Source of the DNA: Psammoneis japonica
Taxonomy: Eukaryota
Assembly (NCBI GenBank): GCA_008632985.1
Contig: QPGO01000006.1
Coordinates: 124,001 to 188,000, forward strand
Reading direction: 5' to 3'
Length of the DNA stretch: 64,000 bases
In this document: piece after piece, positions 1 through 64,000 of the stretch
How positions within the stretch are numbered: the stretch's first letter is position 1
Layout of the letters: every line of letters begins with the position of its first letter
Made by a program: the position numbers and the translations under genes
The notes under the pieces: model-generated
What the model saw: the letters and a program-made list of their open reading frames with translations, nothing else
Told to the model about the DNA's origin: nothing
The model's database searches: none

Positions 1-3000
1 AAAAAGATGCCACGTCGCAATGCTCATTTTTCCCTCACAAAATTCAACGCAAATTGAATCATGGCACCGCAAGTCCTTGCAACAACATGAGAGTGGTCCC
101 TTTGACGAGGTGGAAATCAGCAATGAAACAACGCTGGAGTCAGGAACTTTCAAGGAAGATGTTTTTGCAAACAAGTCTGTTGCAGCGCACCCCACCAGCA
201 TCTGACGAAAACAACAAAACACCCTTTTGGCGACGCCGCACGTTTGCCACCGGCAGACTCAACCGGTCCCACCGGCTGACTGATGGGTGCTCACTGGAAT
301 CAGCATGCAGCCCTGTGCACAAGCCACCGTGATAGATGAGTTTGAGAGTGCCGCCACAAAACAATGACAACGCAAAGCGACTTCTTCCCGAAGGACATGC
401 GACACAGTCCTGCCCTTGAAGAAAGCTAGAATGTCAGAAGCTGCACAATCACATCTCTAAAGAACAACAAAATGCCACAAGTTGGTGTCACAAATGTGTG
501 TGATCATGTGGTTTTGTTGGTCTGTCCATCGAACGATTTTTGATTTTGCAGGCTTGCATGGTTGAACTTCAACTTGCACAGATGCCCTGCAGAAATGTGC
601 ACAAAAACACACCAAAATCAAAATTTCAAAATCGTGAGGTGGAGAAGTGAAACCACTCTTTCTTCCCTGCACCATCTCGTGGCGACTCCAGCAGATTGTG
701 ACAACAATGACGATGATTGAAAATGTCGCTTGCATGTGTTGAATGTGCTGAGGAGCAAGAAAGAGTGCATCGTCACTCTCTGACTCCTTGTGGCCACAAA
801 ATTTGTCTTCACTGCATGGTTTGTTTGCCAGCAGAAAAGACATCCAAAAAAATAAAACCAAATCTGCTGCATTTACGGTGCTGTCACTCCTTTGCCAGCC
901 AAGCCGGCGCATTGTGGTCAATGCGTCTCGCACCATCCAAAAGAGAAATCATGAATCAGAAAAAAGTGAAGTCGATTGTGAATGCCCAGCTCCTGTCAAG
1001 AAAAAGAAAAAGAGGAACCCCACCAAGTCATGAATGTTGGAATGCCTCCGAGAGAAACAAAACGACGGTTTTTGGCACCAGCTGTGATTGCAGCGGATGG
1101 CCTGCCACTCACAGAGCAAGAGGTGGTTGAAACAGATGAGGATGGCAACATCCCACACACTCCAGTTGGACATGCAGCAGTCAACAGAAAAGGAGACACA
1201 GCTGCCGATGACAACCAAACCAAAATTGCTGTCGCAAACATCTTCAAGAACATGTCATCCGTGCTCTCACCTGTGGTTACAACAGGAAAGAGTGCAGAGC
1301 CAATGAGCCCAAAAAATGCACTCAATCACCTCATGTCAGAAGAAAACAGCACAGCCATGCTTCCATCTATTTTTGCTTTTGACGCCAATGGCACTGACAT
1401 GAATGCTTTCATGGAGACAATGAAGAAGCATGGGAGACAAGGCGACTCATCGGCATTGGCTGTGGGGATGATGACGGCTTTAATTGTGAGAGTTTCAAGT
1501 CAAAATGAGGTGGGGGCTGCCATCAAACGTGTGTCCAATGTTTTCACAACTCAAAAGAGATTCTGTCGTTGGAGATGCTCTTGCCAATTTCAAAGCAACA
1601 ACATCTGCATTGGCCACTGGCATTGCAAAGGCTTCTGAGTGCACTGCAGCCTGCCTTGAACCCAAGGCAAAATTGTTGGCACCTGAGGATGGGGCAATGC
1701 TGACAGCCGACAATGCAGAATTGAAAACAACACATGCTAAAGATGCAGGAGGGTTTGGCAGAATTCAAGGAAGATGCTGTGTTTTGAGTGCTCTGGGGGG
1801 GAAGACCTCAGTTGAGGAGCATTCAGCTGAGCCAGATTGGTCATTCCATTTGACCAATGTCAACAATGTTGTGCTCACTGGTCATGGAAAAGAAGCACAA
1901 CAGCCACATGCTGCGAAATCAGCTCATGTCTCGATTTTTGACATTGACAAAATTTGCACTGCTCACTGGAACAACAGAACAGCCAATTGACAGATGCAGC
2001 AGCATTGATGCAAAGCGCCAAAATCAAAACACACGAGCGCCAACGGCCTCGTTTCCACTTCTGGGGCCCACTGCTGGTGTTCGTCACACCAGAGAGCCGG
2101 GTCGTTGCCAGATGCTAGAAGTGTGATTGTTGAGTTGGTCATGCAAATCAGCGCAAATCACAAGCAACATCATCACTGCCAGATTTTTTTTTTGCTGCCG
2201 TCAGATGCTCAAGGGCGCACCCTTTTCTCCAGTGGTGACTTGCGATGGGAACATTGCTCATCCAGACAGAGGTTGGGGGTCCAATTCTTGGCATCCAACA
2301 CACAGCTGAGTTTGCACTTCTGTGATTTTTCAAGGCTCTCAACAATCAAATCTGGAGCAAGATCTTCTGTGCTTTGAACCCAATCATTGTTTTTCAACAC
2401 CGCGACCACCAGTCCAAACTGCACAACCAAAGCATCGCGATCACGAGAGCGGAGACCAACTTTTGGGATGGGATGTTTGTTCAAGCACGGCCTTCCAGAC
2501 TTTTCAGGGGCATGCACAGTTGAGCATGTCATCATTCATGGTTCACACCTGCCATCAATTGATGGCTCATTCTCTGCAGTGACTTGGGAACGGTCCATGG
2601 CGACCTTCAGTGATGACAAGCCAAAGCCTCTGGGCATCGCAAGGCTTGATCTTAAAGCTGCATGTTGGATCTGGGCATGTCAGAAAGTTTGGAATGCTTG
2701 GCCATTCCATGAAGCTTTGCACGGGATCGAGAATCATTGGCTTTTCTCTTTCGGAGGTCATCCGAGTCGAAAATCCCAATGCAATTTGGAGCGGCTGAAT
2801 GGCACCGATGCTTCAGTTCGGCAAATTTTGACAGAGTTGCAAACTGATGCTTCCTCAACCTTTCCCAAGCTGCCTTTTGCTCTTCTTTTGAAAGATTCAA
2901 CCACCAGTTCACTGCGTGCTGTCATTCGATGGCACAAGTCTGAGCTTGCTGGACCAAACAAAACAAGACAAATCGGAAAGGCATGATGAGACTCCTGATC

Positions 3001-3180
3001 TTTCTGCTGCCTTCCGCTGTTTGGCACTTTGAAGCTCTTGCGCAACAATTTCTGGTTCTTCCACTCAGCAGCATCTTCATTCTTTAGAGCATCTGGTGCA
3101 TCAGCTTCTGTGTGGGACAACTGGTGGTGTTGGGCAACCTTCAAATGTCTCGGTTTGATCAGGCTTGGCGGCAGCGCGTC
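1..3180. other. TpA-depleted, degenerate sequence (left flank of the Copia; contiguous with 8952 onward before insertion)
   Basis: Roughly a dozen TA in 3.2 kb; TG/CA-rich; Tyr-poor, Cys/His-rich ORFs. Removing the Copia rejoins the minus-strand frames 8952-9173 and 2758-3174 in frame (…IRDDA|LPPSLIKPRHLKVAQ…). Confidence 0.8.
3175..3180. repeat. Target-site duplication CGCGTC (partner at 8952-8957)
   Basis: Same hexamer immediately outside both LTR termini. Confidence 0.85.
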
Positions 3181-3484
3181 TGTCGCGGAACATGACTCAG
3201 GCGGGACTCAGATGATTGGGTCCCGTTCACGAATGAAGAGTCACGTGGTTTCTGGTCACAAGAATCACGGCGAACCGGGATGTTTGCGATCCAGGGACGA
3301 TGGTCCCCCGTGATGTTTGACGTGACGTTTGGACGTGTTACTTTGAGTTTGACAGGACTGTAATTCAGAAGAAGTAGAAAAGTAGATTATAATTTAGCGA
3401 GAGTGAGAAATGTGAAGACTATTAATTTTAGTTTTTTGTGCTACTGACAAGGTGTTAGTAGTATCGGCATCTGGTTGTCCAACA
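3181..3484 (+). repeat. 5' LTR (304 bp)
   Basis: Starts TG, ends CA; direct repeat of 8648-8951. Confidence 0.95.
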
Positions 3485-3543
3485 CGATATATATCGACAG
3501 TTTGTGGCAACACTACATTCGAGAGTAGTAAGTGAGAGAAGCG

Positions 3544-4743
3544 ATGAGCAAGGAAGAACAGACCTACGAGACTTCTTTGTCGTGGAGCGGCAAGAGAGAA
3601 GACTTCGAGAATTTTTTGGTGAAATTCGAGGCATTCGAGAGCGACCACGGTTGTGACGAAGCAACCGATGTGGATCTAGGAGATAAGCTTCTCACCAAGG
3701 CGGAATACGTGAATGGAAAGAAGAAAGTAACGCAAGCTAATGGTACAGAGACCGAAGAAGACCTCACAAAGGAGGATAAGAGGTTGTACAAGCTGAACGC
3801 GAAATCATTTTCGAAGATCATCCGTGCGTTGCCTGAAAACTTGATCAAGGCCTGCAAGAACCAAGGTGGACCCAAGAAGTCCGTTTATTTGATCAAGGAG
3901 TACCTCAAGAAACACTACTCGGAGCAGAATGTGGTAGATGATTACCAAAACCTCTACAAGAAGAGGTTGGAGCTAGAACCTGGAGAGTTCGAGATAGCGC
4001 TGTTCTATTTCAACGAGTTGGAGGATATTAACTCCAAGTTGGGAAAGATTGATGAAAAGTATCGCTTAGATGAGCTTCAGTTGAAGACTGATATCTATTC
4101 AAAAGTCCCGGATCAAGGTAACTGGTCCTCTTTCAAGTCCGAGTATCGCAAGGACGGCGCGATGGAGAACATTGCCTACAGTGCGTTCAAGCAGCACTAT
4201 GAACGGGAGTGGAAAGCTCATGGTCCACCAGGAGGATCTACTACATCTATAGATCGATCTTCTGGAGAGGATAAGACCCTAACTATGAAGGTACAGGGTA
4301 GCAAGTTTTTCCCGGGTAATTGTGGGAAGTGTGGCAAGAAAGGTCACAAGTCAAAATTTTGTCCTGACAAGAAGAACGCCAAGACGAAGAAATTCGATGG
4401 CGATTGCTTTTATTGCGGCAAGCATGGACATAGAGCGAGCGACTGCTTCAAGAAGAAGAAGGATGAAAGGAGAAAGACGAAGAAACGAACGAGGTTACAC
4501 TCGGAGTGTTCGATTCCGTCGACTTGGTTGAGGAGGGTAAGGACCCTATTCCAGACTCCTTCTTCGATACCTTCGATACTAAGCCTGCAGTTCGAGACGA
4601 TGAGTTCGAGAGAGAGCTTAAGAGGTGGGATACTCGGTCTGGACTGGGTTACGGCTACGATAGTAGCGGCGAACGCGCGCTGTCATGGTACGAATGGAGC
4701 GAGATGGCAGACGATGAGGACGAAGAAGACGATGACGGCATGA
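3544..4743 (+). CDS. gag: Copia Gag with two CCHC zinc knuckles (true frame probably shifts near 4480 into an acidic linker)
   Basis: CGKCGKKGHKSKFC and CFYCGKHGHRASDC; ATG at 3544; the downstream D/E-rich linker with IPPL..YDS repeats continues in other frames. Confidence 0.85.
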   Translation: MSKEEQTYETSLSWSGKREDFENFLVKFEAFESDHGCDEATDVDLGDKLLTKAEYVNGKKKVTQANGTETEEDLTKEDKRLYKLNAKSFSKIIRALPENLIKACKNQGGPKKSVYLIKEYLKKHYSEQNVVDDYQNLYKKRLELEPGEFEIALFYFNELEDINSKLGKIDEKYRLDELQLKTDIYSKVPDQGNWSSFKSEYRKDGAMENIAYSAFKQHYEREWKAHGPPGGSTTSIDRSSGEDKTLTMKVQGSKFFPGNCGKCGKKGHKSKFCPDKKNAKTKKFDGDCFYCGKHGHRASDCFKKKKDERRKTKKRTRLHSECSIPSTWLRRVRTLFQTPSSIPSILSLQFETMSSRESLRGGILGLDWVTATIVAANARCHGTNGARWQTMRTKKTMTA

Positions 4744-5158
4744 GTATGCCGGAGCTAGAAGGTCCTTTTGTTTCTGATAAGGTCGAGGATGAAAGTATCC
4801 CGCCCTTGGAACCGCGGTATGATTCGACAGCGATTCGGATGATGACGAGTCATTAGAGCTGATCGGCTCTCAACGCAAGTGCACCAACTGTGACGGGCCT
4901 GGACATGTCTATCGAGGCTATCGCACAACGAAGAAAGTTCAAGACGAGGACAAGGGAGACGAGGAAGACAGTATCCCGCCCTTAGTATCTCGTGGCGGTT
5001 ATGATAGCGACTCGAGCGATGACGAGTCGGTTGAATTCGAGGTTGTTTGCTCGTATTGCGGACAGCCTGGACACGAATTCTGCACTCCTTTCCAAGAGTT
5101 TTGGAATAACCCGGATGAAGAGAGCGATGATGACAGTATTCCGACTCTAGAGAGTGGT

Positions 5159-6585
5159 ATGGACTCGGATAGTGATTCAGAGTCCGAGTTTGATTACGAT
5201 TCGGACGACGACTATGACGAAATACTGATGTCCGGTGCGCAGTATGAACCAGAACGTGGCGGTGTAAGGCTACTATTGGACTCTGGCTCGACAGCACATA
5301 CTAAGAGGTCTGTTGAAGGGATGAGGAACCTCAAGGAAGTGAACAAAGTCATGAAGGACGCACACGACGGGAGTTCGGTAGCGAAGCTCCAAGGAGATTT
5401 TCCATTTACGCGTCAGAATGGGGACGGTACAGTAGTTATTACTGAGATGTACGTCCAGCCAAATTTTTCACATAACATTGTGAGTCTGACGAAGCTATTT
5501 GAGAAAAATTGCAAGCTGAGTCCGACGACTGATCCCAAACGAGCCATTGTTCTCGAGTGCCCTGATGGCACGGAATTAATTTTCGAAAAATCAGCGAAAG
5601 ATGGGCTGTTTTATATGGAAGTTGACTCACTGACGGATGTGTCCGAAATGACCGCAGACGTTTCCGATGGACAGAAATCTGGACAAAAAGAGTCGGACAA
5701 GAAAGTCCATGTTAACCGCGCACACATTTTGCTGAACCACATGGGAGAACGCGCGATGAAAATGGCGGCAGCAGATCTCGGTTGGAAATTGACCGGTATA
5801 CCGAAGACTTGCGAGTTCTGTGTCAAGGCAAAGGCTACAGCAAAGCCAACCGTGAAGGCTAGCGATAAGAAAGCGACCAAGCCTGGTCAGCGGCTCTACC
5901 TAGACACGTCAGGACCATACAAAGCGACGCGCGGCAAGAATCGATATCATGTGATGATAGTCGATCAACTTACAGATCGACTTTGGTCGATGTTCCAAGC
6001 GAAGAAAAATGGTTTTACGGACGATATCAAAGCTTTATTGACTAAGCTGAAGGGTCAGGGGTACCCAGTCGAGTTCTTACGGATCGACAACGCTCCGGAA
6101 TGGGGTGCACTCAAGCCAATTTGTGATGAGTATGGGATCACGATCGAGTATACCTCCCCTAATACTCCGCAGTTCAACGCGGCAGTCGAGAGAGCGTTCC
6201 CAACAGTGCGTAATATGGCATACGCGGTACTGAAAGCATCCGATTTCGACGACGCAGAGCAAAGTCGGCAATGGCGAATGCGCTGCAGGACTGCACTATC
6301 GTTCGTAACTTGGTCCCACGTGGGGACTGGAGCAATGCTTATGAACCATTTGGAGAAAAGCCACCCGTAAAAGCCGAAGACCTGGTAGAGTTTGGCGCAA
6401 AGGGGTGGATGGCCAAGAGAAACAAGATCAAGGCCAAGTTTCAAGATCGTGCCGAGGAGGTTCGTCGCGTAGGATACGCTGAGAATCACTCGAGCGATAC
6501 GTATATTGTTCAAAAGTTATCAAATCGTCGTTGTGTGTTGACACGCGACGTGGTATGGGAGTCTAAAGACGATATGATCACCTAG
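5159..6585 (+). CDS. pol: Copia Pol: aspartic protease, GAG-pre-integrase and integrase core (frameshift near 6275)
   Basis: LLLDSGSTAH protease motif; H..LNH...CEFC zinc finger; LYLD, LRIDN and VERAF integrase DDE motifs; C-terminal part in the 6271-6585 frame. Confidence 0.9.
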
Positions 6586-6841
6586 ACCCCGAGACAGTGG
6601 TCGAAAAGCAAACTCCGCGAGTAACTTGGGCGGACGACGCAAGACCGTCAACAGTGGTTGAAGAGATATCACGCCCCTCTCAGTCATCCGCAGACGACCC
6701 CGACTTTCATGATTCTCATTCACAAATTGAGGAGGGAGAAGAGAGTGCAACAGACGGCGAGGAATCAACGGATAGCGAAGAAAGTGACTCCGAGATGGGT
6801 GCGCCACCTGACGGACCAGGACAGACGGATAAGAATCAGCT

Positions 6842-8780
6842 GTGAATAGTCGATTGGAACGCGAGTTGAGCAAGCTGAGGACTTCTTATAACCCAGCTGG
6901 TCTCCCAAGCGACGACGAGGACGAGGTAGAAGCGGTGAATATGGTCGCAGGATATGTTGATCCGAAGAATGATCGCGAAGCGATGACAGGCGACGAAGCT
7001 GACGAGTGGTGGAAGGGTCTAGTCACAGAATACGATGGATTTTTCGACTTGAGAACTTGGATACTGGTCAAGGAAGCCGAATTGAAAGGTAAAAAGATAT
7101 CCAAGCCGCTATCAACGAAGAACGTCTACAAAAAGAAATTACACGCGATAACAAAAGAGGTGCGGTATCGCGTGCGCAACTGCATTCGGGGGTTCGATAT
7201 GATACCCGGAGTTCATTTCGATGAATCTTTTGCACCTACTCCGACGGATCATACTGTGAGACTCATATTGGCGATATCATTATGGATGCTGGAACAGTTG
7301 GAAGTCGATGATATCGACGAAGCCGAGAAGGAGTGGATTGTCGGGCATTTGTTCGATGTTGTGCAGGCATTTCTGAACTCAGAGATGACTGGACCACTGT
7401 ACATGTGCATCTTCCCCTATGTGGAAGGAGTATTGCGAATATAAAGGTTGGGAATACAACGAGAACGATCTTATTTTGCTCGGAAAGGCGCAATATGGGC
7501 AAGTCGATGCCGCGAAGCGCTGGATTGATATGTTTGTCGGAATCATGACTGAAAAGGGTGGCGTCGAGCTTAAACGAAGCAAGACTGACCCTTGTGTGTT
7601 GTACCGTCATGATGACAAGGGGCAATTGGAGATTATCATTTTGATTTATGTGGACGATGGTTTCATATGTGGGAGGCCGGAAGTCGTTAAGGAAGCCAAG
7701 GACTATTTGGCGAAGAGAGCTAAGATACTGGACATTGGACGAATCGACACTCATTTAGGAATTGATTATGAGTTGAAGAAAGACGAACACGGTTGGTACT
7801 TCAAGTGCAGTATGCGCAAGTACGTGGAAAAGATGGTTGCGGAATACGAACAACGCTTCAACAAGACACTTAAGGATTACGAGACACCTGGGGAGCCAGG
7901 GAAGATATTGATGAAGGCGGACGAAGACCATGAGCCGGTCGAGCAAAACGGATACCGAGCCTTCGTCGGAAAGATCCTATATGCGATGTTGAAGGTCTTA
8001 CCTGATTGCGCGAATGCGATTAGAGCGTTGACAATGCATTTGACGAATCCAACTAAGGATCACTGGCACGCGCTGGACAGACTTATGGGACATCTGAAAT
8101 TTCACTATCAGCCGTTGAAGTTGAGGTCACCTTTGGAATTAAGGAGCATAGGGATATTCGACGCTGAGTGGGGGACGGACAAGAATGACAGAAAGAGCAT
8201 TTCGAGTGACATTTCCACACTGGGCGGTACGTCGTTAACTAATTGGCAATCGAAGAAGCAGACCTCTGTGGCGCTGAGCAGTTGTGAAAGTGAGACCATA
8301 GCGGGCACGGCGTGCGCGCAGAGCATACAATTCCAGAATCATTTATTGGAAGAGCTGGTAGGTACGGACATGTTGAAGATGCCGAGTTATGCGTACGGAG
8401 ACAACGCCGCATCACTGTTTCTGGCTGTTAACAACCAAGTGGGACAGCGGACGAAACACATTCACATTCGTGATAGATATTTGGGCGAGTTGGTTCAACG
8501 TGGAGAAATTGAACCACGCCATGTCAGTACGGAGAAGAACCCGGCAGATGTCAACACCAAGAACGCGAAGATCGAAACGCACAAGAGACTAGCTCAGAAC
8601 CTGTATGACGGATTCGTGATGGTTGAACCGGAACCAATCAAGGAGGGTGTCGCGGAACATGACTCAGGCGGGACTCAGATGATTGGGTCCCGTTCACGAA
8701 TGAAGAGTCACGTGGTTTCTGGTCACAAGAATCACGGCGAACCGGGATGTTTGCGATCCAGGGACGATGGTCCCCCGTGA
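6842..8780 (+). CDS. pol: Copia Pol: reverse transcriptase (RVT_2) and RNase H (frameshift near 7410)
   Basis: RGFDMIPGVHFDESFAP, DVVQAFLN, KAQYGQVDAAKRW, IYVDD; RNase H motifs WQSKKQTSVALSSCESE and RTKHIHIR. Confidence 0.92.
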
Positions 8781-8951
8781 TGTTTGACGTGACGTTTGGA
8801 CGTGTTACTTTGAGTTTGACAGGACTGTAATTCAGAAGAAGTAGAAAAGTAGATTATAATTTAGCGAGAGTGAGAAATGTGAAGACTGTTAATTTTAGTT
8901 TTTTGTGCCACTGACAAGGTGTTAGCAGTGTCGGCATCTGGTTGTCCAACA
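8648..8951 (+). repeat. 3' LTR (304 bp)
   Basis: Identical to 3181-3484 except at 8888, 8909, 8926 and 8930; preceded by the purine run AAGGAGGG (8640-8647). Confidence 0.95.
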
Positions 8952-11900
8952 CGCGTCATCGCGGATCATCGGTTCAAGGTTTTCTCCCCAAATGACCCCC
9001 TTTCTGCTTGGGGAGGATGGCCAATTCTCCATTGCCATGATTGAGGAATGTGAGGTGAGACCCAAGCACCACCGCTTGAAGATGACTGGCGTGTCTGCCC
9101 TTTTGGGGGGACACTCATTGCTGCCAGAAGGAGAGGATCCAGTCCACCAGTTGTGACACACACAAGGGCACACTTGAGTTTGAGGAGTTCATGGAGTTGG
9201 CTCATTGCAAGGAATCATGGGAAGGAAAGTTGAGGTTCATCTCTTCTTCTTTCCTGATCCCCTTGCATGGACTCCTCTTCATTGTAAATGATCTCCAACT
9301 CAATGGCAATCTTTTGCGCTGTAGAGTCATTTGCGCAGAAATGTGTGGAACAGTGCCAAGACAATTGTTGAAAAGTCTGTCTGTCTGTCCTCAGTGAATT
9401 TTAACTTTGCGAAAAATGGACTTGACTGTTTTCTGATCAGGTGCATTTTTCTTCAACACATTTGCAAAAATGCACCTGACCCAACAACAGTCAAGTCTGT
9501 TTTTGCACAAATTGTGTGAACATGACAGTTTCAGTGCAAAAACATGCAGATTCTGCAGGTGTCCACAATTGTTTCATGCTTTTTACGTCACGGGTCATTT
9601 TCGAAAGATTCCCATTGGTCAAGGTCAGTGCAGGCAGCAAGTGCATTGTTTTCAAGGAGGGCACAACCAAACATGGTGGAGAAACCTGCAGCATGCAACA
9701 GGACAAGTCATGGAGGACAAGCACCCATGTGGGCATGTGGGCCACATGCCCGCATGTGATGCTGATTGCACAGTTGACCACTCAAGGATCTGTGTGGATC
9801 AAAGCCATGATGACTTGCACATGTCAGCAAAGCACCTTCCAGCATTTGCATGGGAGGATGTGACCAGAGAGGTGGGGCATGTTGGCAAGAAATTCACAGA
9901 CATTTTCAAGAATGCAGAGCTCAAGGGGATGTTCAGAACTTCAGTTTGAGGTGTGCCAGATGACTGGGAACTGGCTGATGAAGCAACACAAGGCAGATGA
10001 TTTGGAAAAACAACTCAAGAAACAAGGCAAGATGAAATTTGATGAAATGTTGAATGCTGCTGTGGCAGTGCAGCATGTGGTGGGCACAATCATGATGAAG
10101 GAGGGGAAAAGGAGGTGCTCTGACAATGTGGGGTCAACAAGGATGTTGAGTGGACAGCCCATGCAAAGTTGGAGATTCTGTGAGGGAAACAAACAAGTTG
10201 AGCCAACAGATGAGCAAAGAGTGCAAGGAGCAGGCACAGCTTGCAAAGAGTGGTGGGCAGAGGCAGGAGGAGGAGGAGGCTTTGTCAGCTGACCCAGCTG
10301 AAAAGCTCAAAGGAAGTGACAATGCAGAAGAGGTGGCAGAAGCATTTGACAAGGTGGCTGGGTCCAGAGAGGGCAAGTCAATGCAGAAGAAGAGCAAGAA
10401 GCCAAGCCAGGAGAATGCTGCCAGGAGAAAGAAAAGACCAAGAAGAAATTGAACAAAAACAGTGGTTGAATCAAACAGAGCTGGGACCCTGGAAACTGCA
10501 AAGTGGTTGTGAGCAAAAAACCTTGGAGAGGGAGAAAGAAGCTGCTGGTCTGTGCTGCAAAGCTTGGAGCGGTCCAGCCATGTCAGCCAAAGGAAGTGCA
10601 TTTTTGGTGCTGACAAATTGAACTGCAAAGGACCCAGATGCTTGCTGAGTGCCCAGAAAGTCAGTCAAGAGGGGGATTCCACCAGGAACAAAGCCACCTC
10701 CACACTCAAACTTGAGCATGAAATTAAAAAGAATCTGGGAGAGACCAGAGCAAATTGAGTCCATGCAGTTGCAGCCATCCTTGAACATCAGGCACAAGCC
10801 CCCACAAGCTCAACATGCCTGCCCTGGGAAAAGCAGCAAGAGTTTGAAAGAAAACTTAAGTGGCTTGTTGAGGCAGACACAAGCTGCCCAAAATGAGCTC
10901 AATCTTTGTGCAGAGGGGGTCAACAAGTGACAGATTCTGAAGGGCCCTCTTGAGTTGGACTCTTTGCTGAGCAGCTGTGTGTCTCACTTTCTTCATTTGC
11001 AAACATCTGAGATGAAACATTGGATGCTTCAAATGATGTGACAACATCACATTTGTTGAAGCATCAGGCAGGGAGAAGACATCCGCGATGCTCTTCTGCT
11101 TCATTTGGGCATTCATTGCCAGCAGCAAACCATCAATGACTTCATGACATCTGTGTGAGCTTCACAAAATGTCTCATCAGCATTGATTTCATCACATGCC
11201 TCTCCAATCAACTTGACAACGGTGCTGGCAGTCCACAAATGGTCCAGTGCAATGGGCAGAGAGTGCACAATGACCATGTTGCATGACTCGCCATCATGTC
11301 AGCAGCATGTTCTGTCTTGAACTTGTTGTCTTTGTGCTTTGTTCTTGCCCAATTGTTGATGAACTGACAAAGCTGAAAACATGGTTCAGCAGTGTTTTCA
11401 TTCATTGTGGTCAGATGAGTCCTGACAGTCCAGAGCCACTCTCCTCTGGATCTCTTTGTCATTTTTGCAGCTGACTCTCATGGCAACATCTGCCAGCAAT
11501 CAGCTTCTCACTTCCTTGTTCAGGCACCCAGAGAATTGGACCTTGTTCTCCCTGTCCACAACCACAAGCTGAACAATGTTGTCCACTAAAGTGCCAGTTG
11601 TTTGAATGCAAAGAGGCAGCTTCTGCTCCAGGGGAGGACAGCTGAGAGCCTGGCTGTCAACAAGTTTGACTGCAGAGACAACTGGGTTTGTGTGGTTGTT
11701 CTGTCTAGAGTGACAACAAGAAAGGGACTTTGTCTCAGGAAGAAGCTTGATGACAGGAAGACAAAGGGCACATTGTTGGCATTGAATGAGTTCCTTGGTC
11801 ACTTCAGGAGAGCACAAGAGGGCCCCAAGAAGGCCATCAGGCTCCTGCTGCAAATGACTGTGCAAGGCATTGCAGCTGAAGATTGCGGTCATCAGACAAT

Positions 11901-14150
11901 GATTTTTGACAATGCAGCAACAACCCAGGCTTGCATCATGTGATTGTCCTTGTCAGGTGCAGAAACAAGGGGGTTGAGCAAGTTGTTTGTGCTCATGATC
12001 TCCAGTTTGAAAGTGAGCACATGCACAAGAAGCACAAAATCCAAAAATCCATCACATCAATGGAAAAAGGTGCTGTGTCATGTTCGCTGATCAAGGGCAC
12101 AAATGTGTTTGGCACAAATGACCTCAAAACAGAAAACAGCCAATGAGCTGGCTGGGAGTCAATGGCGTCTCAACCAAAAAATGACTGAGGCAATGCAAAA
12201 CTTTGAATGTTTTGCGTTGGTGAACACAGCCATTTTTGTGAAACCCCAAACCATGGGAAAGTCGCTGCACTCCATTTTGCACACAAAGACCACTTGCCTT
12301 GCAAATTTGGTCATTTTGAAAGTGGTCAGCCCCAAACCCCGACTTCGTCTTGCCAATCTGTCTTGGGTCCATTTGGGGTCTTCAGGGCAGGGAGGGACAC
12401 AGACGGACACCTCCACAGAGAACATTTCTGCCACAGAATTGCTGAGGGGAGCACCACAAGTGGGAGACTCAGCCACCAACAGCAGCTGCTCTTGAGTGTC
12501 TCTGCTGCTGCCCTCCTCTGAGGCATTCTGTCTGCCACAAACCAGCTGGCAGAAGCCAGGTGCAGGACCAAACCTCAGAGGATGCACAGAGTGACAATGA
12601 GAAGAGCCTCCAGGGGTTGGGGCACAATTGACAAGGGTGCTCCATGCCTCCCCAGGGAGTTGATCCATGTCACTTCCAAGACTGGGCAGGGCTTGCATCA
12701 GCACAAAATCAGCAACTTCAGACCAATCAAGAAAGCAGCCTTTTGGGTGGCTGTGCACAACGGTTTTGTCATGGCACAGGGTGTGGGAGGGAGGGAGCTG
12801 AAACAAAAATCAAGGTGAGGAGGAGAATGACAAAGTGCTGGCATGGTGAGTTGCTGTTTTTTTTTGTCGGTGACACTGTGTGGCTGCTGGGATTCAGAGT
12901 GCACAAATGAGCCACTGTTGCTTGATGACATTGATGGATGAATGTTGATGGATGAATGTTGTTGGTGATTGAAGATGCACACAAGAGGGGCATTGCATCT
13001 CACAGTGGTGCAAACATGACATCTGCACTGGATCAGCAAATTGTTGGTCAGGTGCAACTTCAACAGCAAACATTTTTTGATGAGATTGAAGCAAGTCAAA
13101 GCATTCATTGCATTGATGTTTGGAACTTGTGGGGTGATTCACATCACAGAAATCACATGTGTGTGTGCACAGGATCAGCAAATTGCTGATCTCACACTGT
13201 TGGCCTCAGTGGAAATTTTGGTTGATCATCCACCCGTGTGCTCCACATTGCTGGGTGGGACTTGTTGCACCACACTTGCGCATGACTGGAGATGTCGAAA
13301 GAGCAAAAGCTCAAGGTTGCAAACTGGCAGTTGTTGTTGCTGCAAAAGCTGCTGACTGAAAATTGTGACTGCAGTGTCAGTCAAAGATTTTGATGGTGGA
13401 ATTTGAAAATGGAGCATGCGAGATCGCAAATGGATGACCATGCAGAATGACAGACGTCAACTCTCCCTCTCAACCAACTGACCATGCACAGAGCCGCCAG
13501 CCACAAAGCTGTCCACTGCAAACTGCGAATCCGCAGCTCTTCACAAAACCTGTGGGATTTACACTGGAACTCATGTAGAATTTGATGTGGGTGCAACTCC
13601 ATTTTGACAAGGACAAGTGGAGCTGCACGGTCCATTTGAGCACATGTTTGACAAGGATGCCTGAGGAGGAATCCTCTTCATTCATTTCCTTCATTCCACT
13701 CAGGCGCTGGGATGATGAAGCACACATTTTTGCACCCACGGACAAAAAGTGCCCTGCCCGGCAAAAGGCACTGGAAAAACCATGCCCTGCTGGGCGTTTG
13801 GCTTCTTTGCAGAGTGCCTGGTGCCATCCACATGTGCAACCCCGCTTGCTCTTTTGGAGCTCTGACAGCAGCTCCCTCCAACACAAGTTTTCACATCAAG
13901 AAAACACCACAGCCAACCATGAGCCATGAGCCACTCTCCTGCCTGCTCCCACCCTTTCCAGCCACAAGACAACACCTGCTCGCAGCACAGCCAGAAGAGT
14001 TGCTTGCATCGTGTGGCAATGAAGAAAATGACATTTTTGGCCTGACAGCTTCTCAAAAAGTGTCTGCTTTTTCGAGCGGCATTTCAAGATTTTGCAAAGT
14101 TCACTCCCTCACTGAACTTCATGTTGGTCCTGCATTTGTTGCAACAGAGC
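8952..14150. other. TpA- and CpG-depleted degenerate domain (unidentified decayed element or genes)
   Basis: About ten TA in ~5.2 kb by eye; CpG also scarce; no recognisable intact ORF. Confidence 0.8.
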
Positions 14151-16895
14151 TTGTATTTAGATAGATCATGGCATGTTGCTGTTCTTTAGAGTGTTTGCTG
14201 CCAATGGTAGAGAGAGCTGCGACTACGACGGCACCTCACGACGCTTTTGGGCCACGTCCGCGCGGCCATCGCTGTGATTTTCGACATGACGCTCATAACC
14301 CATAAAATCAATTCTTTATCTTTCCGAAACGCAGACAGCATCGCAACTCAAGTCGACCATGGGATCGGTTGCGGCTTGCGGCGGCGGCAATATTTAACAC
14401 CAAGTGTAAGAAACACCTGGAGAGTATGTTAAAACCTCATTATGATGATAAGGTAAGGGCACTAAAGCAGGGCATCTTCATTTGATGCCTTTAATCGTCA
14501 TCTGAACTTTTCACTCAATTTCTTTGTTTCTTCTGCATCCGACACGACAGCAAATGTTTTGAAGGTCTAAAGTGGAATGTATTATGCAGGTACCCATGAC
14601 TTGGACGATATATACGATAAAGATGACATGGAAAGGCTTAAGCTCTTTCTCTGGCATCATTTTCCGTGTCAAAAACAAAAGCAAGCGCGGCTGTCCCTGC
14701 TTTTCAAGTTCGTTTGCGACAATCAAATCGACTCAATGTCTACGTTAATCCATCCAAAGGTTTCAATCAACAGCTGAAACGCCTCCCTCTATGCCTAAAG
14801 CAGACGATCCTGGGTAGTTATCAGGTGTTAAAAATCCATGCGAGTTCCTGAGGAGACGCAAGCAGTTGGACCTCGGATCCTGTGCATGTACCAGCTCCAA
14901 CCAAATCGATGCGGAGCACAGCTTAAATTGTTCATATTGTCTGCAAAGAGGCTATTTTATGCGGTCAATGCTTCTTAAGATTGGGATCAAACTGTAGAAA
15001 ATACTGCCAGTGACTGGCAATTGACGACAGCTGGCTGGAACCCTTTTGACGGACACCCATTTTCATCATTTTGAGTGCACGGAACGATGCGTAGTTTGTT
15101 AATAATATAGATTGAAGGCTCAACAATAGTCCATCAAGCATCTAATATATTGAAGGACATTGAATATGAGCAGTGGCAAGAGTCAACAAAAACAACAAGT
15201 GCCATTGAAGCCCGAAAGTGGATTTGATCCGGCGCTTGGTGAGCGCCAGCAGTTCTCTCTTAAAGGCTCCAAGCGCTAGAAATCATCACTTCAATGATAA
15301 GCATAGATTGTTAATGCGTAATATGATAAAGTAGCATGGACTAGTGCTCATGTCGTCTCCTACATTGCAAATTGTTTCCGGTGGTAGATTGGCACATTTG
15401 TGGGTCCACCCAGCTTGCTGGTCCTCATGTCCTTGAATTGCTCTTTTGTTTCCTTGTCTTGCCCATAGCAGCTTCCTTTGCTGTATGAAGGGGATCTCTA
15501 ATTCCTTGAACAATCCCTCCTCATGAATTTCTTGGCATTCTGAGTCGATCAGGCGGTTGCGACAGGACCAAGGCGACGGATGCACATTTGGATGAGCTCT
15601 TGTTTTCAGCTCAGCATCACCTCCCACAACTGTCAGGATATTTTCTCCTTCATCTGGATCATAAATATCGACGAATGAACATCATCCCATGCCACACCTT
15701 CAATGTTGAACCTTGAGAACGTCGCCTGAAGTTGTCGGAAGCAGCGACATCGGGTGAAACAAGTGGGCGGCAGCAAAAGTCTTTTTTTCGCTCTGCAAGT
15801 CCCAAGATTAGCAATGTTTTTACATGGAACGACAGACAAGTAAGTAAATGATGAGATGCAATCGAAACATTGCGAATGTTGACCCAAGAACGCAAGCAGT
15901 AACGTTCTTACCGATGAACGGCGACTCACCATTTTCGTTCCGTGACTTTTACGCATTTTTTGTACTGGAAATTGTGGGAGGCAGATCTGAATTTCGGCCC
16001 AAAAAAAAAAAAGAAGGAAGGAGCGGCTTTCAGTACTGCCGTAGAATCTACGTGCAAGATGACGTCACAGTACAAAATGCCATTTCTACGCAGCGGTGGC
16101 CGCTTGACCTGTAGGGCCCTACCGGTAAGATAATACGTCGGAAGCGCAAGTCGTCTGGGCGTCCCTACGTGCGCATTGAGCGCATTGCACACACTACACG
16201 AATGCATGGACAGCTTGCCGAGTTTCATTTTTGGTGTGCCAGTAGAAAGTCAATATGCTTCTACATGCGACAGTTTCTCATACATGCGTACGAACATCAC
16301 GAACTCTGCGAGCTCCAACACGAGAATAACACGAAGCACGAAGAGTTTGCGAGAGAGCGAATGGCGTTGCTAACACACTGTGAATGTAAAGTAAAAATGC
16401 CAAAACATTATTGTTACATAACATGTAGATGGTTGGTCTATTGACAGACAAAACACATCGCCTTCAAAGCTGGTCAGAAGCTTCAACAGACTGCACAGCT
16501 GTTTGCATGTTGTTGGGTCGTAACAGAGGCCTGCGTCCCCCACTTTGAATCATTCTCAAATGACAACCACAGCCAACTCCTCCACCAACATTGCTGTCAT
16601 CTCCCATGTCAAGTTGCTGTTCAATTCACACAATGCTCTCTGCAGCAGGAGAGCAAATGATGAGACTTCTAGCTCGTCCAACAAGAGGACAAAGCCGCCG
16701 ACTCAACAACTCTCCAGCATTTCTGTCTCAGTCATAGATTTGTCATGTGACTGGTTGACATCCACAACCACAAACATTTTTGGAAGTGTTGCTTGTTTGT
16801 GCCCACAAAGCAGAGCCCTCCAAACTGCTGCTGCATGGAGAAAAGGACGACAAAGCAGCCAGTCACAGTTCCTGGATGAGCGACCTTTTCAGAAC

Positions 16896-17454
16896 AAGTC
16901 CTCCTTGGGATCAGGCTGAATTCACTGTCATGCCACCAATTTGAGCTCTGCTGAGTCGTCCATGCCGGTTGTGTTTGCCACAGTGCTGCTTGAGCAACTT
17001 CCAATGGGGCCAACGCGTCATTTGCGGTTCTTGCATCCACAGAAACACATTCAGGGCAAGTCCTCCTTGGCCTCCAGCTAACTCCACCGTCATGCCACCA
17101 CATTGAGAACTGCTGAGTCTTCCATGCTGAATGCTAACGTCGCAACACCGCCAAGGACACTTCAAATGGGATCGGTGCATTGTCGCAATTCCAACACCGA
17201 CCATTGCACGTCATGTTGATGGGTCCAACGGCGTCTTTTTATGGCGAAACAAAACCCCTGCAACTCGGTCACGACCGGCCATTGCTGAGTCTTCCATGCT
17301 GCATGCTGGCGCATGACAGCACCAAAGACACTTCAAACAGGGTCAACATGTCGTCTCAATGTCAACACCGACCATTGTGCATCACGTTGATGGGTCCAAC
17401 AGCGTCTTTTCATGGCGAAACAAAACCCCTGTAACCCGGTCACGACCGGCCATT
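16896..17454. repeat. Imperfect local tandem duplications (~160-170 bp period)
   Basis: The block CAACACCGACCATTG...GGCGAAACAAAACCCCTG...GGTCACGACCGGCCATT occurs at ~17191 and ~17362; AAGTCCTCCTTGG...CTGAGTC occurs at ~16896 and ~17057. Confidence 0.75.
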
Positions 17455-18069
17455 TTCTTGAAGCGATTGTCAGTTACATTCTTAAACTCCATGGCAAGGG
17501 AGATGTGATGTGGAGAGGTGGCGTCAGAGTGCAAACAATGCCGTCGCATCATCACCATTGTGAGTGCAGCATGCACGGGTGGGTCGCCGCACAAATTTGA
17601 ATGAGCTGATGGGTCCAACTGCCATTGCAGCACAAATGCACGTAGAAACTGGCATGTGCAGATCTACACAACTTTGTGCTGGCATGCCAAAAATGAACTC
17701 GGCAAGCTGTCCATCTCCACTGGGCAGAGCAGAGAGCAGCAGCAACAGCATGTTGCACCATGACGGAAGCGCATTGCCATCACTGTGAAACAGAGCCAGC
17801 ACAAGCTGACGAGAGTTGTGTTTGAGCCTTGTGGCCATGCGTCATGTCTTTTTTGTGTGACAGATCGAGACACCGCCTGAGAGGCGAAAAAGCTCAGATG
17901 CTGCAGTCTGCAGTCATGAATTCATCACGGCATCAGATCACAACAATCTGAATGCATTGTTCCGACTGACTTGTTCCTTTCAATGGAAAACACAGCCAGT
18001 GGAATGGCACAACAATGCGAAAAGCAGAAGAAGCACATGGGTGAGTGGCGGTCGTTTTGGAAGCAACAC

Positions 18070-18255
18070 TCATGTGTCAGCTGTCAGCAATCGCAGCACA
18101 CTTGATGCACAGCTTCTGAGTTTTTCCAACTGCGCAGACATGATCCCCTCAATCCGATTCACATGCAACATGAGCATTTCTGGATTCAAAAGATTGCCAA
18201 GTTCTGTTGGGATGAATCCAGAAAAGCAGTTGGATGACAAGTTGAGAGCATGCAA
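18070..18255 (-). pseudogene. Leucine-rich-repeat fragment (plant-type LRR, receptor-like)
   Basis: LNLSSNCFSGFIPTELGNL...LHVNRIEGI fits the LxLxxNxLSGxIPxELGNL consensus; a second fragment (GCIPREIGNMT) lies on the + strand near 18440. Confidence 0.65.
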
Positions 18256-21200
18256 ACTTTTGTCATCTCATGCGGCCCAGCTCCCTGCGGGAATCGTCCC
18301 TCACACATTTGCACCAGCAGACGACAGCGCCAAATTAGTCTCATGTTCAAACAATTGCAAGGCTGCTCATGAATGTGGATGGGCAGGAGTGCGGTGTGCC
18401 GAGTTCAAGCAAGTTGATGTTTTGGACCTCTCCGTGGTGGGTTGCATTCCCCGAGAGATTGGAAACATGACAAACTCAGGTCCGCAGTGGGTTCTACAGT
18501 GTGCTTTGCAAGTTGTGAACGTCCAAGAGTGTTTTCGTTCGCACTCATGATCTTTCCATCTCTCGGTTCGACAGCATTTCATTCCTGCACAGAGCAACTT
18601 TACATGGATTGCAGCCGCCTGTTGGAGGGTGCGGCGCGTCTTCACATTTCTGAATTGACGCTGCTCCGTCAACGCATCACCGCGTTTCAAGAGGGCACGC
18701 CAAATTCAAACATTGCGTCCCTGTTGCTCAAATTACCCTCTGCCACTTGACTCCTTTCAGGCTCCTAAAGACGTCCTCCAGCTGTCTGTCTTCATTGTCT
18801 GAGAGAGAGTGCAATGTCCATTGCCTTCGACCCCTCACAAAAGACACAAAATTTGCAGCGACACAGGCGACAGGCGACACCTTTTAATGGATGATGGTGC
18901 AAGCAGCAAAGAAGCAAAAGATCCCTGGGGTCCAGACACGCTGCACTGTTGGGACTTGGAGAGCGTTGGCTTTTTCATCCAACAGAGTGCGAGCAGTCGC
19001 ATGATCGGAAGCCCAGCATCGCTTGGCTGCCGCACAATGTAGAACACGTGATCAACCACAAATGCTGCAGAACTCAAAAGATGATCAGTGCCAAACAAGC
19101 ATTGTGTGCACAGAGAGTGGGTGTCGTTTGCAGCATCATTTTGATGAGTTCTTTCCATTCCGACGCAGCTGAATTTCCCCAAAAGCAGAATTCAAATGTC
19201 ACACATGGGATTGCTTTTTTGTGTTGTCTCACCGACAGGTTCCCACATTGGTGAGGCCGCCACGCATGCGTGGACCACAGCATTCATTTTGGCCAGAACC
19301 TTTTTGAGCTCAACAAAACGTGCCATGCAGACATCATTTCCCTGCTTTGTTCAAATTCGTCCTTGTCGTCGTCAAAATCGTCTTCGAAATGCTTGTGACG
19401 AGTTGGAGGCAGCTCTTTCATCGACCGCGACTCATCCGTTTGTAGAATTTCTTTTTTGTTGGGCAAGAGGATGGTGCAATGGGGAACTGGCTTGTCATCA
19501 AAATGCACCTTGAGAATTTTCGCTCGCATTTCGACACATCCCGAACCCAGTTTGAGAATTGCAATTTGTCCTCGTTTGCACTTGGTGTCGAGCATCTGAA
19601 CAGTTGACTCCAGTCCCTTCCTGAAATGGCCTTCATTGTGACACTTGAACATCCACGGAGCAAAGCGCCAGAAAACCAGAGACGCAAGTCCAGTGCATTG
19701 TGTTGAGTCAAGTCCATGTGCCGATGCGATGAGCAGGTGGATCACAATGCCAGCGATCTTCTTGTCAGTGGCACAAACGACTTCTCCAATGTCAACACTC
19801 ACCAGCAAAATCAAAGGGTCTTCCTTGGATCCGATGCTGGAAGCATGCCCTTTGACTGTCTTGAGCGCATTCTTGCAAACGAATTTGACGAGCGCTGCCG
19901 CGATTGGAGTTGTTTCACCCACCATCTTGACTGTGGACTCCATCAATGTGCTCGACAGATCGAGGAAGAAGACAATGGACTTTTTTAATTGTGCCAATGA
20001 GCTTTTTGTAGAGATTGATGCTTGCTTCCAAAATGATGTGCACCGTCAACAGAGACACACTGCTGTTGAACGTTGGGCTACGAAAAATGTGCCACGCCCG
20101 CTTTGCATCGACACCGATTACATGACTGCAACAAAAGACAGCAAACATCCTAACCAAGAGATGCATGGTGCACCAGAAGCGCTTGACATCCTCTTCTCCA
20201 CAATCGCGGCCTTCAACAAACACCGGCTCCTGCATCACGGCGGCAACAACGCAAGAACACAGTTGGATGTGATTGTCAAGGCGCAAGACTTTGATGCACA
20301 AGCCAGTCGTTCACTCACCGTTGTCGTCCAGCTCTTTGGAAACACCCAAGGAAAGAGGCCGAAAACACAGCGACGGAAGAAGCAAACGTAGATCTCGATG
20401 CCCCCGACAAGAACTGGAAGCGAGAGAATGAAGTGCACAATGGTGAATGCAAGAAAGATGTTGGACATGGCAGAGTCGGACAGATCCATGATTTCAAGGC
20501 AATTGAGTCAATGCAGTGCGTCGATTGAATCAATTGTGTGCCCTTGCATGAGAAAGCGTGGGTCCGTGGGAACGATCGTGTCGTGGGATCTGCAGATGGT
20601 TTTGCGAGGTCGACGTTGTGTGATTGGCAGGTTTCACGTAGAAACATGTGCCATGGTTTGTGTGGGACGACCTGTTGCCCATCTTGCTCATTCAAAGTCT
20701 TCAGGATTGGATGAATGAATGCATTGCGTAGATTTCCCGCGATTTTGGCACCATTGCATGAGCCAGATCGTCAGCAACCGCGCGCAAATGCGCAGAGATC
20801 TTCACGGTGTCTTTTCTCGTGTTGGTGTTCCGCAAAGATCTTGATGTTTTGGGTTGTCCATCTGCCAGCATCATCATCATCATGTCTGCAATTCTCTCTC
20901 CTTGATCTTGCACCTGCCCATGAGAAAATCTGCCGTCACTCTTTCAGCAATGTTTGCACCAATGCCTCCAAAACGACGCAAGGCTGCAGTGAAAAAGGAA
21001 GAATCTTCTTCCAAATGGACAAAGCGAGATTCAAGAATTGCATGCCGTGTGCCATTCTTGTGATGGGTTGGTCCTGTCGTAGCCCCATCTGCTCTCTGCT
21101 GGCTAGAGAGTGGCAGCTGGAGCCACGCAGTTTCCCCCCCCCCAGCCAACCAACACTCTCTCACCTCTCACCGTCATTTTGCGTGTTTCTTTGTGTGTGG

Positions 21201-24200
21201 AGTCAAGCCTCACATGCAAGCAACTCCTTCAGATGCACTGGCTCCAGAAGGAACAGACATGGAGACACCAGCATCCAACCTGGGTTGGACCGACTGTGTG
21301 CTTGAAGTGATTGACGTTTGGCAAACAAGGGCTGGCGTCTTTGTTTGTGAAGCAGAGTGGGAAAGAAACACGTCAACTCGTCCATGCAATGCTGCTGTGC
21401 CTCTTCCCTCGCAGTTGTCATGCTTCACACTGCACAGATGGTCAACGGTGTTTCTGGAGCAATCCAGAGTGCTCTTTGCACATTTTAAACTCCAAGACAT
21501 GCCCTCTTCCCTTGGCTTGCAGCTGCGAGCCATGCCTCGATGACCAGCTGGCTGTGTGCGGAGAATCCATGAAAGGCAGCTGTGGAATCACTCATGTTCA
21601 ACATGTTCATTGACAAAGATGCTGTGCTTCCTCTTCTGTTGTTGCTCCAATGAGTCGACAGGACGGCATCACAACCAAGCAAATGCTTGTTTCGGAACGC
21701 TGCGCGACAAAGGAGAGCATCATCAGACCTTCATGATTGTTGATTGTTCAATGCTTTTGAGAATCAGCTTGCCGTTTGGAATGACCTGGTGCAGTGGCTT
21801 TGCACCTGTGTGCACAAACAAGACCTGAGTCATCAGTTGCGCTCAACAAGCTGTTGAAAAGACTCCTTTGTTGCATCACAATTTGGGTGAATCAGTTTCT
21901 GCGGTGTTTGAACATTCTTGCTTGACAAAAAACAAGGGACAGCAACGTGGACGCATCTTCCGCATGCAGATGTGTTGCTCAGCTGTGACAAAAGAACAAT
22001 GTCAAGTTTGCCTCCAGAGGCACTGGCAAGATTTTGTCGTCCGTGACGAGTCAATGACGTGTTCCAGGTCTGGGTGGGACCTCGCACTGCTGAAATGTGA
22101 CACAATTGTTTTTTGTCATCTGTTGCATGTTTTGCACGTGCATTTCTGCGTGTTCTGTTGTGAGAAATTGCTCCACACTGCCTGTTTTGCGAAGCCAAAG
22201 GCTTTCCATTGTCTGCATTTGTGACAACAAAATGCGCCAGGCATGTTCTTTAAGGATGGATCTACGTGCTGCGGTCTAATTTAAAACAGCTCGCATTTCC
22301 TGCACTTCACCGTGTCATTTTGACCTGCCTCGGAACACCCCCAAACACTCATGTGTTCGTCAAACCCTCATGGGGGCTGTCAGATGGCTACAAGAGCTGC
22401 ACACCCAGTGCTTCAAATGCCACTTGTCGACCTGTGCCCTGTTGTCAGGTCGAAAAAACCGCCAATTTTTGCCAAAATCGGGCTTCTCATGGGAGGTTGG
22501 CGGCAACTTTCCGGGAAATGCTGACAAGTGGCATTTGACTGGCTGCAGACATGTCTGCAGTTGTCAAGGTAAAAGTCGTGCATGGTCATGCCTGTCACTG
22601 CTGAGCAAGAAGGACAACAACAACAAGATCATTTTGGCGGAGCTGCAACAAGAAATGAGATCTGTGCAGTCGGCTGTGCAAGCAAGTCAAGACGAGAATG
22701 CATCCTTGTGAGCCAAGAATTTGCATCTCGAAACGTCCTTGTCAACTTTGCAAAAAGAAAACAAGGCACTCCACCAGCAGTGTGTGGGTCGTGGCAAGAG
22801 AGTCGAATTGACACAAGCAACAATTGCAAAAGGGGCTAGAGCGGGAGTTTCTGCAACAGGAGTGACATCAATGCCAACCATTTTGCAAACCAGCAAGTCA
22901 TGCGGGGCCACCCACCACCACTGCTGCCACCGTCAAGATTGCTCCGTCACTGCGGTTGCTTCGCGAGACTCCCAAAAAAGTTCTCCAACTGCTGGACGAC
23001 AGTGTTGCTGGGAACAAAAAGAGAAACATCACTGCAAAACATCCAGCTGCTGAGGAAAAGGAGAATCATGATGGGGAGTTTGATTCAATGTTGCTTGGAA
23101 CTTCCAACGACACAACAAAGGACCCAAATCCTTGGCGCACCTCTTGTGAACATTCTTCGAGTGAGTCGCCCAAGAGCCACACCGACAAGAACAAGGGAAC
23201 AGCAAAACGGCCAATCATGCTGGAGAATCGGAAGGCATTTGAGACACCCAGAGATGGCATTCCTTCAGACGCTTCATTTCCGACTTTTGCATTGGAACTT
23301 CCAATGGCATCCCAAAGAGAAAATGACCAATGATCATTGAACAAAGACCGCAAACAGACTCGGACGATTTGGACAATGCATCAGCTGTGTTGTCTGCGAA
23401 AGTCTCTAGAGTGCCCAGCACAAGCAGGCCAAGCAAAGCAAGTCGGTTCCAGCTAAATTGCCAGAAATGTTTTCAAACGCCAAACAACAACGCAACAAGA
23501 GCCCTGCACAACACAATGACAAGCAGCCTCAAAAAGAAACCACGTCAAGCTTTTTGTTGCCTTGGACTCTTCCATTTGCAAACAGCTTGCGGGATCAAAT
23601 GTTGGATGGAGCATCCAAACCTGCCTTGCCGGCGAGCAGTGCCGAATCCTTTCCTCCAAAAGTGGTCACCTGAAAGTGCAACAAGGAATCTTCCCTTGAT
23701 CATCAAGGCAAGGACAAGCTGCTCGTTGTTCCAAAACAACCCACAGAGTCCCCCGTTGTTGTAAAAGCAGAAACACCAACACTGTCACCCCAAGACGATG
23801 AGACGGACTGTCGCCATCTAGAGGTGGTTCATTCCCATGACTGCCGGGTGCACGTGCCTGAATGCCAAGCCCTTGTCAATGCGCGACGCTCCCAGTGGTG
23901 GTGATGTCTTTGATCGCAGCTCCTTGACAGAGTGCTTGGGGCATTGTGCCTGGCATGCACCGCCTTCCACCCCGAGGGATTTTGGGAACTGTCCTTGTGG
24001 ATGAAATCGAAGGAACGGAATCGAAAGGAAAGGAACTGGAGGGACTGATCACGACCAATCTGCTGTGTGTCATCATGACATCTGTTGCCAGCACATTCAA
24101 ACACGCAAACACGTTTTGATTTAATGTGGACTGCGTTGGACCTCCTCACATTCTCCATCAAAGGAGAGCATTCAGCAAAATGATCATTGGTTCCATGCAA

Positions 24201-26502
24201 TTTGAAATTGTTGATGGTCCGGTGCATGGGCATCCATGGCTGAACTGAAAAAAAAGGCACCAGTGTCTCGGGATTTGTCTGCTGCATCAACCCTTGCCTC
24301 AGCAAATGCATTCTCCAAAGCCACCACAGTTTCCAATTTGAGAGCTTGCCACTTTCTGACTCTTGCTCCCGCATTGAATCAGACTGCAAAATGCTTCTTG
24401 GTCATCAGCCGCCCCCACGATGATTGGATTCTTGGACTCTTGTGGCTCTTTCACTTGCGTGTTCTGGGGAGAAGCAACTGATTCCTTGATGTCTGAAGTG
24501 GATTGTAAGAAGTGCTTCAACACTTTCCAACTTGAAAGGTTCGCTGTCTTCTGACTCTGCCTCTCGTGTCTTTGTGGAATCCAATCTCTCCCTGTCAACA
24601 GCTGCAGCCGATCTCTTGTGGCTTTTTCCCTTGTGCGCACTCTCTGCAGCAGATTCTGCAGTGGCATGTGGATGATTCTGGATTCTCCAAGGCTGCAATG
24701 CTTCATTCTCCTTGATTCTTCTGCTTGAGTCATTGTGGAAACCAATTCCTCGTTCACTCTAGCTGCACCCGAAATGATTGGTGTGCTGACTTGCTTGCTC
24801 TCTGTGGCAGCGATTCTGTGGCATTTGCAGACGACTCTAACTTTTCCAAAGCTTCAGCGGTTTGCAAGTAGAAAATTTCTGTCTTTCTAACTCTTCATCT
24901 CAAGTCGTGTTGGATTTCATTTTCTCATTGTCAGCAGCTGCACCCATGATGATGTGAGCCAAGATCTCTTTTGGCTCTTTTCTGCATGTCTTTTTGGCAG
25001 CAGACTCCTCAGCATCCACAGATGATGCCAGAATGACAAGAGCCTCAATCGGCAACTGACAGCGCCAAATCAGATGCCGCCCCAAAAACAAGAGTTTTTG
25101 TCTCAACTGATTGTTCTTTTTTGGGTTTCGTCTCGGAAAGTGATGCAATGGATTCTGGAGAGTGTCTGCAGAGCTTCCTTGACAAAAATTGGATCTTCCT
25201 TTGCTTGTCTTCATTCGCTTTGTCCGCAGTTGCCTCCAGGATGTCAGTTGCATTTTCTTCTGACAATTTTTCTTGTGACACCGTCTCAGCTGCCGGCTCT
25301 TTTACAGCCTTGAGAATGAGGCCCCTCTCTCTTTGTTCTGCCATTCCTGACGCCACTTCTCAGGCATGCCTTCTGGAATTGTGGTGCTTTTCCACTGCAA
25401 GTCACTGGCTCAAGAGCTGGGCACAAAACAGTGTGAGCAGCCAACAGAAGCTGCACAGCAAACACATGTTAAAGCATCAGTCAACAGGGTTGGCCTTTTC
25501 CGCTGTGTTGGCGTTTGTTGTTTCTGCTTTCCAGATGGACAGATGGGTATCATCTTCTGCCCAACAAGAACCGCGCAAGTCTCCTGCTCAAGCTCAAATG
25601 ATTGCAGCCTGCCTGGGCTTGCCTCGGCCTCCTTCTCCTCCAATTTAAGTCTGAACTCAGCTGCCCAGTCAAATTGTTGCAGACTGCCCCGGCACGCATC
25701 GGCCTCCTCTTCCCGGTCAAATGATTGCAGCCCACCCTGGCATGCATCGGCCATCGGCCTCCTTTACCTGGTCAAATTATTGCAACCTACGGTAAAGCAG
25801 TGCTACCCCGGTGCCAGCACCTCCATGCATCGGCTTCCTTCCTCTTCTTCGTTGTGGTGAGAATTTTTAATTTCGAAATTTTGTATTATTATTTAAGTCT
25901 ATAAATATTTTATATGAAGTACTTTGTATATGTCAATAATATAATATATATCTATTTTAAAAATTTAAATTAGTCTACAAAATATGAATTTATATAGGAT
26001 TAACAATGGTTTCTCAGTATTTGAAATTTTTTTGTCCTACTCTATGCCAATAGTGAACGGCACGCCACAATGTACAGTACTGTAAGACTTCCGGTAGGGC
26101 CCTATCCCGCCCCAAAATGAAAACTTGAAAACACCGATGACAATGACAATGTGCACAAGCCAACACCCCCCACATCTATAAACAACGAGACGTCGCTTCG
26201 CTCTCACCGTTGTATGTGTCATTTGCAATACAAAAGTTGGAAGGATGCAGTAACGCATTGTGAAGTTTCATCCCGAGCCATGACACGTCGCTTCGCTCTC
26301 CTGTGGTGTCGTCATAGCCATGCGACATGCGAACGATGGAGCAGCACGCGCAGTTATAGTGCAACAGCTTCTTCCTTGCCCCTTACCATCGAGCACGATT
26401 CCCTTGTTCGGGGACCGAAAGGTGGCTACTTAGGACAAATGAAACATTGACTTGCCCTCATTGCAGCACATCAAACAGTGTGCAAAAACATGCCGTACGG
26501 CA

Positions 26503-26848
26503 TCTTCTGCCGTTGCACTTTGGATTTCTCCTACGTGCCAGCCACGTTGCTGCTCGTACAAGTCTCATTGCCGTTTCAGTCTTCGATGATTTCTTCTGCC
26601 GTTGCACTTTGGAGTTCTCCTACGTGCCAGCCACGTTGCTGCTCGTACAAGTCTCATTGCCGTTGCATTCTTCGATGACATCTTCTGCCGTTGCACTTTG
26701 GAGTTCTCCTACGTGACAGCCACGCTGCTTCTCGTACAAGTCTCATTACCGTTTCAGTCTTCGATGATTTCTTCTGCCGTTGCACTTTGGAGTTCTCCTA
26801 CGTGCCAGCCACGTTGCTGCTCGTACAAGTCTCGTTGCCGTTTCAGTT
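26503..26848. repeat. Tandem repeat, 4 x 89 bp
   Basis: Unit TCTTCTGCCGTTGCACTTTGG...CTCGTACAAGTCTCATTGCCG starts at 26503, 26592, 26681 and 26770. Confidence 0.95.
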
Positions 26849-27195
26849 TTCTCTGCACGTAGGAAATGGTAAGTTTTCCACGACGCGCTCTTCATTCGCT
26901 GCTTCGTGTCATCCCATTTCTCTCTCTGTCATAATTCATTCTCGTCCGCCTTTGTCAACCACACCCCAAACACTAGCACAAGCCTTCACAAGCCACACAG
27001 TCTCATCAACAAAGATCCCGCGAACTTTGCAAAGGGTGAGCAGCGAGTGTCGTATTTAACGTGATCCATGCATGCCTCAAGCTCACACGTCGTCATCATT
27101 CTTGAACACACTTTTTGCAGTACCGCTATATTTCCTCGTCGTACCCTTTCGCATCTAAAAACAGGTGAGTTTCTGGATTCGATTGTTTCGTCTGT

Positions 27196-28275
27196 TTGTT
27201 GCTTGCAGTACAGACTTCGCGGCTAACACCTGGATTGCTCTCTTCTCGTCACAGAGACGATGCTTTCCATACCGGTAGTTTGCGGAATGCCAAGCCCCGT
27301 CGGCAGCAGTCTCTGAATGGGAAGCGCCGTCGTCTGAGTGGTGGAGGGACTCCGATTCTGTCTCGCATGATTGGACCTGCAGCTGAAGGACCGCGTCCAG
27401 ATGTCAACTGTCCAGACAGTAACACCAAGAAGGTTCTTTCCGTGTTGGACGCCGCCGACATTACTTCTGATTATTGGGACGTCCACAAGGCAACCCTCAT
27501 CACCCCTAAGGATTTTGATCAAGTCTATCACCCTGCTCTCGAAAAAAACATTGCTCTCAACTCGAAGTTGCATGAGCGATGCAACAAGGCGGAAGGCTTG
27601 TGCCGTGGATACAACAACGCCTGCAAGCGAGATATTGCAACGGTTCGATCCAAAAAGGAAGCGCTTGAGGCAGATTTTCAGGCGAAGTATGCAGAACTCG
27701 ACAACGAAGAGAAGCCATTGTGGTTGGAACAATCCCAATGGGAGCGCCTCGAAGCGGCAACACGTACGAAGGGGAGTAACGCCATGGCGAATCTTTCCAA
27801 GTCCAAGGTTTATGCGGAGGAGCTAAATTCCATGGCAACGTTGCCTGACGAATTGAAGGCTTGTGCTGACATGAATGTGTCCCAACTTCGCGACTACGCT
27901 GGAGTGTCGAATGTTGCTGGGCTCAAAAAGATGACCCGCCGTGCAGTCACTGCTTCGATGCATGACGTCAGGAACAACGGCATTGACAGTAACCAAGTCT
28001 GCAGTGACATCCATCAGTTCTACATCGGAGGCTGCGAAGGAAGAAAGGTTCGATTTGCCATATACTTGGGATTCCCTATGGAGGAAATTCTCGACGTGTT
28101 TGACTTGGAAGACACCCTTGCGGCAGCCTCGGAGCTTTTTGGCAGGGACGAGGCGATAGACATAGTCAAAGAAGCTCAATCCCGCATGGTTGCGTCTGCC
28201 CCGGACCCCAAGGATGCTGAGATTCAACGCCTCAATGCCAAGTTGGAAGCCGTGGAAGGAGCAAAAGCTGAGTGA
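27196..28275 (+). CDS. Hypothetical protein with coiled-coil segments; start uncertain, possibly spliced
   Basis: 359-codon ORF with normal composition, first in-frame Met at 27367; candidate intron 27165-27254 (GTGAGT...CTAAC...CACAG) joins an open upstream exon in frame. Confidence 0.55.
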   Translation: MLLAVQTSRLTPGLLSSRHRDDAFHTGSLRNAKPRRQQSLNGKRRRLSGGGTPILSRMIGPAAEGPRPDVNCPDSNTKKVLSVLDAADITSDYWDVHKATLITPKDFDQVYHPALEKNIALNSKLHERCNKAEGLCRGYNNACKRDIATVRSKKEALEADFQAKYAELDNEEKPLWLEQSQWERLEAATRTKGSNAMANLSKSKVYAEELNSMATLPDELKACADMNVSQLRDYAGVSNVAGLKKMTRRAVTASMHDVRNNGIDSNQVCSDIHQFYIGGCEGRKVRFAIYLGFPMEEILDVFDLEDTLAAASELFGRDEAIDIVKEAQSRMVASAPDPKDAEIQRLNAKLEAVEGAKAE

Positions 28276-28309
28276 GTGGAGCAAAAGCTGAGTGAGTGGA
28301 GCTGCTTAG

Positions 28310-28708
28310 GTTGAACTGCAATCGACTACGTGTATATGTTTAAGATGCCATTTGGAAGTAAACGTCCCTCATTGGGAGAGTACCATAACTTGTAAATAGT
28401 CGGCGGTTCCCTTTTCACATTGCGCCTTGTATATCATCGTAGAGCTTGTAAGGAGGCATTTCTTGCCACTGGTCCTAGAAAGAACGATGTAATAATACCT
28501 TTTTCGGATTCGTAAGTCACAAGGGAGTTGAACTGCGATCGACTGCGTGTAAATGTTTCAGATACCATAATATGTAAGTAAACGTCCATCATCGCTCATC
28601 GAGGGAGAGTACCGTAAGTTGTAATAATCGGCGGTTCCCTTTTCACTTCGCACCTTGTATTTTCGTAGAGCTTGTAAGGAGGCATTTCTTGCTATTCCTA
28701 GAAAGAAC
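28310..28708. repeat. Diverged two-copy duplication (~220 bp period)
   Basis: GTTGAACTGC.ATCGACT...GGGAGAGTACC...TCGGCGGTTCCCTTTTCAC...GTAGAGCTTGTAAGGAGGCATTTCTTGC occurs at ~28310 and ~28528. Confidence 0.85.
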
Positions 28709-30739
28709 AATCCAAGGATCGGCTTCGGCATTTTCTCCTGCCGGGCTTTCAAAGTGTAGCACTAGCTTCAATGCGTTCGCGAACGGTCTGGTCGGAGGCA
28801 AGGGACTAGAGCCCATTCCATTATCGTCGCAGGTCTCTTCTGTGAACTGGAACCCAGCAGGTTTCACCGAGGTAATTTTTCCTCGGTTTTCACTCAAGAT
28901 TGGAACGGTATTCTCATTTATCTCTTCTTCGCGTTGCTGAAAAACTTTTTTAATTCCAGCATGCTCCAGAATGGCTTCCTTGGTTTCCGTGAAGCGGAGC
29001 TGAAGCATGGACGTCCTGCTCTGTTTTGCTACTGTTTGCTTCGTCATGCCCGAGTTCTTTATTCTTTTGCATCCCTGGTGAACAGTTCTATTTTGTTTCC
29101 CGATTCCATGATTCAAATTTTTTGATGGATAGCTTCTTGAGGCTGTGTCTTTCCTTGCACTTGCAAACATGAACAACTACGACCACAGCTTACGATGCTG
29201 TGGCACCCAGTATAATGTAATGCGCCATTTATTAATTAAGTGTCGTTAGAATGCTCTGCCAAGATAAGGAGGCGATACTGATGGTAGCTCGAACAGTTAT
29301 GCAGCATAGCTAACTCGCATGAGATCCCTATATCCTTCTTGCTTTGCTGCTCCCGCGCCCCAATCCCGCCCTCGTGAGTGTTGATGATGCAAGTAAGGGT
29401 TCTGTTTCAGAGTAGAAGAACAGTTGTCGTATCATTTGGTGTTGTGTAATTGGTGCAATTGCTTTATGGCTGTTCAAAGCATGACGTTATGTTGAAAAGG
29501 CAGGGTCCATCAAAATGTTGGTCCCATTTAACAAGATCTCATTGTACCTTTTCGAACAAGCAGACAATGAAACCGAGCCAATTGCATTCTTGGAGTTCAT
29601 CAACCAGAGCAAACAGCCAACTCGAGTGAAAAGGGAGCTACCAGCAAAGCATGGCACGTGGCCTATAACAGTAGGCAATGTACCCGACAGCTGCATGCGT
29701 TCCAGAACGGCATACCGGGTATTACAAGGAAGAGATAGATGCCCTGAAATGGACACAGCCGAGTACTCTTGGCAATGATTCTTCCAAATTGAAAAGCTTG
29801 CCATGAATAAAATTCGACGAAAGGTCGATTATCTGCAACGAAGCTCCTTAACTCTAAATTCTTCTTCAAGAGATGTGAGATCCCCACGCAAATTGTTGGA
29901 CATCAACAGTAGAGCCGTTTTGCCGTAGTTAGCTCCAGATCCCGCATCGGGGAGCATTTGGTCCACTACAGGCTGGCAAGTAACGCCATACCATCCACAC
30001 GCATTGTTGCTGTGGGTAATGCTGTCAGCACCGACCCATCCTTTGCTTTGTAGCCAGGACGGACCTCCCAGTGCGCCGTAGATTTGTCGGAGCGCGGCAA
30101 CTTGTGCCCAAGGTACACTGGACTAATGGATATCCACACCTTCATTGTTTTTATTCTCAGAGACGAGACAAATGTCCCTACTGGTAACTCCCGCGAGCCT
30201 TGATTTCGCCGACATGAGGTGTCCGTATTCAAGTTCGTTGTTCTCCTGTCGGTATCCGTGTGTTGCATGACTAAGTCACTATCCTCCTGGAATCATCAAG
30301 TCTGAGCTTGGCCAGAGTGACCCGATGAGCTACTGGACGCGTTGCGGAATGCACAAACTCAATTGTAACAATCTCGTCAGTATCGGGTGTTTCTTGCCCC
30401 CAATAATAGACCATGTCTCATGTCTCCAAAGAGCTGGCATTCAAATCACCCTGACCCAGCTGCTCTCTCGTTAAACGATAGATTGTATTGTTGGACGATC
30501 CCAAATTACCAAACATACTTAGCCGAGTACTTGTATCCGAAAGTTTATTTGTGATCGCCCTTGAAAAGGTAGGGGAGCATTGTGGATGATGGTGACGACC
30601 GTAGAGTTCTCGTCATTGATATCTGGCGACAAGAAGGACGTGGTATCACCCTGAAAGGTCGGCTCTTGGTGCTTGTAACCCCAACCCGATTCCAACTCTT
30701 GCTCGTATCCCTCGTTGTATTGTTGGATACTGCGAATGC

Positions 30740-31279
30740 GTTTGGCTTGCATTGCCGAGGAATCCTTGGGCGAGCAATGGTTGAGAATGCACGAGTCGCA
30801 ATCTTGCCCAAACGTTAAACAGCCCACAATGGCAATCGAAAGGTACACGACGAGAGTCAAGCCGAACGAGTATAAAACGACTTGACCAAATCGAGGAAGG
30901 CTTGCGTCCTTGAGTTCGGCGTAAAAGCGTGGACTATTGTAGTGCATGTCAAAACTTGTATACCATGCAAACAAAGGGTAAGGCACTTGTCGAAGACCAA
31001 GGCGATGTTCTTGTCCCAAAGGCTTCTCGTGAAATGCTGCTCTCGACATAGTATTGTCCATCCTGTTGATAAGAACCTTCCATTTATCGCACTAGCATCG
31101 CACCCAATGCACAAAGAACCGCCGCCAACCACGCCCATGGCGGAAAAGGGTGCCAGTGCATTTAAATTTTTAAAGAGACACAGGGGTAAAATGCCAATCA
31201 ACGTGACGACAAGGAGGCACACCACGACGAACCAACAGACATTGATTCCTTCCAGCAAGAGCTGCAAGGATTGAGACAA
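30740..31279 (-). pseudogene. Amino-acid transporter (Aa_trans/SLC38-like) fragment, frameshifted
   Basis: ILPLCLFKNLNALAPFSAMGVVG, HYNSPRFYAELKD...RF and VGCLTFG...ILN motifs split across two frames. Confidence 0.75.
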
Positions 31280-34200
31280 GATGGATGCGTTGGCAAAGCA
31301 ACCTGATGCAAATTTACGAAAACGAGTAGCTATTAAGCAAAGTTTGTCAAAAACAATTTCAAAAAGAATACATAAATCATACTCTTGTCTACAACGATCC
31401 CAAGCACATTTCGCTTCCAGGAATAGCGCACGTACCTAGGAACGGATCAAGAGTATTGACTTTTGCCACAGACAATCCTCCTTTATGCCCAACCGTTCGT
31501 TCCCAACATTCACGATAGGTAGCCGAATTACATGATTTTCCAATTCTGTAGAGGAATGAAAAAATGCACGAGTATTGACGGCATCAAATGATTTCTTTTA
31601 TGACCTGTATCCACCAATTTGTGTACCTCGCATTAAACAAAAATACCCAAAGACGGCTCCCTGCACGACAGTCCACCCCTCATCGTTGAACACACATGAT
31701 GGGTACACAACATCATGACAACAAACGCTGACGCTGATGCCGTTGGCTGGCTCAAGAACTGGGAATAAAATAGCATGAGCAGCCAATGGAAGCTGCTCAA
31801 CACACAATGCTGAAGTGTCGGTCGACAGGGTTGGCCTTTTCCGCTATCTCGGTCCCTTTTTTCCCCTTCAGCGGTCGCCCACCATTTTCATTCAGCTCTT
31901 TCTGTTTCTCATGGCGAATACGTTGCCCTCATCAGCCGAGGAGGCGAGGGACGAGAAACTTTTGATTTCGAAATTTTGCACTGAGTATAATTGTATTCGT
32001 TCGTGAGTCTATGCGTCGACCGTTCTTCGCGCGCGCGCTCGCACGCACCCGAAGGTCTCCTCCTACCGTAGACTCTCGCGGAAGTAAGACGGACGATGTA
32101 CCAGGGTCGTATGTACCGGTAGGCCGTTTGTTACGGTGCCGTTTTTCCGTCGCACGTCGCACCGGCGGGACATGCCGCAAGTGCCGCAAGCAGCATCGTT
32201 TCATACCGTGTTTTTGGATATTTTCGATGACTTTGAAACTGTGGAACACTTGGGGGTCGCGATTTGGAGTTTTTGACCCCCAGACCTATTTTAATGCACG
32301 CCCACATGTCTGTAGAATGCATTAAAATACCAACGGTCCAAATCAGGTCGTGTTTAGCATNGGTCTGGCAGATCTCGCGCGCTGCAACAACAAACAACAA
32401 TGCAACGAAGCGTCTCGATTGTATTTGCAAGCATCGGAGAATTTTACGAAAATGAAGAAACCCAGGGCAGTCATGGCGAATGCTGAAGATGACGACGATG
32501 CTCTGCTCGGATGTTCTCTTTGATCAATCCACCGATGAGCCTCTGCCAATTTAGAAACAGTTGGAATGGACAGCAGCAATGGCGGTGGTGATGAGTCGAA
32601 GGAGAAAAAGAAGGTGACTGATGATGCTCTCGGCGTCTCGGGTTAAATTTTCAAGGAGGAAGCGGACCGTGGCACTGCTTCTGGAAATAATTTACGTCCC
32701 AATCGAAATGGTATTACGAGACGAATGGAAAGCAATGCGTTTGTTGGTGACAATTCCACCCTTGTGGACGAGTCAACGACCGTGAACAACACCAGCACTA
32801 TTACTCTACAAGAATCGTCCGAAGAAGAGTCGGAAGAAGAATCAAGTGACGAGGAGCCTGTTCCAATGGATGTTCAACAAGCGGCACTGGAACAAGCATC
32901 ATTTTGCAAGGAGGATTATTGTACTGCATTTTTGGGAAGATATTACCGAGTCGAAATCAACAAGTTGCGATTCTACTGACAAGGCGTTGTGACGAGTGGA
33001 ATTGGAAGGCACAAGACGATATTTATATAGTAGATTGTACATGCTGCAAACAGTTGGTTTGTAAAGAAAGCAGTACTACCGAAATTATGCAACGCAATCA
33101 ATGGGCAAGCTTTTGAATTCGTGTACCAGTATTCAAATACGAGTTTGCAAGTTGATTTTTGTAGAGTTATTATTCTATTGTCGCAAGGACTTTTTGTGGC
33201 TTGAATTACTATTGCCAACAATTTGTAAGTGGTGCAATTAGTCTAGCTTTGTTAAGTTCTACGCGTGACTTTGTAGGATAGAGAATAAGCGGCTGTAAAG
33301 GCTCCATGTCCGTTCGGGGTCGGCAAGCAGTCTAGACACCTATTGTGATCCATATAGTCATTTAAAGTCCAAGTATGGCGCCAAGTATGCCTTCTTTCGT
33401 CAACCGCTTCAAAATGCATCGTGCTAGAGAGTATTCTTCGGGCGGAAAAAGTGCAGTAAAAGGCTGAGAGCTGATTGGCCACTTGCAACCCCAAGGTGAA
33501 AAGAGGGGGCGCCATGAATATTTTTCAGATTGTGACGCCAAGACTTCAACCCAGTGTTCTGCACAAGTCTCATCCCGGAACCATGAGTGGGCGAGTCACA
33601 ATGACAACTCGGTCCTAGTGTCGCAACTGGGGGGGCCTACCTTTGAAGTTGAAAAAGGATACGTTGCTCGTGCACCTCGCATAGCGATCCTTGCAGAACT
33701 TGTGTCAGGCTCTGATCCTGCGATTGTTGTAAAGCCTGTATACTGCCCTCATCGTGTCAAGCCGGCTCCGAACGCTTTACGACTTGAATCGTCGCGATCA
33801 ATCCGTTGACGCGAGGCTTTACTCTGCAAAGAACTACATTTTATTCCGATGCTCTACTCTGAGAACATGCTTGAACGTATTATAACGAAACACGTACGAA
33901 CGTTTCATCGACAGCCATGGCGATGGTACAGTCACGAGAAGAAGCCATGTTTTCTATCTTGTCGCGCTGTACGATACCGCCAGGACCGACACAGACACCG
34001 CCGGACAAAAAACCAACACACTTGACGTTGCGACAACGTGTCGCAGCAGAGTGGCAATAGAGAAACCATCATCATCATCGGCAAATTTTCACAGTGATTC
34101 TCAGCACTATCTTTCAATTCAGGCGATCAATTCATCCAATGCTCACAATGGTTTCGGCACGGATGCCGAGATATTCGGCAGTATCAAGAATCTGACGACC

Positions 34201-34309
34201 GAAATGCGCATATCGCCATATCGTTCCAAACGAGTCCGAATAGGGCGGGATATTCGAGATGCTATCCAAGTATTTACTCAAAGCTCGCAAACAAATGTTC
34301 CTTGATATG

Positions 34310-34612
34310 AAGCCAGCTGTTGTGAGCTTTCGTTCGCGTGAAACCAACGATCGTGAGCTCTCGTTGTCATGAAGCTAACGAAATCTTCCTCCACGTGAAG
34401 CTAACGATCGCAACGCTTACCGATATTTTTTTTTTCACGTGAAGCCAACGACCGTAACAGCTAACGATAATTTTTTTCCTCCACGTGAAGCCAAAGATCT
34501 CGGGTTCTCGTTAGCTTGGCGCCAACGAAACCTTCCTTGACGTAAGCTCACAATCGTGAGCTCTCGTCGGCGTGAAGCTAACCATCATCAGCGTGACGCT
34601 AACGAAATTTTC
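34310..34612. repeat. Cluster of short CGTGAAGC(T/C)AACGA-type motifs
   Basis: About nine imperfect copies with irregular spacing, at least one inverted (TCGTTAGCTT); resembles transposon subterminal repeats. Confidence 0.75.
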
Positions 34613-36190
34613 CTCAAAGATTTGAAATGGATCGGAAACCCTTTTTAGCAGCCTTTGCGCTTTCGTAGTTTAATAGAGCCAGTCACGGTAAAAAGCAACA
34701 AAAGAAAGAAAAAACCTTGGCAAACAGAAATCAAATAATACACATGCTGACCGCCCATTCTCAATTCTGCGGATATACAACATGGACGACAGAGAGTTAG
34801 ATAATCACAAAGCCTTTTTCCGTAACGAGATAACAAGTAATCAATCCTCAGAACATGTTGGAACATTATAATCTTGTCGTCTCAAGAAGCCTGTGAAGCC
34901 TCACATCGGTCGAAAGATGGTGTTTTTATATGTTTCTTCATGGGATTTTCAATTGGATAACCCCCGGGACGTGGCCGCAATTACGTGAGATTGCAAAACT
35001 TGCCTGCGGGTCTTTCTCTCTCTCTCTCTCTCTCTTACCGAACGTGTGCATTTCAACAAGGGCACGACACAAGAGAAATGCTTTCACTTTGTGGCAATAT
35101 AACGCGCAATATAGGAGCAACAAACTCGGTAGAAAGCACGCTACGTTACGACTTTTGTCGTACACCCGAATCTGCTGTTTTCGTCTTTTGACGTCCAGAG
35201 AAGTATCTCTTGCTTTCAAGAAAAAGGGTTTTGATCTTGTCGGGTGTATCCTATGAGTATGGGCCTCATTGCAAACGATCCTCAGAAAAGAAGAACACGA
35301 GCCTTCGCGGTTGTTGTGGCATTGTGATCAGGGTGCTCAAGTTGGCGCTTTTTTAAACTCTCGGAGACCGACCAACCAAGAAGTCAAAGACGCAATGGCT
35401 GAGCAACCTTGCTCGTTTTTGTCGATTCACGTGCGTCCGCAGCAGTGTACAAGAAGAGCAGATTTGCTGGCTGTACCCATGATGATTCGCTTCTTTTGGA
35501 TCCCGAAATAATTTGTCCTTCCCGCCATGAGGGTTGATGTAATTGTATCTTTATGCTGGACGACTGAAGCCCATCACGTTCAGAGTCTTGGCGAAGTTGC
35601 AGTTTTGACAGTTACAAAACTTGTAAAACGCCCTGCGTTTCCATGCAGGTAGTCTTTGTACGGTGTCTGCCCCAAAAGCATTCGAATCTATCTGCGCTGT
35701 CTCGATGCCACATCACAATTGCTGGTGATCAGCGCTGGCATTTCATCTCCTCTGTGTTGCTGGGCATGGACTCGAGCAAACAAATGGCTTTGTTCTCATA
35801 CTTGTACACCGCCTTTGTCTCATGGATCTCTCACACAAAATACAGTGGAGTTTCATCGTGGTGATGAAGATGCGCCGCGGCCTAGCTGCGGTGCGCTGAT
35901 CGCTGATGGTGGACCGCGGACGTACAAACAGTACTGATTTCCACGAGCTCGAATTTATTGTTTTTAGTAACCCGGATCATGACGAAACCATGACAATAAC
36001 AGCCCGTGTGACACTTCAACCACGAGCTCTTTCACGTAGAAGTGTACTGAAGTCTACACGATTTCAATCAAAAGCACGACGAGAGACCATGCTGGACCAT
36101 GGCACAAACACATTGTAACAACTTGTGCTCTAGCTAGTAGCCGCCGTTTGGTATCGTATTCCGCTGTTTCTTGATATTATCCATAACAAG

Positions 36191-37477
36191 ATGGACTTGT
36201 TGGGGACGTATGATTCATCCTCCGACGAGGAAGAAACGAGCAGCAACAACAACAACAAGGAGGAGGTGGGACCTGTTGCAAAAGGCGTCGCCGTGCAGCA
36301 AGCGGCAACAACGACACGAAACACGTCAGCAGGCTCGTCTCGTCGTCGTGGTGGTGGTAAAGTTGGAAAACGTATTGTATCACTCCATGCCGTGTTACCA
36401 CAAGCCATTCGTGATGAACTCAGCAAGAATAATCCGGCCGGTTATGACGATAGCAGTAGTGATAATGACGAAGACGAAATCGAAATCACCTCTGCAGCAG
36501 CGGCTGTTGGAGGCAGCCACAAGAAAAAGGAGCCAACCAAATCCCCCAATACAAACAGTGTCAAGAAGGACAGTGGTATTTCCTCCCTTTTATCCGAGCT
36601 TCAATCGACAACTCCCGCTATAAGGCCGACCATGCCCTTTGCTAGTACTGCCGCGCATGATGTTGATGCTTTGACAGACGACCAGAAACCAAGCACAACC
36701 GCCATGGGATTGTCACTGATATCCACAACAACAACTACTACTACTACTACTACTACTGCCAAAAAGGGTCAGGACGCTGTCGATATTCACGCTACCACGG
36801 AGGATAGCGTCTCGTCAGAATCAAACGAGCAGACAAACGCTGCTGTTGGTGCGGCACGACCAACAAGTACAAGAACAAATCCGGCTCCTTCAGCAACTTT
36901 GCCAAAAACGACAAGTACCACTACTACTCCCATTGCAGCCATTGCTCCTCGTCGCTTTAATGCTGCTCCTACAGCAACACAACAACCGCAAGTGGCTACT
37001 ACTGCTGCTGCGTCGTCCATGGGCCATTCTCTAAACGAGGCGCCTTCCGCCATGCATCAATACCCACCAGAATTTGACAATACCGCTCAAACACAACAAC
37101 ACTCCAAGAAAAAGAGCAAAAGGCAGTTGGAACAAGCCTTGAGAAGCGGACAATTTGATACTGTTGTGGATGACAATACTAATAGTAACATTGTTTCCAT
37201 TCAAGCCCAAGATCGCTCCGGTTATGTGGCTCCCCAGCAACACGAGCAATACCAGTCGCACGGTATCAAAAAGGCGGCTGTTAAAATGTACAATTCATCC
37301 ATGGGAAGTGATGAGTTGCAAAATCAAGTCACGTCCAAACACAGGTCCAAACATCAAATCAATCAGCTGGTACAGAGTGCCGTCAATTTGGAATTGCAAC
37401 GATCGCAACAAGCCGGGCTTGTCAGTAATAAGCAAAGTAATCGACGGGCCAATCCAAAACGAAAATATGGGTGGTAG
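36191..37477 (+). CDS. PRCC-like (MAD2B-interacting domain) protein, 428 aa
   Basis: N-terminal MDLLGTYDSSSDEE and C-terminal KHQINQLV..A..LEL...KRKYGW* resemble the PRCC family (KHQI..L...A...ELE...KYG(F/W)*); low-complexity middle. Confidence 0.75.
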   Translation: MDLLGTYDSSSDEEETSSNNNNKEEVGPVAKGVAVQQAATTTRNTSAGSSRRRGGGKVGKRIVSLHAVLPQAIRDELSKNNPAGYDDSSSDNDEDEIEITSAAAAVGGSHKKKEPTKSPNTNSVKKDSGISSLLSELQSTTPAIRPTMPFASTAAHDVDALTDDQKPSTTAMGLSLISTTTTTTTTTTTAKKGQDAVDIHATTEDSVSSESNEQTNAAVGAARPTSTRTNPAPSATLPKTTSTTTTPIAAIAPRRFNAAPTATQQPQVATTAAASSMGHSLNEAPSAMHQYPPEFDNTAQTQQHSKKKSKRQLEQALRSGQFDTVVDDNTNSNIVSIQAQDRSGYVAPQQHEQYQSHGIKKAAVKMYNSSMGSDELQNQVTSKHRSKHQINQLVQSAVNLELQRSQQAGLVSNKQSNRRANPKRKYGW

Positions 37478-38448
37478 ATATATAATATAATACTATGAGA
37501 TTGCAATATTGATGTTCTTGGGAAAACCCTCTAGTACATGGTTGTGCACTTTTGGTCCTATCGTGGTTCATTATTACAGACGGTTGTACTGTGTCTCGGA
37601 TGCATTGTTATAAACTAAACGCGTCTGTGTATTTTTCGTTGCAAGGACGAGTGGCGAGTAGTGGACGCATCATAAACGCCATCTCCAATTGGGCTCGGCG
37701 ACAATGATGCGCAGTAAGAGCTATCCAAGTTAGCTCGGAACGATGAGCACGAGAGCCTCAAATTTCTCGAGGAAGTGCAATCCCGATCGGTTGCATTGCA
37801 TCGCAGACATGTGGTGTTTTCATTGCAAGTGTGTTGGCTGTCTTCTTCCTTCTTGTGACGGATCCTTGTTTGGTGCTCTGTCATGCCAGCCATTTGCCAC
37901 TCATGTTTGTTTGTGCCCTCCTTCTTCTTTGGGCAATCATTGCAATGGGTGGGATGATTGGCAGTTGTCGTTCGCCAGTCCAAAAGCCGGAACATGTCTT
38001 GCTTGTCAAAAAGGGCAAAGAAGAGCTGTTTTGTTGAGCAATGCCAGCCCATCTTGAGCTTGGCATGTTTTCTTGTCTCCAGCAAAACAAGGGACACAGC
38101 CCTTGACAATTTCTTGGGCACAAATGCTCTGCTCATCCAGCCAGTTGAGGAACCCAAGCCTCCACAACATGAGGACATTTGTCTGCATTGAGCTCACAAA
38201 GGTCCAGATGCTTCTCTAATCTTGATTGCCGTGCACATGCTCAGCGCCGCTGGCGCCAGTTTGTTGTGGGCAAGCACCGCTTGCTTTGGGGGGCAAGACC
38301 CACTTGCTTGGTTGGGACCCCCAACAAGCCCAAGCTTTGATGTGATTTGAGCCAAAGTTGCTGATCGCCAGCAGCAGCGGTGTTCAGGCAGGAAGACAAG
38401 AGAGACCCATCCACTTTTTCTTCCATTCAGCAGGTCAAGGTTGGCCAT

Positions 38449-41400
38449 CTGCAACAGGAATGAAGTGAAAATAAAGTGAAGCACAGATGTTCGTTTCATT
38501 TAGACAGAAAATGTTAAAAGCACGATCGTCTAAGATCGATGGGTGCGACATCTGCGCCAAATGACTATCGCGAAACTTTCTACGAACATCAACTCAACGC
38601 GACAACGGCTGAAGACACGTGGATTTCTACGTGGTTGCACCAAATCGCCTCCATTGCAGACAGAATTCTCTTCTCGTTTGAGTGCTCTCACAATTTCTGA
38701 ATTGCTCGTCAGTTCACAGTCCATCATGAAAATCATGAACTTTGTCCTTGCCATCATTGCCGCCATGAGTGCTGGTGCAATCATCAGCCCTCTCTCTGCC
38801 TCGTTTGTTGATGCGGCAAAGCGCTCCGTTAGCGCCTTGTCGATCAAGGCCGCCACGGCGACCGACAGCATCGCCACGTTCAACCAAGAGCTCCCACGCA
38901 AGTTTTTGGACAACAACAGTTGCTCAGATGTCGATGCAACCTCCAGCTGCCACCATGACATCATCAGCAATGCTGCTCCCAGCACTGTTCCCTTCGAAAA
39001 CGCCGCCATCACTTCCAGCTTTTGCGTCTGTTTTGACGACGGCGACAAGTCTCCGAGTCGCGTCCAAGACCTCCTGCACAATGCCACGCCCACGATTGTG
39101 CCAGAAGAAGATGCCAACGAGTGTTGTGTCCATGACTGTTTTGTGCCGGACAACAATGGCGACTCCAACGGCAGCCTCCAGCAACTTTTTCTCAACACTG
39201 CTCCTGATGGCACGATTCAGACCAAGGCAGTCCCGTTCCAAGATGCGTTCACGACATTTTTTGGAGATCCAGTCGGCCTTCTTGTCGGACACACACGACA
39301 GCTTTTTGGGTGTCAAGACGGAAGCGTTTCAGCTTTGGTGGAAACTTGCAGATGCATTTTCGAACGACGTCATCGCGAAAATCCAGACTCAGGCTCGCGT
39401 TCTCAAAACCCCCAGAACAATTGATTGCCAATGCAGTCAATTGCAATTAATTGCAATTGTCAATTAATTGCAGCACGTTCACCTGTTCCTCAATGCATTG
39501 GCTTGAGTTACATTGCGCTTGATTGCCGAATGTTGTGTGTAAAAAATTGCATCTTTGTTGCACCTTTCTCAGCACAAAAAAGACGTGGTTTTCTGCACGG
39601 TCATAACTCCGTGGTGAGGAATTGTCGGTGTGGTTCTGGCACTTTTGCTCAGTTTGTTTGTTGTTGTTGTCGTCGTCGTCGCGAACGGTGTGTCACATCG
39701 CATCCCACTTCCTTCCTCCACAATGGAGCAAGCAGGAGACTTGCCCAAGGGCAAAGAACTTGTGCTCCTTGTCATGGATGTTGAAGAAACGACCGTCACG
39801 CTTCTCGATGAGGATGTAAAAGGACATAAAATCACGTGCCCAAACTGCAAGAACTGCTCGAAATTCATCAAGAAGAAAGATGGGTTTGCCAACCCCTGCA
39901 ACCATTGGCTCTCTTGCGTCAAGGATCAGGCTCCTGTCATTGTTGCTGAGCGCAGAAAACAATTGGCTGAAGCCGAAGCAAAGGAAGCAGAGGCAAAAGA
40001 GGGCAACTCGGCACCAGTGCAACAGAAATTTCAGGCTGTCACTAATTTCCACCGCTCGCTCCATGTGTGGACAGAGAAAATCGTCCTTCTAAATCGTCCA
40101 GTCAGCTGCGTGACGAATGAGGTCGAACAGTCTCATGCAAAGCATCCTGAAGTGTCCAGCACAGAGATGGCACTGGACACCATGTTTCACCTTGCTGAGA
40201 CAGTAGAGGGGAAGATCACTGATGTGATGGAAATGGCACCGGGTTGCCAAGTTGTTTGTGATGGCTGGACCAAGTGTGGTGTCCATTGTGTGGCCCTGTG
40301 TTCTTCTTTCAACAAGAAGCTGCGCATCATTGTAGACAGAACCGAGGAAACAAGAGAGATGCATGAGTTGCGTTCACTGTCGGCATCACCCATGCCGGCC
40401 ATGTCGGAGGATGACAAGGATGACAAGGACCTCGAAGCGGTGTCATTTGATGCAGACCACCACCAGAACCTCATTGAAGAAACATTCGACGTGTGTGACA
40501 AGCATGCCACATGGTTCATCCTTTGTCAAGCCGCCGACAGCGCATCCATCAACATCAAGGTTGCAAATGACATGGGCCATCCTCATGTGTCTTGCAAGAA
40601 TCACAACCTGAAGAACGACCTGATGATGGCACGGAATGAGGAGCTGAAGGATTGCACCACCAAGGTGTGCAATCTATCTTCATCTGTGAGGGCCTCCGCC
40701 AAATGTTCTGCTGCACTCCGAAATGCTGCTGCCAAGCCTGACAAGCACAGCAGCGTCCGTGCAAAGGCCACATCCATCACAAGGAAGTGGACAGGGTTGG
40801 AAGAAGCCCTCGGGTCCCACCTGAAGCTCCACCCTCATCACCACAAACTCATTGAAGAGGACAAGTCGGGCAAGCTGCAGGAACACCAGGAAACTGCAGA
40901 GATGTCCTTCGTTGGGAAATGCAAGACTCACGGCCGGCATCTGAAGCAGATGAAGAAGGTGTCAGCCCACATGCAGAGTAAAAAGAAATCGCTCAGCAAG
41001 TGCCAAGATCTTCTGAACAAGCTGCGTTCGAAGGTGACAAGGAAAGCGCACAAGCCCAAAAGCAGTTGCCACAAGTGCACCCCGGCAGGAACGCGACAAT
41101 TTTTTGCCTTTTCGGAACCCATTCTTGTCCAACCATCTCTCTGAGATCAAATCGAGTGTTGGACATTGGGGGAAGAGAGATGTGGAGATTGCAAAGACTT
41201 GGACGAACCTGCTGTGTGAAGAGGTGTTGCTGTTCTGGAACCCAATTTTGTCTGACTGTCGCTCTGCGATTGAGTGGAAAGCCAAGTGTTGGGGGGCGAG
41301 AGTTTTAGATGCATCGACTCATGTGATGAACGTTCTTCAAGATTCTGTGCCAATTGTGAAACCCCGCGAAGAAACCAAGAATGTTGTTGTTGAGGTTCTG

Positions 41401-42984
41401 GCACCTGCCATTGGAAGTTGGGTCACGACATTGAAACAAATCAGGCTCGCCTTTCGAATCGGTGCTTTTCAAGCACCCGGGAAAATTAGAATGTCAGTTG
41501 GGAGGCAATGCAATCGAGACGTTAGTGAGTCTCGATTGGCATCGAGGGGACACATGTTGCCAGTTAGATTCGAGCAGAAAGCATGGCACAGCATTGCAGT
41601 TGTCGTTTGCTTGTCTGCCACAGAGTGTTTGCCGCTTCGACTGCCAATCTTAACACACATTTTGTCGATGTCACTCTGCCGAGACAAAGTAGAGCCAGCA
41701 GACTGGTGCTTGTGACGGTGTCGTCTTCACAGTCCCTGCATTTTCCAGAGTCGGCACTGATCCAGTCGACGACGCCTGTGTTGCAAATGCAGACTCAGCA
41801 CATCCGCCTGGGCATGTGCATAGACCCACAGCACACATTCCATCATCGTATTCTCGGCACCGCAATCCACAATTCGAAAGAACTGAGAATGGACCACACC
41901 ACTTCTGTGTCTGCTGGATTCATTGCTCCTCCCATTGTCGTTCAACATCACTCCACAATGTCAATTTCCGTCTTCGACTCATGCCATTTGCCATCAATTG
42001 TCATGTTGCGTGTATCGACATCGTCAATTGCAACAATCAAATCGTCCACCCGAATCACACCCAGCAGTGGACTATCGTCCTTGAGCGACATGACTTGGGG
42101 TCCATCGAGTGTGGTGTCGACAACAATTCCCAATCGACCCAGTGGTGCGTGGACATCTTGTTGTGCCTTTCCGGGTGGAATGTCATGTTCGTTTTGAAAG
42201 GACGGTGCCGACAAGGAACCATCGGCTGTGGCAGCACCCAACATGGTGGTTCCACTCGACATGGAACCAGGATCATACGTGGCCGCATCTTGAATGCCGT
42301 CGTCAAGCGAATGGGCACATGTCAAGTCGCCTCCGCCCTTGCTGGGAATGCTGTTTGCCAGATGCGATCCATCGTTCCACGATGAGTCGCCACTGGATTT
42401 GGTTCGTTGTCGATGCGAGTGACTGCTCACTTGACTCTTGGGACTGGCTTGACCATCCTCCACGTAGGATAGATTGGAGGAACGAGCCGAACTTGGTGGT
42501 GCTTGTCGTCGTTGTGGTTGTTTGGACTTTTTCAGTGGAGTCCAAAAGGAACTGTCCAATTTCCTGTTCTTCGAAGCAGCAGCATTCGACAACGAAACCA
42601 TGGATGCATTGACGGCAAGAGACGTGTTGTTGTTGGGACCCATGCTTTTGAAACAGTTTCGTGGTCGAGCAGTCGTCCTTCTGGCATGACGACATCCCAC
42701 GGCAAAGAGGCAACACACAATCGCGGCACCCAAGACAATGGCAATGATCACTCCTGTCGAGAGTCCACTGTTCGAGGAAGAAGTTTTTTGCCATTGTTTT
42801 CGACATTGTTGGTTTCGTCTTGCATCACGGAATTGACGGACGTGACGGTGGAAAAGTGATCATCACCCAATTGCTGTAGCAGCGAAATAAAAGCTGGACT
42901 CTGTACGGCAAAGACATTTCGTAACAGACGACTGTAATCCAAATCCTCCGATGCAGTTGCAAAGCCTTGACGAGGACGAAAGTC
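38449..42984. pseudogene. Hypermutated duplicate (copy 1) of 52968-55835, interrupted by a hAT fragment
   Basis: Colinear with the secreted-protein gene and the 3' half of the PDZ membrane-protein gene; Tyr codons read Cys/His; frameshifts present. Confidence 0.93.
39404..41084 (+). mobile_element. 3'-truncated hAT-like DNA transposon (BED finger plus DDE transposase), hypermutated
   Basis: Inserted between GTTCT and GCAGGAACG of the parent sequence; motifs CPNC...NPCNHWLSC, VCDGWT, ADSASIN, SCKNH (CxxH) and TRKW; CAATTG/CAATTAATTG palindromes at the 5' end; no TSD seen. Confidence 0.8.
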
Positions 42985-45900
42985 GCAAGAAGCGCCTTTT
43001 CGCTTGTTGCGATAAGCAAAAGGCTCATCGCTGCTTGGCAAAGGAGAGAAAAACGTCCGCATTGTGGTGCGCTCTGTCGCGTTGCCCATGCCATCATCTT
43101 GTCATCGACAAAGGTGCGCAGTCCTCATCGTAAAAACAGTTCTCTTCATTTCTGCCACCAGCACAGCTGGCACTTTCTAGCGCCTTCCAATTGGGTCAAT
43201 GCTGCTTGTACATTGTTGATCGAAGTCTCTGCAACGACACTCATCATGTCCTTCTGGATGGCACTGAACGACAGCATCACCTCTTCTTGCACTTCCCAAG
43301 TCCTGCGAGTTTTGTTCGACTTTTTAATGTTCACACAGAGAGTCCGCATGAGTGGCATCATTTGTGCCCGTCTTTCCCGTCACCCCAAACGTTGCTCCTT
43401 TTTGTCAGTGTCACGGTCGACAAAGCCAGAAGGCTTGCTCCACTGTGTCGTTTTTGTCTCACGATTGTAATGGCAGGTCTGACCAGTGTGCAGCCTTCCA
43501 CAGAGACCGACTCTTTTTTGCTTCGTCAATTTCTGCTCCTGACCAACAGTTTCTTCATCGGAGGGACAATCATTTTCTGTCTCTGGATTAGAATGAGTGG
43601 ACAACATTGTGTTGTCTGGGCTGGCTTTCAATTGCTCAGAGACAGGCTGCATGGCCTGGGAAGTCCCCACAGTGGCGTCGCCAACTCCGCCACTTCAAAA
43701 ATCGGAGATCCGCCAATTGCAAAGATGTCTCCAGGTTCGGGAGGATAGATCAAGTGCTTCTTGACATCCTCGGGGCTCAATGGACCCAACTCCCTCCTAA
43801 ATCACCGAAGGAAGAGAAAAAGAGGCGAGCATTGAGAAAGGAAGCAGCGAACATTGGAACTCAAAAACACTGTTTGGAGCAACTGACTTGCCGTCCAGCC
43901 AAGCGGAGGCTGATTGAGAAACACGCGGTGTCTGGAATGTCTGGGATCCGAGTCCCACACATCATCCAGAATCTTCATGTACGCCAAACCACTCTCTGCC
44001 TCGCCCGAACACTCGAATGATTTACAGCATGAGAGCAATTCCTGTGCCAACCACTGGCAATCCAATCTTTGACACCTTTTCTCAAAAGAAAATGCCCTGG
44101 TCCGTTGGCCCAAGCCGCAAGCCACCCAATGCAGACATGTGCACCACACCACCAGGTCACGAACGATCTAGAAGCTTTGTGATTGGCCCCCCTTTGGCGT
44201 CGGTCCAGTGCGAAACACAAATCACCCCTGCGTCATTGGGGCGGGCAATGGGCGAAAGCACCCCACCAATGTCTCACCGCCCAGTTCACCGCGGAGACCA
44301 ACGAATTGGCCAGCGTCTTGACCAGAGTTTTGCAACGCGCCATTGGGATTGAAGCGCACCTCATGCGCATCAATGCCGTGTTTGGCATCCGTGTTGAGTG
44401 CTTTGAGGAGCATCCATGAAAGCCATCAATGGGAACACCGTTGACAGCAACGGAAGTAGAGTTGACGTCTTGACGTGGGAGACACAAAAAAGATGGACAC
44501 CGCCAGTCGCACTTCAGCGACAGGTCGAGGCTGGGTGCCGTTGATTCGAAGGAATTCACTTCACATCCACAGGAAAAGTGAAAATCGTCACCCACGCAAC
44601 ATGTGGCAGGATCATCTTGATCTGGATTCCAAGCGCAGGTCAACCACCAAAAGGCAAACACATGGCAGCCGTGGGTGCTTCGTTTCAGAGATTTTGTTGG
44701 CTCGATTGAACTTTGTCGTCAAATGTCAAAGTCCGTAGCGGTCCGTACACCACTGTCTTGGGAGAGAAGTTGGTGGTGCTGTGCAGGTCTAGCGGGATGG
44801 CTGTGGCGCCCGTCATGGGATAGATTTTGCTAAGAATGCATTCGCGCTCAGCGCAAGCTTGGTCAAATCATCCGACAGGACAGCAATCGCAGCGCTGGTC
44901 ACTTCTGTGAACCGTTTGCACAGACATGCAATGGCTAAAAGCCTCCATTTCTATCATCTCCCGCTCGCATCCAAGACAACATCCACAGAGTGGCAATGGT
45001 CTTGACCGCAATGTGCTCATTCGGTGGCAATTCAATCACAGTGGCACAGGCTCGTGATGATCTTTATCCTGCAGTGGCATGGCAAAAGTTGTGACAGGCC
45101 CGGGTTGCTGTGTCAGTTCTGTTTGTTTCCACGGAGGCTGGGGCAAAGAGACTCGGTCTTGCGAGTAAAACGGGTGTAACCTGTCTTGTTGCTTGGCACG
45201 CGTGCTTTCAACTGTCGTTCCAGATCAAGGTGCAAAGCCTCCGTCGGCGTTGGCTGAATTGTCTTTTCCACAGCTCGGGCTTTGAGATGCAGGCGCAAGC
45301 CTCTACATTCACCCACTGCACAAATCCACATGCCCTCAGTTTCTTCTACAAATTCAATGTCAGACTTGTGCGATGCAGAGGTCCGTCACAAAATCGACAC
45401 GTCGTCGATCACGAAAGATGCGTTGGTGCATGGGGGCAGCAACAGCCAGCGAAAGATGCGTTGGTGCATGGCAATGGCCACAAGGCTGCACCCTCTAATT
45501 GCAGCGGAGACAAGGCCCATCACAGTGGCAAACAGAAATTCGAAGTTAAAGTGAGCATCAACAAAACAGTGGAAGACAAACGCAGGAGAGCCCTTGCGCA
45601 CCTTGTTCTTGGCAAACTTTGTCAGATGCAGCAACGCCAGCCAGAAACGCTGACTCAAACGAAGGAAGCGCACGAGAAGGAATCTCATCGAACATGACAT
45701 TGCAAAGCTCGGGGGGTGCTAGAGTCGCCCTCCTCAGATTTGCTGCAGAGAGATGCTGCAGCATCTTTGGGAGACACTGTGGCATCTTTCGATGGTTCCT
45801 TGTCATCACTGTCCAGAATCTCAACAATGTTGCTTTGCTTGTGATCTGCAGAGGCCGCTGGTTTCTTTGCTTCTTTTACAGTGTCGTCACTTGTGTTGTC

Positions 45901-46199
45901 TTTATGGTCGATGCGTTTGCAGCCAAAAGACTCTGAGGCAACGCCGTGGGCACAGACCACCGGCACGTCGAAAATGTGTCAATCGCTTCTCCCACCCCCT
46001 CGACATCATCCTCCTTTTTCTCTGGAACAATGGGGGCGTTGCAGCAACGGGCGGTGGTGGCATCATCACGTGTCGTTGACGCCATGTTGTTTTGTGCAAC
46101 AGTTTCAAGTTTCAACAGTTGACTGGCATCTGGCATCAACAAAGTTGGACGACGGGCGGAGTGCGGATGGACGGAAAGCACCGGCAGGGTCATGAGGTT

Positions 46200-48385
46200 A
46201 GCACGACAGTCTAAGGTCGACAGGTGCACCAACTGCACCGAAATGACTTTCGCGAAACTTTCTCTGAACTTCAATGCAACGGAGAAACGGCCCACGCCAC
46301 GCAGATTTCTGCGTGTCTTGCACCACGGCGCCTCCATTGCAGACAGAATCTCTTCTCGTTCGAGTGCTCTCACAATTTCTGAATTGCTCGTCAGTTCACA
46401 GTCCATCATGAAAATCATGAACTTTGTCCTTGCCATCATTGCCGCCATGAGGGCTGGTGCCATCATCAGTCCTCTCTCTGCCTCGTTTGTGGGGTGCGGC
46501 AAAGCGCTCCGTTGGCGCCTTGTCGATCAAGGCTGCCACGGCAACCGACAGCATCGCCACGTTCAACCAAGAGCTCCTGCACAAGTTTTTGGACAACAAC
46601 AGTTGCTCAGACATCGACACTGCCCCCAGCCACTGCCATGACATCATCAGCAACGCTGCTCCCAGCACTGTTCCCGAAAACGCCATCATCACTTCCAGCT
46701 TCTGCACTCATTTTGATGACGGCAACAAGTCTCCGAGTCACGTCCAAGACCTCCTGCGCAACACCACGCCCACGATTGTACCAGAAGAAGATGCCAACGA
46801 GCATTGTGTCTATGACTGTTTTGTGCCGGACAACAATGGCGACTCCAATGGCAGCCTCCAGCAACTTTTTCTCAACACTGCTCCCGACGGCACGATTCAG
46901 ACCAAGGCAGTCCCGTTCCAAGATACGTTCACGACATTTTTGGAGATCCAGTCGGCCTTCTTGTCGGACACGTACGACAGCTTTTTGGATGTCAAGACGG
47001 AAGCGTTTCAGCTTTGGTGGAAACTTGTAGACGCATTCTCGAACGACGTCATCGCGCAAATCCAGACTCAGGCTCGCGTTCTGCAGGAACGCGATAATTT
47101 TTTGCCTTTTCGGAACCCATTCTTGTCCAACCATCTCTCCGAGGTCAAATCGAGTGTTGGACATTGGGGGAAGAGAGTTGTGGAGATTGCAAAGACTCGG
47201 ACGAACCTGCCACATGAAGAGGTGTCGCTGTTCTGGAACCCAATTTTGTCTGACTGTCGCTCTACGATTGAGTGGAAAGCCAAATGTTGGGGGGCGAGAG
47301 TTTTAGATACATCGACTCATGTGATGAACGTTCTTCAAGATTCTGTGCCGTTTCTGAAACCCCGCGAAGAAACCAAGAATGTTGTTGTTGAGGTTCTGGC
47401 ACCTGCCATTGGAAGTTGGGTCACGACATTGAAACAAATCAGGCTCGCTTTTCGAATCGGTGCTATTTGAGTACCCGGGAAAATTAGAGTGTCAGTTGGG
47501 AGGCAATGCAATCGAGACATTAGTGAGTCTCGATTAGCATCGAGGGGACATATGTTGTTAGTTAGATTCGAGCAGAAAGTATAGTGCAAAATTACAATTA
47601 TCGTTTGCTTGTCTACCATAGAGTGTTTGCCGCTTCGACCACCAATCCTAACACACATTTTGTCTATATCGCTCTACCGAGACAGAGTAGAGCTAGCAGA
47701 CTGGTGCTGGTAACGGTATCGTCTTTCATAGTCCCTGCATTCCCCAGAGTCGGCACTATTCCAGTCGACGTCGCCTGCATTGCAAACGCAGACTCAGCAC
47801 ATCCGCCAAGTTATGTGCATAGACCCACAGCACACATTCCATCATCGTATTCTCGGCACCGCAATCCACAATTCCAAAGAATCCAGAATGGACCACACCA
47901 CTTTTATTTCTACTGGATAGATTCGTTGCTTTTCCATTGTCATTCAACATCACTCCACAATGTCAATTTACGTCTTCGACTCATGCCATTCGCCATTAAT
48001 TGTCCAATCGAATTGGCCGTCATGTTGCGTGTATCAACGTCGTCAATGGCAACAATTAAATGATCTACCCGAATTACACCCACCAGTGGACTATCGTCCT
48101 TGAGCGACATGACTTGGGGTCCATCGAGTGTGGTATCCACGACGATTCCCAATCGACCCGGTGGTGCATAGACATCTCGTTGTGCCTTGCCGGGTGGAAT
48201 GTCGTGTTCGTCTTGAAAGGACGGTGCCGACAAGGAACCACCGGCTATAGTAGCACCCAACACGGTGGTTCCACTCGATGTGGACCCAGGATCGTATGTG
48301 GCCGCATCTTGAACACCGTCGTCGAGCGAATAGGCATACGTCAAATCCCCTCCGCCCTTGCTGCTGTTTGCCAAATACGATCCAT
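46200..48385. pseudogene. Partially hypermutated duplicate (copy 2) of ~53030-55220
   Basis: Colinear with the secreted-protein gene and the PDZ C-terminus; TA lost on the left, largely retained on the right. Confidence 0.93.
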
Positions 48386-48386
48386 T

Positions 48387-49310
48387 TGGGTGGTAGATAC
48401 GTGATATAATGTGAGATTGCAACCATTGATGTTCTTTGGGAAACTGGTGCTTGGTTGTGCAAGAAAACCGCATGGGTGACGGCGTGCTTTTGGTCCTATC
48501 GTGGTTCATTGTTGCAGATGGTTATACTCGGCGATCAGCTCCACAGATGGAAACAAACTCGTTGCCAGGGAATGTGAGTAAGTTGGGATCACGTCGATGA
48601 AATGCATCATGAACGCCACCTCCATTGGGCTCGGTGACAATGCTAGACCTACACAGTAACTTGCGAGCTCCAAGTCCGGAACGACAAGCACGAGAACTCG
48701 GTGGTCTCTCCATCGGATGACGAGATGATGATTCGAATCGTGCATGCAAATCCGAATCGTGCTTGTGCGACTTGGCATGCGGTAAAATGCCACCACATCT
48801 CTGTGAAGGCACACAACAGTCACCATGCTCTTCAAACGTAATCGCGGCCGTCGCTCGGCCTCTTTCTTGTGCCTCAACAGCAAGAAAATTTCAGGCCTCC
48901 CCCAACAATCCATCGACAAGCAACACCAGTGCACGTTGCCTTGATCATCGTTCTGAGGCTTCCTCTGCCTCAACGGCAAGAATGTCACAGGGTGCCCATC
49001 ACGCCAGTGACTCAAGCAAGCAAGACAAACCCTCTGATCATCCTCTTCCTGTCTCCTTGTTTATTCTGACTGCAGCAATCCCGATCGGTTGCATTGCATC
49101 GCAGACATGTGGCGTTTTCTTTGCAAGTGTGCTGGCTGTCTTCTTCTTTCTTGCAGTGCTTCCGGCTGAGTCGGCGATCTGTTTTCCCCGCCAAGTGTTG
49201 ATTTCCACCCTCCTTCTTTTGGCACTCATTGAGATGGGTGGGATGATTGGCAGTTGTTGTTTGCCAGTTGCCAAGCCGGAGTGTGTCTTGCTTGATGAAA
49301 AGGGCAAAGA
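48387..49310 (+). repeat. Diverged duplicate of ~37467-38020 (end and 3' flank of the PRCC-like gene), with insertions
   Basis: Shares TGGGTGGTAGATA...GAGATTGCAA, TTTTGGTCCTATCGTGGTTCATT and GCAATCCCGATCGGTTGCATTGCATCGCAGACATGTGG. Confidence 0.8.
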
Positions 49311-49829
49311 ACAGCTCCTTCCGCAAGAAAAGGGAACCACTGGCTTTGCCAAGGGACTCATGATGGGGACAGCAGCATCGATTTTGTCTTTTCTTCTGCT
49401 GCTTTTGCCAAAGGAGACACACAGAGGAATTCTTGTCATCTGCGATCCCCTGCACCGGATGCCCCCACATGGTGAGCTCATTGTTTCCAGCTGACGGCAG
49501 TGCCTGCGACTCGATGCGCTGCCAAATTTAGAGCAGCGAATGAAAATCCACAGTTGTGGTTGGAGCATGTAAAATGACAGACTCGAATGGCTTGTTGTGA
49601 TTGTGATTCTTTTGGGTGGGCAGTGCCACAACAGAGAGAATCACACCAGAACCAAAACGAAGCACCTTGAGCAGCACAGCACCGCTGTTTCTCCACTTCT
49701 CCGAGAAAAACCATCTGTTGCTGCAGATGACTTTTTGGATTCAGTCTGTGCTTTCTCTTCCTTTCCACTGTCCTTGGGGCTTTTCTTTTGTGCTTTGGTG
49801 CCTTTTCAAGAAGATGAGCTGGAGAAAGA

Positions 49830-52100
49830 AATGCCTTTTTGCTTGTTGCCAGAAGAAGCAAAAGGTTTGTCACTGCTTGGCAAAGAAGAGAGAAAGATCC
49901 GCATTGTGGTGAGCTCTTGTGCATTGCCCAAGCCATCATCTTGTCATCAACAGAGGGGCATTGCAGTCCTCATCATAAAATTGTTGATCAAAGCATCTGC
50001 AGTGACACTCATCATGTCCTTCTGGACCACACTGAAAGACAACATGTCCTCTGCTTGTTCTTCCCGAGTCCTGTGAGTTTTGTTTGACCTTTTGGTGTTC
50101 AGGCAGAGAATCCGCATGGGTGGCATGATGTGTGTCCATCTTTCTTGTCACCCCAAAGTCTTTCTGGGTGCAAACAGCTGAGCGACTTTCTTCTTTGTCA
50201 CCACATTGCTCCTTTTCAGTGCCATGGTCGTCAAAGCCAGATCCAATGTGTTGCTCTTCTTTCATGATCACATGGCAGGCCTGACCAGTGTGCAGCCTTC
50301 CACAGATGCCATTTCGTTTTGTCAACTTCTGCTCCTGACAAACTGTTTCTTCATCAGAGGACTGCCATTTTTGGTCTCTGGATTAGAAGGAACAGATGCC
50401 ACATCATCTGGGTTGGCTTCACCAGCAGCATCTCCAACTCCACTGCTTCAAAAATCAGAGGTCCATGCAAATGCCTCTTGACATCCTTGGGCTCAACAAA
50501 CCCATCTTCCACTCCCAAATCACCAAAAGAACCAAAGGAAGAGAAAAAGAGGCGAGCAATGAGAATCCAAGCAGCAAAAATTGGAGCTAAAAAAAGTTTG
50601 GAGTGACCGACTCACCATCCAGCCAAGCAGATCCAGCCAAGCAGAGGCTGCTTGAGAAAAATGCAGCATCTGACATGTTCGGGGTCCAAGTCTTGCACAT
50701 CATCCAGAATCTTCATGTGGGCCAAACCAGTCTCTGTCTCAGCTGATTAGATCAGGGCAAGCCCCATCTTCAATGTGCCCAGGGTGGCTTTGTCCACACA
50801 CTCCCCGGGTGCTTGAATGATCATTTGTGGCACAAAATGTCAATCACCACAATGTTGCTGGGACGGGTGATGGGCAAAAAGCACCCCGCCAATTTTGCAA
50901 CATGCCATTGAGATTGAAACACACCTCATGCATGTTGATGCTGTGCTTGGCACCCATGTTGAGCACTTCGGGGAGCATCAATGGAAGCCATCACGGAAAC
51001 AGAGTTGACATCTTGACATTGGAGATGCAAAAAGATGGACACTGCCAGTCATTCTTGAGCAACAGGTTGACACTGGGTGCCATCGATTTGCCAGAAATTA
51101 CCTCATTTCTGCAGGAAAAGAAGTGCAAATCATCATCCATGTGTTGAGGCATGTTGAGTGACATGGGCCAAATGCCAATGATCTCCATGGATCGCGCATC
51201 AATGAGCTTGCTCCACCCAGTGTGCTGCAAGCAGCAGGATCATCTTGATCTAGACTCCAAGTGCAGGTTGACAACCAAAGGCAAACACGTGGCAGCCATG
51301 GGTGCTTTGTTTCTGAGATTTGGGTGCAGGAAAGATGCAAAGGAGCCTGCATGATTTTTTGCACATTGTGGCTGTTCTTGTCAATGAAAGCATTGTGCAT
51401 GCACCCATGCAAGCAGGAGCGCAGATGTCCAATTGCACTTCCTCTCATTTGGCACCACCAAGGCACATCAGCATGAACAAGGCACACCTCTTGAAGAAGG
51501 TTGCAACAGCATTGTGATCTTGCTCAGAGACATTGAATGACTCAATGATGCTGCCATGAACTTTGTTGTCAAATGTCAAGTCTGCAGCATTGCACACTTC
51601 ACAATCTTGGGAAAGATGACATTCCCTTGTTGGCAGTGCTGGCAGAGGTGGTTGGAGGTGCTCCACCTCTGTCGAAGGCACAGAAAGCACATTGGGCACA
51701 GTGCCTGTTGGTTGCGGCTCACCTTTGGCAACACTTTCCCAGAAAGACCAGCTTTGACAACCACTCACATGGACATGAGCCCATGCTGCAACTTGAAGCC
51801 TGCATTTCTGTCATCCCCTGCTTGTGTCCATGATGCCAGCTGCAGTGGCAACAGTCCTGACCACAACATGCTTTCAGCTGCAACTCCACAAGTGTGGCAC
51901 AGGCTTGTGATGTTCTTGATCCTGCGGTGGTGTGGCAAAAAAAATTAAGATGGGCCCGGATTGCTGCATCAGCTTTGTTGGTTTCCATGGAGTCTGGGGC
52001 AAAGAGACTTGGTCTTCAGCAAAACAGGCACAACCTGTCTTGTTGCTTGGCATGTTCCACTGTTGTTCTAGAGCAAGGTGCAAAGCCTCCATTGTTGGTG
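49830..52100 (+). repeat. Diverged duplicate of ~42990-45250
   Basis: Shared colinear blocks: TCCGCATTGTGGTG, ACACTCATCATGTCCTTCTGGA, CTGACCAGTGTGCAGCCTTCCACAGA, ACATCATCCAGAATCTTCATGT, GCAGGATCATCTTGATCT, CTGGGGCAAAGAGACT. Confidence 0.8.
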
Positions 52101-52515
52101 GTGTTGGCTGAGCCATCTTTTCTTGGAACTTGGTGCAGTGCCTGCCAGCAGAAGCTGGGTCACCATCATTTGAAACAAATTGGGCTCACCTTTTGAGCAG
52201 GTGTTTTTAAGTGCCTGGAAAAATCAGATGTCAAGTGGGAGACAGCCCAGTCAAATGTCAGTGAGCCTCACAAAATTGTCAGCCAGCTTCAAGCGGAAAG
52301 CACAGCGCAGCAACACAACAGAGATTTGCAGCCACTTTCCATGATGACCCCTCTTGCAGAAAAAGAGCACATGTTGGGTTGCTGGCACATGATGAGGAGA
52401 ATGGACAAATTCAGCACCAGAGTCAAAAAGCATGCTTTGGAAAGAGTCAAGCACAGTGTCTTTCCTCACATGCAAGCACCAAGCCAAGGAAAGACCTGAC
52501 AATGCAACAAACAGG

Positions 52516-52728
52516 GAAGCTGTGCAACTCTTCCATGGGAAGCAATGAGTTCTTGCAAAAAATCAACTCACAAGCTCAAACACACAAAAGTGCATGATTG
52601 TGCACCAAGTCAATCATCAGCTGGCACAGAGTGCCATGAACTTGGAAGTTCAATGACCCCAACAAGCCAGACTTGTCAGGAAGAAAAGCTGGCACACCCC
52701 CATCCAAAACGAAATTGTGGGTGGCAGT
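52516..52728 (+). pseudogene. Decayed fragment of the PRCC-like C-terminus
   Basis: KLCNSSMGSNE versus KMYNSSMGSDE; CCAAAACGAAATTGTGGGTGGCAG versus CCAAAACGAAAATATGGGTGGTAG (stop TAG read as CAG). Confidence 0.8.
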
Positions 52729-53240
52729 GATTGATTTGCTCTTGGAGTGAGAAGGGGTTTGTGCAGTAAAAGAATGGCTCAATGCAGAGGAGATTCACAA
52801 GGTTTCCCCGCACAGTCATTGAGATGAGTGGAGTTCGTGAGGTGCATGTCACAGCTTCAAACTCAGTCTCTGCAACGCCGCAACAGAGAGAATCACACTG
52901 GAGTCAAAACAAAGTGCTGTGGGGAGCCCCCTGGCTTCTTGAATTGACGCCATGTTGTTTTATTTGACTGCAACAGGAATGAAGTGAAAAGAAAGTGAAG
53001 CACAAATTTTATTTAGACAGAAAATATTTAAAAGTACGATCGGCTAAGATCGATAGGGTCGCCAACTGCGCCGAAATAACTATCGCGAAACTTTCTTGGA
53101 ACATCAACTCAACGCGATAACGGCTGACGCCACGTAGATTTCTACGAGGTTTGTACCACGGCGCCTCCATTGCAGACAGAATCTCTTCTCGTTCGAGTGC
53201 TCTCACAATTTCTGAATTGCTCGTCAGTTCACAGTCCATC

Positions 53241-54305
53241 ATGAAAATCATGAACTTTGTCCTTACCATCATTGCTGCCATGAGCACTGGTGCCATCATC
53301 AGCCCTCTCTCTGCCTCGTTTATTGATACGACAAAGCGCAGCGTTAGCGCCTTGTCGATCAAGGCCGCCACGGCGACCGAAAGTATCGCCACGTTCAACC
53401 AAGAGCTCCTACGCAAGTTTTTGGACAACAACAGTTACTCAGATATCGATACCACCCCCAGCTACTACCATGACATCATCAGCAACGCTGCTCCCAGCGC
53501 AGTTCCCTTCGAAAACGCCATCATCACTTCCAGCTTCTGCGTTCATTTTGACGACGGCGACAAGTCTCCGAGTCGCGTCCAAGACCTCCTACGCAATACC
53601 ACGCCCACGATTGTACCAGAAGACGATGCTAACGAGTATTGTGTCTATGACTATTTCGTACCGGACAACAATGGCGACTCCAACGGCAGCCTCCAGCAAC
53701 TTTTTCTCAACACTACTCCCGATAGCACGATTCAGACCAAGGGAGTCCCGTTCCAAGATACGTTCACGATATTTTTGGAGATCCAGTCGGCCTTCTTGTC
53801 GGACACGTACGACAGCTTTTTGGATATCGAGACGGAAGCGTTTCAGCGTTGGTGGAAACTTGTAGACGTATTTTCGAACGACGTCATCGCGCAAATCCAG
53901 ACTCAGGCTCGCGTTCTGCAGGAACGCGATAATTTTTTGCCTTTTCGGAACCCATTCTTGTCCAACCATCTCTCTGAGATCAAATCGAGTGTTGGACATT
54001 GGGGGAAGAGAGTTGTGGAGATTGCAAAGACTCGGACGAACCTGCTATATGAAGAGGTGTCGATATTCTGGAACCCAATTTTGTCTGACTGTCGCTCTAC
54101 GATTGAGTGGAAAGCCAAATATTGGGGTGCGAGAGTTTTAGATACATCGACTCATGTGATGAACGTTCTTCAAGATTCTGTGCCGTTTCTGAAACCCCGC
54201 GAAGAAACCAAGAATGCTGTTGTTGAGGTTCTGGAACCTGCCATTGGAAGTTGGGTCACGACATTGAAACAAATCAGGCTCGCCTTTCGAATCGGTGCTT
54301 TTTAA
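53241..54305 (+). CDS. Putative secreted hypothetical protein (~354 aa)
   Basis: Uninterrupted ORF from MKIMNFVLTIIAAMSTGA (signal-peptide-like); least mutated of three copies; no recognisable domain. Confidence 0.55.
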   Translation: MKIMNFVLTIIAAMSTGAIISPLSASFIDTTKRSVSALSIKAATATESIATFNQELLRKFLDNNSYSDIDTTPSYYHDIISNAAPSAVPFENAIITSSFCVHFDDGDKSPSRVQDLLRNTTPTIVPEDDANEYCVYDYFVPDNNGDSNGSLQQLFLNTTPDSTIQTKGVPFQDTFTIFLEIQSAFLSDTYDSFLDIETEAFQRWWKLVDVFSNDVIAQIQTQARVLQERDNFLPFRNPFLSNHLSEIKSSVGHWGKRVVEIAKTRTNLLYEEVSIFWNPILSDCRSTIEWKAKYWGARVLDTSTHVMNVLQDSVPFLKPREETKNAVVEVLEPAIGSWVTTLKQIRLAFRIGAF

Positions 54306-54774
54306 GTACCCGGGAAAATTAGAATGTCAGTTGGGAGGCAATGCAATCGAGACGTTAGTGAGTCTCGATTAGCATCGAGGGGATATATGTTATTAGTTAG
54401 ATTCGAGCAGAAAGTATAGTACAACATTACAATTATCGTTTGCTTATCTGCCATAGAGTGTTTGCCGCTTCGACTACCAATCCTAGCACACATTTTGTCG
54501 CTATCGCTCTCTCGAGACAGAGTAGAGCTAGCAGACTGGTGCTGGTAACGGTATCGTCTTCATAGTCCCTGCATTCCCCAGAGTCGGCTCTGTTCCAGTC
54601 GACGTCGCCTGGCTGTATTGCAAACGCAGACTCAGCACATCCGCCAAGGTATGTGCATAGACCCACAGCACACATTCCATCATCGTATTCTCGGCACCGC
54701 AATCCACAATTCCAAAGAACCGAGAATGGACCACACCACTTCTATGTCTACTGGATTCGTTGCTCCTCCTATTA

Positions 54775-56837
54775 TCATTCAACATCACTCCACAATGTCA
54801 ATTTACGTCTTCGACTGATACTATTCGCCATCAATTGTCCAATCGAATTGGCCGTCATGTTGCGTGTATCGACATCGTCAATCGCAACAATCAAATCATC
54901 TACCCGAATCACACCCACCAGTGGACTGTCGTCCTTGAGCGACATGACTTGGGGTCCATCCAGCGTGGTATCGACGACAATTCCCAATCGACCCGGTGGT
55001 GCATAGACATCTCGTTGTGCCTTGCCGGGTGGAATGTCGTGTTCGTCTTGAAAGGATGGTGCCGATAAGGAGCCGCCGGCGATAGTAGTACCCAACATGG
55101 TGGTTCCACTCGATATGGAACCAGGATCATATGTGGCCGCATCTTGAATACCGTCGTCGAGCGAATAGGCATACGTCAAGTCGCCTCCGCCCTTGCTGCT
55201 GTTTGCCAGATACGATCCATCGTTCCACGACGAGTCGCCACTGGATTTGGTTCGCTGTCGATACGAATAACTGCTGACTTGACTCTTGGGACTGGATTGA
55301 CCATCCTCCACGTAAGATAGATTGGAGGATCGAGCCGAACTGGGTGGTGCTTGTCGTCGTTGTGGTTGTTTGGATTTTTTCAGTGGAGTCCAAAAGGAAC
55401 TATCCAATTTCCTATTCCTGGAAGCAGCAGCAGCATTGGACGACGAACCCATGGATGTATTGACAGCAAGAGATGTGTTGTTGTTGGGACCCGTGCTTTT
55501 GAAATAGTTTCGTGGTCGAGATGTCGTTCTGGCATAACGATATCCCACGGCAAAGAGGCAACACACAACCACGGAACCCAAGACAATGGCAATAATCACT
55601 CCCGTTGAGAGTCCACTGTTTGAGGAAGAAGAATTTTCGCCATTGTTTTCGATATTGTTGGTTTCGTCTTGAATCACCACGGAATTGACGGAATGACGGT
55701 GGAAAAGTAATCATTGCCCGATTGCTGTAATAGCGAAATAAAGGCTGGACTCTGCACGGTAAAGACATTTCGTAATAGACGACTGTAATCCAGATCCTCC
55801 GATGCAGTTGCAAAGCCTTGTCGTGGACGAAAGTCACCCGTCGCATCCAATTGCACAGTCAATTGCTGCAAACCGGCACTACCACTGGCATCCACGTCGG
55901 TTGGCGTGGACACTTGTTGGTTGTACACTCGGATCACCTCCACACTCGAAACGGGTTGTTCCAACATGCTGAGCGCATTGGATAAAAAGGCTTGCGAAAT
56001 GAATCGAAATATTTCCAATGTATTGTCATTCATTGTGCCCGAAACGTACAGGAGATTGACCCCGACTGTGCCATTGACTGGAATGGCGGTGCCGCCCGTG
56101 GAGGATGGTATAGCAGTGGATGGTGGTATTGTAGAAGGGATCATTGTGGGTGACGTTGTGGTGGTGGTTGTCGTCGTTGGACTGCCGGTTGGCTCGGTGG
56201 TAACTATCGTACTGGTGGGCTGCTCGGAGGATAATGCCGTGATGGATGGTGCACTGGAAGGCCATGAAGTAGTAGTGATGCTGGGTGACAAGGTCAATTG
56301 GGCAGTCGGAGCAAGGCTACTTTCCATCATGGTTGGAAGAAACGTGGGAGTCGTAGTGGGAAGCAATGTGGTCAAAGAAGGACTTGCTGATGGACTCGTT
56401 GTTGGACTCGTGGTAGTGGCTGCTACGGTTGGAGAGCTGGTCGGTGTACTGGATGGTTGACTTGTTTGAATGCTGGAAGGTTGACTTGTTGGAACAGAGG
56501 TGGATGAAGCAACAGTTGAGGTGGGACTCGCTGTCGTCGAGGCACTTGGGCTCGGTGAAGGACTCACGGTAGTTGTAGTAGTATCAGCAGCGGTGGGTTC
56601 GGCGGTAGGTTCCATAGTTGTCGTAGGTGTGGATTCGAACGTTGGAAGAGGCGATGGTTCCAATGTAGCTGGAGTAATAACGGCAGAGGGAGCCTGTGAT
56701 ACTTGGGCCCAAACTGATGAATGGAACAATAATTGCATGATTGCAAACGCTCGCCATGGAGTCTTAATGTTGTTGTAGTGACGATTTCTTGTAGTAGCTC
56801 GTCGCTTATTGATGGGTACTTTGTGTTGCAGCGTCAT
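54775..56837 (-). CDS. Type I membrane protein: signal peptide, PT/S-rich stalk, TM helix and C-terminal PDZ-like domain (1-bp frameshift near 55695)
   Basis: PTxSP repeats; TM segment GVIIAIVLGSVVVCCLFAVG; DVYAPPGRLGIVVDTTLDGPQV...LIVAIDDVDTR. Copy 1 reads through the junction in one frame (FSTVTSVNSVMQDETNN), so the break is a single indel. Confidence 0.85.
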
Positions 56838-57585
56838 GTTTGCCCAATAACTTTCGCTGTCCTTTCTCGTATTTTGCTGCTACCTGTGCTGCTGACTAAG
56901 AATAGCTCCCTTTTTTATAGACACAAGCAAGTGCTGTTGGTGTTGAAGCTCCAACGTTTTATGTAAGTAGTTCCGTCAAATGCCGGCTCCACAATAACAA
57001 ATCACAGTGTACATGCCGAATGTGGCGCGATCGTGCTTTTTCCGTGAACGAACGTTGCGCGGTATTTTGTGATAACGACTCATAAGTAAAGAATATTAAA
57101 TGTATTCCAATCTGTAGCTACGAAATAGTTATATGTATCTTAATGTTTTATATTCAATATGAGAAGCAAGATTGGAAACTGACAATATATTATATTCATA
57201 TTTAAATTAATATATATTTTCTATGACTCCCATACCTGATAGTTTCTATCTCTTACAGTACGGTGTGCTAGCATCTCACATTTTTTAGTTAGTAGCGACA
57301 AGTAGCGAAGCCAAAGAATGTCATATAATGAACAGGGCCTAGAAACGTAGGGCCTTACAATCTCTCTAGCTACAAACTCTTGAACGATCATCGCAGTATC
57401 GGCGGTACACTAAAAGGTATCAATAGAGACGTGTGTGGTAGTAGTAGTAAGGTCGCTCTCGCTTGATCAAGAATACCGAAGACGCGACAAGTCTAGCCAA
57501 GATTCATCAAACGTTCAAAACATTCTCGTCAATTCAGTTCTCTAAATACAATATTACAATAGTCCCTACTTAGAGACAATGCTAC

Positions 57586-60101
57586 TCATGCAGAATGCCG
57601 GTACTCGGGTACAGCATCCTCTTGTTGTTGCTCGACCGCCTTGAGAGATCGTTCATAAAAGTCCAAGTACTGAAACATTTCTTCACCCGACAAGACTTGA
57701 TTTCGACTCGGTGCTGCCGGTTTACTATTCTTGCGCTCCGCCATGCGATCGCGAAACTTTTGCTTGACGCTGCTAATCTTTTCTTGATAGAGCGATTCAG
57801 CCAACTCTTCATCTTGCTGCGTAGTACGATTTTGCGAGGAATCGACAAACGAAGACGGACTGTGATGACCGCTATTGGCGGCAATGGCCTTGGCCAAAAT
57901 GACAGAATGCTCGCGTTCCGGAAAGACATGGGATGGTTCCGATTGCAATTCCAAGAGTCGTTGCTGTGTGTCATGAAACAAGATAACGAGTATAGTTAGA
58001 AACAGCCGTCATTCTCAATACATACATCAACCATCAATAATTCACAAAAAATTACTACACAGCAACTCACTTGCAACTCTTCCAATTCCCGTTCCTTTTC
58101 TTGCAAACTCTGTTGCGCTTGTTGCTTGGCCAGCATGGCTTCACGCGCCACCAATTCCGCCTTGATTTCCGCCCGTTGTGCGCGTCGTGCCAAGATTTGT
58201 TTTTCATAATCCTCAAAATCGGTCGAAATGTTGGAACTCTCCAGAGTAATCACGGACGACGGTGCTGCTTCCACGAGAGAATCTTCATTCTCCAACCGTA
58301 CCAACAAGGTTTCGTACTTGGCCACCAATTGTTCAATCCGATCCCGTACCAAATGAAAGGCACGTTCGGCGACAACCAATTGTTTCGACAAGGCCTTGAC
58401 TTGTTCCATGGAAGTCAAGTAGGTCATTTCCGCTTGTGTCATGATTCCGTGACTATCCGACATTATTTCTGGAAACTCTTCTTCTTGCTTCATGATTTCT
58501 TCCGCTTCAATTTGAAGAGCCGTCGCGTCAAAGAGTTCTCCCCGGAGTTGTACACACCGTTCATTGGTTAGTTTCAATAAAATGGATTGACAATCACCAA
58601 TGGTAAACATTTCAAATCCACGCATACACCGTGGTCCGAGTGACGGACACTTGTATTGCATAAAGTCCACATCGTCCATCCATTCCACCAATTCCAAATA
58701 AGCATGTTGTCCATCGTATCGTTCGACACAATAGTCACAGTTGGGACGTGTCAAACACGATGCCGTCACTACATCGCGTGGACTCGCACCATCTCTCCAT
58801 GCCTTGGCCACCAAGACGGCATCACGAATGCGTAGCGATGCTTGAACATGTGGTGTCAGCACCAAATCATCACACACCACCGTCCCACCACGTCTCTCCA
58901 ATGAGCGTTCCAAATCGGCATGCAATATACGACTTCGCATTTCCGACAAGGCAAAGGCGCGTTTGACATCGTGATGCGTGTTTTCCGTTACTTCCGAAAA
59001 ATATCGAAAGGCACGTACCAATTTCTTGGTGGCTTGTGGAGATACTTGATAGACACTCCAATCGACATCCTCCTCATCTTCTTCCGAAAAAGAGGATGAT
59101 TCACTACTCTCGGTTCTTTGTTGTTGCAATAGAGTAGAGGGAGACTCAAATGCGGGTAATTTGATAAAACCGTATTGATCCACTTCGGAATTGGTCAAGG
59201 TTTCATCGTATTCACGAGAGGTATGACGAGCATCAAAATCCACTTGACGGGTTTGAATCGAAACCAAACCCGAAGGCAACACGACAACATTCAATTGTTC
59301 TTCTTCGTCTTCCTCAAACGTGGTGTTTTCCTTTTCATCTTCGTATTCTTCATGATGTTCCTCCAAGACTCGTTGGGGTGGTACAAAGTCTGAATCCACG
59401 ATACCATCAAAGACATCCGATACAGTAGGCTTGGTATAGGTCGATGTGGCACGGGACGAGGAACAAAAACTATCCGATTCTACTTGATCCATCAAATTGG
59501 GAACTTGAAATTTTCCATAGAGAGGTGTGGAAAAGAGAGAATCATTCTTTTCGAGAGCTTCACGTGTAATGGTTGTTGTTGTTGGAGTTGGAAAAGATGT
59601 TTCCGAACCACCATAATGCGCCGGAGTTGGTTCCCAATTGTGACGCTTATCAAACAAATCCGTCATGGAAATTGAACTGCCATTGGCAATACTAGAGGAT
59701 GATGGTGGCGGTAGTGGTGCAGTACTAGTAGTAGTACTGCGCTGTTGTTGTTTTTGTCTTGTGTTGGTTCGTGCCGCTTGAGCTACAATTTCAGCCAGAG
59801 CAAAGTCTGCGGCATTTGCATTCGAGTAGACTTGTTCTGCTTCTTCTTGTTGTTGTTCTTGTTCATCTCGTACTAGATTGAGTTTGGAAGGAATCGGATG
59901 TTGTGAAATCCAGGATTGTACGTGTTGTGACGACGCCCGTTCCAAGTCATGTTCGAGATTGACACGAAAGTGACAAACACCACTGCCGCCTATCGAAGAC
60001 GCCGTGTCTTCAAAACTGGAACTCGCCGTTTGTACAATACGTCCACGTGTATCCATCGTTCCGGGCCATGCGACAAAAGACGACGAATGATCGGAAGACA
60101 C
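57586..60101 (-). CDS. Hypothetical coiled-coil protein (~802 aa), two exons with intron 57964-58070
   Basis: 677-codon exon ends ...ELEELQ before GTGAGT; acceptor CAG at 57964 joins QRLLELQ... in frame. Confidence 0.85.
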
Positions 60102-61072
60102 TGGAGACGATGGAATGTTGTTGTTGTGTTTTTGTTTTGTTGTTGCGACGAAGTATTACTCAACATGCTGGCCAGACGAGCAACGCGGACGAACTTTTTG
60201 TTGTTGTATTCTTCAGCAAAGGACGTCCTGTGGAAGTCTTCTTTTTGTTGCCTTGACGACGAAAGAAGGAACTTGTTGTTGTTGTTGTTGTAGTTGTACT
60301 ACCAACCATGCTGCTTTTACGAGTCTCCATGGTAAATAGAAAGAGAGAGGAGTGAAATGAGGTAGGTACAACACAAACAACACAGAGCGGGTGTGCGTGA
60401 TGAAATGACGCGGGTGGATGGATTTTGCAGTGCGTTGCGCCACGCTAAAAATCTAGGAGACATTGATATACATCCTCATCAACATATAAAACATTCCGAC
60501 ATTGGATGGCACTTTCTTAAAACCCGAAAATAACAATTCACAAATCGGACCTACCAAATGGCTTGACGGGACTTAAAGTACAAGACTGAGAGCATTCAAT
60601 TTTATTCAAATTCAAAGAACTATGAATCCTCATGAATAGTCGCGGCGGCGTCGCTACACACGACTTGTTCGATTTTTCATTGGCAGTACGAATGGTACGT
60701 GTCGTATCAAATTGCGTAGAAACTACACACAGCTGGGCGAGCATGCCTTTCCATTTTTTTTTTTCGAAAAAAATGACGAAAAAAAGTGAGCACAGCAACC
60801 GTGCCGTATGCTGGCTGTGCGCTGTGAATAATCGAGTAGTGAACGTCTGCATCTGTGTTTGTTGTGCGTTCTTCACATCACCAACATCAACAAGAACAGA
60901 ACGGGCGGACGCTTACGTATACATGCCAACACCATAAAATGCAATATGGGTATGTACGCCCACATAATGTGTTCGAGAGCTTGTGCTGACTGCACACTAC
61001 TGTTGTTTTAACGGGGGTCTCACACAATTATTTCTTCTCTCATTTGTTTCTTACGATTTAGGAACAGCGACC

Positions 61073-62605
61073 ATGCGCAAATCCCTCGTATCCAGATTGC
61101 TACTAGCAGCCTTCATTCTAACATTATTTGTCATTTGGAAAAGCAACCTCGTACATCATCATCATATTGAGGTGACTCATCATTATGTCATGCAAGAAAA
61201 CAACAATCGCAAATTAGCACTCCAATATTACGACAGTACCGAGCAAGCGGATTCTCGTTTGACACGATTTCCATCTGTCCAAGAACGAATTCAACTCTAC
61301 ATGAGTCACTGGTATTTACCTGCCTGTCATGATGCCAAGAAAGTTCAATATTATTACAAACAACAAAATCAAGCAGCACTCGTACCCTCTCTTGTTCTTC
61401 GAGAAGCAGCACAACAACAACAACGTCGTGTGCTGCAAATACAAGCAAATATGGATATACAAATGGATCGTGTTTTTTATGTCAATCCAATGAAAATAAA
61501 CACGTGTACTACAGAACAACAACATTCTACCAACGACAACAACAAAAGACATTGTATCGATGATCAACATCCATTGCGACCATTGTTACTGCCGTTGATG
61601 GACGAACAAAACAACAACAAGAGTAGTAGCATTCCATTATTGTTTCAATTTGGGAATTCCGGCGTGGCTCGAATCGACAATGAATTGAATGTGCGTTTGC
61701 CACTCTTTCAAAAGTTTCGTGTCTCCATGAGTGTGGATCAAGTACAACAAGTCGTCCACAACAATAAGGACGATTGTTGGAACCATATTGCCAATGACAA
61801 CGAGACGCAACCCATTCTTTGGAAACTCAACACGGAACGACATGACAAGGGATTGACCAATGTCTTTTTGCTCGATTTGGATTGGCACGCAAAAAAGAAT
61901 CAAACCGTCTTTCGTGGGGCCTTGACGGGACGAGATGTTACTACTGCTACTACTGCTGCCGACAAAGAAAACAACAATTCCACCACACAACAGAATGACG
62001 ACGTGTCCAGGTGTTTAGCCATGGATCGATGTCGCGTCGTTTACAAACATGCCAATTCGACTCTGGTGGATGCCAAACTGACAAGTACCGAAAATCTCGT
62101 AAGCAGCACCATTGACGGAGTATCCTTGGTATCGCCCAAAAAGATGCCCCTTTCGGAACTATTGCAATACAAAATGATTTTGATTCTCGAAGGTCATTCC
62201 GTTACGGTTGCTTTAAAATGGGCCCTCTTGTCCAAGAGCGTCGTTCTTATGCCACCTCCTCGCTACACGTCGTGGGCCATGGAGGAACGACTGGAAGCCT
62301 GGGTTCATTACGTTCCCATTGAAAATCTGGACGACGACATTGAAGTCAAGGTTCGTTGGGTACTGGATCACAACGACGAGGCACAACGGATTGCACAACG
62401 TGGATCGCTTTGGATCAAGGATTTGGTGTTTCATCCGGATGCAACCAAGGAGGATGAAGTGATCCATCAAGAAATTGTGCATCGATATCAGCAACATTTT
62501 GTGCAGTCGCCCTATCTGGATGACCGATTTGATTCCGGCCGTGCGCACGTGGAGTATAATGTGGACGAAGAATCACCATTTTCGTGGGCGGCAAATTGCT
62601 GTTAG
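61073..62605 (+). CDS. Glycosyltransferase family 90 (CAP10/POGLUT-like), type II membrane protein
   Basis: N-terminal TM anchor after MRKSLVSR; motifs VFRGALTG and YKMILILEG...LKWALLSKSVVLMPPP..TSWAMEE.L..WVHYVP. Confidence 0.88.
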   Translation: MRKSLVSRLLLAAFILTLFVIWKSNLVHHHHIEVTHHYVMQENNNRKLALQYYDSTEQADSRLTRFPSVQERIQLYMSHWYLPACHDAKKVQYYYKQQNQAALVPSLVLREAAQQQQRRVLQIQANMDIQMDRVFYVNPMKINTCTTEQQHSTNDNNKRHCIDDQHPLRPLLLPLMDEQNNNKSSSIPLLFQFGNSGVARIDNELNVRLPLFQKFRVSMSVDQVQQVVHNNKDDCWNHIANDNETQPILWKLNTERHDKGLTNVFLLDLDWHAKKNQTVFRGALTGRDVTTATTAADKENNNSTTQQNDDVSRCLAMDRCRVVYKHANSTLVDAKLTSTENLVSSTIDGVSLVSPKKMPLSELLQYKMILILEGHSVTVALKWALLSKSVVLMPPPRYTSWAMEERLEAWVHYVPIENLDDDIEVKVRWVLDHNDEAQRIAQRGSLWIKDLVFHPDATKEDEVIHQEIVHRYQQHFVQSPYLDDRFDSGRAHVEYNVDEESPFSWAANCC

Positions 62606-62699
62606 TTATGTCAACATATTTGGACGATTAACAGTAGTAAGCTTGATCAGTATAAACATGATTGAAACTATTCTTTTGTTTGTAAAACAAAATGGCCTT

Positions 62700-62885
62700 C
62701 CTTTTTCAGTTTGGTGATTCCGAAATTGCCCGACGAGCTGAATTTGCGTGTGCCTCTGTTCCAAAAGCTTCGCAAAGCCATGCGTTTGTCCGAATTGGAG
62801 AAGATGACTGAGAACAAAGACATGGCAACAAGAGCATGGTCAAGCCAAGAAGGGCACAGCTTGTGGCAAAGCATCCTTTGGACAG
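62700..62885 (+). pseudogene. Decayed GT90 paralog fragment at the start of a TpA-depleted domain running to the window end
   Basis: FQFGDSEIA / DELNLRVPLFQKLRKAM / QSILW versus FQFGNSGVA / NELNVRLPLFQKFRVSM / QPILW in the adjacent gene. Confidence 0.7.
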
Positions 62886-64000
62886 CCTCATTTCCACAGC
62901 TGGCCTGTGAGAAGTGCAGAGATGGGGGGGGGGGCAACAAAGCGCAACTTGCAACACCTCATGACCCTTCCAAAATGAGCTGGGTGTGTGGCAATGGAGA
63001 GCACAGTGCACCAAAGAAAGGCAACTTTGACAACATGTTGTCTCAGTTGCAGCAGCAGCTGTGCACACCTGGCAAATGTGGCCACCATGTTGTTGTGACA
63101 TAGCTGGGGCTTCAGACTCCTGCATGTGCTGCTGCCGGGTGACTTTTGTTGCAGTGCAGCAACCTCTGGTGTGTGCTCCTGTGTGTGTGGTGTCTCACAA
63201 TCTGACATTTTCACTTTGGTTTGGGAAACTGCTGCCTCTGGTGCATGTGTGTGAGAAGTTCTCAAGCAACATCACCTGGCAGGATGGCGGGAATGACAGA
63301 TGACAAAGCAAGGCAAAGGGGGGCCATGCAGGTGGGAAATGGGTGGTTTTTTTCAAAGGGGGGGGGTGAATGTGCTCTGGCTGTGTGAAACCAAGTTGTG
63401 CACAAAAATGACACTTGCGTGATTTTTGTGCAGTCTCTGACTTGCGACCAAGCTCTCACCACTGAGAGCAGGGTGCAAATCTCAGCATTTTGCAACACTG
63501 ACAAGACACACATCATGTTTTGCAGTGATGTCATTTTTGTGCTGTCCATGCTTTTCATTGTGACAAATTAGTTGCAACACAATGGATGATTTTCATCAAA
63601 AATGTTGAAGATTTGCACACACCAAATGTTTGCATGTCAACACAAGAAGTTGTTTGCTTGCAATGCTTTGTTGCAGGTGTTCTGCCTGTGTGGGAATCAC
63701 TGTTGCACAATCAGCATTCAGTCTGCTGAGGAATTTGTGGCACACACTCCATGAGGACTTGAACACCGCAAAAAAATTGTTTGACTGCCGATGCTCTGGA
63801 TGGCCACAAAAGCCCATCTGCTTGAGTGTTTTTCACATGGGAGCACTGTGTGCATGAAAGAACAGCCACACAGTTCATGCTCAAATGGCACATTTTCATT
63901 TTGTGCATCACTTGCAACTCAAGCACATCAGCAGCAAGTTGGGTGCTGAGCTCGCGAAGCACCGCAAAGCTCTGAGGGTCTGGAGGAGGTGCCACTGTGT

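Follow-up and report, generated by a model that had tools for sequence, protein, structure and literature searches.

The window is the whole stretch of DNA analysed here, with a length of 64 kb. Its segmentation was performed with a two-state HMM on TA positions. Six low-TA blocks were recovered, which together take up about half of the window (~33 of 64 kb) and show observed/expected ratios (o/e) of TA of 0.02-0.14. In the normal blocks between them, TA o/e is 0.60-0.70. The features are as follows.

1-3180 (HMM 1-3338): TA-depleted block 1; TA o/e 0.054, TG 1.67, CA 1.61, CG 0.54
3181-8953, plus strand: copia LTR retrotransposon with normal TA; TA o/e 0.66, CG o/e 1.19
3181-3486 and 8648-8953: 5' LTR and 3' LTR of this element, 306 bp each, 98.7% identical
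8954-14153 (HMM 8924-14153): TA-depleted block 2, the most depleted; 10 TA in 5230 bp, TA o/e 0.029, CG o/e 0.16
14154-16439: normal-TA island; TA o/e 0.60
16440-25764: TA-depleted block 3; TA o/e 0.085, CG o/e 0.59
25765-37731: normal-TA block with a PRCC-like ORF and an N at 32361; TA o/e 0.63
36191-37477, plus strand: PRCC-like ORF; the nearest Atlas clusters carry PF10253 PRCC, with Bacillariophyta as the commonest phylum
37732-47463: TA-depleted block 4, holding copy A, repeat X' and the left part of copy B; TA o/e 0.138
38449-39403 and 41085-42984: copy A
39404-41084, plus strand: relic of a hAT-superfamily DNA transposon inserted in copy A; homologues at E 1e-109
42987-45242: repeat X'
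46200 to about 47320: left part of copy B
47464-48657: partly spared island, the right part of copy B, with an intermediate stretch at 47464-48385
47940-48509, minus strand: intact PDZ-like ORF in the right part of copy B, 94.6% identical to the PDZ-like copy in copy C
48658-52960: TA-depleted block 5, with repeat X, an old paralogue of 42987-45242; TA o/e 0.053, CG o/e 0.30
52961-62683: normal-TA block with copy C and ORFs; TA o/e 0.605, CG o/e 1.10
52968-55835: copy C
53241-54305, plus strand: orphan ORF
54775-55452, minus strand: ORF
55674-56837, minus strand: ORF
57996-60056, minus strand: ORF
61073-62605, plus strand: GT90 ORF (Pfam Glyco_transf_90)
62684-64000, running off the window: TA-depleted block 6; 2 TA in 1317 bp, TA o/e 0.023, CG o/e 0.22

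The GT90 ORF has its best matches in diatoms; among the matches listed, at least 120 carry names, and these are diatoms. The GT90 and PRCC-like ORFs point to a diatom or a close relative as the source of the window. In the depleted DNA, no credible Pfam domain was found among 131 long frames, and the only positively identified mobile DNA is the hAT relic. The normal-TA island at 14154-16439 was searched for Pfam domains and terminal repeats, and neither was found. The affected DNA is largely repeated and includes repeats with many diverged copies in run X1, a public run whose de novo contigs were used here; its platform is unrecorded, and it may represent the source sample of the window itself.

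In the low-TA blocks, TG (o/e 1.43-1.86) and CA (o/e 1.52-2.01) rise symmetrically and CpG is partly depleted, with CG o/e of 0.16-0.78 versus 0.94-1.19 in the normal blocks. The G+C content is nearly equal (0.48-0.51 versus 0.45-0.48 in normal DNA). The loss of ~1296 TA and 856 CG (2152) is roughly matched by the gain of 1866 TG and CA. TA falls faster than CpG: block 4 has a TA o/e of 0.14 while its CG o/e is 0.78. Within depleted windows the two ratios are correlated (Spearman 0.59, n = 63), and the lowest-CG, oldest-looking blocks are also the TA-poorest. The longest TA-free gap, 1854 bp, lies in block 2 (11706-13560). TA o/e is below 0.15 in 52 of 128 non-overlapping 500-bp windows. By comparison, an average of 1.05 such windows and a maximum of 5 came out of 200 first-order Markov simulations, so chance is excluded. 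The initial annotation had described near-TA-free domains in a two-state genome. The coordinates of these domains agree with the six HMM blocks, apart from block 4, which ends at about 47300-47460 and not at 46780. The distribution of TA o/e is bimodal (43 of the 500-bp windows at 0-0.1 and 20 at 0.6-0.7) rather than unimodal or gradual, which bears out the two states in general. It is not strictly two-state, since 23 of the 128 windows have intermediate values of 0.2-0.5 and the stretch at 47464-48385 is truly intermediate. An ORF-poor region of ~8 kb at 28300-36190 keeps TA o/e of 0.4-0.9.

The depletion is a property of the real DNA sequence and not an artefact. Five X1 contigs (621, 726, 1441, 1060 and 745 nt) match 48224-53056 with no base mismatches and a single 1-base gap, located in the 726-nt contig. 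They recover 4.8 kb of TA-free DNA and run across two switches, at 48657 and 52960, with no base differing. The only N, at 32361, is over 5 kb away from the nearest switch. It follows that the switches do not mark assembly or polishing junctions, the possibility that the initial annotation had named as fatal to its reading. Over 39606-41066, 13 of the 14 letter differences between the window and X1 are CG to TG/CA, TA to CA or CA to TG, and they run in both directions.

Comparison of the repeat copies shows that TA was changed to TG or CA. In copy A, 93 of the 116 TA sites of copy C are converted (TG 54, CA 39), nearly all changed sites having become TG or CA (92 of 93 in one tally). Of the sites converted in both A and B, 27 have the same outcome and 17 the opposite one (TG versus CA); opposite outcomes require a TA ancestor. 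The change is specific to TA: between A and C, A>G or T>C is found at 95 of 236 TA bases versus 32 of 1239 other A/T bases. The raw proportions put the excess at about 16-fold or more, and correcting for saturation raises this lower bound to about 31-fold. AA is not depleted, and neither is TC (o/e 1.10 in depleted DNA versus 1.09 in normal DNA). The flanking bases matter as well. Conversion in A reached 37/40 in RTAY, 27/30 in YTAY, 24/32 in RTAR and 5/14 in YTAR, and an additive half-site fit (R2 0.92) gave 2.47 for TAT, 1.37 for TAC, 0.46 for TAG and 0.43 for TAA. The preferred context is thus (R)TAY, and YTAR is resistant. Both strands were hit without strand patches, the TG and CA outcomes being interleaved in copy A (TG 55, CA 40; 53 runs versus 47.4 expected; P = 0.90) and in copy B (P = 0.56). 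The old paralogues X and X' carry the same signature, with 46 CA/TG doublets among 163 adjacent double differences and 85 CG to TG/CA differences; they also differ by indels and transversions.

Conversion took place after integration and duplication, in situ. Copy B was converted at 30 of 46 TA sites (65%) in its left part and at 14 of 49 (29%), all to TG or CA, in its right part within 47464-48385 (Fisher p = 4.5e-4), the background divergence of the two parts being similar (6.9% and 4.2%). Copy A was inserted into another repeat and was interrupted in turn by the hAT element, which splits the ORF354 copy. The hAT family model matches the Hermes transposase (E 9e-10). The open frame of the relic, 39618-41141, has no tyrosine in 508 amino acids; at the 11 alignment columns with tyrosine in both homologues, the relic has His in 4, Cys in 4, Val in 2 and a gap in 1. 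Conserved tyrosine codons were thus mostly turned into His or Cys codons, a further indication of the direction of change. No tyrosine-free protein was found among 152 relatives of the hAT protein, a screen that showed no trace of the process elsewhere.

According to the initial annotation, the parent copy of this triplication is largely spared. Copy C does keep its TAs where A and B have lost most of theirs, and it does so although its family is represented by many diverged copies in run X1. C is only a putative parent: because A was inserted into a repeat and split by the hAT element, the three copies may have arrived as independent insertions of one mobile family, with no parent among them. 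Copy C may also just have inserted later than A and B, and the view that it was spared at equal age is weaker for it.

The copia element is young. It has zf-CCHC, integrase and RVT_2 domains and is flanked by a perfect target-site duplication, CGCGTC, from which it follows that blocks 1 and 2 were once one contiguous depleted block. Although it sits inside depleted DNA, the element keeps normal TA apart from four changes at the end of one LTR. These are the only differences between its LTRs (8887, 8909, 8926 and 8929), each with TA in the 5' LTR and TG or CA in the 3' LTR. All four lie in the last 70 bp of the 3' LTR, beside the depleted flank; of 28 LTR TA sites, the four changed ones are all among the terminal 7 (chance P = 0.0017). 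The TAs retained there, at 8890, 8896 and 8923, are in the resistant YTAR context. Spreading at an edge was seen at this junction only. At the copy C junction there was none, 7 of 7 TAs in the first 90 bp being intact. The switches at 3181, 8953 and 52968 coincide with insertion junctions.

Conversion stays within regions whose edges are sharp, to about 100 bp or less. It has largely passed over the adjacent genes, the young copia element and part of one of the repeat copies. The short distances from switches to genes reported earlier were reproduced: the last normal TA, at 62683, is 78 bp past the GT90 stop at 62605, the switch at 37731 is 254 bp past the end of the PRCC-like ORF at 37477, and the switch at 52960 is 281 bp upstream of the ATG at 53241. 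In the host ORFs beside depleted blocks, TA o/e is 0.52 at codon phase 2-3 and 0.63 at phase 3-1 versus 0.02-0.14 next door. At these phases the loss of TA would be mostly synonymous. The retention of synonymous TA in the adjoining ORFs argues for regional targeting rather than for a filter by selection.

The closest known system is that of the chlorarachniophyte Bigelowiella natans (B. natans), in which mutation-accumulation lines showed A>G/T>C hypermutation at TpA only, ~1000-fold above background, in integrated DNA of a giant virus or virophage (Mettrop et al., bioRxiv 10.64898/2026.01.13.699255). As the target there is present in a single copy, repetition cannot be a requirement. The genome also has TpA-poor, CpA- and TpG-rich clusters in which transposon and viral domains and unannotated ORFs are overrepresented (bioRxiv 10.64898/2026.01.13.699255). 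The window agrees with B. natans in that the changes are regional and turn TpA into TpG or CpA: A>G/T>C is confined to TpA in the comparison of copies A and C, and the affected regions are discrete within the 64 kb. It differs in the host (a diatom-like stramenopile instead of a rhizarian), in the target (old transposon and repeat islands instead of a viral insert) and in the depth of depletion, which approaches saturation in the window (o/e 0.02-0.14 over about half of its length) as compared with Rho <=0.43 in the B. natans clusters and 0.45 in the NCLDV region. The rate was measured in B. natans and is only inferred in the window. The (R)TAY preference, the coupled CpG decay and boundaries resolved to ~100 bp or less, of which the main text of the preprint makes no mention, are added by the window. 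No report of TpA hypermutation in diatoms was found in the literature.

Fungal RIP acts mainly at CpA, creating TpA; it requires enzymes of the RID/DNMT4 type and takes place before meiosis. The window resembles RIP in its defence-like, irreversible, dinucleotide-specific transitions in kb-scale domains over transposons. Unlike RIP, which is triggered by homology, changes C to T in repeats and hits the duplicated partners, the process here destroys TA, lets copies escape and has regional limits. Diatom transposons are CG-methylated through DNMT5a (PMC9998398). The TA loss resembles the CpG decay of such methylated transposons in its palindromic YpR target, its TG/CA products and its location in the same blocks, and the CpG depletion itself is restricted to repeat islands with genes unaffected; however, TA loss is the faster of the two here, and CpG decay cannot remove TA. 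In dinoflagellates, 5-hydroxymethyluracil (5hmU) takes the place of T preferentially at TA and TC; it is concentrated in repeats, overlaps with 5mC and has a silencing effect on transposons (PMC11572971). The preference for TA and the location on repeats are shared with the window, whereas what is found there is a modification and here a change of sequence; the available part of that paper reports no T to C shadow (PMC11572971).

In our reading, the islands are probably old transposon and repeat DNA serving as the target of regional, TA-specific hypermutation to TG or CA. Its rivals fare worse. That the signature is an artefact of assembly, basecalling or polishing, with long reads miscalling modified bases of heterochromatin as G or C, is highly improbable. 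Modified bases do cause systematic long-read errors, TA and CG both go to TG/CA as miscalls at modified A/T and 5mC might, and run X1, with its unrecorded platform, may derive from the same sample; but the X1 contigs match depleted DNA without mismatches across two switches, the differences between the window and X1 run both ways, the old paralogues also carry indels and transversions, and resequencing of mutation-accumulation lines of another alga yielded the same signature (bioRxiv 10.64898/2026.01.13.699255). A homology-triggered mutation of the RIP kind, or reverse transcription of A-to-I edited transposon RNA, can be given hardly any credence, even though the affected DNA is largely repeated, some diatoms encode DNMT4, possibly related to fungal RID (PMC9998398), and ADAR-type enzymes favour a 5' U, as stated in the B. 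natans preprint. RIP turns CA/TG into TA, whereas here TpA is removed, CpA and TpG are raised, and the opposite outcomes in A and B fix the direction. Homology speaks against it as well, since copy C and the LTRs of the copia element escaped and the changes in B cover only part of its homologous length, which upholds the earlier statement that not all homologous partners are hit. Retro-copies of edited RNA were rejected because editing of one strand gives one outcome, while TG and CA are interleaved here on one molecule; a DNA transposon relic and LTR sites in place are affected as well.

A TA-destroying bias acting genome-wide in neutral DNA, with normal DNA being either young or under selection, is very unlikely. 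It would fit the very young copia element, the possibly recent insertion of copy C, the coincidence of three switches with insertion junctions, and the fact that the oldest-looking blocks are the TA-poorest. Against it stand the unequal conversion of the two parts of copy B at similar divergence, the clustering of the four LTR changes at the depleted edge, the synonymous TA retained in host ORFs, the TA kept in the ORF-poor 8 kb, and the process in B. natans, which was directly shown to be local (bioRxiv 10.64898/2026.01.13.699255). An unlikely but more substantial alternative is a modified thymine of TpA in silenced DNA (e.g., 5hmU or a derivative), T to C being its long-term mutational shadow, as CpG decay is for 5-methylcytosine. 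A symmetric mark copied at replication would suit a palindrome hit equally on both strands and would explain heritable domains, sharp edges and slow spread; it would also go with the co-occurring CpG decay, and A>G on one strand is indistinguishable by sequence from T>C on the other. 5hmU is weakly miscoding, however, and to our knowledge no thymine mark of this kind is known in diatoms. Dinoflagellates provide a precedent (PMC11572971), but TC, preferred there together with TA, is not depleted in the window, and adenine deamination is the chemistry preferred in the B. natans study (bioRxiv 10.64898/2026.01.13.699255).

Under the preferred explanation, regional TA-specific hypermutation, the A:T pairs of the palindrome 5'-TA-3' within an island would be changed to G:C on either strand, so that each TA would become TG or CA until TA is nearly gone, and CpG would decay to the same products more slowly. 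The leading guess for the chemistry, though a tentative one, is an enzyme that deaminates adenine to hypoxanthine at TpA, as was proposed for the same signature in B. natans. ADAR and fungal mRNA editing both favour UAG; the TAY preference found here differs from this and does not favour these enzymes. The CpG decay, as indirect evidence, and the contents of the blocks suggest that the islands may be heritably silenced, CpG-methylated chromatin, which would guide the mutator. As the possible guide, the initial annotation had proposed either a chromatin domain or the exclusion of transcribed DNA. The sequence also suggests that the process is ongoing. Its effect would be the irreversible inactivation of mobile DNA. 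Dinoflagellates are alveolates, which are grouped with stramenopiles and rhizarians in SAR. The signature in the window is of a rare kind of targeted hypermutation that entered the literature in 2026, from an unrelated alga.

A two-state HMM run on the TA positions across the window separates six depleted blocks from five intervening blocks of normal DNA:

1-3338, depleted block 1
8924-14153, depleted block 2
16440-25764, depleted block 3
37732-47463, depleted block 4
48658-52960, depleted block 5
62684-64000, depleted block 6

The observed/expected ratio (o/e) of TA is 0.02-0.14 in the depleted blocks versus 0.60-0.70 in the normal ones; for the whole window it is 0.36, with TG at 1.40 and CA at 1.41. 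In depleted DNA, TG (1.43-1.86) and CA (1.52-2.01) increase symmetrically and CG is reduced to 0.16-0.78, with G+C nearly unchanged. Relative to normal DNA, the loss of about 1296 TA and about 856 CG roughly balances the gain of 1866 TG+CA. TA o/e was below 0.15 in 52 of the 128 windows of 500 bp, while 200 Markov simulations preserving the dinucleotide content of the window gave a mean of 1.05 such windows and a maximum of 5. The longest stretch without TA is 1854 bp.

The initial annotation had described two kinds of DNA that alternate in kb-scale domains. Both the HMM and the 500-bp windows bear this out, the o/e distribution being bimodal rather than unimodal, yet 23 of the 128 windows are intermediate. 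Depleted blocks give way to normal DNA within about 100 bp. The proposed block coordinates agree with the HMM except for the fourth block, which was ended too early and reaches about 47300-47460; the distances given from the switches to neighbouring genes are correct. Searches for tRNA genes, Rfam families and tandem repeats as boundary elements found none at any boundary, and no terminal repeats were found on the normal-TA island 14154-16439. Two AT-rich stretches (25765-26100, directly adjoining the edge of a depleted block, and 56751-57250; G+C 0.37-0.38) have the highest TA o/e of the window, about 1.0-1.2, and may be promoter or boundary regions. A tandem repeat of 89 bp (3.9 copies, 92% matches) occupies 26503-26851 in normal DNA just upstream of the ORF 27367-28275, and another of 171 bp (2 copies) lies within depleted DNA at 17111-17454. 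The plus strand at 56001-56500, over the minus-strand ORF 55674-56837, has an excess of G over C (G 180-182, C 77 per 500 nt).

The depletion is a property of the DNA itself. The public sequencing run X1, of unrecorded platform, contains 72% of the words sampled from 46001-56000 and may be the window's sample of origin. Contigs assembled de novo from X1 agree with depleted DNA within 48224-53056 over 621, 726, 1441, 1060 and 745 nt with no base mismatches and one 1-base gap, and they span the switches at 48657 and 52960. The switches are therefore not assembly junctions, and the N at 32361 is distant from all of them. At 39606-41066, also depleted, two X1 contigs differ from the window by 10 and 4 letters, 13 of the 14 falling in the classes CG versus TG/CA, TA versus CA and, at one site, CA versus TG. 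These differences go both ways, which fits alleles or very recent duplicates subject to TA conversion and CpG decay and not one-directional miscalling. At 38603-38604, 40375-40376 and 40769-40770 the window reads CA and the X1 contig TG. At such sites, two near-identical sequences (alleles or recent duplicates) have settled one former TA oppositely, which suggests that the sample is still polymorphic for the process.

The direction of the change can be read from three copies of one sequence of about 2.9 kb and from two old paralogues:

38449-39403 plus 41085-42984, copy A
46200-48385, copy B
52968-55835, copy C
42987-45300, paralogue X', depleted
49826-52150, paralogue X, depleted

Copy C mostly keeps its TA. 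Where its 116 TA sites are aligned with copy A, the latter reads TG at 54, CA at 39, TA at 22 and TC at 1. Sites converted in both A and B have the same outcome in 27 cases and opposite outcomes (TG versus CA) in 17; the ancestor thus had TA, and each copy was struck independently. Between X' and X, CA/TG doublets account for 46 of the 163 adjacent double differences, by far the largest class, and CG versus TG/CA differences number 85. In A compared with C, A>G or T>C is found at 95 of 236 TA bases versus 32 of 1239 other A/T bases, which puts a lower bound on the excess of about 16-fold uncorrected, or about 31-fold once saturation is corrected for. According to runs tests, TG and CA outcomes alternate randomly along a single copy, so both DNA strands were struck. 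The tests rule out strand-coherent patches, and the random alternation within one copy likewise rules out retro-copies of edited RNA. Mutagenesis at WA of the polymerase-eta type was rejected as well, since AA is not depleted (o/e 1.22 in depleted DNA versus 1.09) and an A preceded by another A rarely changes to G.

The TA sites that remain in depleted DNA depend strongly on their neighbours.

Residual TA sites by context, in depleted and normal DNA
ATAT: 0 depleted, 124 normal
GTAC: 6 depleted, 115 normal
ATAC+GTAT: 6 depleted, 216 normal
CTAA+TTAG: 36 depleted, 90 normal
CTAG: 15 depleted, 40 normal
TTAA: 22 depleted, 64 normal

A model in which the 3' neighbour of each strand's A sets its conversion rate gave fitted rates of 2.47 for TAT, 1.37 for TAC, 0.46 for TAG and 0.43 for TAA (R2 0.92). 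In copy A, 37 of 40 RTAY, 27 of 30 YTAY, 24 of 32 RTAR and 5 of 14 YTAR sites are converted. At asymmetric sites the A before a pyrimidine was changed more often (46 versus 25, summed by hand over A and the strongly and weakly converted parts of B, B-left and B-right). The preferred context is (R)TAY. The aligned copies and residual sites together establish the signature, direction and context of the change from TA to TG or CA. ADAR and fungal mRNA editing favour UAG, in contrast to the TAY of the window; a deaminase, if responsible, therefore need not be an ADAR or a fungal mRNA-editing enzyme.

Within the depleted DNA, the frame 39618-41141 has relatives at E 1e-109 and not one tyrosine in 508 residues. 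At the 11 columns with Tyr in both relatives, its residue is His in 4, Cys in 4 and Val in 2, and 1 is a gap; its TAY codons were turned into CAY or TGY. The frame overlaps an insertion of 1.7 kb:

39404-41084, hAT-superfamily transposase relic, splitting copy A

The family of this relic comprises 2841 relatives (E 0.001 or below) and has no Pfam model. A Pfam search of five members gave one weak sub-threshold match only, and a sequence search of the solved structures in PDB gave no match. The family was named by fold search alone: an AlphaFold model (pLDDT 84.6) matches the Hermes transposase over about 570 columns (E 9e-10), and the family appears from this model to be an unannotated hAT clade. 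In metagenome contigs, none of 203 pattern matches was confirmed as a relative. Tyrosine-free relatives were sought as pointers to hypermutated copies in other organisms, and among 152 proteins there were none; the lowest contents were 1 Tyr (183 aa) and 2 Tyr (302 aa). Copy A is inserted in the repeat X' relative to X and is itself split by the hAT relic; the blocks are thus probably nested old mobile DNA.

Of the 269 stop-to-stop frames of at least 90 aa, 169 are in the depleted half of the window, overlapping on both strands. Most long frames there are spurious because TAA and TAG are gone and only TGA stops are left, and gene predictors would over-call genes in TA-free DNA. A Pfam search of those 131 of the 169 depleted-DNA frames that reach 100 aa yielded three matches, all weak (E 0.006-0.008) and short of the curated cut-offs; among 79 normal-DNA frames it found GT90 and a weak PDZ only. 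The listed matches of the GT90 ORF, where named, are all diatoms (best identity 41%), and the nearest clusters of the PRCC-like ORF are most often Bacillariophyta. The source is a diatom or near relation of diatoms, with proteins absent from the collection searched, and not Bigelowiella. The ORF 57999-60155 had no informative Atlas match. One further ORF begins close to a block edge:

53241-54305, plus strand, orphan ORF of 354 aa, with copies at 38726-39407 plus 41086-41469 and at 46408-47464

A search of 5.8 billion proteins gave it no homologue. The sequence of which it is part has numerous diverged copies in X1, and the ORF may be a mobile-element gene or a member of a host gene family.

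How the process is targeted can be seen from elements that escape it:

3181-8953, Ty1/copia element within depleted DNA, with a perfect six-base target-site duplication
47940-48509, minus strand, PDZ-like ORF in copy B, intact
54775-55452, minus strand, PDZ-like ORF in copy C

The copia element is near-intact and has a TA o/e of 0.66; its pol region is broken into several frames (4823-6367, 6833-7441 and 7389-8777). The target-site duplication around it indicates insertion into a block that was already depleted. Only four positions separate its 306-bp LTRs: the 5' copy reads TA at each and the 3' copy TG or CA (8887-8929), always within the terminal 70 bp adjoining the depleted flank. Of the 28 LTR TA sites, the 4 changed ones would all lie in the terminal 7 by chance with a probability of 0.0017, and the three TAs kept in the terminal 70 bp of the 3' LTR are in the resistant YTAR context. 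The process was therefore active after a very recent insertion, and it reached a few tens of bp past the block edge while the 5.7-kb element itself was not entered. At the junction with C no such spread was seen, all 7 TAs in the first 90 bp of C being intact. In copy B, 30 of 46 sites are converted in B-left versus 14 of 49 in B-right (Fisher p = 4.5e-4), with similar background divergence (6.9% and 4.2%). The PDZ-like ORF of B lies exactly within its largely spared part, in the intermediate island 47464-48657; the proteins of B and C are 94.6% identical, and their resemblance to PDZ is weak. Host ORFs beside the blocks have a TA o/e of 0.52 at codon phase 2-3 and 0.63 at phase 3-1; since TA is kept at phases where its loss would be mostly silent, exclusion from the process and not protein selection accounts for it.

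The copia element and C escape though A, B and C have numerous diverged relatives in X1; of 712 X1 contigs placed on 20 kb, 178 fit two places. Repetition is neither sufficient for targeting nor sets its limits. Fungal RIP is rejected because its direction of change is opposite and homology is not limiting in the window. The initial annotation had argued that not all homologous partners are hit as in RIP, and the sparing of copia and C, in part also of B, upholds this. The process acts in place, has acted recently and is regionally confined.

The decay of CpG is limited to the same TA-depleted blocks. Within depleted windows, CG and TA o/e are correlated (Spearman 0.59, n = 63), and TA is lost sooner than CG, its o/e being 0.14 where that of CG is still 0.78. 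The transposons of Phaeodactylum have been reported to be CG-methylated via DNMT5a, the loss of which de-represses young transposons (PMC9998398). By analogy with this diatom, the depleted blocks are probably methylated silent chromatin.

Hypermutation directed to TpA has been described in one report, a 2026 preprint on mutation-accumulation lines of the rhizarian alga Bigelowiella natans (10.64898/2026.01.13.699255). According to its main text, 231 of 302 nuclear point mutations fell in two integrated viral regions, where the GC-biased mutations were all TpA to TpG or CpA, at about 6e-7 per site per generation, 1000-fold over background and in some lines only. The genome contains 124 TpA-poor clusters rich in CpA+TpG, and an ADAT2/3-like adenine deaminase was proposed by the authors (10.64898/2026.01.13.699255). 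The window has the mutational signature described there; it differs in its diatom-like lineage and in near-saturation across probable transposon islands. Three features of the window go beyond that main text, namely a preference for (R)TAY, a link with CpG decay and finely structured edges; the words "diatom", "flanking", "CpG" and "boundar" do not occur there. A literature search for TA depletion or TpA hypermutation in diatoms found none. Sequence alone cannot separate adenine deamination from a TpA-directed thymine modification whose mutational shadow is T>C. The latter has a partial precedent in dinoflagellate 5hmU, reported to mark repeats and silence transposons with TA and TC preferred (PMC11572971), but TC is not depleted in the window, and a modified thymine seems improbable as the source of the change.

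The window is best read as a second, far more advanced case of TpA hypermutation, regional and acting on silenced mobile DNA. Guidance by chromatin, deaminase chemistry and a defence function are what we infer for it. Possible, though rather doubtful in its full extent, is an old heritable defence common to diatoms and chlorarachniophytes, in which a DNA-acting, TpA-specific adenine deaminase would be recruited to CpG-methylated silenced chromatin and would gradually erase all TA. The enzyme of such a defence would amount to a naturally occurring A-to-G editor that acts on chromosomal DNA and prefers (R)TAY. Erasure of TA would strip TAA and TAG stops, TATA-like elements and Tyr codons, so that mobile DNA would be disabled for good, and the domain state would be copied at replication, creeping outward by less than about 100 bp. 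Any mechanism must explain the strict TA specificity, the (R)TAY context, action on both strands without patches and the coupling to CpG decay, together with edges of about 100 bp or less and a young insertion escaping within a target block. A second, distant lineage with the signature makes a quirk of a single species unlikely and a comparative hunt for the responsible gene feasible. A natural enzyme turning A:T to G:C in chromosomal DNA would be of interest for base editing, and if the defence exists, a comparison of gene sets between species that have TA-free domains and species that lack them should reveal the enzyme.

Follow-up and report, generated by a model that had tools for sequence, protein, structure and literature searches.

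The window analysed here, a 64-kb stretch of contig QPGO01000006.1 of Psammoneis japonica, contains a copia-type LTR retrotransposon at 3181-8951 (Table 1). It belongs to Ty1/copia by its paired LTRs with TG...CA ends, its target-site duplication and its domain order with RVT_2: the Pfam matches along the gag-pol frame were zf-CCHC, Pol_BBD, rve_3 (E 8e-4, below the cut-off) and RVT_2, and RNase H had no Pfam match in this frame. TG/CA ends, a target-site duplication, LTR pairs of more than 95% identity and the PR-IN-RT order are also described for the diatom CoDi elements of Ty1/copia type, as is a CCHC finger for CoDi6.2-6.5 (Maumus et al. 2009, PMC2806351), the likeness being by description and not by tree; no named CoDi sequence was among the matches listed for the element. 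The TATA-like element with TGTAA ahead of it has a layout known from LTRs (PMC3601003), and the first of the changed sites described below (8888) lies 34 bp downstream of it, so that the zone of changes coincides with the putative R-U5. The palindrome at the primer-binding-site position includes several ATAT steps, which are the context most sensitive to these changes, and self- or dimer-priming from it is a possibility. Among the contigs listed, it is eroded in at least four other copies, where TG replaces TA just past the 5' LTR.

Table 1. Features of the retrotransposon, its flanks and the three-copy segment (positions in the 64-kb window)
Feature	Position	Strand	Remarks
TpA-free 5' flank domain	1..3174	.	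TpA counts
5' target-site duplication copy, CGCGTC	3175..3180	+	identical to 8952-8957, perfect 6-bp
5' LTR, 304 bp, TG...CA ends	3181..3484	+	14/14 TA intact, none in first 158 bp
Two predicted RNA hairpins in putative R-U5	3415..3464	+	fold prediction
12-bp perfect palindrome at primer-binding-site position	3485..3496	+	TA-rich, intact; sequence
gag-pol reading frame	3544..8780	+	Pfam; 3' end reaches 133 bp into 3' LTR
Putative polypurine tract, short purine run ahead of 3' LTR	8640..8647	+	sequence; putative function
3' LTR, 304 bp, TG...CA ends	8648..8951	+	TA intact 10/14
TATA-like element, TGTAA upstream	8852..8862	+	sequence
Four TpA losses	8888..8930	.	A>G at 8888, 8930; T>C at 8909, 8926
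3' target-site duplication copy, CGCGTC	8952..8957	+	identical to 3175-3180
TpA-free, CpG-poor 3' flank domain	8958..14100	.	TpA/CpG counts
Repeat in 3' flank domain	about 9182-9603	.	contig depth 2,800-9,500
Copy A of segment	38449..42984	.	94 TA lost over full length; sequence comparison
Copy B of segment	46200..48385	.	TA loss declines from TA-free domain on left
Copy C of segment	52968..55835	.	TA-rich, reference; sequence comparison

The frame of the window (3532-8780) is broken seven times by one-base deletions relative to short-read contigs, which carry an extra base, each within a homopolymer run, at 4465, 4824, 6272, 6564, 6830, 7396 and 7413. Each of the seven contig indels has the position and direction of one of the frame changes. 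The deletions look like long-read errors, and the element is probably intact, because the contig indels account for all of the frame breaks. Other broken frames of this assembly may likewise be read errors. The perfect target-site duplication, the absence of any non-TA difference between the LTRs and the frame breaks explained by read errors are signs of the youth of the element. One contig of 1,582 bp at a depth of 216.6 matches the window except for one letter and two gaps, and junction contigs of other copies have depths of 33-38, suggesting the presence of several near-identical sister elements, depth being no copy number. The contigs come from runs X1 and X2, as none of run X3 aligned to the window; X1-X3 represent one sample, possibly the source of the assembly itself, and are not independent of the window. 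In metagenome contigs, a 23-base LTR pattern had no matches, and a search with the RT protein gave no confirmed locus.

The interior of the element has a normal TpA observed/expected ratio (o/e 0.67). There are four TA in 1 kb of the 3' flank (o/e 0.06) and two in the 5' flank (o/e 0.03); the preliminary description of this DNA had spoken of a TA-free flank, and the 3' flank is indeed TA-poor, if not strictly free of TA, as is the 5' flank. In the window as a whole, 63 of the 128 500-bp bins have a TpA o/e of less than 0.25 (about 0.05 there), only two bins fall between 0.25 and 0.35, and most other borders of TA domains are sharp steps. CpG o/e is 0.25 in the 3' flank versus 0.51 in the 5' flank. 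Young elements of Phaeodactylum are reported to be methylated in a DNMT5-dependent manner (PMC9998398), and by analogy the CpG loss would fit old methylated DNA. Other copies of the repeat in the 3' flank domain keep TA or CG at five or more sites where the window has lost them; this repeat also contains a 39-bp inverted repeat (9412-9450, 9466-9504). The reading frames of the flanks had no Pfam match and no tblastn match to copia relatives.

Elsewhere in the window, a tandem array (26501-26851) with units of about 89 bp (92-96% alike) is TA-normal and not erased although repeated, which suggests that repetition alone is not the trigger of erasure. A glycosyltransferase family 90 gene (60968-62605) stops about 450 bp short of a sharp transition into a TA-free domain (about 62700-63050). 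The best-matching named relatives of the gene at 57999-60155 are from Nitzschia, Amphora, Seminavis and Phaeodactylum, which marks the host as a pennate diatom.

The two LTRs differ at four of 304 positions (3421A/8888G, 3442T/8909C, 3459T/8926C and 3463A/8930G). At each of these sites the 5' LTR has TA where the 3' LTR has TG or CA, and all four lie within the last 64 bp. They are exactly the TpA losses at the outer edge of the 3' LTR that had been pointed out in the preliminary description, whose further statement that TTAA and TTAG survive there, in an otherwise identical LTR pair, is also correct (TTAA at 8890, TTAG at 8896 and 8923). All 17 CpG of the LTR are unchanged. The probability that four random differences would all land on TA bases is 6e-5. 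TA sites changed more than 13-fold faster per base than the upper bound for other sites, which is a lower bound and bears out the earlier claim of a rate much above background. The 14 TA of the LTR are unevenly placed: seven lie at 159-215, another seven in the last 65 bp, and the first 158 bp are devoid of them. Thus, the clustering of the losses is partly given by the concentration of targets in the outer part of the LTR, and the 5' edge of the element, having no TA in its first 158 bp, cannot record the process.

For this TA-free start of the LTR (3181-3338, 8648-8805), 6.8 TA would be expected from the interior (p about 0.001), and the longest TA-free gap in the interior is 112 bp. The first 133 bp of the LTR double as coding sequence for the end of pol. 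The TA-free start may be due to inherited erosion or to selection favouring an edge that offers no target.

Within the 3' LTR alone, TA was lost at four of seven outer and none of seven inner sites (Fisher p 0.07), and a context-weighted simulation of the same edge test gave p 0.028; the edge effect within the LTR alone, at p about 0.03-0.07, is weak. Over all 28 TA of both LTRs the edge test gave p 0.0012. Since the edge zone was chosen after inspection of the data, all three p values are optimistic. When the edge is set against 2,749 bp of the interior, TA was lost at 4/7 versus 0/122 sites (p 3e-6, or about 3e-4 once some 90 possible zones are allowed for), and all TA located at least 90 bp from either edge of the element are intact. 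The interior control is the sequence under six contig pieces for which all differences to the window are listed (X1 record 1 and X2 records 8, 9, 10, 11 and 13), six of the 16 pieces listed, with 585 further ones. The control leaves out X2 records 12 and 14, with three unlisted differences each, X2 record 7, which lies inside record 1, and seven pieces of X1 records 2-6, which are divergent copies. No contig among those listed bridges the 3' LTR and its flank. At six sites (5223, 6131, 7727, 7811, 8107 and 8850), TA is kept in the window and most or all of the contig depth has CA or TG; some TA losses may have been inherited by transposition in sister lineages, or may be recurrent.

TA is the ancestral state of the changed sites. 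In run X1, the contigs have A in 655.8 of 936.2 depth at 8888 and T in 839.4 of 967.8 depth at 8909, these two being the changed sites with contig letters among the 40 of 1,277 rows listed. Folded as RNA, the 5' LTR version of 3415-3484 reaches -19.5 kcal/mol (z -2.99) and the 3' LTR version -15.6 (z -0.52); all four changed sites are Watson-Crick paired in the predicted hairpins of the 5' LTR version, and two of the four face each other in the predicted stems. The same fold as single-stranded DNA was not above chance (z -1.1). The ancestry of TA is also supported by opposite changes in two copies of another repeat, given below. The direction proposed earlier, loss of TA in the 3' LTR, agrees with both the contig majority and the hairpin pairing; a family consensus equal to the 3' LTR, which had been named as an observation that would overturn it, is contradicted at 8888 and 8909, where the majority has the TA letter.

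A second record of positional loss is provided by the three-copy segment. Compared with copy C, copy A lost 94 TA and gained two, and copy B lost 47 and gained six. Of the 93 TA sites shared by copies A and B, 17 read TG in one copy and CA in the other, which leaves a TA ancestor as the sole simple explanation. In copy B the loss falls with distance from the erased domain (17/20, 11/17, 10/29, 4/15 and 4/12), forming a gradient of about 2 kb (Spearman -0.46, p 5e-6), while copy A at those same sites is 73-100% erased (16/20, 17/17, 23/29, 11/15 and 11/12). Non-TA divergence of copy B is 7% in the first bin and then 1-3%. At its right end (4/12 lost) a second gradient is not clear, and copy C directly adjoins a TA-free domain yet keeps its edge TA. 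The preliminary description had the mutation spreading inward from the neighbouring domain: the edge restriction in the element and the gradient in copy B both agree with this, while the role it gave to the flank as the cause does not follow from them, as the R-U5 border coincides with the zone of changes.

The segment (38449-55835) is gene-like, with a PDZ domain at 54778-55710, and its copies represent three stages of erasure. Copy C has TG or CA at six sites (54449-54927) where copy B has TA, and copy A carries a 1.7-kb insertion at 39404-41084.

The spectrum of the changes is narrow. In copy A, A>G was found at 94 of 233 TA adenines versus 10/394 AA, 15/398 CA and 6/431 GA adenines (31/1,223 non-TA adenines together). 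The base after TA matters, with relative loss rates of 1 for TAA, 1.5 for TAG, 3.0 for TAT and 3.5 for TAC (competing-risk fit, 206 sites, p 3e-5); the base before TA has p 0.07 alone and brings a small gain on top of the +1 effect (p 0.045). Across 31.5 kb of erased DNA, most of the remaining TA are in TTAG/CTAA, CTAG and TTAA. TTAA and TTAG survive in the LTR because the process favours TAC and TAT and these contexts are poor on both strands: among the last seven TA of the LTR, the four with a good strand were lost and the three without one were kept, and 8909 changed on its poorer strand. Both strands are hit, with two TG and two CA in the LTR and 54 TG and 40 CA in copy A. Strand coordination is absent (40 of 82 close pairs are same-strand, 41.9 expected), as is clustering, so that the losses arise independently of one another, probably in the course of many divisions.

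Several other processes fit these observations poorly. Patchy, processive action was suggested by eye in copy B and did not stand the test (p 0.19-0.95). Editing of retroelement RNA or cDNA of ADAR or APOBEC type does not agree with A>G and T>C changes that are interleaved without strand coordination, and since both strands are hit independently, editing of a single RNA or cDNA molecule is excluded. Mutagenesis by polymerase eta at WA motifs gives A>G at AA plus TA, in strand-coordinated patches; here AA is not above CA, and there are no patches. RIP of ascomycetes also consists of dinucleotide-specific transitions that wreck repeated DNA and leak across its borders, but its C>T changes create TpA from CpA, whereas the process in the diatom removes TpA. 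The mutation described here is not RIP: TA is lost and not gained, and not all copies are hit, as the 5' LTR is unchanged at all 14 TA and copy C is TA-rich. As one LTR of the pair and one copy of the three-copy segment escaped, copy pairing is not what selects the target. In Neurospora, methylation is reported to leak about 200 bp out of elements (PMC7518705).

The mutation type is already known from the rhizarian Bigelowiella natans, in which TpA-specific hypermutation was described (Mettrop et al., bioRxiv 10.64898/2026.01.13.699255, preprint). According to this preprint, A:T>G:C transitions occur there at TpA only, on both strands and regionally, in silent foreign-derived DNA, and the clusters are TpA-poor, CpA/TpG-rich and accompanied by transposon domains. 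P. japonica shows the same confinement to TpA (all four LTR differences, and the adenines of copy A), the same action on both strands in the LTR and in copy A, and the same regional pattern that spares the rest of the window. B. natans differs in its integrated giant-virus and virophage DNA, in a TpA o/e of 0.45 and in a rate measured in lines, about 1000 times background and active in some lines only, for which an ADAT2-like enzyme is an unproven candidate. Peculiar to the diatom are the o/e of about 0.05, the retrotransposon edge, the gene-like duplicates, the preference for TAC and TAT and the positional gradient; in the main text of the preprint, the terms diatom, LTR, spread, context and trinucleotide do not appear. 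It was the only relevant paper found on TpA loss in diatoms, algae or transposable elements, in a search that had most subscription journals outside its reach.

The chemistry might be that of a TadA/ADAT-type adenine deaminase, the class also proposed for B. natans, in which A is converted to inosine and read as G. TadA enzymes are reported to prefer TA/UA, and wild-type TadA edits UACG (PMC12265680), in line with TAC as the best context here; the strict A:T>G:C change and the TA specificity would also fit such an enzyme, whose natural substrate, unlike the present one, is tRNA and whose involvement here is suggested by the mutation pattern. Nothing was found on the context of adenine editors in PMC10953296. 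On the present data the altered base may be either the A or the T. The deaminase is favoured with about an even chance; thymine oxidation at TpA is an idea of rather low probability, and an error-prone polymerase or another source is unlikely.

The most probable explanation, and one that we consider likely on the whole, is that silent domains are subject to a host mutator of chromosomal TpA, which entered the element through its 3' flank. The copia element would have inserted recently into a silent domain already stripped of TpA. A host process guided by chromosomal position, possibly by the spreading of chromatin, would convert A:T to G:C at TpA only, best at TAC and TAT, and would have crept 65-95 bp from the 3' flank into the element, altering the four most favourable targets in separate events, on either strand, and leaving three poor ones (TTAA and TTAG). 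An equal creep from the 5' flank would leave no trace in the TA-free first 158 bp. Against this explanation stand the small number of events, four at a single locus, and the width of the front, which is below 100 bp at the LTR versus about 2 kb in copy B; copy C is unscathed beside an erased domain, copy B is without a clear second gradient, and most borders in the window are sharp. In addition, the zone of changes coincides with the putative R-U5, whose border could be a product of reverse transcription.

Reverse transcription can switch from one template to another, and the 3' R-U5 might have been copied in this way from the RNA of a TA-eroded, co-packaged sister, or else gene-converted, the TpA process having acted elsewhere with no spreading at all. 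The differences begin about where R would be expected to start, and eroded sisters do exist, since at least four contigs across the junction of LTR and primer-binding site (33-38x) have TG for TA. Gene conversion is predicted for 25% of plant LTR pairs (PMC7251063), and the literature search found no paper in support of transfer between two templates. Such a hybrid LTR is nevertheless improbable. Both LTRs share a T at 3436/8903, between the first two changed sites, where 12 of 12 contigs (1219/1219 depth) have G, and a donor of the common type would have introduced this G, a test that loses its force should the T be due to systematic misreading. Both LTRs also share a minority T at 8878, and no non-TA or CpG difference was transferred; a suitable donor would share the rare subtype, differ at TA only and still function despite a broken hairpin. 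It is also quite improbable that the same mutator was guided by features of the LTR, such as read-through or antisense transcription or hairpins exposing the 3' R-U5, with no causal role of the flank. All four sites lie in predicted stems and the zone begins at the presumed transcription start, but the identical sequence in the 5' LTR is untouched, the single-stranded DNA fold is at chance level, and the gradient of copy B exists without any LTR.

An assembly artefact, either an interior flattened to the family consensus or four erroneous letters, is very improbable. The long-read assembly is imperfect here, as the seven one-base deletions indicate, and near-identical sisters exist; however, the interior keeps its indel errors and so is not a consensus, it has at least seven private substitutions against all contig depth (4709, 5223, 5313, 5809, 7803, 7811 and 7844), random errors would hardly strike TA four times, and the non-TA letter is present in 280 depth at 8888 and 128 at 8909. 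A difference of TA versus TG or CA is a signature of RIP as well, so that a RIP-like C>T process might have made TA in the 5' LTR; this opposite polarity, or a single round of RNA or cDNA editing before insertion, is barely credible. TA is both the family majority at 8888 and 8909 and the hairpin-paired state, copy A has 94 losses versus two gains, and two A>G together with two T>C changes are impossible from one single-stranded molecule.

With the mutation rate of 4.77e-10 reported for Phaeodactylum (PMC6604790), the naive age of the LTR pair is 1.4e7 generations, and the absence of differences at 276 non-TA positions gives a 95% upper age of 1.1e7 generations. At a rate of about 1e-5 per TA, borrowed from B. 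natans and obtained by our own calculation from counts in the preprint, four hits in seven sites would need about 9e4 generations. The preliminary description had called the mutation recent or ongoing and had warned of a bias in LTR dating. Its recent date is supported by the perfect target-site duplication and the lack of other LTR differences, while present-day activity is no more than a possibility; the bias has the direction expected, and its size is left undefined by an LTR so short that the upper age stays close to the naive one. On this reading, LTR ages in genomes of this kind should exclude TA sites.

To the system known from B. natans this locus adds a view of the process at an early stage, in an element that is probably intact, together with a control from the interior, a read-based direction and a context rule. 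A broader possibility, which we hold as tentative and rather doubtful, is that diatoms defend themselves by adenine editing of DNA under the guidance of chromatin, with a front that moves out of silent domains into fresh insertions and is recorded by young LTRs at a resolution below 100 bp, and that the element has been shaped by this defence, its outer 5' end being TA-free over 158 bp and undamageable and the TA-rich end exposed on its 3' side being one that is not passed on to daughters. LTR pairs provide dated controls for the reach and the context of such a mutator. If the mutator acts as proposed, a position-dependent TpA-erasing process, working near saturation, would be present in a second eukaryotic supergroup, and a DNA adenine editor occurring in nature would attract broad interest.

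Follow-up and report, generated by a model that had tools for sequence, protein, structure and literature searches.

A single 2026 preprint, on the alga Bigelowiella natans (Mettrop et al., bioRxiv 10.64898/2026.01.13.699255), has so far been the sole description of genomic DNA undergoing targeted A:T to G:C hypermutation, and the basic TpA signature described below is already present in that work. In two integrated viral regions, according to the preprint, 230 of the 231 mutations that arose de novo were A>G or T>C, with the GC-biased ones all on TpA, and the de novo rate was ~1000-fold above background. The preprint further describes 124 clusters poor in TpA and rich in CpA and TpG in 95 Mb (Rho 0.45 in the active viral region), gives integrated giant-virus and virophage DNA as the targets, and proposes a deaminase. 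Its main text includes no analysis of flanking bases.

Adenine deaminases of other kinds have also been characterised. The A34 tRNA deaminases have in common a T or U preceding the A that they edit, and fungal mRNA editing by Tad2/Tad3 prefers UAG (PMC11087585). Amphioxus ADAT2/3 deaminates DNA, and amphioxus ADAT2, in that account the sole natural ADAT2 with reported DNA editing, prefers GAA for A, TCG for C, and hairpin loops (PMC10354150).

The DNA analysed here is a single stretch of 64,000 nt (the window), in which the same signature was found, much deeper, in a seemingly different lineage. As in the regions that the preprint describes for B. natans, the A:T to G:C change is restricted to TpA and gives TpG or CpA depending on the strand, and kb-scale regions poor in TpA and rich in CpA and TpG lie in silenced or unannotatable DNA. 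However, the depletion is far deeper and denser than reported there (52% of the window, observed/expected 0.02–0.14), the open reading frames (ORFs) are long and uninterrupted, and viral genes were not recognised by Pfam among 105 ORFs. The organism is probably not B. natans, and its genome looks diatom-like: the relatives of the sole well-conserved host gene all carry diatom names, none exceeds 41% identity, and there is no near-identical protein.

Extent and composition of the TA-depleted domains

About half of the window is made up of blocks with sharp borders, where almost every TA step has become TG or CA (Table 1). The six depleted domains, which were delimited using an HMM, contain 171 TA in 33,245 bp, compared with 1,372 TA in the 30,755 bp of normal DNA. 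The observed/expected ratio of TA is 0.023–0.138 in the six domains and 0.60–0.70 in the normal DNA that alternates with them. When tabulated per kb, depleted kilobases have a ratio of 0.0–0.18 for TA and mostly 1.5–2.0 for CA+TG, with a few at 1.39–1.49. The domain borders are sharp to <100 bp, and at 14154 there is no transition zone, TA sites beginning at once. CpG is also lost from the depleted domains, and this loss is not TCG-specific, as ACG and TCG half-sites survive at 0.14–0.19 and CCG and GCG half-sites at 0.33.

Table 1. Coordinates of features in the 64,000-nt window
Feature	Coordinates	Strand	Details
TA-depleted domain, left part	1..3180		12 TA in 1-3338, observed/expected 0.054
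Young Ty1/copia LTR retrotransposon	3181..8953	+	LTRs 3181-3486 and 8648-8953; TSD CGCGTC 3175-3180 and 8952-8957
Spill-over zone	8888..8930		All 4 LTR differences, TA to TG/CA in 3' LTR: 8888, 8909, 8926, 8930
TA-depleted, CpG-poor domain (main finding)	8952..14153 (HMM 8924-14153)		10 TA; TA observed/expected 0.029; CG observed/expected 0.163
Multi-copy block of normal TA content, flanked by depleted domains	14154..16439		TA observed/expected 0.60; summed contig depth 835-1410
TA-depleted domain, moderate CpG loss	16440..25764		51 TA, observed/expected 0.085; CG observed/expected 0.59
TA-depleted domain with copy A and left 1.26 kb of copy B	37732..47463		81 TA, observed/expected 0.138
Copy A	38449-39403 and 41085-42984		Inside depleted domain 37732..47463; keeps 22/118 of copy C's TA
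Copy B	46200..48385		Depleted up to 47463, lightly mutated beyond
TA-depleted, CpG-poor domain, partly paralogous to 42987-45269	48658..52960		15 TA, observed/expected 0.053; CG observed/expected 0.30
Copy C, unmutated paralogue	52968..55835		118 TA in 2,868 bp; normal domain begins 52961
TA-depleted domain running off window end	62684..64000		2 TA, observed/expected 0.023; CG observed/expected 0.22

ORFs of 110 aa or more number 17 in 8952–14153 and 105 in all of the depleted DNA, and not one of them has a Pfam match above its cut-off; the Pfam scans of the ORFs in this window found no deaminase either. Parts of the depleted DNA are multi-copy, judging by contig depth, and no homologues were found for the depleted tandem paralogues. 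The copia element and the block at 14154–16439 are spared although multi-copy.

A sequencing or assembly artefact, in which a long-read basecaller wrongly renders modified TpA and CpG in heterochromatin as TG/CA, would explain why TA and CG both become TG/CA and why the borders are domain-like, as in a base-modification map. However, short-read-like contigs from run X1, which may be the source sample, carry the TA-free sequence with 0–1 differences at a word depth of 55–66 (for example 9856–10450, with 1 difference). Such agreement suggests that the reads were of an accurate type, in which a modified base is called as its parent. In addition, the paralogues described below differ by transversions and indels too, and the preprint obtained the same signature by Illumina in B. 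natans lines. An artefact is considered extremely improbable.

Loss of TA in paralogous copies

Paralogous copies A, B and C were compared, with copy C used as a proxy for the ancestor. The 118 TA sites of copy C correspond in copy A to 55 TG, 40 CA, 22 TA and 1 TC; thus 95 of the 96 changed sites are transitions and one is a transversion. Between the two copies overall, A>G plus T>C differences number 127, and G>A plus C>T 55. In 2,161 columns, 50 TA-site transitions are specific to the copy A lineage, which has 15 other A:T>G:C changes beside them, and only 1 is specific to copy C. Both strands were struck about equally (55 TG versus 40 CA, binomial p = 0.15) and sites independently of one another, with no strand-coordinated runs in copy A (runs test z = +1.2).

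Copy B extends across a domain border, and the switch in its state at 47463 coincides with the end of an ORF at 46451–47470. In its depleted part 30 of 40 TA sites are changed, and in the 'normal' part 14 of 49, with other sites at 4.6% per base. In a comparison of two depleted paralogues (48658–52960 versus 42987–45269), CA was found opposite TG in 26 of 65 adjacent double mismatches, and these two sequences were hit independently after duplication.

The depletion is hence mutation made within this genome and not inherited composition. That foreign DNA was TA-poor before arrival, or that TA is selected against, finds nothing specific in its favour apart from depleted DNA that lacks recognisable genes. 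The paralogues and LTRs in the window show the change of TA to TG/CA directly, and the identity of copies A and C rises from ~90% to ~96% once purines and pyrimidines are collapsed. The likelihood of either origin is considered negligible.

A lower level of change was detected outside TA. The first-pass annotation of this DNA had noted a change of CAATT to CAGTT between copies, and CAATT in copies C and B does align with CAGTT in copy A, although these copies lie at 38–56 kb and the region that the remark accompanied, 8952–14150, holds only one 26-nt repeat pair. The A and B lineages together have 30 A>G changes outside TA, of which 21 are at V-A-T, compared with a baseline of 26% (p = 6e-7), and the per-site rates are 0.53 for TA, 0.048 for VAT and 0.0044 for VAV.

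These data bear on error-prone patch synthesis by a Y-family polymerase of the polymerase eta type at WA, during repair in silent chromatin, which the annotation had offered as one of two sources of the mutations. Polymerase eta makes A>G errors at WA, and TA is a WA motif. However, polymerase eta spectra include many transversions, and its WA hotspots, TA and AA alike, show transitions mixed with transversions. Here there are 95 transitions to a single transversion, and AA, the other WA motif, is spared (A-A-N makes up 8 of the 30 off-target changes). Clustered, strand-coordinated patches are also lacking in the runs test. Patch synthesis of this type thus fits poorly and is considered very unlikely.

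Recent mutation at the edge of a copia element

The Ty1/copia element, which encodes zf-CCHC, Pol_BBD, rve and RVT_2 Pfam domains, has a normal TA content (observed/expected 0.66) and a contig depth of 216–520, compared with ~55–66 for single-copy contigs. Its target site duplication joins both flanks, hence 1..3180 and 8952–14153 were one continuous domain before the insertion. The two LTRs are identical at 302 of 306 positions, and all four differences lie within the last 67 bp of the 3' LTR, adjoining the depleted flank, with no other change in the 306 bp. As all four are TA to TG/CA changes at the depleted edge of a young insertion, the process operated in place and was recently active, continuing after a very young copia insertion. 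The LTR edge zone had 7 ancestral TA sites, with TTAA and two TTAG retained and CTAT, CTAC, GTAG and GTAT mutated; thus YTAR was kept at 3 of 3 sites and the others were mutated at 4 of 4 (Fisher p = 0.029).

Alternatively, element RNA or cDNA could have been edited by an ADAR- or ADAT-like enzyme and then inserted, so that the blocks are edited insertions. The sharp domain borders do resemble insertion borders, and U before the edited A suits RNA deaminases. However, editing of a single-stranded intermediate should produce changes in just one direction, and TG and CA products occur together in copy A. The edge of the copia 3' LTR was mutated after insertion, copy B changes state inside a tandem paralogue, and in-place mutation was shown in the B. 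natans lines of the preprint. Editing before integration is regarded as highly improbable.

Flanking-base preference at TA

The first-pass annotation had also reported that ~10 TA sites survive in 8952–14150, in TTAA, CTAA, CTAG, TTAC/GTAA and GTAG, with none in RTAY or containing TAT/ATA. Exactly 10 TA were counted there, against ~233 expected from the normal DNA of the window, all in the contexts named (GTAA 1, GTAG 2, TTAA 3, TTAC 2, CTAA 1 and CTAG 1). RTAY or ATA/TAT-containing sites make up 808 of the 1,372 TA sites (58.9%) in the normal-TA DNA, and their absence from the 10 survivors has p = 1.4e-4 under context-blind loss. Over all six domains, survival was 0.32–0.37 for YTAR, 0.13–0.18 for mixed contexts, and 0–0.075 for RTAY or sites with ATA/TAT. 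The count of NTAN tetranucleotides in depleted versus normal domains that the annotation had suggested as a check gave, in this window, chi2 = 153 over 10 strand-folded classes (p = 2e-28). This bias persisted with two alternative baselines, namely copia only and non-copia DNA without TA-rich patches.

A model with two half-sites was fitted to the survivors, with present-day normal DNA used as a proxy for ancestral context, and gave hazards of 0.50 for TAA, 1.41 for TAC, 0.52 for TAG and 2.31 for TAT (likelihood-ratio chi2 = 135.9, p = 3e-29; goodness of fit p = 0.43). In the paired copies, where the ancestral context is known, the +1 hazards were 0.35 for TAA, 1.19 for TAC, 0.53 for TAG and 0.98 for TAT, and likelihood ratios gave p = 1.5e-4 for the +1 model and p = 0.05 for the -2 model. 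Between T and C at +1, TAT is favoured by the survivors and TAC by the paired copies. An A at +2 was protective in the survivors (log2 +0.98) and in the paired sites (survival 9/77 versus 13/40, p = 0.011). The direction of the product also varied with context, with YTAY giving 32 TG to 11 CA and RTAR 14 to 14 (Fisher p = 0.044, for A and B events that are not independent); for copy A alone the figures are 20:7 versus 13:11 (p = 0.16).

Each adenine of the TA step is therefore a separate target, the rate being set mainly by the 3' base, with a 3' pyrimidine giving ~2.5–4.6 times the purine rate, further protection by A at +2, and a weak side activity at V-A-T. It follows that the best substrate is T-A-Y, an A between pyrimidines, and that the resistant sites are YTAR, T-runs then A-runs. 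The view that TAY is preferred and YTAR resistant, first put forward in the annotation, is thus backed by the window survivors, the paralogous copies and the copia LTR pair.

ADAR has a 3' G preference and a dsRNA substrate. The hazard for TAG is among the lowest, and both DNA strands were struck in place, and ADAR-type editing was rejected; the resistance of TAG likewise speaks against RNA editing before integration.

Comparison with known mutators and probable chemistry

The domains share with fungal RIP a dense, transition-only, dinucleotide-directed mutation of chosen blocks that spills a little into neighbouring sequence and abolishes coding capacity. However, RIP changes C:G to T:A at CpA and gains TpA, whereas here TpA is lost and CpA and TpG are gained. 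RIP is also triggered by duplication and mutates both copies, whereas repeats are insufficient here, as copia, 14154–16439 and copy C are spared.

The T directly 5' of the target A and the pure A-to-G outcome are like those of the TadA/ADAT2-ADAT3 A34 tRNA deaminases, for which T or U holds this position. Bacterial TadA acts in the context UACG, and TAC is a good context here, as for TadA, with TAG and TAA the poorest. Unlike fungal Tad2/Tad3, the 3' preference is for a pyrimidine and not G, TAG being one of the contexts mutated least. Unlike amphioxus ADAT2, GAA accounts for only 1 of the 30 off-target changes and the CpG loss is not TCG-specific. Conversion of ~97% of the expected TA in a 5-kb block on both strands (10 left of ~233) argues against a need for hairpin loops.

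By sequence alone, A-to-G on one strand is indistinguishable from T-to-C on the other. A TET/JBP-type dioxygenase or other enzyme could therefore modify the T of TpA where DNA is silenced, 5-hydroxymethyluracil (5hmU) being one such product, and the altered T would mispair with G or be misrepaired, leading to T to C; the motif would be R-T-A and the side target A-T-B. All results are symmetric between A>G and opposite-strand T>C, although to our knowledge no thymine modification of this kind is known in diatom-like algae. In dinoflagellates, TA and TC are the sites where 5hmU preferentially takes the place of T, with enrichment on transposable elements, which it silences (PMC11572971); this mark thus resembles the present case in its preference for TA and its place on silenced repeats. 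However, this is another lineage, 5hmU is not reported to cause mutation, and its TC co-preference has no counterpart in the window. TC as a co-target, as in C. cohnii, predicts G-A off-targets, whereas the 5' neighbours of the 30 off-target A were C 13, G 9 and A 8. A stable epigenetic mark is also not expected to erase 97% of its own sites. The thymine route is considered unlikely.

Adenine deamination is the likeliest chemistry, with polymerase eta disfavoured, and the DNA adenine deaminase offered by the annotation as its other candidate is plausible. Overall, in-place, domain-directed hypermutation at TpA by enzymatic adenine deamination in silenced DNA is regarded as reasonably probable. 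Chosen kb-scale chromosomal domains undergo A:T to G:C change in place, almost solely at TpA, with a targeted A on the top strand giving TpG and one on the bottom strand giving CpA. The enzyme would be a CDA-fold deaminase, TadA/ADAT2-like or of another type, that turns adenine in DNA into hypoxanthine and is guided to repeats or foreign sequences that are silenced and probably CpG-methylated. Recruitment to methylated or silent DNA had been suggested in the annotation, and the CpG decay in the same domains is consistent with it. The process would be defence-like and of the same kind as the TpA hypermutation in B. natans.

Implications

The target motif obtained here is the first quantitative one for this signature: T-A-Y, with two half-sites that behave independently, protection from A at +2, and V-A-T as a secondary target. 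Candidate enzymes can be screened against this motif, and it makes a prediction testable on the published mutation-accumulation data. The young LTR pair shows a process that is in place and recent, and that stops within ~70 bp of the domain border. It is possible, though tentative, that a diatom-like, non-Bigelowiella alga has a still-active, chromatin-domain-directed dsDNA adenine deaminase that acts at T-A-Y and has rewritten a large share of the repeats in its genome. A natural DNA adenine deaminase specific for T-A-Y would be of interest for base-editing work and, if the proposal is true, the enzyme would be the first natural sequence-specific dsDNA adenine deaminase, and TpA hypermutation would be a widespread genome defence of SAR-clade protists.

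Domains depleted of TA

Two kinds of DNA were found to alternate in the window, which has a GC content of ~48% and is complete except for one N at 32361. Six depleted domains (listed in the table of features) were called by two-state segmentation on the TA positions of the window, and have TA observed/expected ratios of 0.023–0.138 compared with 0.60–0.70 in the five normal stretches, while CA+TG reaches ~1.5–2.0 times expectation in depleted kilobases. The domain borders are sharp; for example, TA is absent from 13577 to 14153 and then occurs at 14154, 14158 and 14162. CpG was also scarce in three of the depleted domains (0.16–0.30). A patch very dense in TA (25765–26100) directly adjoins a depleted domain on its right side, and tandem repeats were present both in normal DNA (26503–26851; 89 bp × 3.9 copies) and in depleted DNA (17111–17454; 171 bp × 2 copies).

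The only public sequencing run containing the region (run X1) is possibly the source sample, and its platform is not on record. At a word depth of 55–66, the level of single-copy DNA, X1 contigs match TA-free stretches with 0–1 differences (e.g. 595 bp at 9856–10450). Such depth and agreement suggest that the reads are accurate, and accurate reads would not convert a modified base into a different letter.

Features of the window and their TA status
Feature	Coordinates	TA status	Remarks
Depleted domain 1	1–3338	depleted	two-state segmentation
Depleted domain 2	8924–14153	depleted	two-state segmentation
Depleted domain 3	16440–25764	depleted	two-state segmentation
Depleted domain 4	37732–47463	depleted	two-state segmentation
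Depleted domain 5	48658–52960	depleted	two-state segmentation
Depleted domain 6	62684–64000	depleted	two-state segmentation
Copy A	38449–39403 plus 41085–42984	depleted
Copy B	46200–48385	depleted as far as 47463
Copy C	52968–55835	normal
Ty1/copia element	3181–8953		within depleted domain; gag, integrase and RT domains; long open frames
GT90 (glycosyltransferase family 90) gene	60968–62602		uninterrupted

Paralogous copies

Three tandem paralogues (copies A, B and C) were compared, with copy C serving as the proxy for the unmutated ancestor. The 118 TA sites of copy C were represented in copy A by TG (55), CA (40), TA (22) or TC (1), and the reverse case, TA in copy A with TG or CA in copy C, was seen twice. 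Over the 2,161 columns common to the three copies, 50 TA-site transitions fell in the A lineage and one in the C lineage, and collapsing purines and pyrimidines raised the A–C identity from ~90% to ~96%. A second pair of paralogues (42987–45269 and 49826–52123), both depleted, had CA opposite TG in 26 of 65 adjacent double mismatches, which represent one ancestral site resolved independently after duplication. The loss of TA is a mutation made within this genome. Light exposure exists too, as 14 of 49 TA sites are gone from the 'normal' part of copy B, compared with a 4.6% difference at other positions. A purine/pyrimidine-collapsed self-comparison did not uncover any further homology of depleted DNA to normal DNA.

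Copy B switches from depleted to lightly mutated at 47463, no more than 7 bp from where an ORF (46451–47470) ends; this ORF is intact in copy C (53121–54305). The position of the switch may be a sign that targeting is delimited by a transcription unit, or may be due to chance. Only copy A carries a 1.68-kb insertion (39404–41084), which is TA-depleted too and has a 508-aa open frame that matched nothing in Pfam. No homologues were found for the 394-aa ORF of copy C, and the best score for a 719-aa ORF in the Atlas search, 0.77, was uninformative.

Sequence context of TA loss

The first-pass annotation had proposed, from the survivors in 8952–14150, that TAY is preferred and YTAR resistant. This motif was confirmed and could be quantified across the window, as the count of NTAN tetranucleotides in depleted versus normal domains revealed a strong flank bias, with survival (surviving TA in depleted domains relative to normal DNA) varying among the NTAN classes (chi2 = 153, p = 2e-28; see the table of survival). 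The 8952–14150 region retains 10 TA (TTAA 3, GTAG 2, TTAC 2, GTAA 1, CTAA 1 and CTAG 1), where ~233 are expected at normal-DNA density. As had been noted by eye, none is RTAY or contains ATA or TAT (0/10, p = 1.4e-4), classes that make up 58.9% of normal-DNA TA sites.

Survival of TA by NTAN class, whole window
Class	Survival
CTAA/TTAG	0.37
CTAG	0.35
TTAA	0.32
GTAA/TTAC	0.18
CTAC/GTAG	0.13
ATAG/CTAT	0.075
ATAA/TTAT	0.058
GTAC	0.048
ATAC/GTAT	0.026
ATAT	0 (124 baseline sites)

A half-site model that treats each adenine of a TA step as a separate, independent target, with a rate set by its 3′ base, gave an adequate fit (deviance 5.9, 6 df, p = 0.43), with hazards estimated from survivors of 0.50 for TAA, 1.41 for TAC, 0.52 for TAG and 2.31 for TAT. 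The pattern was unchanged when strongly and mildly depleted domains were treated separately, and under other baselines. Because only transitions are made, the purine/pyrimidine class of the flanks is kept and the YTAR versus RTAY result is robust; the difference between T and C at +1 is not, the paired copies giving 1.19 for TAC and 0.98 for TAT. When copy C supplied the ancestral context, the +1 model was favoured over a uniform rate (p = 1.5e-4), and a model in which the rate is set by the base 5′ of T (−2) fitted more poorly and gave no clear improvement (p = 0.05). The direction of the outcome agrees moderately with the motif, with 32 TG to 11 CA at YTAY and 14 to 14 at RTAR (p = 0.044; p = 0.16 when restricted to copy A). 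An A at +2 is protective (log2 +0.98 among survivors; paired survival 9/77 versus 13/40, p = 0.011).

Of 30 A to G changes outside TA in the mutated lineages, 21 were in V-A-T, compared with a baseline of 26% (p = 6e-7). They include the CAATT to CAGTT change observed in the first-pass annotation, which is real. The rates per site in the A lineage were 0.53 for TA, 0.048 for VAT and 0.0044 for VAV.

Action on a recently inserted copia element

The copia element has a normal TA content and LTRs identical at 302 of 306 positions, and is apparently intact and very young. Contig depth suggests ~4–9 copies in the genome, and the identity of the polyprotein to its database relatives does not exceed 51%, being 46% for the match that scores highest. 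The target-site duplication, CGCGTC, indicates that 1–3180 and 8952–14153 were formerly contiguous. At each of the four LTR differences, the 5′ LTR has TA where the 3′ LTR has TG or CA, and every one lies in the last 67 bp, adjoining the depleted flank. Of the seven TA in this zone, the three that survive are in TTAA, TTAG and TTAG, and the four that mutated were in CTAT, CTAC, GTAG and GTAT (Fisher p = 0.029). The process therefore went on after the copia insertion, reaching only ~70 bp into the new DNA with its context rule unchanged. With no TA closer than 158 bp, the left LTR edge is uninformative for spill-over. Over 8843–8858 in the 3′ LTR, the sole X1 contig departs from the window sequence at four sites, each a TA to TG or CA change, and may derive from another LTR copy or from a second haplotype with mutation further into the LTR.

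Targeted and spared DNA

Repetition alone is not the trigger, as the copia element, the 14154–16439 block and copy C are all spared; by X1 contig depth, the copia element and this block are multi-copy, as are parts of the depleted DNA. The block (normal TA; depth 835–1410) has a depleted domain on each side, and its left border is razor-sharp. Inspection of its borders by eye gave no obvious terminal repeats or target-site duplications, and it may be another young insertion. A short TA-free segment at 9373–9617 includes a 39-nt inverted repeat (hairpin arms 9412–9450 and 9466–9504), and its summed contig depth of ~3350, versus ~57 for single-copy DNA, gives it the appearance of a high-copy, MITE-like element. 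Metagenome contigs contained no exact match to a 24-mer taken from this segment.

The ORFs of the window are long and uninterrupted. Pfam scans identified no match above cut-off among 105 ORFs of depleted DNA and only copia and GT90 among 50 ORFs of normal DNA, PDZ matches falling below cut-off. Named relatives of the GT90 product all belong to diatoms and reach no more than 41% identity, and the search yielded nothing near-identical. Together with the low identity of the copia polyprotein and the uninterrupted ORFs, this indicates that the genome is probably not that of Bigelowiella natans. No tRNA genes or Rfam families were found in the window.

Candidate mechanisms and precedent

TG and CA outcomes were near equal (55:40, p = 0.15) and randomly ordered (runs test z = +1.2), with no strand-coordinated runs. 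The first-pass annotation had offered polymerase eta, which makes A to G changes at WA and especially TA, as one possible source; this route is disfavoured by the transition to transversion ratio of 95:1 and because AA is not targeted. Known adenine deaminases follow the same 5′ T/U rule as the process in the window but differ from it in 3′ preference, UAG being the reported preference of fungal Tad2/Tad3 (PMC11087585) and GAA that of amphioxus ADAT2 acting on DNA (PMC10354150). A thymine-modification route, like that reported for dinoflagellates, where 5hmU occurs at TA and is located on transposons (PMC11572971), is compatible with the sequence alone and is considered unlikely.

Between copies C and A, TA decayed ~7 times as much as CpG (−ln survival 1.68 versus 0.24). 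CpG was lost most readily at ACG and TCG and least readily at CCG and GCG. Since W-CG decays fastest, there was no support for the same enzyme also deaminating cytosine specifically at TCG. As the loss is not TCG-specific, it looks like ordinary methylated-CpG decay in silenced DNA, and we infer this in preference to an additional activity of the enzyme.

The sole report of a TA to TG/CA signature found in the literature was a preprint on B. natans (10.64898/2026.01.13.699255). It describes A>G and T>C mutations that arose de novo in two integrated viral regions, the GC-biased ones all on TpA, along with 124 TpA-poor clusters, and puts ADAT2 forward as a candidate; the main text of the preprint includes no flank analysis. 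The phenomenon in the window is of the same kind as this TpA hypermutation, first described in 2026, but is far deeper, and P. japonica is probably a second lineage in which TpA hypermutation occurs.

Follow-up and report, generated by a model that had tools for sequence, protein, structure and literature searches.

The closest described counterpart of the pattern reported here comes from Bigelowiella natans, in which integrated viral DNA undergoes TpA hypermutation (Mettrop et al., bioRxiv 10.64898/2026.01.13.699255). Two regions in mutation-accumulation lines of that species had 231 mutations, of which 230 were A>G or T>C, and each of these 230 fell at TpA; the mutations, which were called from Illumina data, appear de novo in episodes during culture, at approximately 1000 times the background rate, and their long-term footprint consists of clusters poor in TpA and rich in CpA and TpG (bioRxiv 10.64898/2026.01.13.699255). 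In the authors' reading the process defends against unwanted DNA or silences it, and the agent they suggest is a DNA-editing adenosine deaminase, with an ADAT2-like protein as candidate (bioRxiv 10.64898/2026.01.13.699255). Our first-pass annotation of the DNA analysed below had taken such an erasure of TpA to be a process not described as such, a claim overtaken by the 2026 report of the same TpA>TpG/CpA pattern in B. natans (bioRxiv 10.64898/2026.01.13.699255). Fungal RIP changes C to T at CpA and so makes TpA, and deamination of 5-methylcytosine (5mC) at CpG cannot erase TpA; the annotation was right to set the present process apart from both, because here TpA is destroyed rather than created.

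We analysed a 64-kb stretch of DNA, referred to as the window, which two-state segmentation divides into six TA-poor tracts comprising 33,238 bases (52%) and five normal tracts (Table 1). The ratio of observed to expected TA is 0.02-0.14 in the six and 0.61-0.71 in the five. Over 500-bp windows this ratio is bimodal (63 of 128 lie at or below 0.25, and two between 0.25 and 0.35), and in a partition based on these windows, with 32,000 bases in each class, TA occurs at 5.56 versus 42.8 per kb, with TG/CA at about 1.6 over the tract set. Normal tracts extend for 9.7 and 12 kb at a TA ratio of 0.61-0.63, and borders are sharper than 500 bp; six sharply bounded tracts and bimodal windows bear out the earlier proposal that the process is regionally targeted. 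The right border of tract 1 is only approximate, as the adjoining long terminal repeat (LTR) has no TA in its first 158 bp.

Table 1. Features of the window, with observed/expected ratios for TA and CpG
Feature	Position	Strand	TA	CpG	Remarks
Tract 1	8-3336		0.05	0.54	
Young Ty1/Copia retrotransposon	3181-8951	+			LTRs 3181-3484 and 8648-8951; target-site duplication CGCGTC on both sides
Tract 2	8926-14152		0.03	0.16	Complex sequence; pyrimidine-purine steps nearly all TG or CA
Tract 3	16442-25752		0.09	0.59	
Tract 4	37744-47461		0.14	0.78	Holds c1 with its insertion, an old tail (42931-45269) and the 5' half of c2
Copy 1 (c1)	38449-39403 and 41085-42984		0.14		Interrupted by the insertion
Insertion inside c1	39404-41084		0.12		1.68 kb; TA-poor too
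Copy 2 (c2)	~46130/46211-48386				Graded, partial TA change
Tract 5	48662-53003		0.06	0.30	Stops at the start of c3
Copy 3 (c3)	52968-55835		0.61	1.15	Near-ancestral
Orphan ORF in c3	53121-54305	+			ATG at 53241; N-terminus signal-peptide-like by eye
ORF in c3	54775-55710	-			Convergent with the + strand ORF; hydrophobic, membrane-span-like stretch; weak PDZ-like domain
GT90 (glycosyltransferase family 90) ORF	60968-62605	+			In a normal tract; the window's only conserved host-type gene
Tract 6	62688-63998		0.02	0.22	Begins about 80 bp past the GT90 ORF stop

Scans of 71 and 105 ORFs in the hypermutated tracts gave no credible Pfam domain, the few matches all falling below the curated cut-offs. 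ORFs of at least 100 aa number 130 in the TA-poor tracts versus 72 in the rest, the erasure of TAA and TAG approximately doubling the count of spurious long ORFs, and annotators should expect such ORFs in TA-poor tracts. The sole recognisable transposon is the Copia element, which is young and changed at its edge only. All named relatives of the GT90 ORF are from diatoms (33-41% identity), and no match exceeded 49% identity in the sources searched, which include MMETSP, EukProt and JGI proteins. Since this gene is closest to diatom proteins, TpA hypermutation is probably present in a second lineage besides that of B. natans, a placement based on a single gene at approximately 40% identity.

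The same tracts also show a slower decay of CpG to TpG/CpA. Across windows the observed/expected ratios of TA and CpG are correlated (Spearman 0.74, p = 2e-23), CpG is below 0.6 in 40 windows, of which 39 are TA-low, and among 158 CG positions in the three copies of the duplicated locus, lineage-private changes of CG to TG or CA number 19 in c1, 13 in c2 and 2 in c3. Decay of this kind is the footprint expected of 5-methylcytosine, and it gives the tracts the appearance of silenced, methylated chromatin.

The three copies share 90-93% nucleotide identity in pairwise comparison, c3 lying at most 15 kb from c1 and c2; reduced to purines and pyrimidines, the identity is 94.7-97.4%, as transversions and indels are present too. 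The + strand ORF of c3 has no homologue, and the three copies have no outgroup orthologue, in the protein collections searched; the polarisation of TA changes is based on the three copies and the two LTRs of the Copia element. Our recount of 53241-53917 in c3 gave exactly the 27 TA sites of the first-pass annotation, with 26 changed in c1 (17 to TG, 9 to CA; the lone survivor lies in GTTAGC), 22 changed in c2 (12 TG, 9 CA and 1 CG) and opposite changes in the two copies at 7 sites; these totals match the first counts. The three-way block as a whole contains 100 dinucleotide positions with TA in at least one copy. Ten have kept TA in all three copies, 33 show TG or CA in c1 alone with TA in c2 and c3, 24 have the identical TG or CA in c1 and c2 with TA in c3, and 15 have opposite products in c1 and c2 with TA in c3; TA is found solely in c2 at seven, has been lost in c2 only at one and in c3 only at one, and other patterns account for nine. 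Where c1 and c3 overlap in full, c3 has 118 TA, which correspond in c1 to 55 TG, 40 CA, 22 TA and 1 other dinucleotide. Copy 1 has changed to TG or CA at 95 of 118 sites, including synonymous and non-coding positions, and has lost approximately 86% of its TpA, versus a TA loss of at most about 8 of 100 in c3. In c2 the change is graded: every one of the first 13 TA sites has been altered, and the altered share then drops, by per-site tally, to 21-38% toward the 3' end.

The direction of change follows from the sites with opposite products, at which TA is ancestral by parsimony, as two transitions suffice from TA and any other ancestor requires at least three changes. These 15 sites, the 33 changed in c1 only and the LTR pair all support the direction from TA to TG/CA given in the first-pass annotation. 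A reservation made there, that c3 could have gained TA at some sites shared by c1 and c2, is unnecessary, because 24 same and 15 opposite outcomes fit independent hits (19.8 of 39 expected to be the same; binomial p = 0.20). TA is the ancestral state, and c1 and c2 lost TpA independently by A:T>G:C transitions on either strand. A context-resolved spectrum with c3 as reference likewise upheld the claim of TpA specificity: A>G in c1 affects 75 of 175 adenines at 5'-T[A] versus 22 of 905 in other contexts (Fisher p = 2e-46), or 43% versus 1.8-3.0% at A[A], C[A] and G[A], with 75 A>G to 1 transversion in the 5'-T[A] context, and in c2 it affects 42 of 172 at 5'-T[A] (Fisher p = 1e-20). TpA is converted at least about 40 times as fast as A changes to G in other places.

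The Copia element, which sits within a hypermutated tract and has an interior TA ratio near 0.66, provides a dated comparison, as the two LTRs of one element are identical at insertion. Its LTRs differ at 4 of 304 positions, every one of them TA in the 5' LTR and TG or CA in the 3' LTR. The differences lie at the edge of the 3' LTR (8887-8930) in the order TG, CA, CA, TG within 43 bp, all within 65 bp of the hypermutated flank; four of the seven TA sites in these last 65 bp are changed, versus none of the seven immediately upstream. The three TA kept in 8887-8930 are all YTAR (TTAA, TTAG and TTAG).

The base 3' of the adenine also affects the outcome. The edited share in c1 falls from 0.56 at T[A]C through 0.43 at T[A]T and 0.31 at T[A]G to 0.24 at T[A]A, an order that is identical in c2, and TA was lost in c1 at 38 of 41 RTAY, 27 of 29 YTAY, 24 of 32 RTAR and 5 of 14 YTAR sites. 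Over the whole window, survival of TA is lowest for ATAT (0 in the tracts versus 124 in normal DNA) and highest for CTAG (ratio 0.41). These figures point to 5'-TAY-3' as the preferred target over 5'-TAR-3'. The strand prediction of this rule holds only partly: YTAY sites yield 31 TG versus 11 CA, as predicted, and the mirror class RTAR 14 TG versus 12 CA (pooled TAY strand 43 versus 25, binomial p = 0.04; YTAY versus RTAR, Fisher p = 0.12). Strand-coordinated runs are absent from both copies (53 runs in c1, with 47.3 +/- 4.7 expected, and 19 in c2, with 20.8 +/- 3.1 expected).

The window resembles the B. natans case in the near-exclusive A>G/T>C change (of 118 TA sites, 95 show a transition in c1 and 1 shows another change), in the confinement of changes to TpA, which here extends to all four LTR differences, and in its regional character, with TpA-poor, CpA/TpG-rich clusters in both. 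It differs in host (a chlorarachniophyte there, diatom-like here), in depth of decay (TA at 0.02-0.14 over 52% of the window versus 0.45 in the NCLDV, or giant-virus, region) and in target, because the sequences changed here have no viral hallmark and include tandem paralogues; de novo events are seen in B. natans only. The available text of the preprint makes no mention of co-located CpG decay, a 3' pyrimidine preference or leakage into a young LTR. With fungal RIP the window shares dinucleotide-specific, near-saturating transitions on unwanted DNA, leakage into adjacent sequence and skewed tracts. RIP, however, mutates all sufficiently similar copies by homology, whereas c3 is spared at 90-93% identity, and the window lacks strand-coordinated runs. 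The first-pass annotation had considered duplication to be the trigger or target, a view that our analysis does not support: tract borders lie off homology borders, c3 is spared, the 3' part of c2 is lightly changed, and for four of the six tracts the window contains no partner. A RIP-like, repeat-induced trigger is unsupported because tract borders do not track homology borders, and the duplicates reveal the process but are not obviously its cause. The decay of methylated CpG is similar in acting on a palindromic pyrimidine-purine step, which it turns into TG or CA on either strand in silent DNA, here in the same tracts, but it is the slower of the two (19 of 158 CG in c1 versus approximately 86% of TpA lost).

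Several other readings of the pattern must be weighed. A genome-wide neutral bias from TpA to TpG/CpA, under which old unconstrained DNA is at equilibrium and normal tracts are either young, having arisen by recent insertion or conversion, or under selection, is in our judgement very unlikely: the c1 and c3 lineages had equal time, yet their TA losses differ as given above; selection cannot maintain normal tracts of 9.7 and 12 kb with such sharp borders; and the 3' LTR passes from unchanged to changed TA within its own length. Such a bias would nonetheless accommodate the Copia element, whose normal TA goes with clear youth, the few credible genes, which are all in normal tracts, and c3 if it is a recent copy from a family with numerous relatives in the sample, as it possibly is (679 contigs of run X1 align to the 18 kb with a similarity of at least 90%). 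Three copies alone also leave one branch unrooted, and the 24 sites at which c1 and c2 share TG or CA could be ascribed to conventional RIP-like C>T change (CpA>TpA, TpG>TpA) that made the TA of c3, with c1 as the unmutated original. This we hold to be extremely improbable, because each of the 15 opposite sites would require at least three changes, c3 matches the gene-bearing tracts in TA and CpG and the deviants are c1 (0.14) and the tracts at 0.02-0.09, c3 has no excess of C>T beyond its TA sites, and the LTR differences adjoin the TA-poor flank rather than the surroundings of the 5' LTR.

An artefact of read-out, in which a long-read base-caller, unpolished, miscalls modified TpA (together with 5mC at CpG) in heterochromatin as TG or CA, is even less likely than a genome-wide bias. 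TpA and CpG are both palindromic, like many methylation sites, and early nanopore assemblies did contain systematic consensus errors at methylated motifs. But five word-based contigs of run X1 among the matches listed, which are 621-1441 nt long and have a word depth of 29-38, lie on 48224-53056 without a differing letter, an agreement that is not fully independent as run X1 is possibly the data set behind the window's assembly; CA/TG double differences occur at five places in other contigs; the copies also differ by transversions and indels; and the signature in B. natans was called from short reads. To RNA hyper-editing, with c1 and c2 reverse-transcribed from transcripts edited by an ADAR-type enzyme, we assign next to no probability. 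A>G with a 5' U/T neighbour does resemble the preference of ADAR, which includes such a neighbour of the edited A (bioRxiv 10.64898/2026.01.13.699255, Discussion). A copy of one RNA would show change on a single strand, however, and both strands are changed in interleaved fashion in c1, in c2 and among the four LTR differences; whole tracts are affected, including intergenic DNA and the LTR edge. In addition, ADAR prefers G as the 3' neighbour, and the window a pyrimidine.

We return to a DNA-level process converting TpA to TpG/CpA in sharply bounded chromosomal domains of a diatom-like genome, a reading that we consider very probable. The intact c3 lies outside a domain, the graded c2 across a border and the near-saturated c1 inside, the three tandem paralogues being snapshots of a single process, and the effect seeps a short distance into new insertions, as into 65 bp of the young Copia LTR. 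We infer that targeting is by chromatin state rather than by homology. TadA and ADAT are tRNA adenosine deaminases whose product from A is inosine (read as G), and laboratory adenine base editors derive from TadA; their natural substrates carry U 5' of the edited A, the TadA motif being UAC, which resembles the order T[A]C > T[A]T > T[A]G > T[A]A in the window. On the strength of sequence context, a TadA/ADAT-like enzyme that acts on DNA and deaminates adenine to hypoxanthine, read as G, is a candidate for the chemistry, and we give it slightly less than even weight. The natural enzymes act on tRNA, and a processive single-strand enzyme would not be expected to change both strands of duplex DNA without leaving runs. 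A mutagenic modification of thymine in TpA would be an alternative, and a rather unlikely one.

More broadly, and with more doubt than confidence, we suggest that erasure of TpA may be a conserved system of Rhizaria and stramenopiles, in which silent, CpG-methylated domains would also be marked or edited at TpA, either by an adenine deaminase of duplex DNA or by a symmetric mutagenic modification of TpA comparable to 5mC at CpG; its targets would be silenced DNA of any kind, host gene duplicates as well as viruses, and it would spread outward from domain cores. The window adds several constraints on mechanism, namely sharp domains, coincidence with CpG decay, a TAY preference additive over strands, the absence of strand runs, a graded spread and seepage into an LTR of known relative age. 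For base editing, an enzyme found in nature that acts on A at a set motif of duplex DNA would be of interest. If the lineage assignment holds, TpA hypermutation extends beyond one chlorarachniophyte to a diatom-like alga and would represent an old or recurrent mechanism of genome defence or silencing in major marine primary producers.

The TA observed/expected ratio is 0.36 over the whole window, with a bimodal profile, and a two-state segmentation divided the sequence into six hypermutated tracts (33,238 bases in total, TA observed/expected 0.02-0.14) and five normal tracts (0.61-0.71). The second hypermutated tract is complex sequence in which almost all pyrimidine-purine steps are TG or CA. 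The three copies of one locus (c1, near-saturated with changes of TA to TG or CA; c2, partly hit; and c3, near-ancestral) are placed differently with respect to these tracts: c1 lies within one, c2 extends across a border and c3 begins exactly at a tract end. In a site-by-site tally, c2 has 13 of 13 sites changed at its 5' end and a share that declines to 21-38% by its 3' end. The homology borders (38370, 46117-46200 and 52891) do not match the tract borders (37744, 47461 and 53003), and duplication of the DNA, which the first-pass annotation proposed as the trigger, is therefore unsupported; TA loss belongs to domains rather than to copies.

Positions of the tracts, the three copies, the Copia element and tandem repeats in the window
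Feature	Positions	Basis or description
Hypermutated tract 1	8-3336	Two-state segmentation
Hypermutated tract 2	8926-14152	Two-state segmentation
Hypermutated tract 3	16442-25752	Two-state segmentation
Hypermutated tract 4	37744-47461	Two-state segmentation
Hypermutated tract 5	48662-53003	Two-state segmentation
Hypermutated tract 6	62688-63998	Two-state segmentation
c1	38449-39403 plus 41085-42984	Split by 1.68-kb insertion
c2	about 46130-48386	Tandem with c1 and c3
c3	52968-55835	Tandem with c1 and c2
Ty1/Copia element	3181-8951	Nearly intact; gag zinc knuckle, integrase, RVT_2
Copia LTRs, 304 bp each	3181-3484, 8648-8951	Perfect target-site duplication CGCGTC
Tandem repeat	17111-17454	171-bp unit, 2 copies, 82% matches; inside hypermutated tract
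Tandem repeat	26503-26851	89-bp unit, 3.9 copies, 92% matches; normal tract

The copies share 90-93% pairwise nucleotide identity, and because their identity in purine/pyrimidine space is higher (94.7-97.4%), the differences among them are mostly transitions. Our recount of the c3 stretch 53241-53917 confirmed the loss of TA originally observed in the copies, down to the individual counts: 27 TA sites in c3, occupied in c1 by 17 TG, 9 CA and 1 TA and in c2 by 12 TG, 9 CA, 1 CG and 5 TA, with opposite products in c1 and c2 at 7 of the 27. A three-way block of the copies contains 100 dinucleotide positions with TA in at least one copy. TA is kept in all three at 10 of these positions, and TG or CA is found in c1 only at 33; c1 and c2 share one product at 24 and have opposite products at 15, TA is present in c2 only at seven, loss is confined to c2 at one and to c3 at one, and the remaining nine show other patterns. 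At the 15 opposite sites an ancestral TA costs two transitions, and every other ancestor at least three changes. The first-pass annotation allowed that sites shared by c1 and c2 might be TA gains in c3; such gains are unnecessary, because the split of 24 same to 15 opposite is compatible with independent hits (19.8 same predicted, p = 0.20).

The LTR pair of the Copia element is a second, independent clock that agrees with TA being ancestral. The two LTRs differ at 4 of 304 positions (98.7% identical), where TA in the 5' LTR is replaced by TG, CA, CA and TG in the 3' LTR, and no further difference was found among the 304 positions compared. All four changes fall within the last 65 bp of the 3' LTR, beside a flank devoid of TA; the seven TA sites that immediately precede this edge are intact, and the three TA sites surviving at the edge are each YTAR. 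The direction originally proposed, loss of TA, is right, in that the 15 opposite sites and the LTR pair point to a TA ancestor. The insertion site of the element is a tract that was already TA-free.

The best matches of the Copia protein are unnamed metagenome proteins (52-59% identity); a metagenome scan with the single protein found none, and a scan with a Copia alignment found 79 loci, of which only 3 are close relatives. The closest environmental relative of the Copia reverse transcriptase, on metagenome contig L003 (1-1213; 61% amino acid identity, residues 215-413), has a TA observed/expected of 0.27 overall, with one TA in its first 400 nt, a TG/CA value of 1.48, and His or Cys at three of four Tyr positions conserved in the family, as expected from TAY>CAY/TGY; it appears, on small numbers, to carry a footprint like that of the window. 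A further relative, on contig L002 (1-1615; 46% amino acid identity), has a CpG observed/expected of 0.12, a TG/CA value of 1.66 and a normal TA of 0.56; this CpG decay without TpA loss means that the two processes are separable in other organisms.

We evaluated the specificity of the change from the substitution spectra of c1 and c2, using c3 as the reference. Of the A sites in the 5'-T[A] context, 75 of 175 have become G in c1, equivalent to about 86% of TA dinucleotides, and 42 of 172 in c2 (Fisher p = 2e-46 and 1e-20, respectively), as against 1.5-3.0% in the three other contexts, indicating that the TpA specificity first suggested for the process is right; the saturation-corrected excess per A is roughly 40-fold, as a lower bound, and the C>T share is 2.9-4.9%. 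A 3' pyrimidine is favored next to the edited A: the edited share in c1 is 0.56 for T[A]C, 0.43 for T[A]T, 0.31 for T[A]G and 0.24 for T[A]A, and the order in c2 is identical. By tetramer class, TA was lost at 38 of 41 RTAY, 27 of 29 YTAY, 24 of 32 RTAR and 5 of 14 YTAR sites. Window-wide survival ratios (TA tetramers in hypermutated tracts over normal DNA) are lowest for ATAT (0; none in the tracts versus 124 in normal DNA), followed by ATAC/GTAT (0.028) and GTAC (0.061), and highest (0.32-0.41) for TTAA, CTAA/TTAG and CTAG; by our own arithmetic, they agree with an independent, additive action of the two strands. The strand prediction of the TAY preference was borne out only in part, with 31 TG to 11 CA among YTAY products and 14 TG to 12 CA in the mirror class RTAR (TAY strand hit 43 versus 25 when pooled, p = 0.04). 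TG and CA outcomes are mixed along the copies and do not form strand-coordinated runs.

In windows of 500 bp, TA and CpG observed/expected values are correlated (rho 0.74, p = 2e-23), and of the 40 windows whose CpG value is under 0.6, 39 are also low in TA. TA loss outpaces CpG decay: private CG>TG/CA changes among 158 CG positions number 19 in c1, 13 in c2 and 2 in c3, and the 19 of 158 in c1 compare with about 86% of TA lost there. The CpG decay is the footprint expected from cytosine methylation; diatom transposons are CpG-methylated. In an old paralogue pair (42931-45269 and 49767-52123) CA/TG accounts for more adjacent double differences than any other class (38 of 139), a result that is ambiguous because an ancestral CG yields the identical pattern, and a replicate pair (37534-38032 and 48472-49321; 61% identity) is too diverged for counting TA fates.

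The letters of 48224-53056 are reproduced without exception by five listed contigs from sequencing run X1 (word depth 29-38). This match excludes assembler error, yet not every base-calling artefact, and X1 may underlie the assembly. At a likeness of at least 90%, 679 X1 contigs match the 18-kb stretch, and the sample therefore contains many diverged relatives of it; X1 depths, being sums over contigs, carry no copy-number meaning and were used solely for the existence of non-identical relatives. Five double differences of the CA/TG type, and many changes between CG and TG/CA, are among the listed differences between window and contigs. The window is complete apart from a single N at 32361.

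The duplicated unit consists of two convergent ORFs. The first (53241-54305, + strand) has a secreted-looking N-terminus, as judged by eye, and no homologues in a word-indexed search or among 1.84 billion representative proteins; these two protein searches likewise gave no outgroup for the copies. In the second (54775-55710, - strand), a hydrophobic stretch resembles a membrane span, one part is rich in Ser, and a weak PDZ-like domain (E = 4e-4) falls under the curated cut-off. The X1 sample contains numerous diverged relatives of this unit. No RNA data set is listed for c3. An ORF of glycosyltransferase family 90 (60968-62605) has 331 relatives in the searched proteomes (sources include MMETSP, EukProt and JGI), and every named one among the best 120 is a diatom (33-41% identity; Cylindrotheca, Nitzschia, Aulacoseira, Mayamaea, Pseudo-nitzschia, Amphora and Entomoneis). 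Because no match exceeds 49% identity, the window is absent from these proteomes. By this one gene it most probably belongs to a diatom or a near relative of diatoms, and the Ty1/Copia element shows that the DNA is eukaryotic. For a 719-aa ORF (57996-60155), the best score in a Protein Atlas search was an uninformative 0.77.

TA erasure deletes TAA (3.8 per kb in the hypermutated tracts versus 18.4 in normal DNA) and TAG (3.2 versus 17.5), and as a result long spurious ORFs accumulate in every frame of the tracts, which hold 130 ORFs of at least 100 aa versus 72 in normal DNA; the stretch 39618-41144 is an example. Pfam gave no match for a 508-aa ORF in the tracts, and only sub-threshold, chance-level matches for a further 71 ORFs of at least 130 aa window-wide (in addition to those scanned earlier) and for 105 of 115 tract ORFs of 85-129 aa.

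These patterns show a process acting at the DNA level, specific to TpA, on both strands and restricted to domains, which is faster than CpG decay and leaks across domain borders. RIP as known in fungi, editing of the ADAR type and the decay of 5mC were each rejected as the cause, the pattern departing from a feature that defines them. Silent chromatin may be what directs the targeting. Adenine deamination by a TadA/ADAT-like enzyme would fit the T[A]C/T preference (the TadA motif is UAC), and a mutagenic mark carried by the thymine of TpA would fit the symmetric, single-hit, domain-wide pattern (dinoflagellates have 5hmU at TpA, and base J occurs in TTA repeats). From sequence alone, A>G on one strand is inseparable from T>C on the other.

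The first-pass annotation considered such a process undescribed, a view that is outdated, the signature being known from Bigelowiella natans. As presented in the main text of a 2026 preprint (Mettrop et al., bioRxiv 10.64898/2026.01.13.699255), 230 of 231 mutations in two regions of B. natans mutation-accumulation lines, one an integrated giant virus and the other a virophage, were A>G or T>C; each of the 230 lay at TpA, and the rate was ~1000x the background. The preprint also counts 124 clusters poor in TpA across the genome and names an ADAT2-like protein as candidate enzyme; CpG, diatoms and the bases next to TpA are not mentioned in this main text. The window has this signature in common with B. 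natans, although its TA loss is far more advanced. In the literature searched, TpA-specific hypermutation was not reported for diatoms, and the B. natans preprint was the sole account of it in any organism. The window is probably the first sighting of TpA hypermutation outside B. natans, and its TA-erased tracts are a trap for gene prediction.

Follow-up and report, generated by a model that had tools for sequence, protein, structure and literature searches.

Loss of TA steps and the tyrosine-free frame of a truncated hAT transposase in a repeat block of a diatom-like genome

The open reading frame at 39618-41144 of the window (the whole stretch of 64,000 bases analysed here) contains no tyrosine codon, and this absence is a symptom of a process that erases TA steps from DNA. 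It is highly probable that the frame belongs to a dead, 3'-truncated hAT copy lying in a repeat block that was rewritten by a mutator targeted to the locus. Such a mutator would change A to G where the A follows a T, on either strand, giving TA to TG or TA to CA, at about 300 times the background rate, with a 3-5-fold acceleration if the next base is a pyrimidine (TAY). Tyrosine codons would be its best substrate and would end as Cys or His, the codons of Ile, Val, Leu and Thr being recoded too, and as it would make no stops, frames would stay open without selection. The genome is called diatom-like from one of its housekeeping genes: of at least 120 relatives listed for it, six carry an organism name, and each of these six is a diatom.

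The element and its reading frame

The insertion lies inside a host repeat, of which the uninterrupted copies at 52968-55835 and 46200-48385 served to delimit it, and no target-site duplication remains. The limits 39404-41084 proposed by the first-pass annotation coincide exactly with those of the insertion in this self-comparison. The features of the element, with L002 and L008 standing for two other copies in the genome, are:

39404-41084, plus strand: hAT element, 5' 1681 bases of 2399, 3'-truncated (94.6% identity to L002 over 1689 columns)
39404-39415, plus strand: left terminal inverted repeat, exceeding those of L002 and L008 by one base
39723-41084, plus strand: transposase codons 1-454, without Tyr (alignment to homologues)
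40260-40262, plus strand: first catalytic Asp, D180, intact (Asp in 98% of outgroups)
40536-40538, plus strand: second catalytic Asp, D272, intact (Asp in 94% of outgroups)
40593-40604, plus strand: CxxH motif (C291, H294), intact and original, not former tyrosines (Cys in 52/52, His in 51/52)
41085-41144, plus strand: read-through into host DNA, 19 codons and the closing TGA (self-comparison)

The identity of the element came from its fold. The sister copy L002 of the same genome (G000) is full-length, with 2399 bases, both terminal inverted repeats (TIRs) and a 685-codon open frame. Its predicted structure (pLDDT 86.8) gave, among the matches listed below E 1e-3, only Hermes chains (best 5.6e-10), the next fold match being the P element (E 0.029). 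Identity to Hermes (PDB 4D1Q) is 13%. The C-terminal hAT dimerisation family PF05699 was matched at E <= 0.01 by 11 of the 54 alignment members (best 6.7e-6) and not by L002 itself; Pfam gave no transposable element family for the window ORF, L002, P0001 or P0002, and a PDB sequence search returned nothing under E 0.02. According to the model, the element is a hAT transposon with a Hermes-like fold, and its initial designation as a hAT transposase is borne out by this fold together with the PF05699 matches among its relatives.

The catalytic residues D, D, R/W and E (PMC6027215) and the CxxH motif (PMC4763223) have been described as features of hAT transposases. L002 keeps D180, W182, D272, C291xxH294, R356, W358 and E566 at conserved columns, the equivalence of its D/D/R/W/E to the Hermes numbering being drawn from the order of the motifs. 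The window transposase displays a BED-type zinc finger (C39, C42, H61, C65), D180, W182, D272, CxxH and R/W, with a 6-base in-frame deletion directly after CxxH. It ends after codon 454. The last ~195 residues are gone, the hAT C-terminal region among them, and with them 31 conserved C-terminal columns besides that of E566; the right TIR is absent too.

L002 and the short copy L008 each carry 11-base TIRs on both sides, while the window copy has the left one only. L008 is flanked by a candidate target-site duplication of 8 bases with one mismatch, and L002 either by 8 bases with an additional base on the right or by 9 bases with a mismatch, its empty site being L010; the window copy has no flanking duplication. 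At its junctions (39403/39404 and 41084/41085) the left end is precise, the target is not duplicated and the host has lost no base. Such a structure would need a deletion that stopped precisely at the duplication, or else a templated insertion that was aborted. L008 (about 580 bases), L012 and L013 are internally deleted short derivatives with the same TIR and TA-erased surroundings, and one further copy (L003/L007) is partial and frameshifted. No TA-normal copy of this hAT element was found in G000, where copy counts are lower bounds; a metagenome scan yielded one relative among 117 candidates, L014, with a TA O/E of 0.72, not depleted.

The frame at 39618-41144 is open over 508 amino acids from stop to stop, or 504 counted from the GTG at 39630, and holds 21 Cys, 28 His and no Tyr. 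TAT, TAC, TTA and ATA codons are all absent from it, and its 1527 bases include just 8 TA steps. The motifs quoted in the first-pass annotation are all present in it, and the description of an open frame free of tyrosine was confirmed. The transposase more likely starts at the ATG at 39723, since Met occupies that column in 92% of the outgroup sequences, and only 454 codons derive from the element. Tyrosine has a median content of 2.48% in the 95 homologues of at least 300 amino acids; the probability of finding none in 455 residues is 1e-5 at this median and 2e-3 at the 5th percentile. All 47 homologues covering at least 350 amino acids of the same span hold 7-20 tyrosines, so none of them is as devoid of tyrosine as the window ORF.

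Short-read contigs from run X1 span 39606-40512 and 40569-41066. They depart from the window at 14 sites, none of which creates a Tyr codon and all of which (14/14) show the L002 allele. At the 51 sites of these spans where the window and L002 differ, the contigs match the window allele 37 times; they come from one study's runs, whose sample may be that of the assembly itself. At the truncation junction 41084/41085, no bridging contig occurred among the 16 of 491 pieces listed, which neither confirms nor refutes it. The runs listed for the sequence included no RNA dataset, a result that is uninformative about expression.

Direction and context of the TA loss

Alignment of the window copy with L002 over 1683 bases gave 86 differences, 44 of which form 22 doubles with TG in one copy and CA in the other (0.87 expected by chance). 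Of the rest, 7 reflect a TA kept by one of the copies, 26 fall on CG steps and 9 lie elsewhere. TG facing CA implies that the ancestor had TA and that each copy changed it once, and on this reading of the alignment the ancestral TA steps were changed independently in the window copy and L002. The host repeat displays the same pattern: from its TA-normal copy B to the interrupted copy A, 118 TA steps became 55 TG and 40 CA, with 22 kept as TA and 1 otherwise changed, and only 2 changes ran in reverse. Both TG and CA occur among the host copies at 59 of 92 TA sites of copy B, and heavily changed copies are discordant at 303 of 887 doubly changed sites (34 pairs summed, leaving out 2 pairs with under 10 sites). 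These host copies share ancestry and the pooled counts are thus not independent. The claimed direction, a loss of TA, is therefore upheld by the discordance and by the outgroups. Contrary to what had been proposed, zero tyrosine does not fix it independently, as on its own it restates the TA depletion.

At the discordance rate of the host copies, 22 discordant sites correspond to about 64 doubly changed sites and about 79 ancestral TA steps, a density of 47 per kb versus 43.5 per kb in TA-normal DNA. This near-normal density implies that most of the erasure postdates the split between the window copy and L002. Their background divergence is only about 0.5%, which gives a TA rate ratio of about 280-320; this ratio of about 300 is an indirect value, derived from a copy pair and not from new mutations. 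Outside TA, A to G and T to C changes affect 1-9% of sites in the host-repeat copies, nine rows of which lost 49-87% of their TA.

The bases around the TA step strongly influence its fate. In the depleted blocks, TA steps that read TAY on both strands, on one or on neither persist at 0.024, 0.118 and 0.388 of the density in normal DNA (11/416, 84/635 and 71/163; p 1e-24), and a four-parameter hazard fit gives 2.3 for T, 1.4 for C, 0.45 for A and 0.46 for G. In the nine heavily changed rows, YTAY went to TG 133 times and to CA 49 times, and TA was kept at 24 of 195 RTAY and 36 of 72 YTAR, outcomes which place the determinant 3' of the mutated A. Models with a 5' and a 3' determinant fit the survival counts identically, and the placement comes from the outcome counts alone. 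CTAT goes against the rule in the table of all copies (12 TG, 21 CA), row L038 has no bias between TG and CA (9 vs 8), and the survival fit and the outcome counts disagree on the order of TAC and TAT. As TAY is both the best substrate and the tyrosine codon, the frame ends with zero tyrosines rather than few. L002 has two tyrosines in 650 amino acids counted from Met, both in its 3' third, a 5'-to-3' gradient inside one element, and its last 200 bases keep 12 TA steps near the right TIR, mostly in the resistant contexts TTAA, CTAG and TTAG.

Probable former tyrosine codons could be placed in the window copy from two sources, all on the plus strand:

39855, 40143, 40287, 40299 and 40503: first five of ten former Tyr codons proposed from DNA alone (TG versus CA or TA between copies)
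40818, 40839, 40938, 41067 and 41070: last five of these ten (same basis)
39825, 40257, 40494 and 40968: four further former Tyr codons, from protein homologues only

The first-pass annotation had expected conserved tyrosines of homologues to map to Cys or His, and the alignment agrees: these residues occupy 13 of 22 Tyr-type columns of the window protein versus 35 of 433 other columns (p 1e-8), a Tyr-type column being one where Tyr is commonest in the outgroups or where two or more of the 4 closest relatives have it. The remaining nine Tyr-type columns probably hold residues that were never Tyr in this lineage. Its second expectation, that reverting TGY and CAY to TAY would raise profile scores, was right for chosen sites and wrong in general. 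Tyr restored at the ten codons inferred from DNA gained 12.5 bits against an HMM of 52 outside homologues, a value reached by none of 300 random sets of 10 drawn from the other 38 Cys/His (-18.1 +/- 8.4 bits), although two of the ten (45 and 261) lowered the score when reverted singly. Reversion of every Cys and His changed the score by -64.8 bits. The residues put forward as examples fared likewise: C189 and C193 are former tyrosines by the DNA evidence and C179 by the homologues, while the His of NPCNH (H61) is the zinc-finger His conserved in 42/43, the Cys of TKC (C185) aligns to Asn in homologues, and the Cys of NPCNH (C59) is ambiguous. Judging from these alignments, some of the example residues are original.

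The open frame, which the first-pass annotation tied to inactivation by recoding, is the default outcome of the process. Over all hexamers, TA to TG or CA creates a stop in 0 of 2560 cases, and the process removes TAA and TAG, which stand at about 1.8 per kb each versus 8.6 in normal DNA; a single CGA codon of the ORF is available for CG decay to TGA. The frame is open because TA to TG or CA cannot make stops. Codon differences between the window copy and L002 (16 synonymous, 31 non-synonymous) fit neutral transitions (p 0.88), and with no stops possible the open frame is no sign of selection. Long open frames in TA-erased blocks are thus no evidence of function.

The claim that recoding disabled the window copy is unsupported, since the 3' truncation removes E566, the dimerisation region and the right TIR, and this copy is dead regardless of how many tyrosines it holds. 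That recoding itself inactivates the transposase, as a missense-based defence, may nevertheless hold for the full-length L002, although we would give this rather less than an even chance. L002 has both TIRs, its 685-codon frame, D180, D272, E566, CxxH and W, yet two tyrosines in 650 residues, and its visible lesions are substitutions only. The columns of Y189 and Y258 are 98% aromatic in homologues and hold Cys or His in both copies, and the lack of a TA-normal element copy in G000, within the lower-bound counts, also speaks for inactivation by recoding. Against it, truncation suffices for the window copy, and in each copy recoding reaches just three of the 97 conserved columns (Y189C, Y258C and L218S in the window; Y189H, Y258C and V161A in L002) and no catalytic residue, L002 matching the consensus at 81 of the 97; the element may also have been silenced before mutation. 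L002, as a full-length recoded transposase, offers a test case for whether missense alone kills an element.

Depleted blocks and the host repeat

The window holds several blocks with a TA O/E of about 0.0-0.25, versus about 0.6 elsewhere, and with raised TG and CA. The block around the element and the copies of the host repeat are:

38001-47400, no strand assigned: TA-depleted block holding the element (TA O/E 0.06-0.24 per 500 bases; edges set by eye)
38449-39403, plus strand: host repeat copy A, left half, TA-erased (34/39 TA steps of the unhit copy changed to TG or CA; row L038)
41085-42984, plus strand: host repeat copy A, right half, TA-erased (46/57 in the scored part; row L028)
46200-48385, plus strand: host repeat copy C, crossing the block edge, with graded TA retention
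52968-55835, plus strand: host repeat copy B, not interrupted and TA-normal, reference copy for the spectrum of changes

Both halves of copy A together had 95 of 118 TA steps changed. Copy C keeps 2 of 24 TA steps at 46200-46799, 8 of 20 at 46800-47399 and 35 of 49 beyond. Among the 29 rows of the host family (29 of the 52 host-repeat matches in G000, copy A contributing two rows), nine lost 49-87% of their TA and 20 lost 1-31%, copy B being unhit. These comparisons indicate that targeting is set by the locus and not by being repeated. TA is erased in L002 itself, whereas its flanks retain 19 TA steps, 14 of them also present at the empty site L010 and 5 lost there; the flanks show one discordant site as well, and two changes of other kinds. 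L002 would have been either targeted in place or moved after being eroded. At the level of aligned sequence, the comparisons of copies demonstrate the spectrum of the process, its direction, its occurrence on both strands, its independence between copies, its context and its copy-specific targeting.

A Copia element at 3181-8953, with matches to zinc knuckle, integrase and reverse transcriptase, is TA-normal and lies between two TA-erased blocks; TA is scarce also at 8600-8800 and 3100-3300. Its LTRs are 98.7% identical, and their 4 differences, all TA in the left and TG or CA in the right, fall within the last 66 bases of the right LTR, adjoining the erased block, a distribution that suggests recent activity and spreading of the process.

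Other observations concern the surroundings. Eleven TA-normal host copies, from 20 of the 29 rows, have one flank almost TA-free and the other normal. The host repeat carries, at 53121-54305 and 54775-55710, a 394-aa ORF without known family, for which no Atlas match was found, and a PDZ-like ORF on the other strand. An older tandem segmental duplication underlies the region (37287-45242 versus 48384-52727, in pieces 68-90% identical). CG is depleted nearly as much as TA at 9000-14000, 50000-53000 and 63000-64000 (O/E 0.0-0.3), and the CG O/E of the block 38000-47400 is mostly 0.4-1.1, so that the two decays appear partly uncoupled between blocks. No Pfam transposable element match was obtained for 39 further ORFs of the window, most of them in depleted blocks. 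The window also includes a glycosyltransferase family 90 ORF in TA-normal DNA (60968-62605) and short tandem repeats (16888-17454 and 26501-26851).

Possible causes and comparison with known systems

The most likely chemistry would be adenine deamination in DNA by an enzyme of TadA/ADAT type, to which we give an even chance; guidance by silent chromatin, and any defensive role, would be additional properties of such a system. TadA-derived adenine base editors are reportedly most efficient at TAY (PMC10879117) and resemble the process described here in converting A to G in DNA with the highest activity in this context, but they are engineered and guided, and the common motif is a lead rather than evidence of the same enzyme family. 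Nor does it prove adenine deamination, since the same event can be written as T to C at RTA on the opposite strand. The TAY preference may serve as a yardstick for matching candidate enzymes. Five TadA-family matches were found in G000; they look like ordinary tRNA and dCMP deaminases, the three translated genes resembling a TadA-type tRNA deaminase, a dCMP deaminase and an ADAT2-like gene, and these apparent housekeeping genes include no candidate for a special mutator.

Formyluracil mispairs with G, and a lesion on thymine, with a modified or oxidised T in RpTpA mispairing with G, would give the same outcome without adenine deamination. Sequence cannot tell the strands apart in this respect; the TAY preference fits a known adenine deaminase fold, and Tet_JBP had no match in G000, which is not proof of absence as 14 control genomes had none either. 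We consider such a lesion improbable. Equally unlikely in our view is a passive by-product, in which an error-prone polymerase or a repair defect would act in methylated heterochromatin with no defence function. CG loss accompanies TA loss (26 of the 86 differences between the window and L002) and may share its cause, diatom transposable elements are methylated through DNMT5 (PMC9998398), and host repeats near transposable elements are also changed, with graded edges. The strict dinucleotide specificity, with only 1-9% of A to G or T to C changes outside TA, points to an enzyme instead, although a passive origin, which concerns why the changes arise and what they serve, would agree with the spectrum. 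An artefact of sequencing or assembly, such as a modified base misread by the polymerase, is very improbable: the contigs stem from a single study's runs, possibly on the assembly's own sample, but they contain the TA-free state together with alleles of both copies, and the outcomes are fixed, different between copies and graded in level.

Still harder to credit is the opposite direction, a RIP-like gain of TA in the TA-normal copies, or an element natively poor in tyrosine. RIP does interconvert the same dinucleotides, and one of the 95 homologues of at least 300 amino acids, P0150, also has no Tyr. The 22 TG/CA sites nevertheless need a TA ancestor, the TA-normal copies stand at the background O/E of about 0.6 with the erased ones far below, and the outgroups have tyrosine. 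P0150, a distant hAT relative known as a protein of 332 amino acids from an ENA contig, looks changed itself, with Cys or His at 4 of 7 Tyr-consensus columns and a best G000 match of 34%, and may carry the same mark in another genome. The absence of tyrosine can flag affected elements in protein databases without DNA.

RIP of filamentous fungi changes C to T at CpA, making TA and stop codons, and affects both copies of a duplication. The process described here resembles it in dinucleotide-specific transitions that saturate repeats and spread into their neighbours. It differs in losing TA (95 losses versus 2 gains) where RIP makes it, and in leaving copy B untouched beside copies 90-93% identical and 5-15 kb away. 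From these comparisons it works like a reversed RIP, yet it fails the defining tests of RIP. An inverse RIP in the full sense, a chromatin-guided DNA adenine deaminase of diatoms with a TadA-like TAY preference, disabling transposons through missense changes only (tyrosine to Cys or His first), still active and shared with a rhizarian alga, is a tentative proposal that we hold to be more doubtful than the chemistry alone.

The closest known system is the TpA hypermutation reported in integrated NCLDV and virophage DNA of the rhizarian alga Bigelowiella natans (Mettrop et al., bioRxiv 10.64898/2026.01.13.699255), the only relevant report found in a literature search on TpA depletion or hypermutation (diatom, transposable element, deamination) that covered subscription journals sparsely. 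The change was measured there de novo, at about 1000-fold, and a putative ADAT2-like adenine deaminase was proposed (bioRxiv 10.64898/2026.01.13.699255). Both systems turn TpA into TpG or CpA on both strands and are confined to regions: in our data, A to G and T to C changes are restricted to TpA on both strands, and the block structure and L002 confine them to foreign or repeated DNA in the minority of blocks with identified contents. The enhancement is about 1000-fold there and about 300-fold here, from new mutations there and copy pairs here, and transposable element domains are enriched among the TpA-poor genes of B. natans. The present process acts in a diatom-like genome on a DNA transposon, the end of an LTR and host-repeat copies, with near-complete erasure (O/E of about 0.1 versus 0.45 in the B. 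natans NCLDV region). The TAY preference, the recoding of tyrosine and the no-stop property were not encountered in the main text of that report, whose Fig. 2B and Table S2 may be informative about context. If enzymatic, the process would give a second eukaryotic lineage a natural A-to-G mutator of DNA that is context-specific and brings transposons close to saturation, and if the two lineages share a deaminase it would point to a genome defence widespread among eukaryotes and to a natural editor of A to G in DNA.
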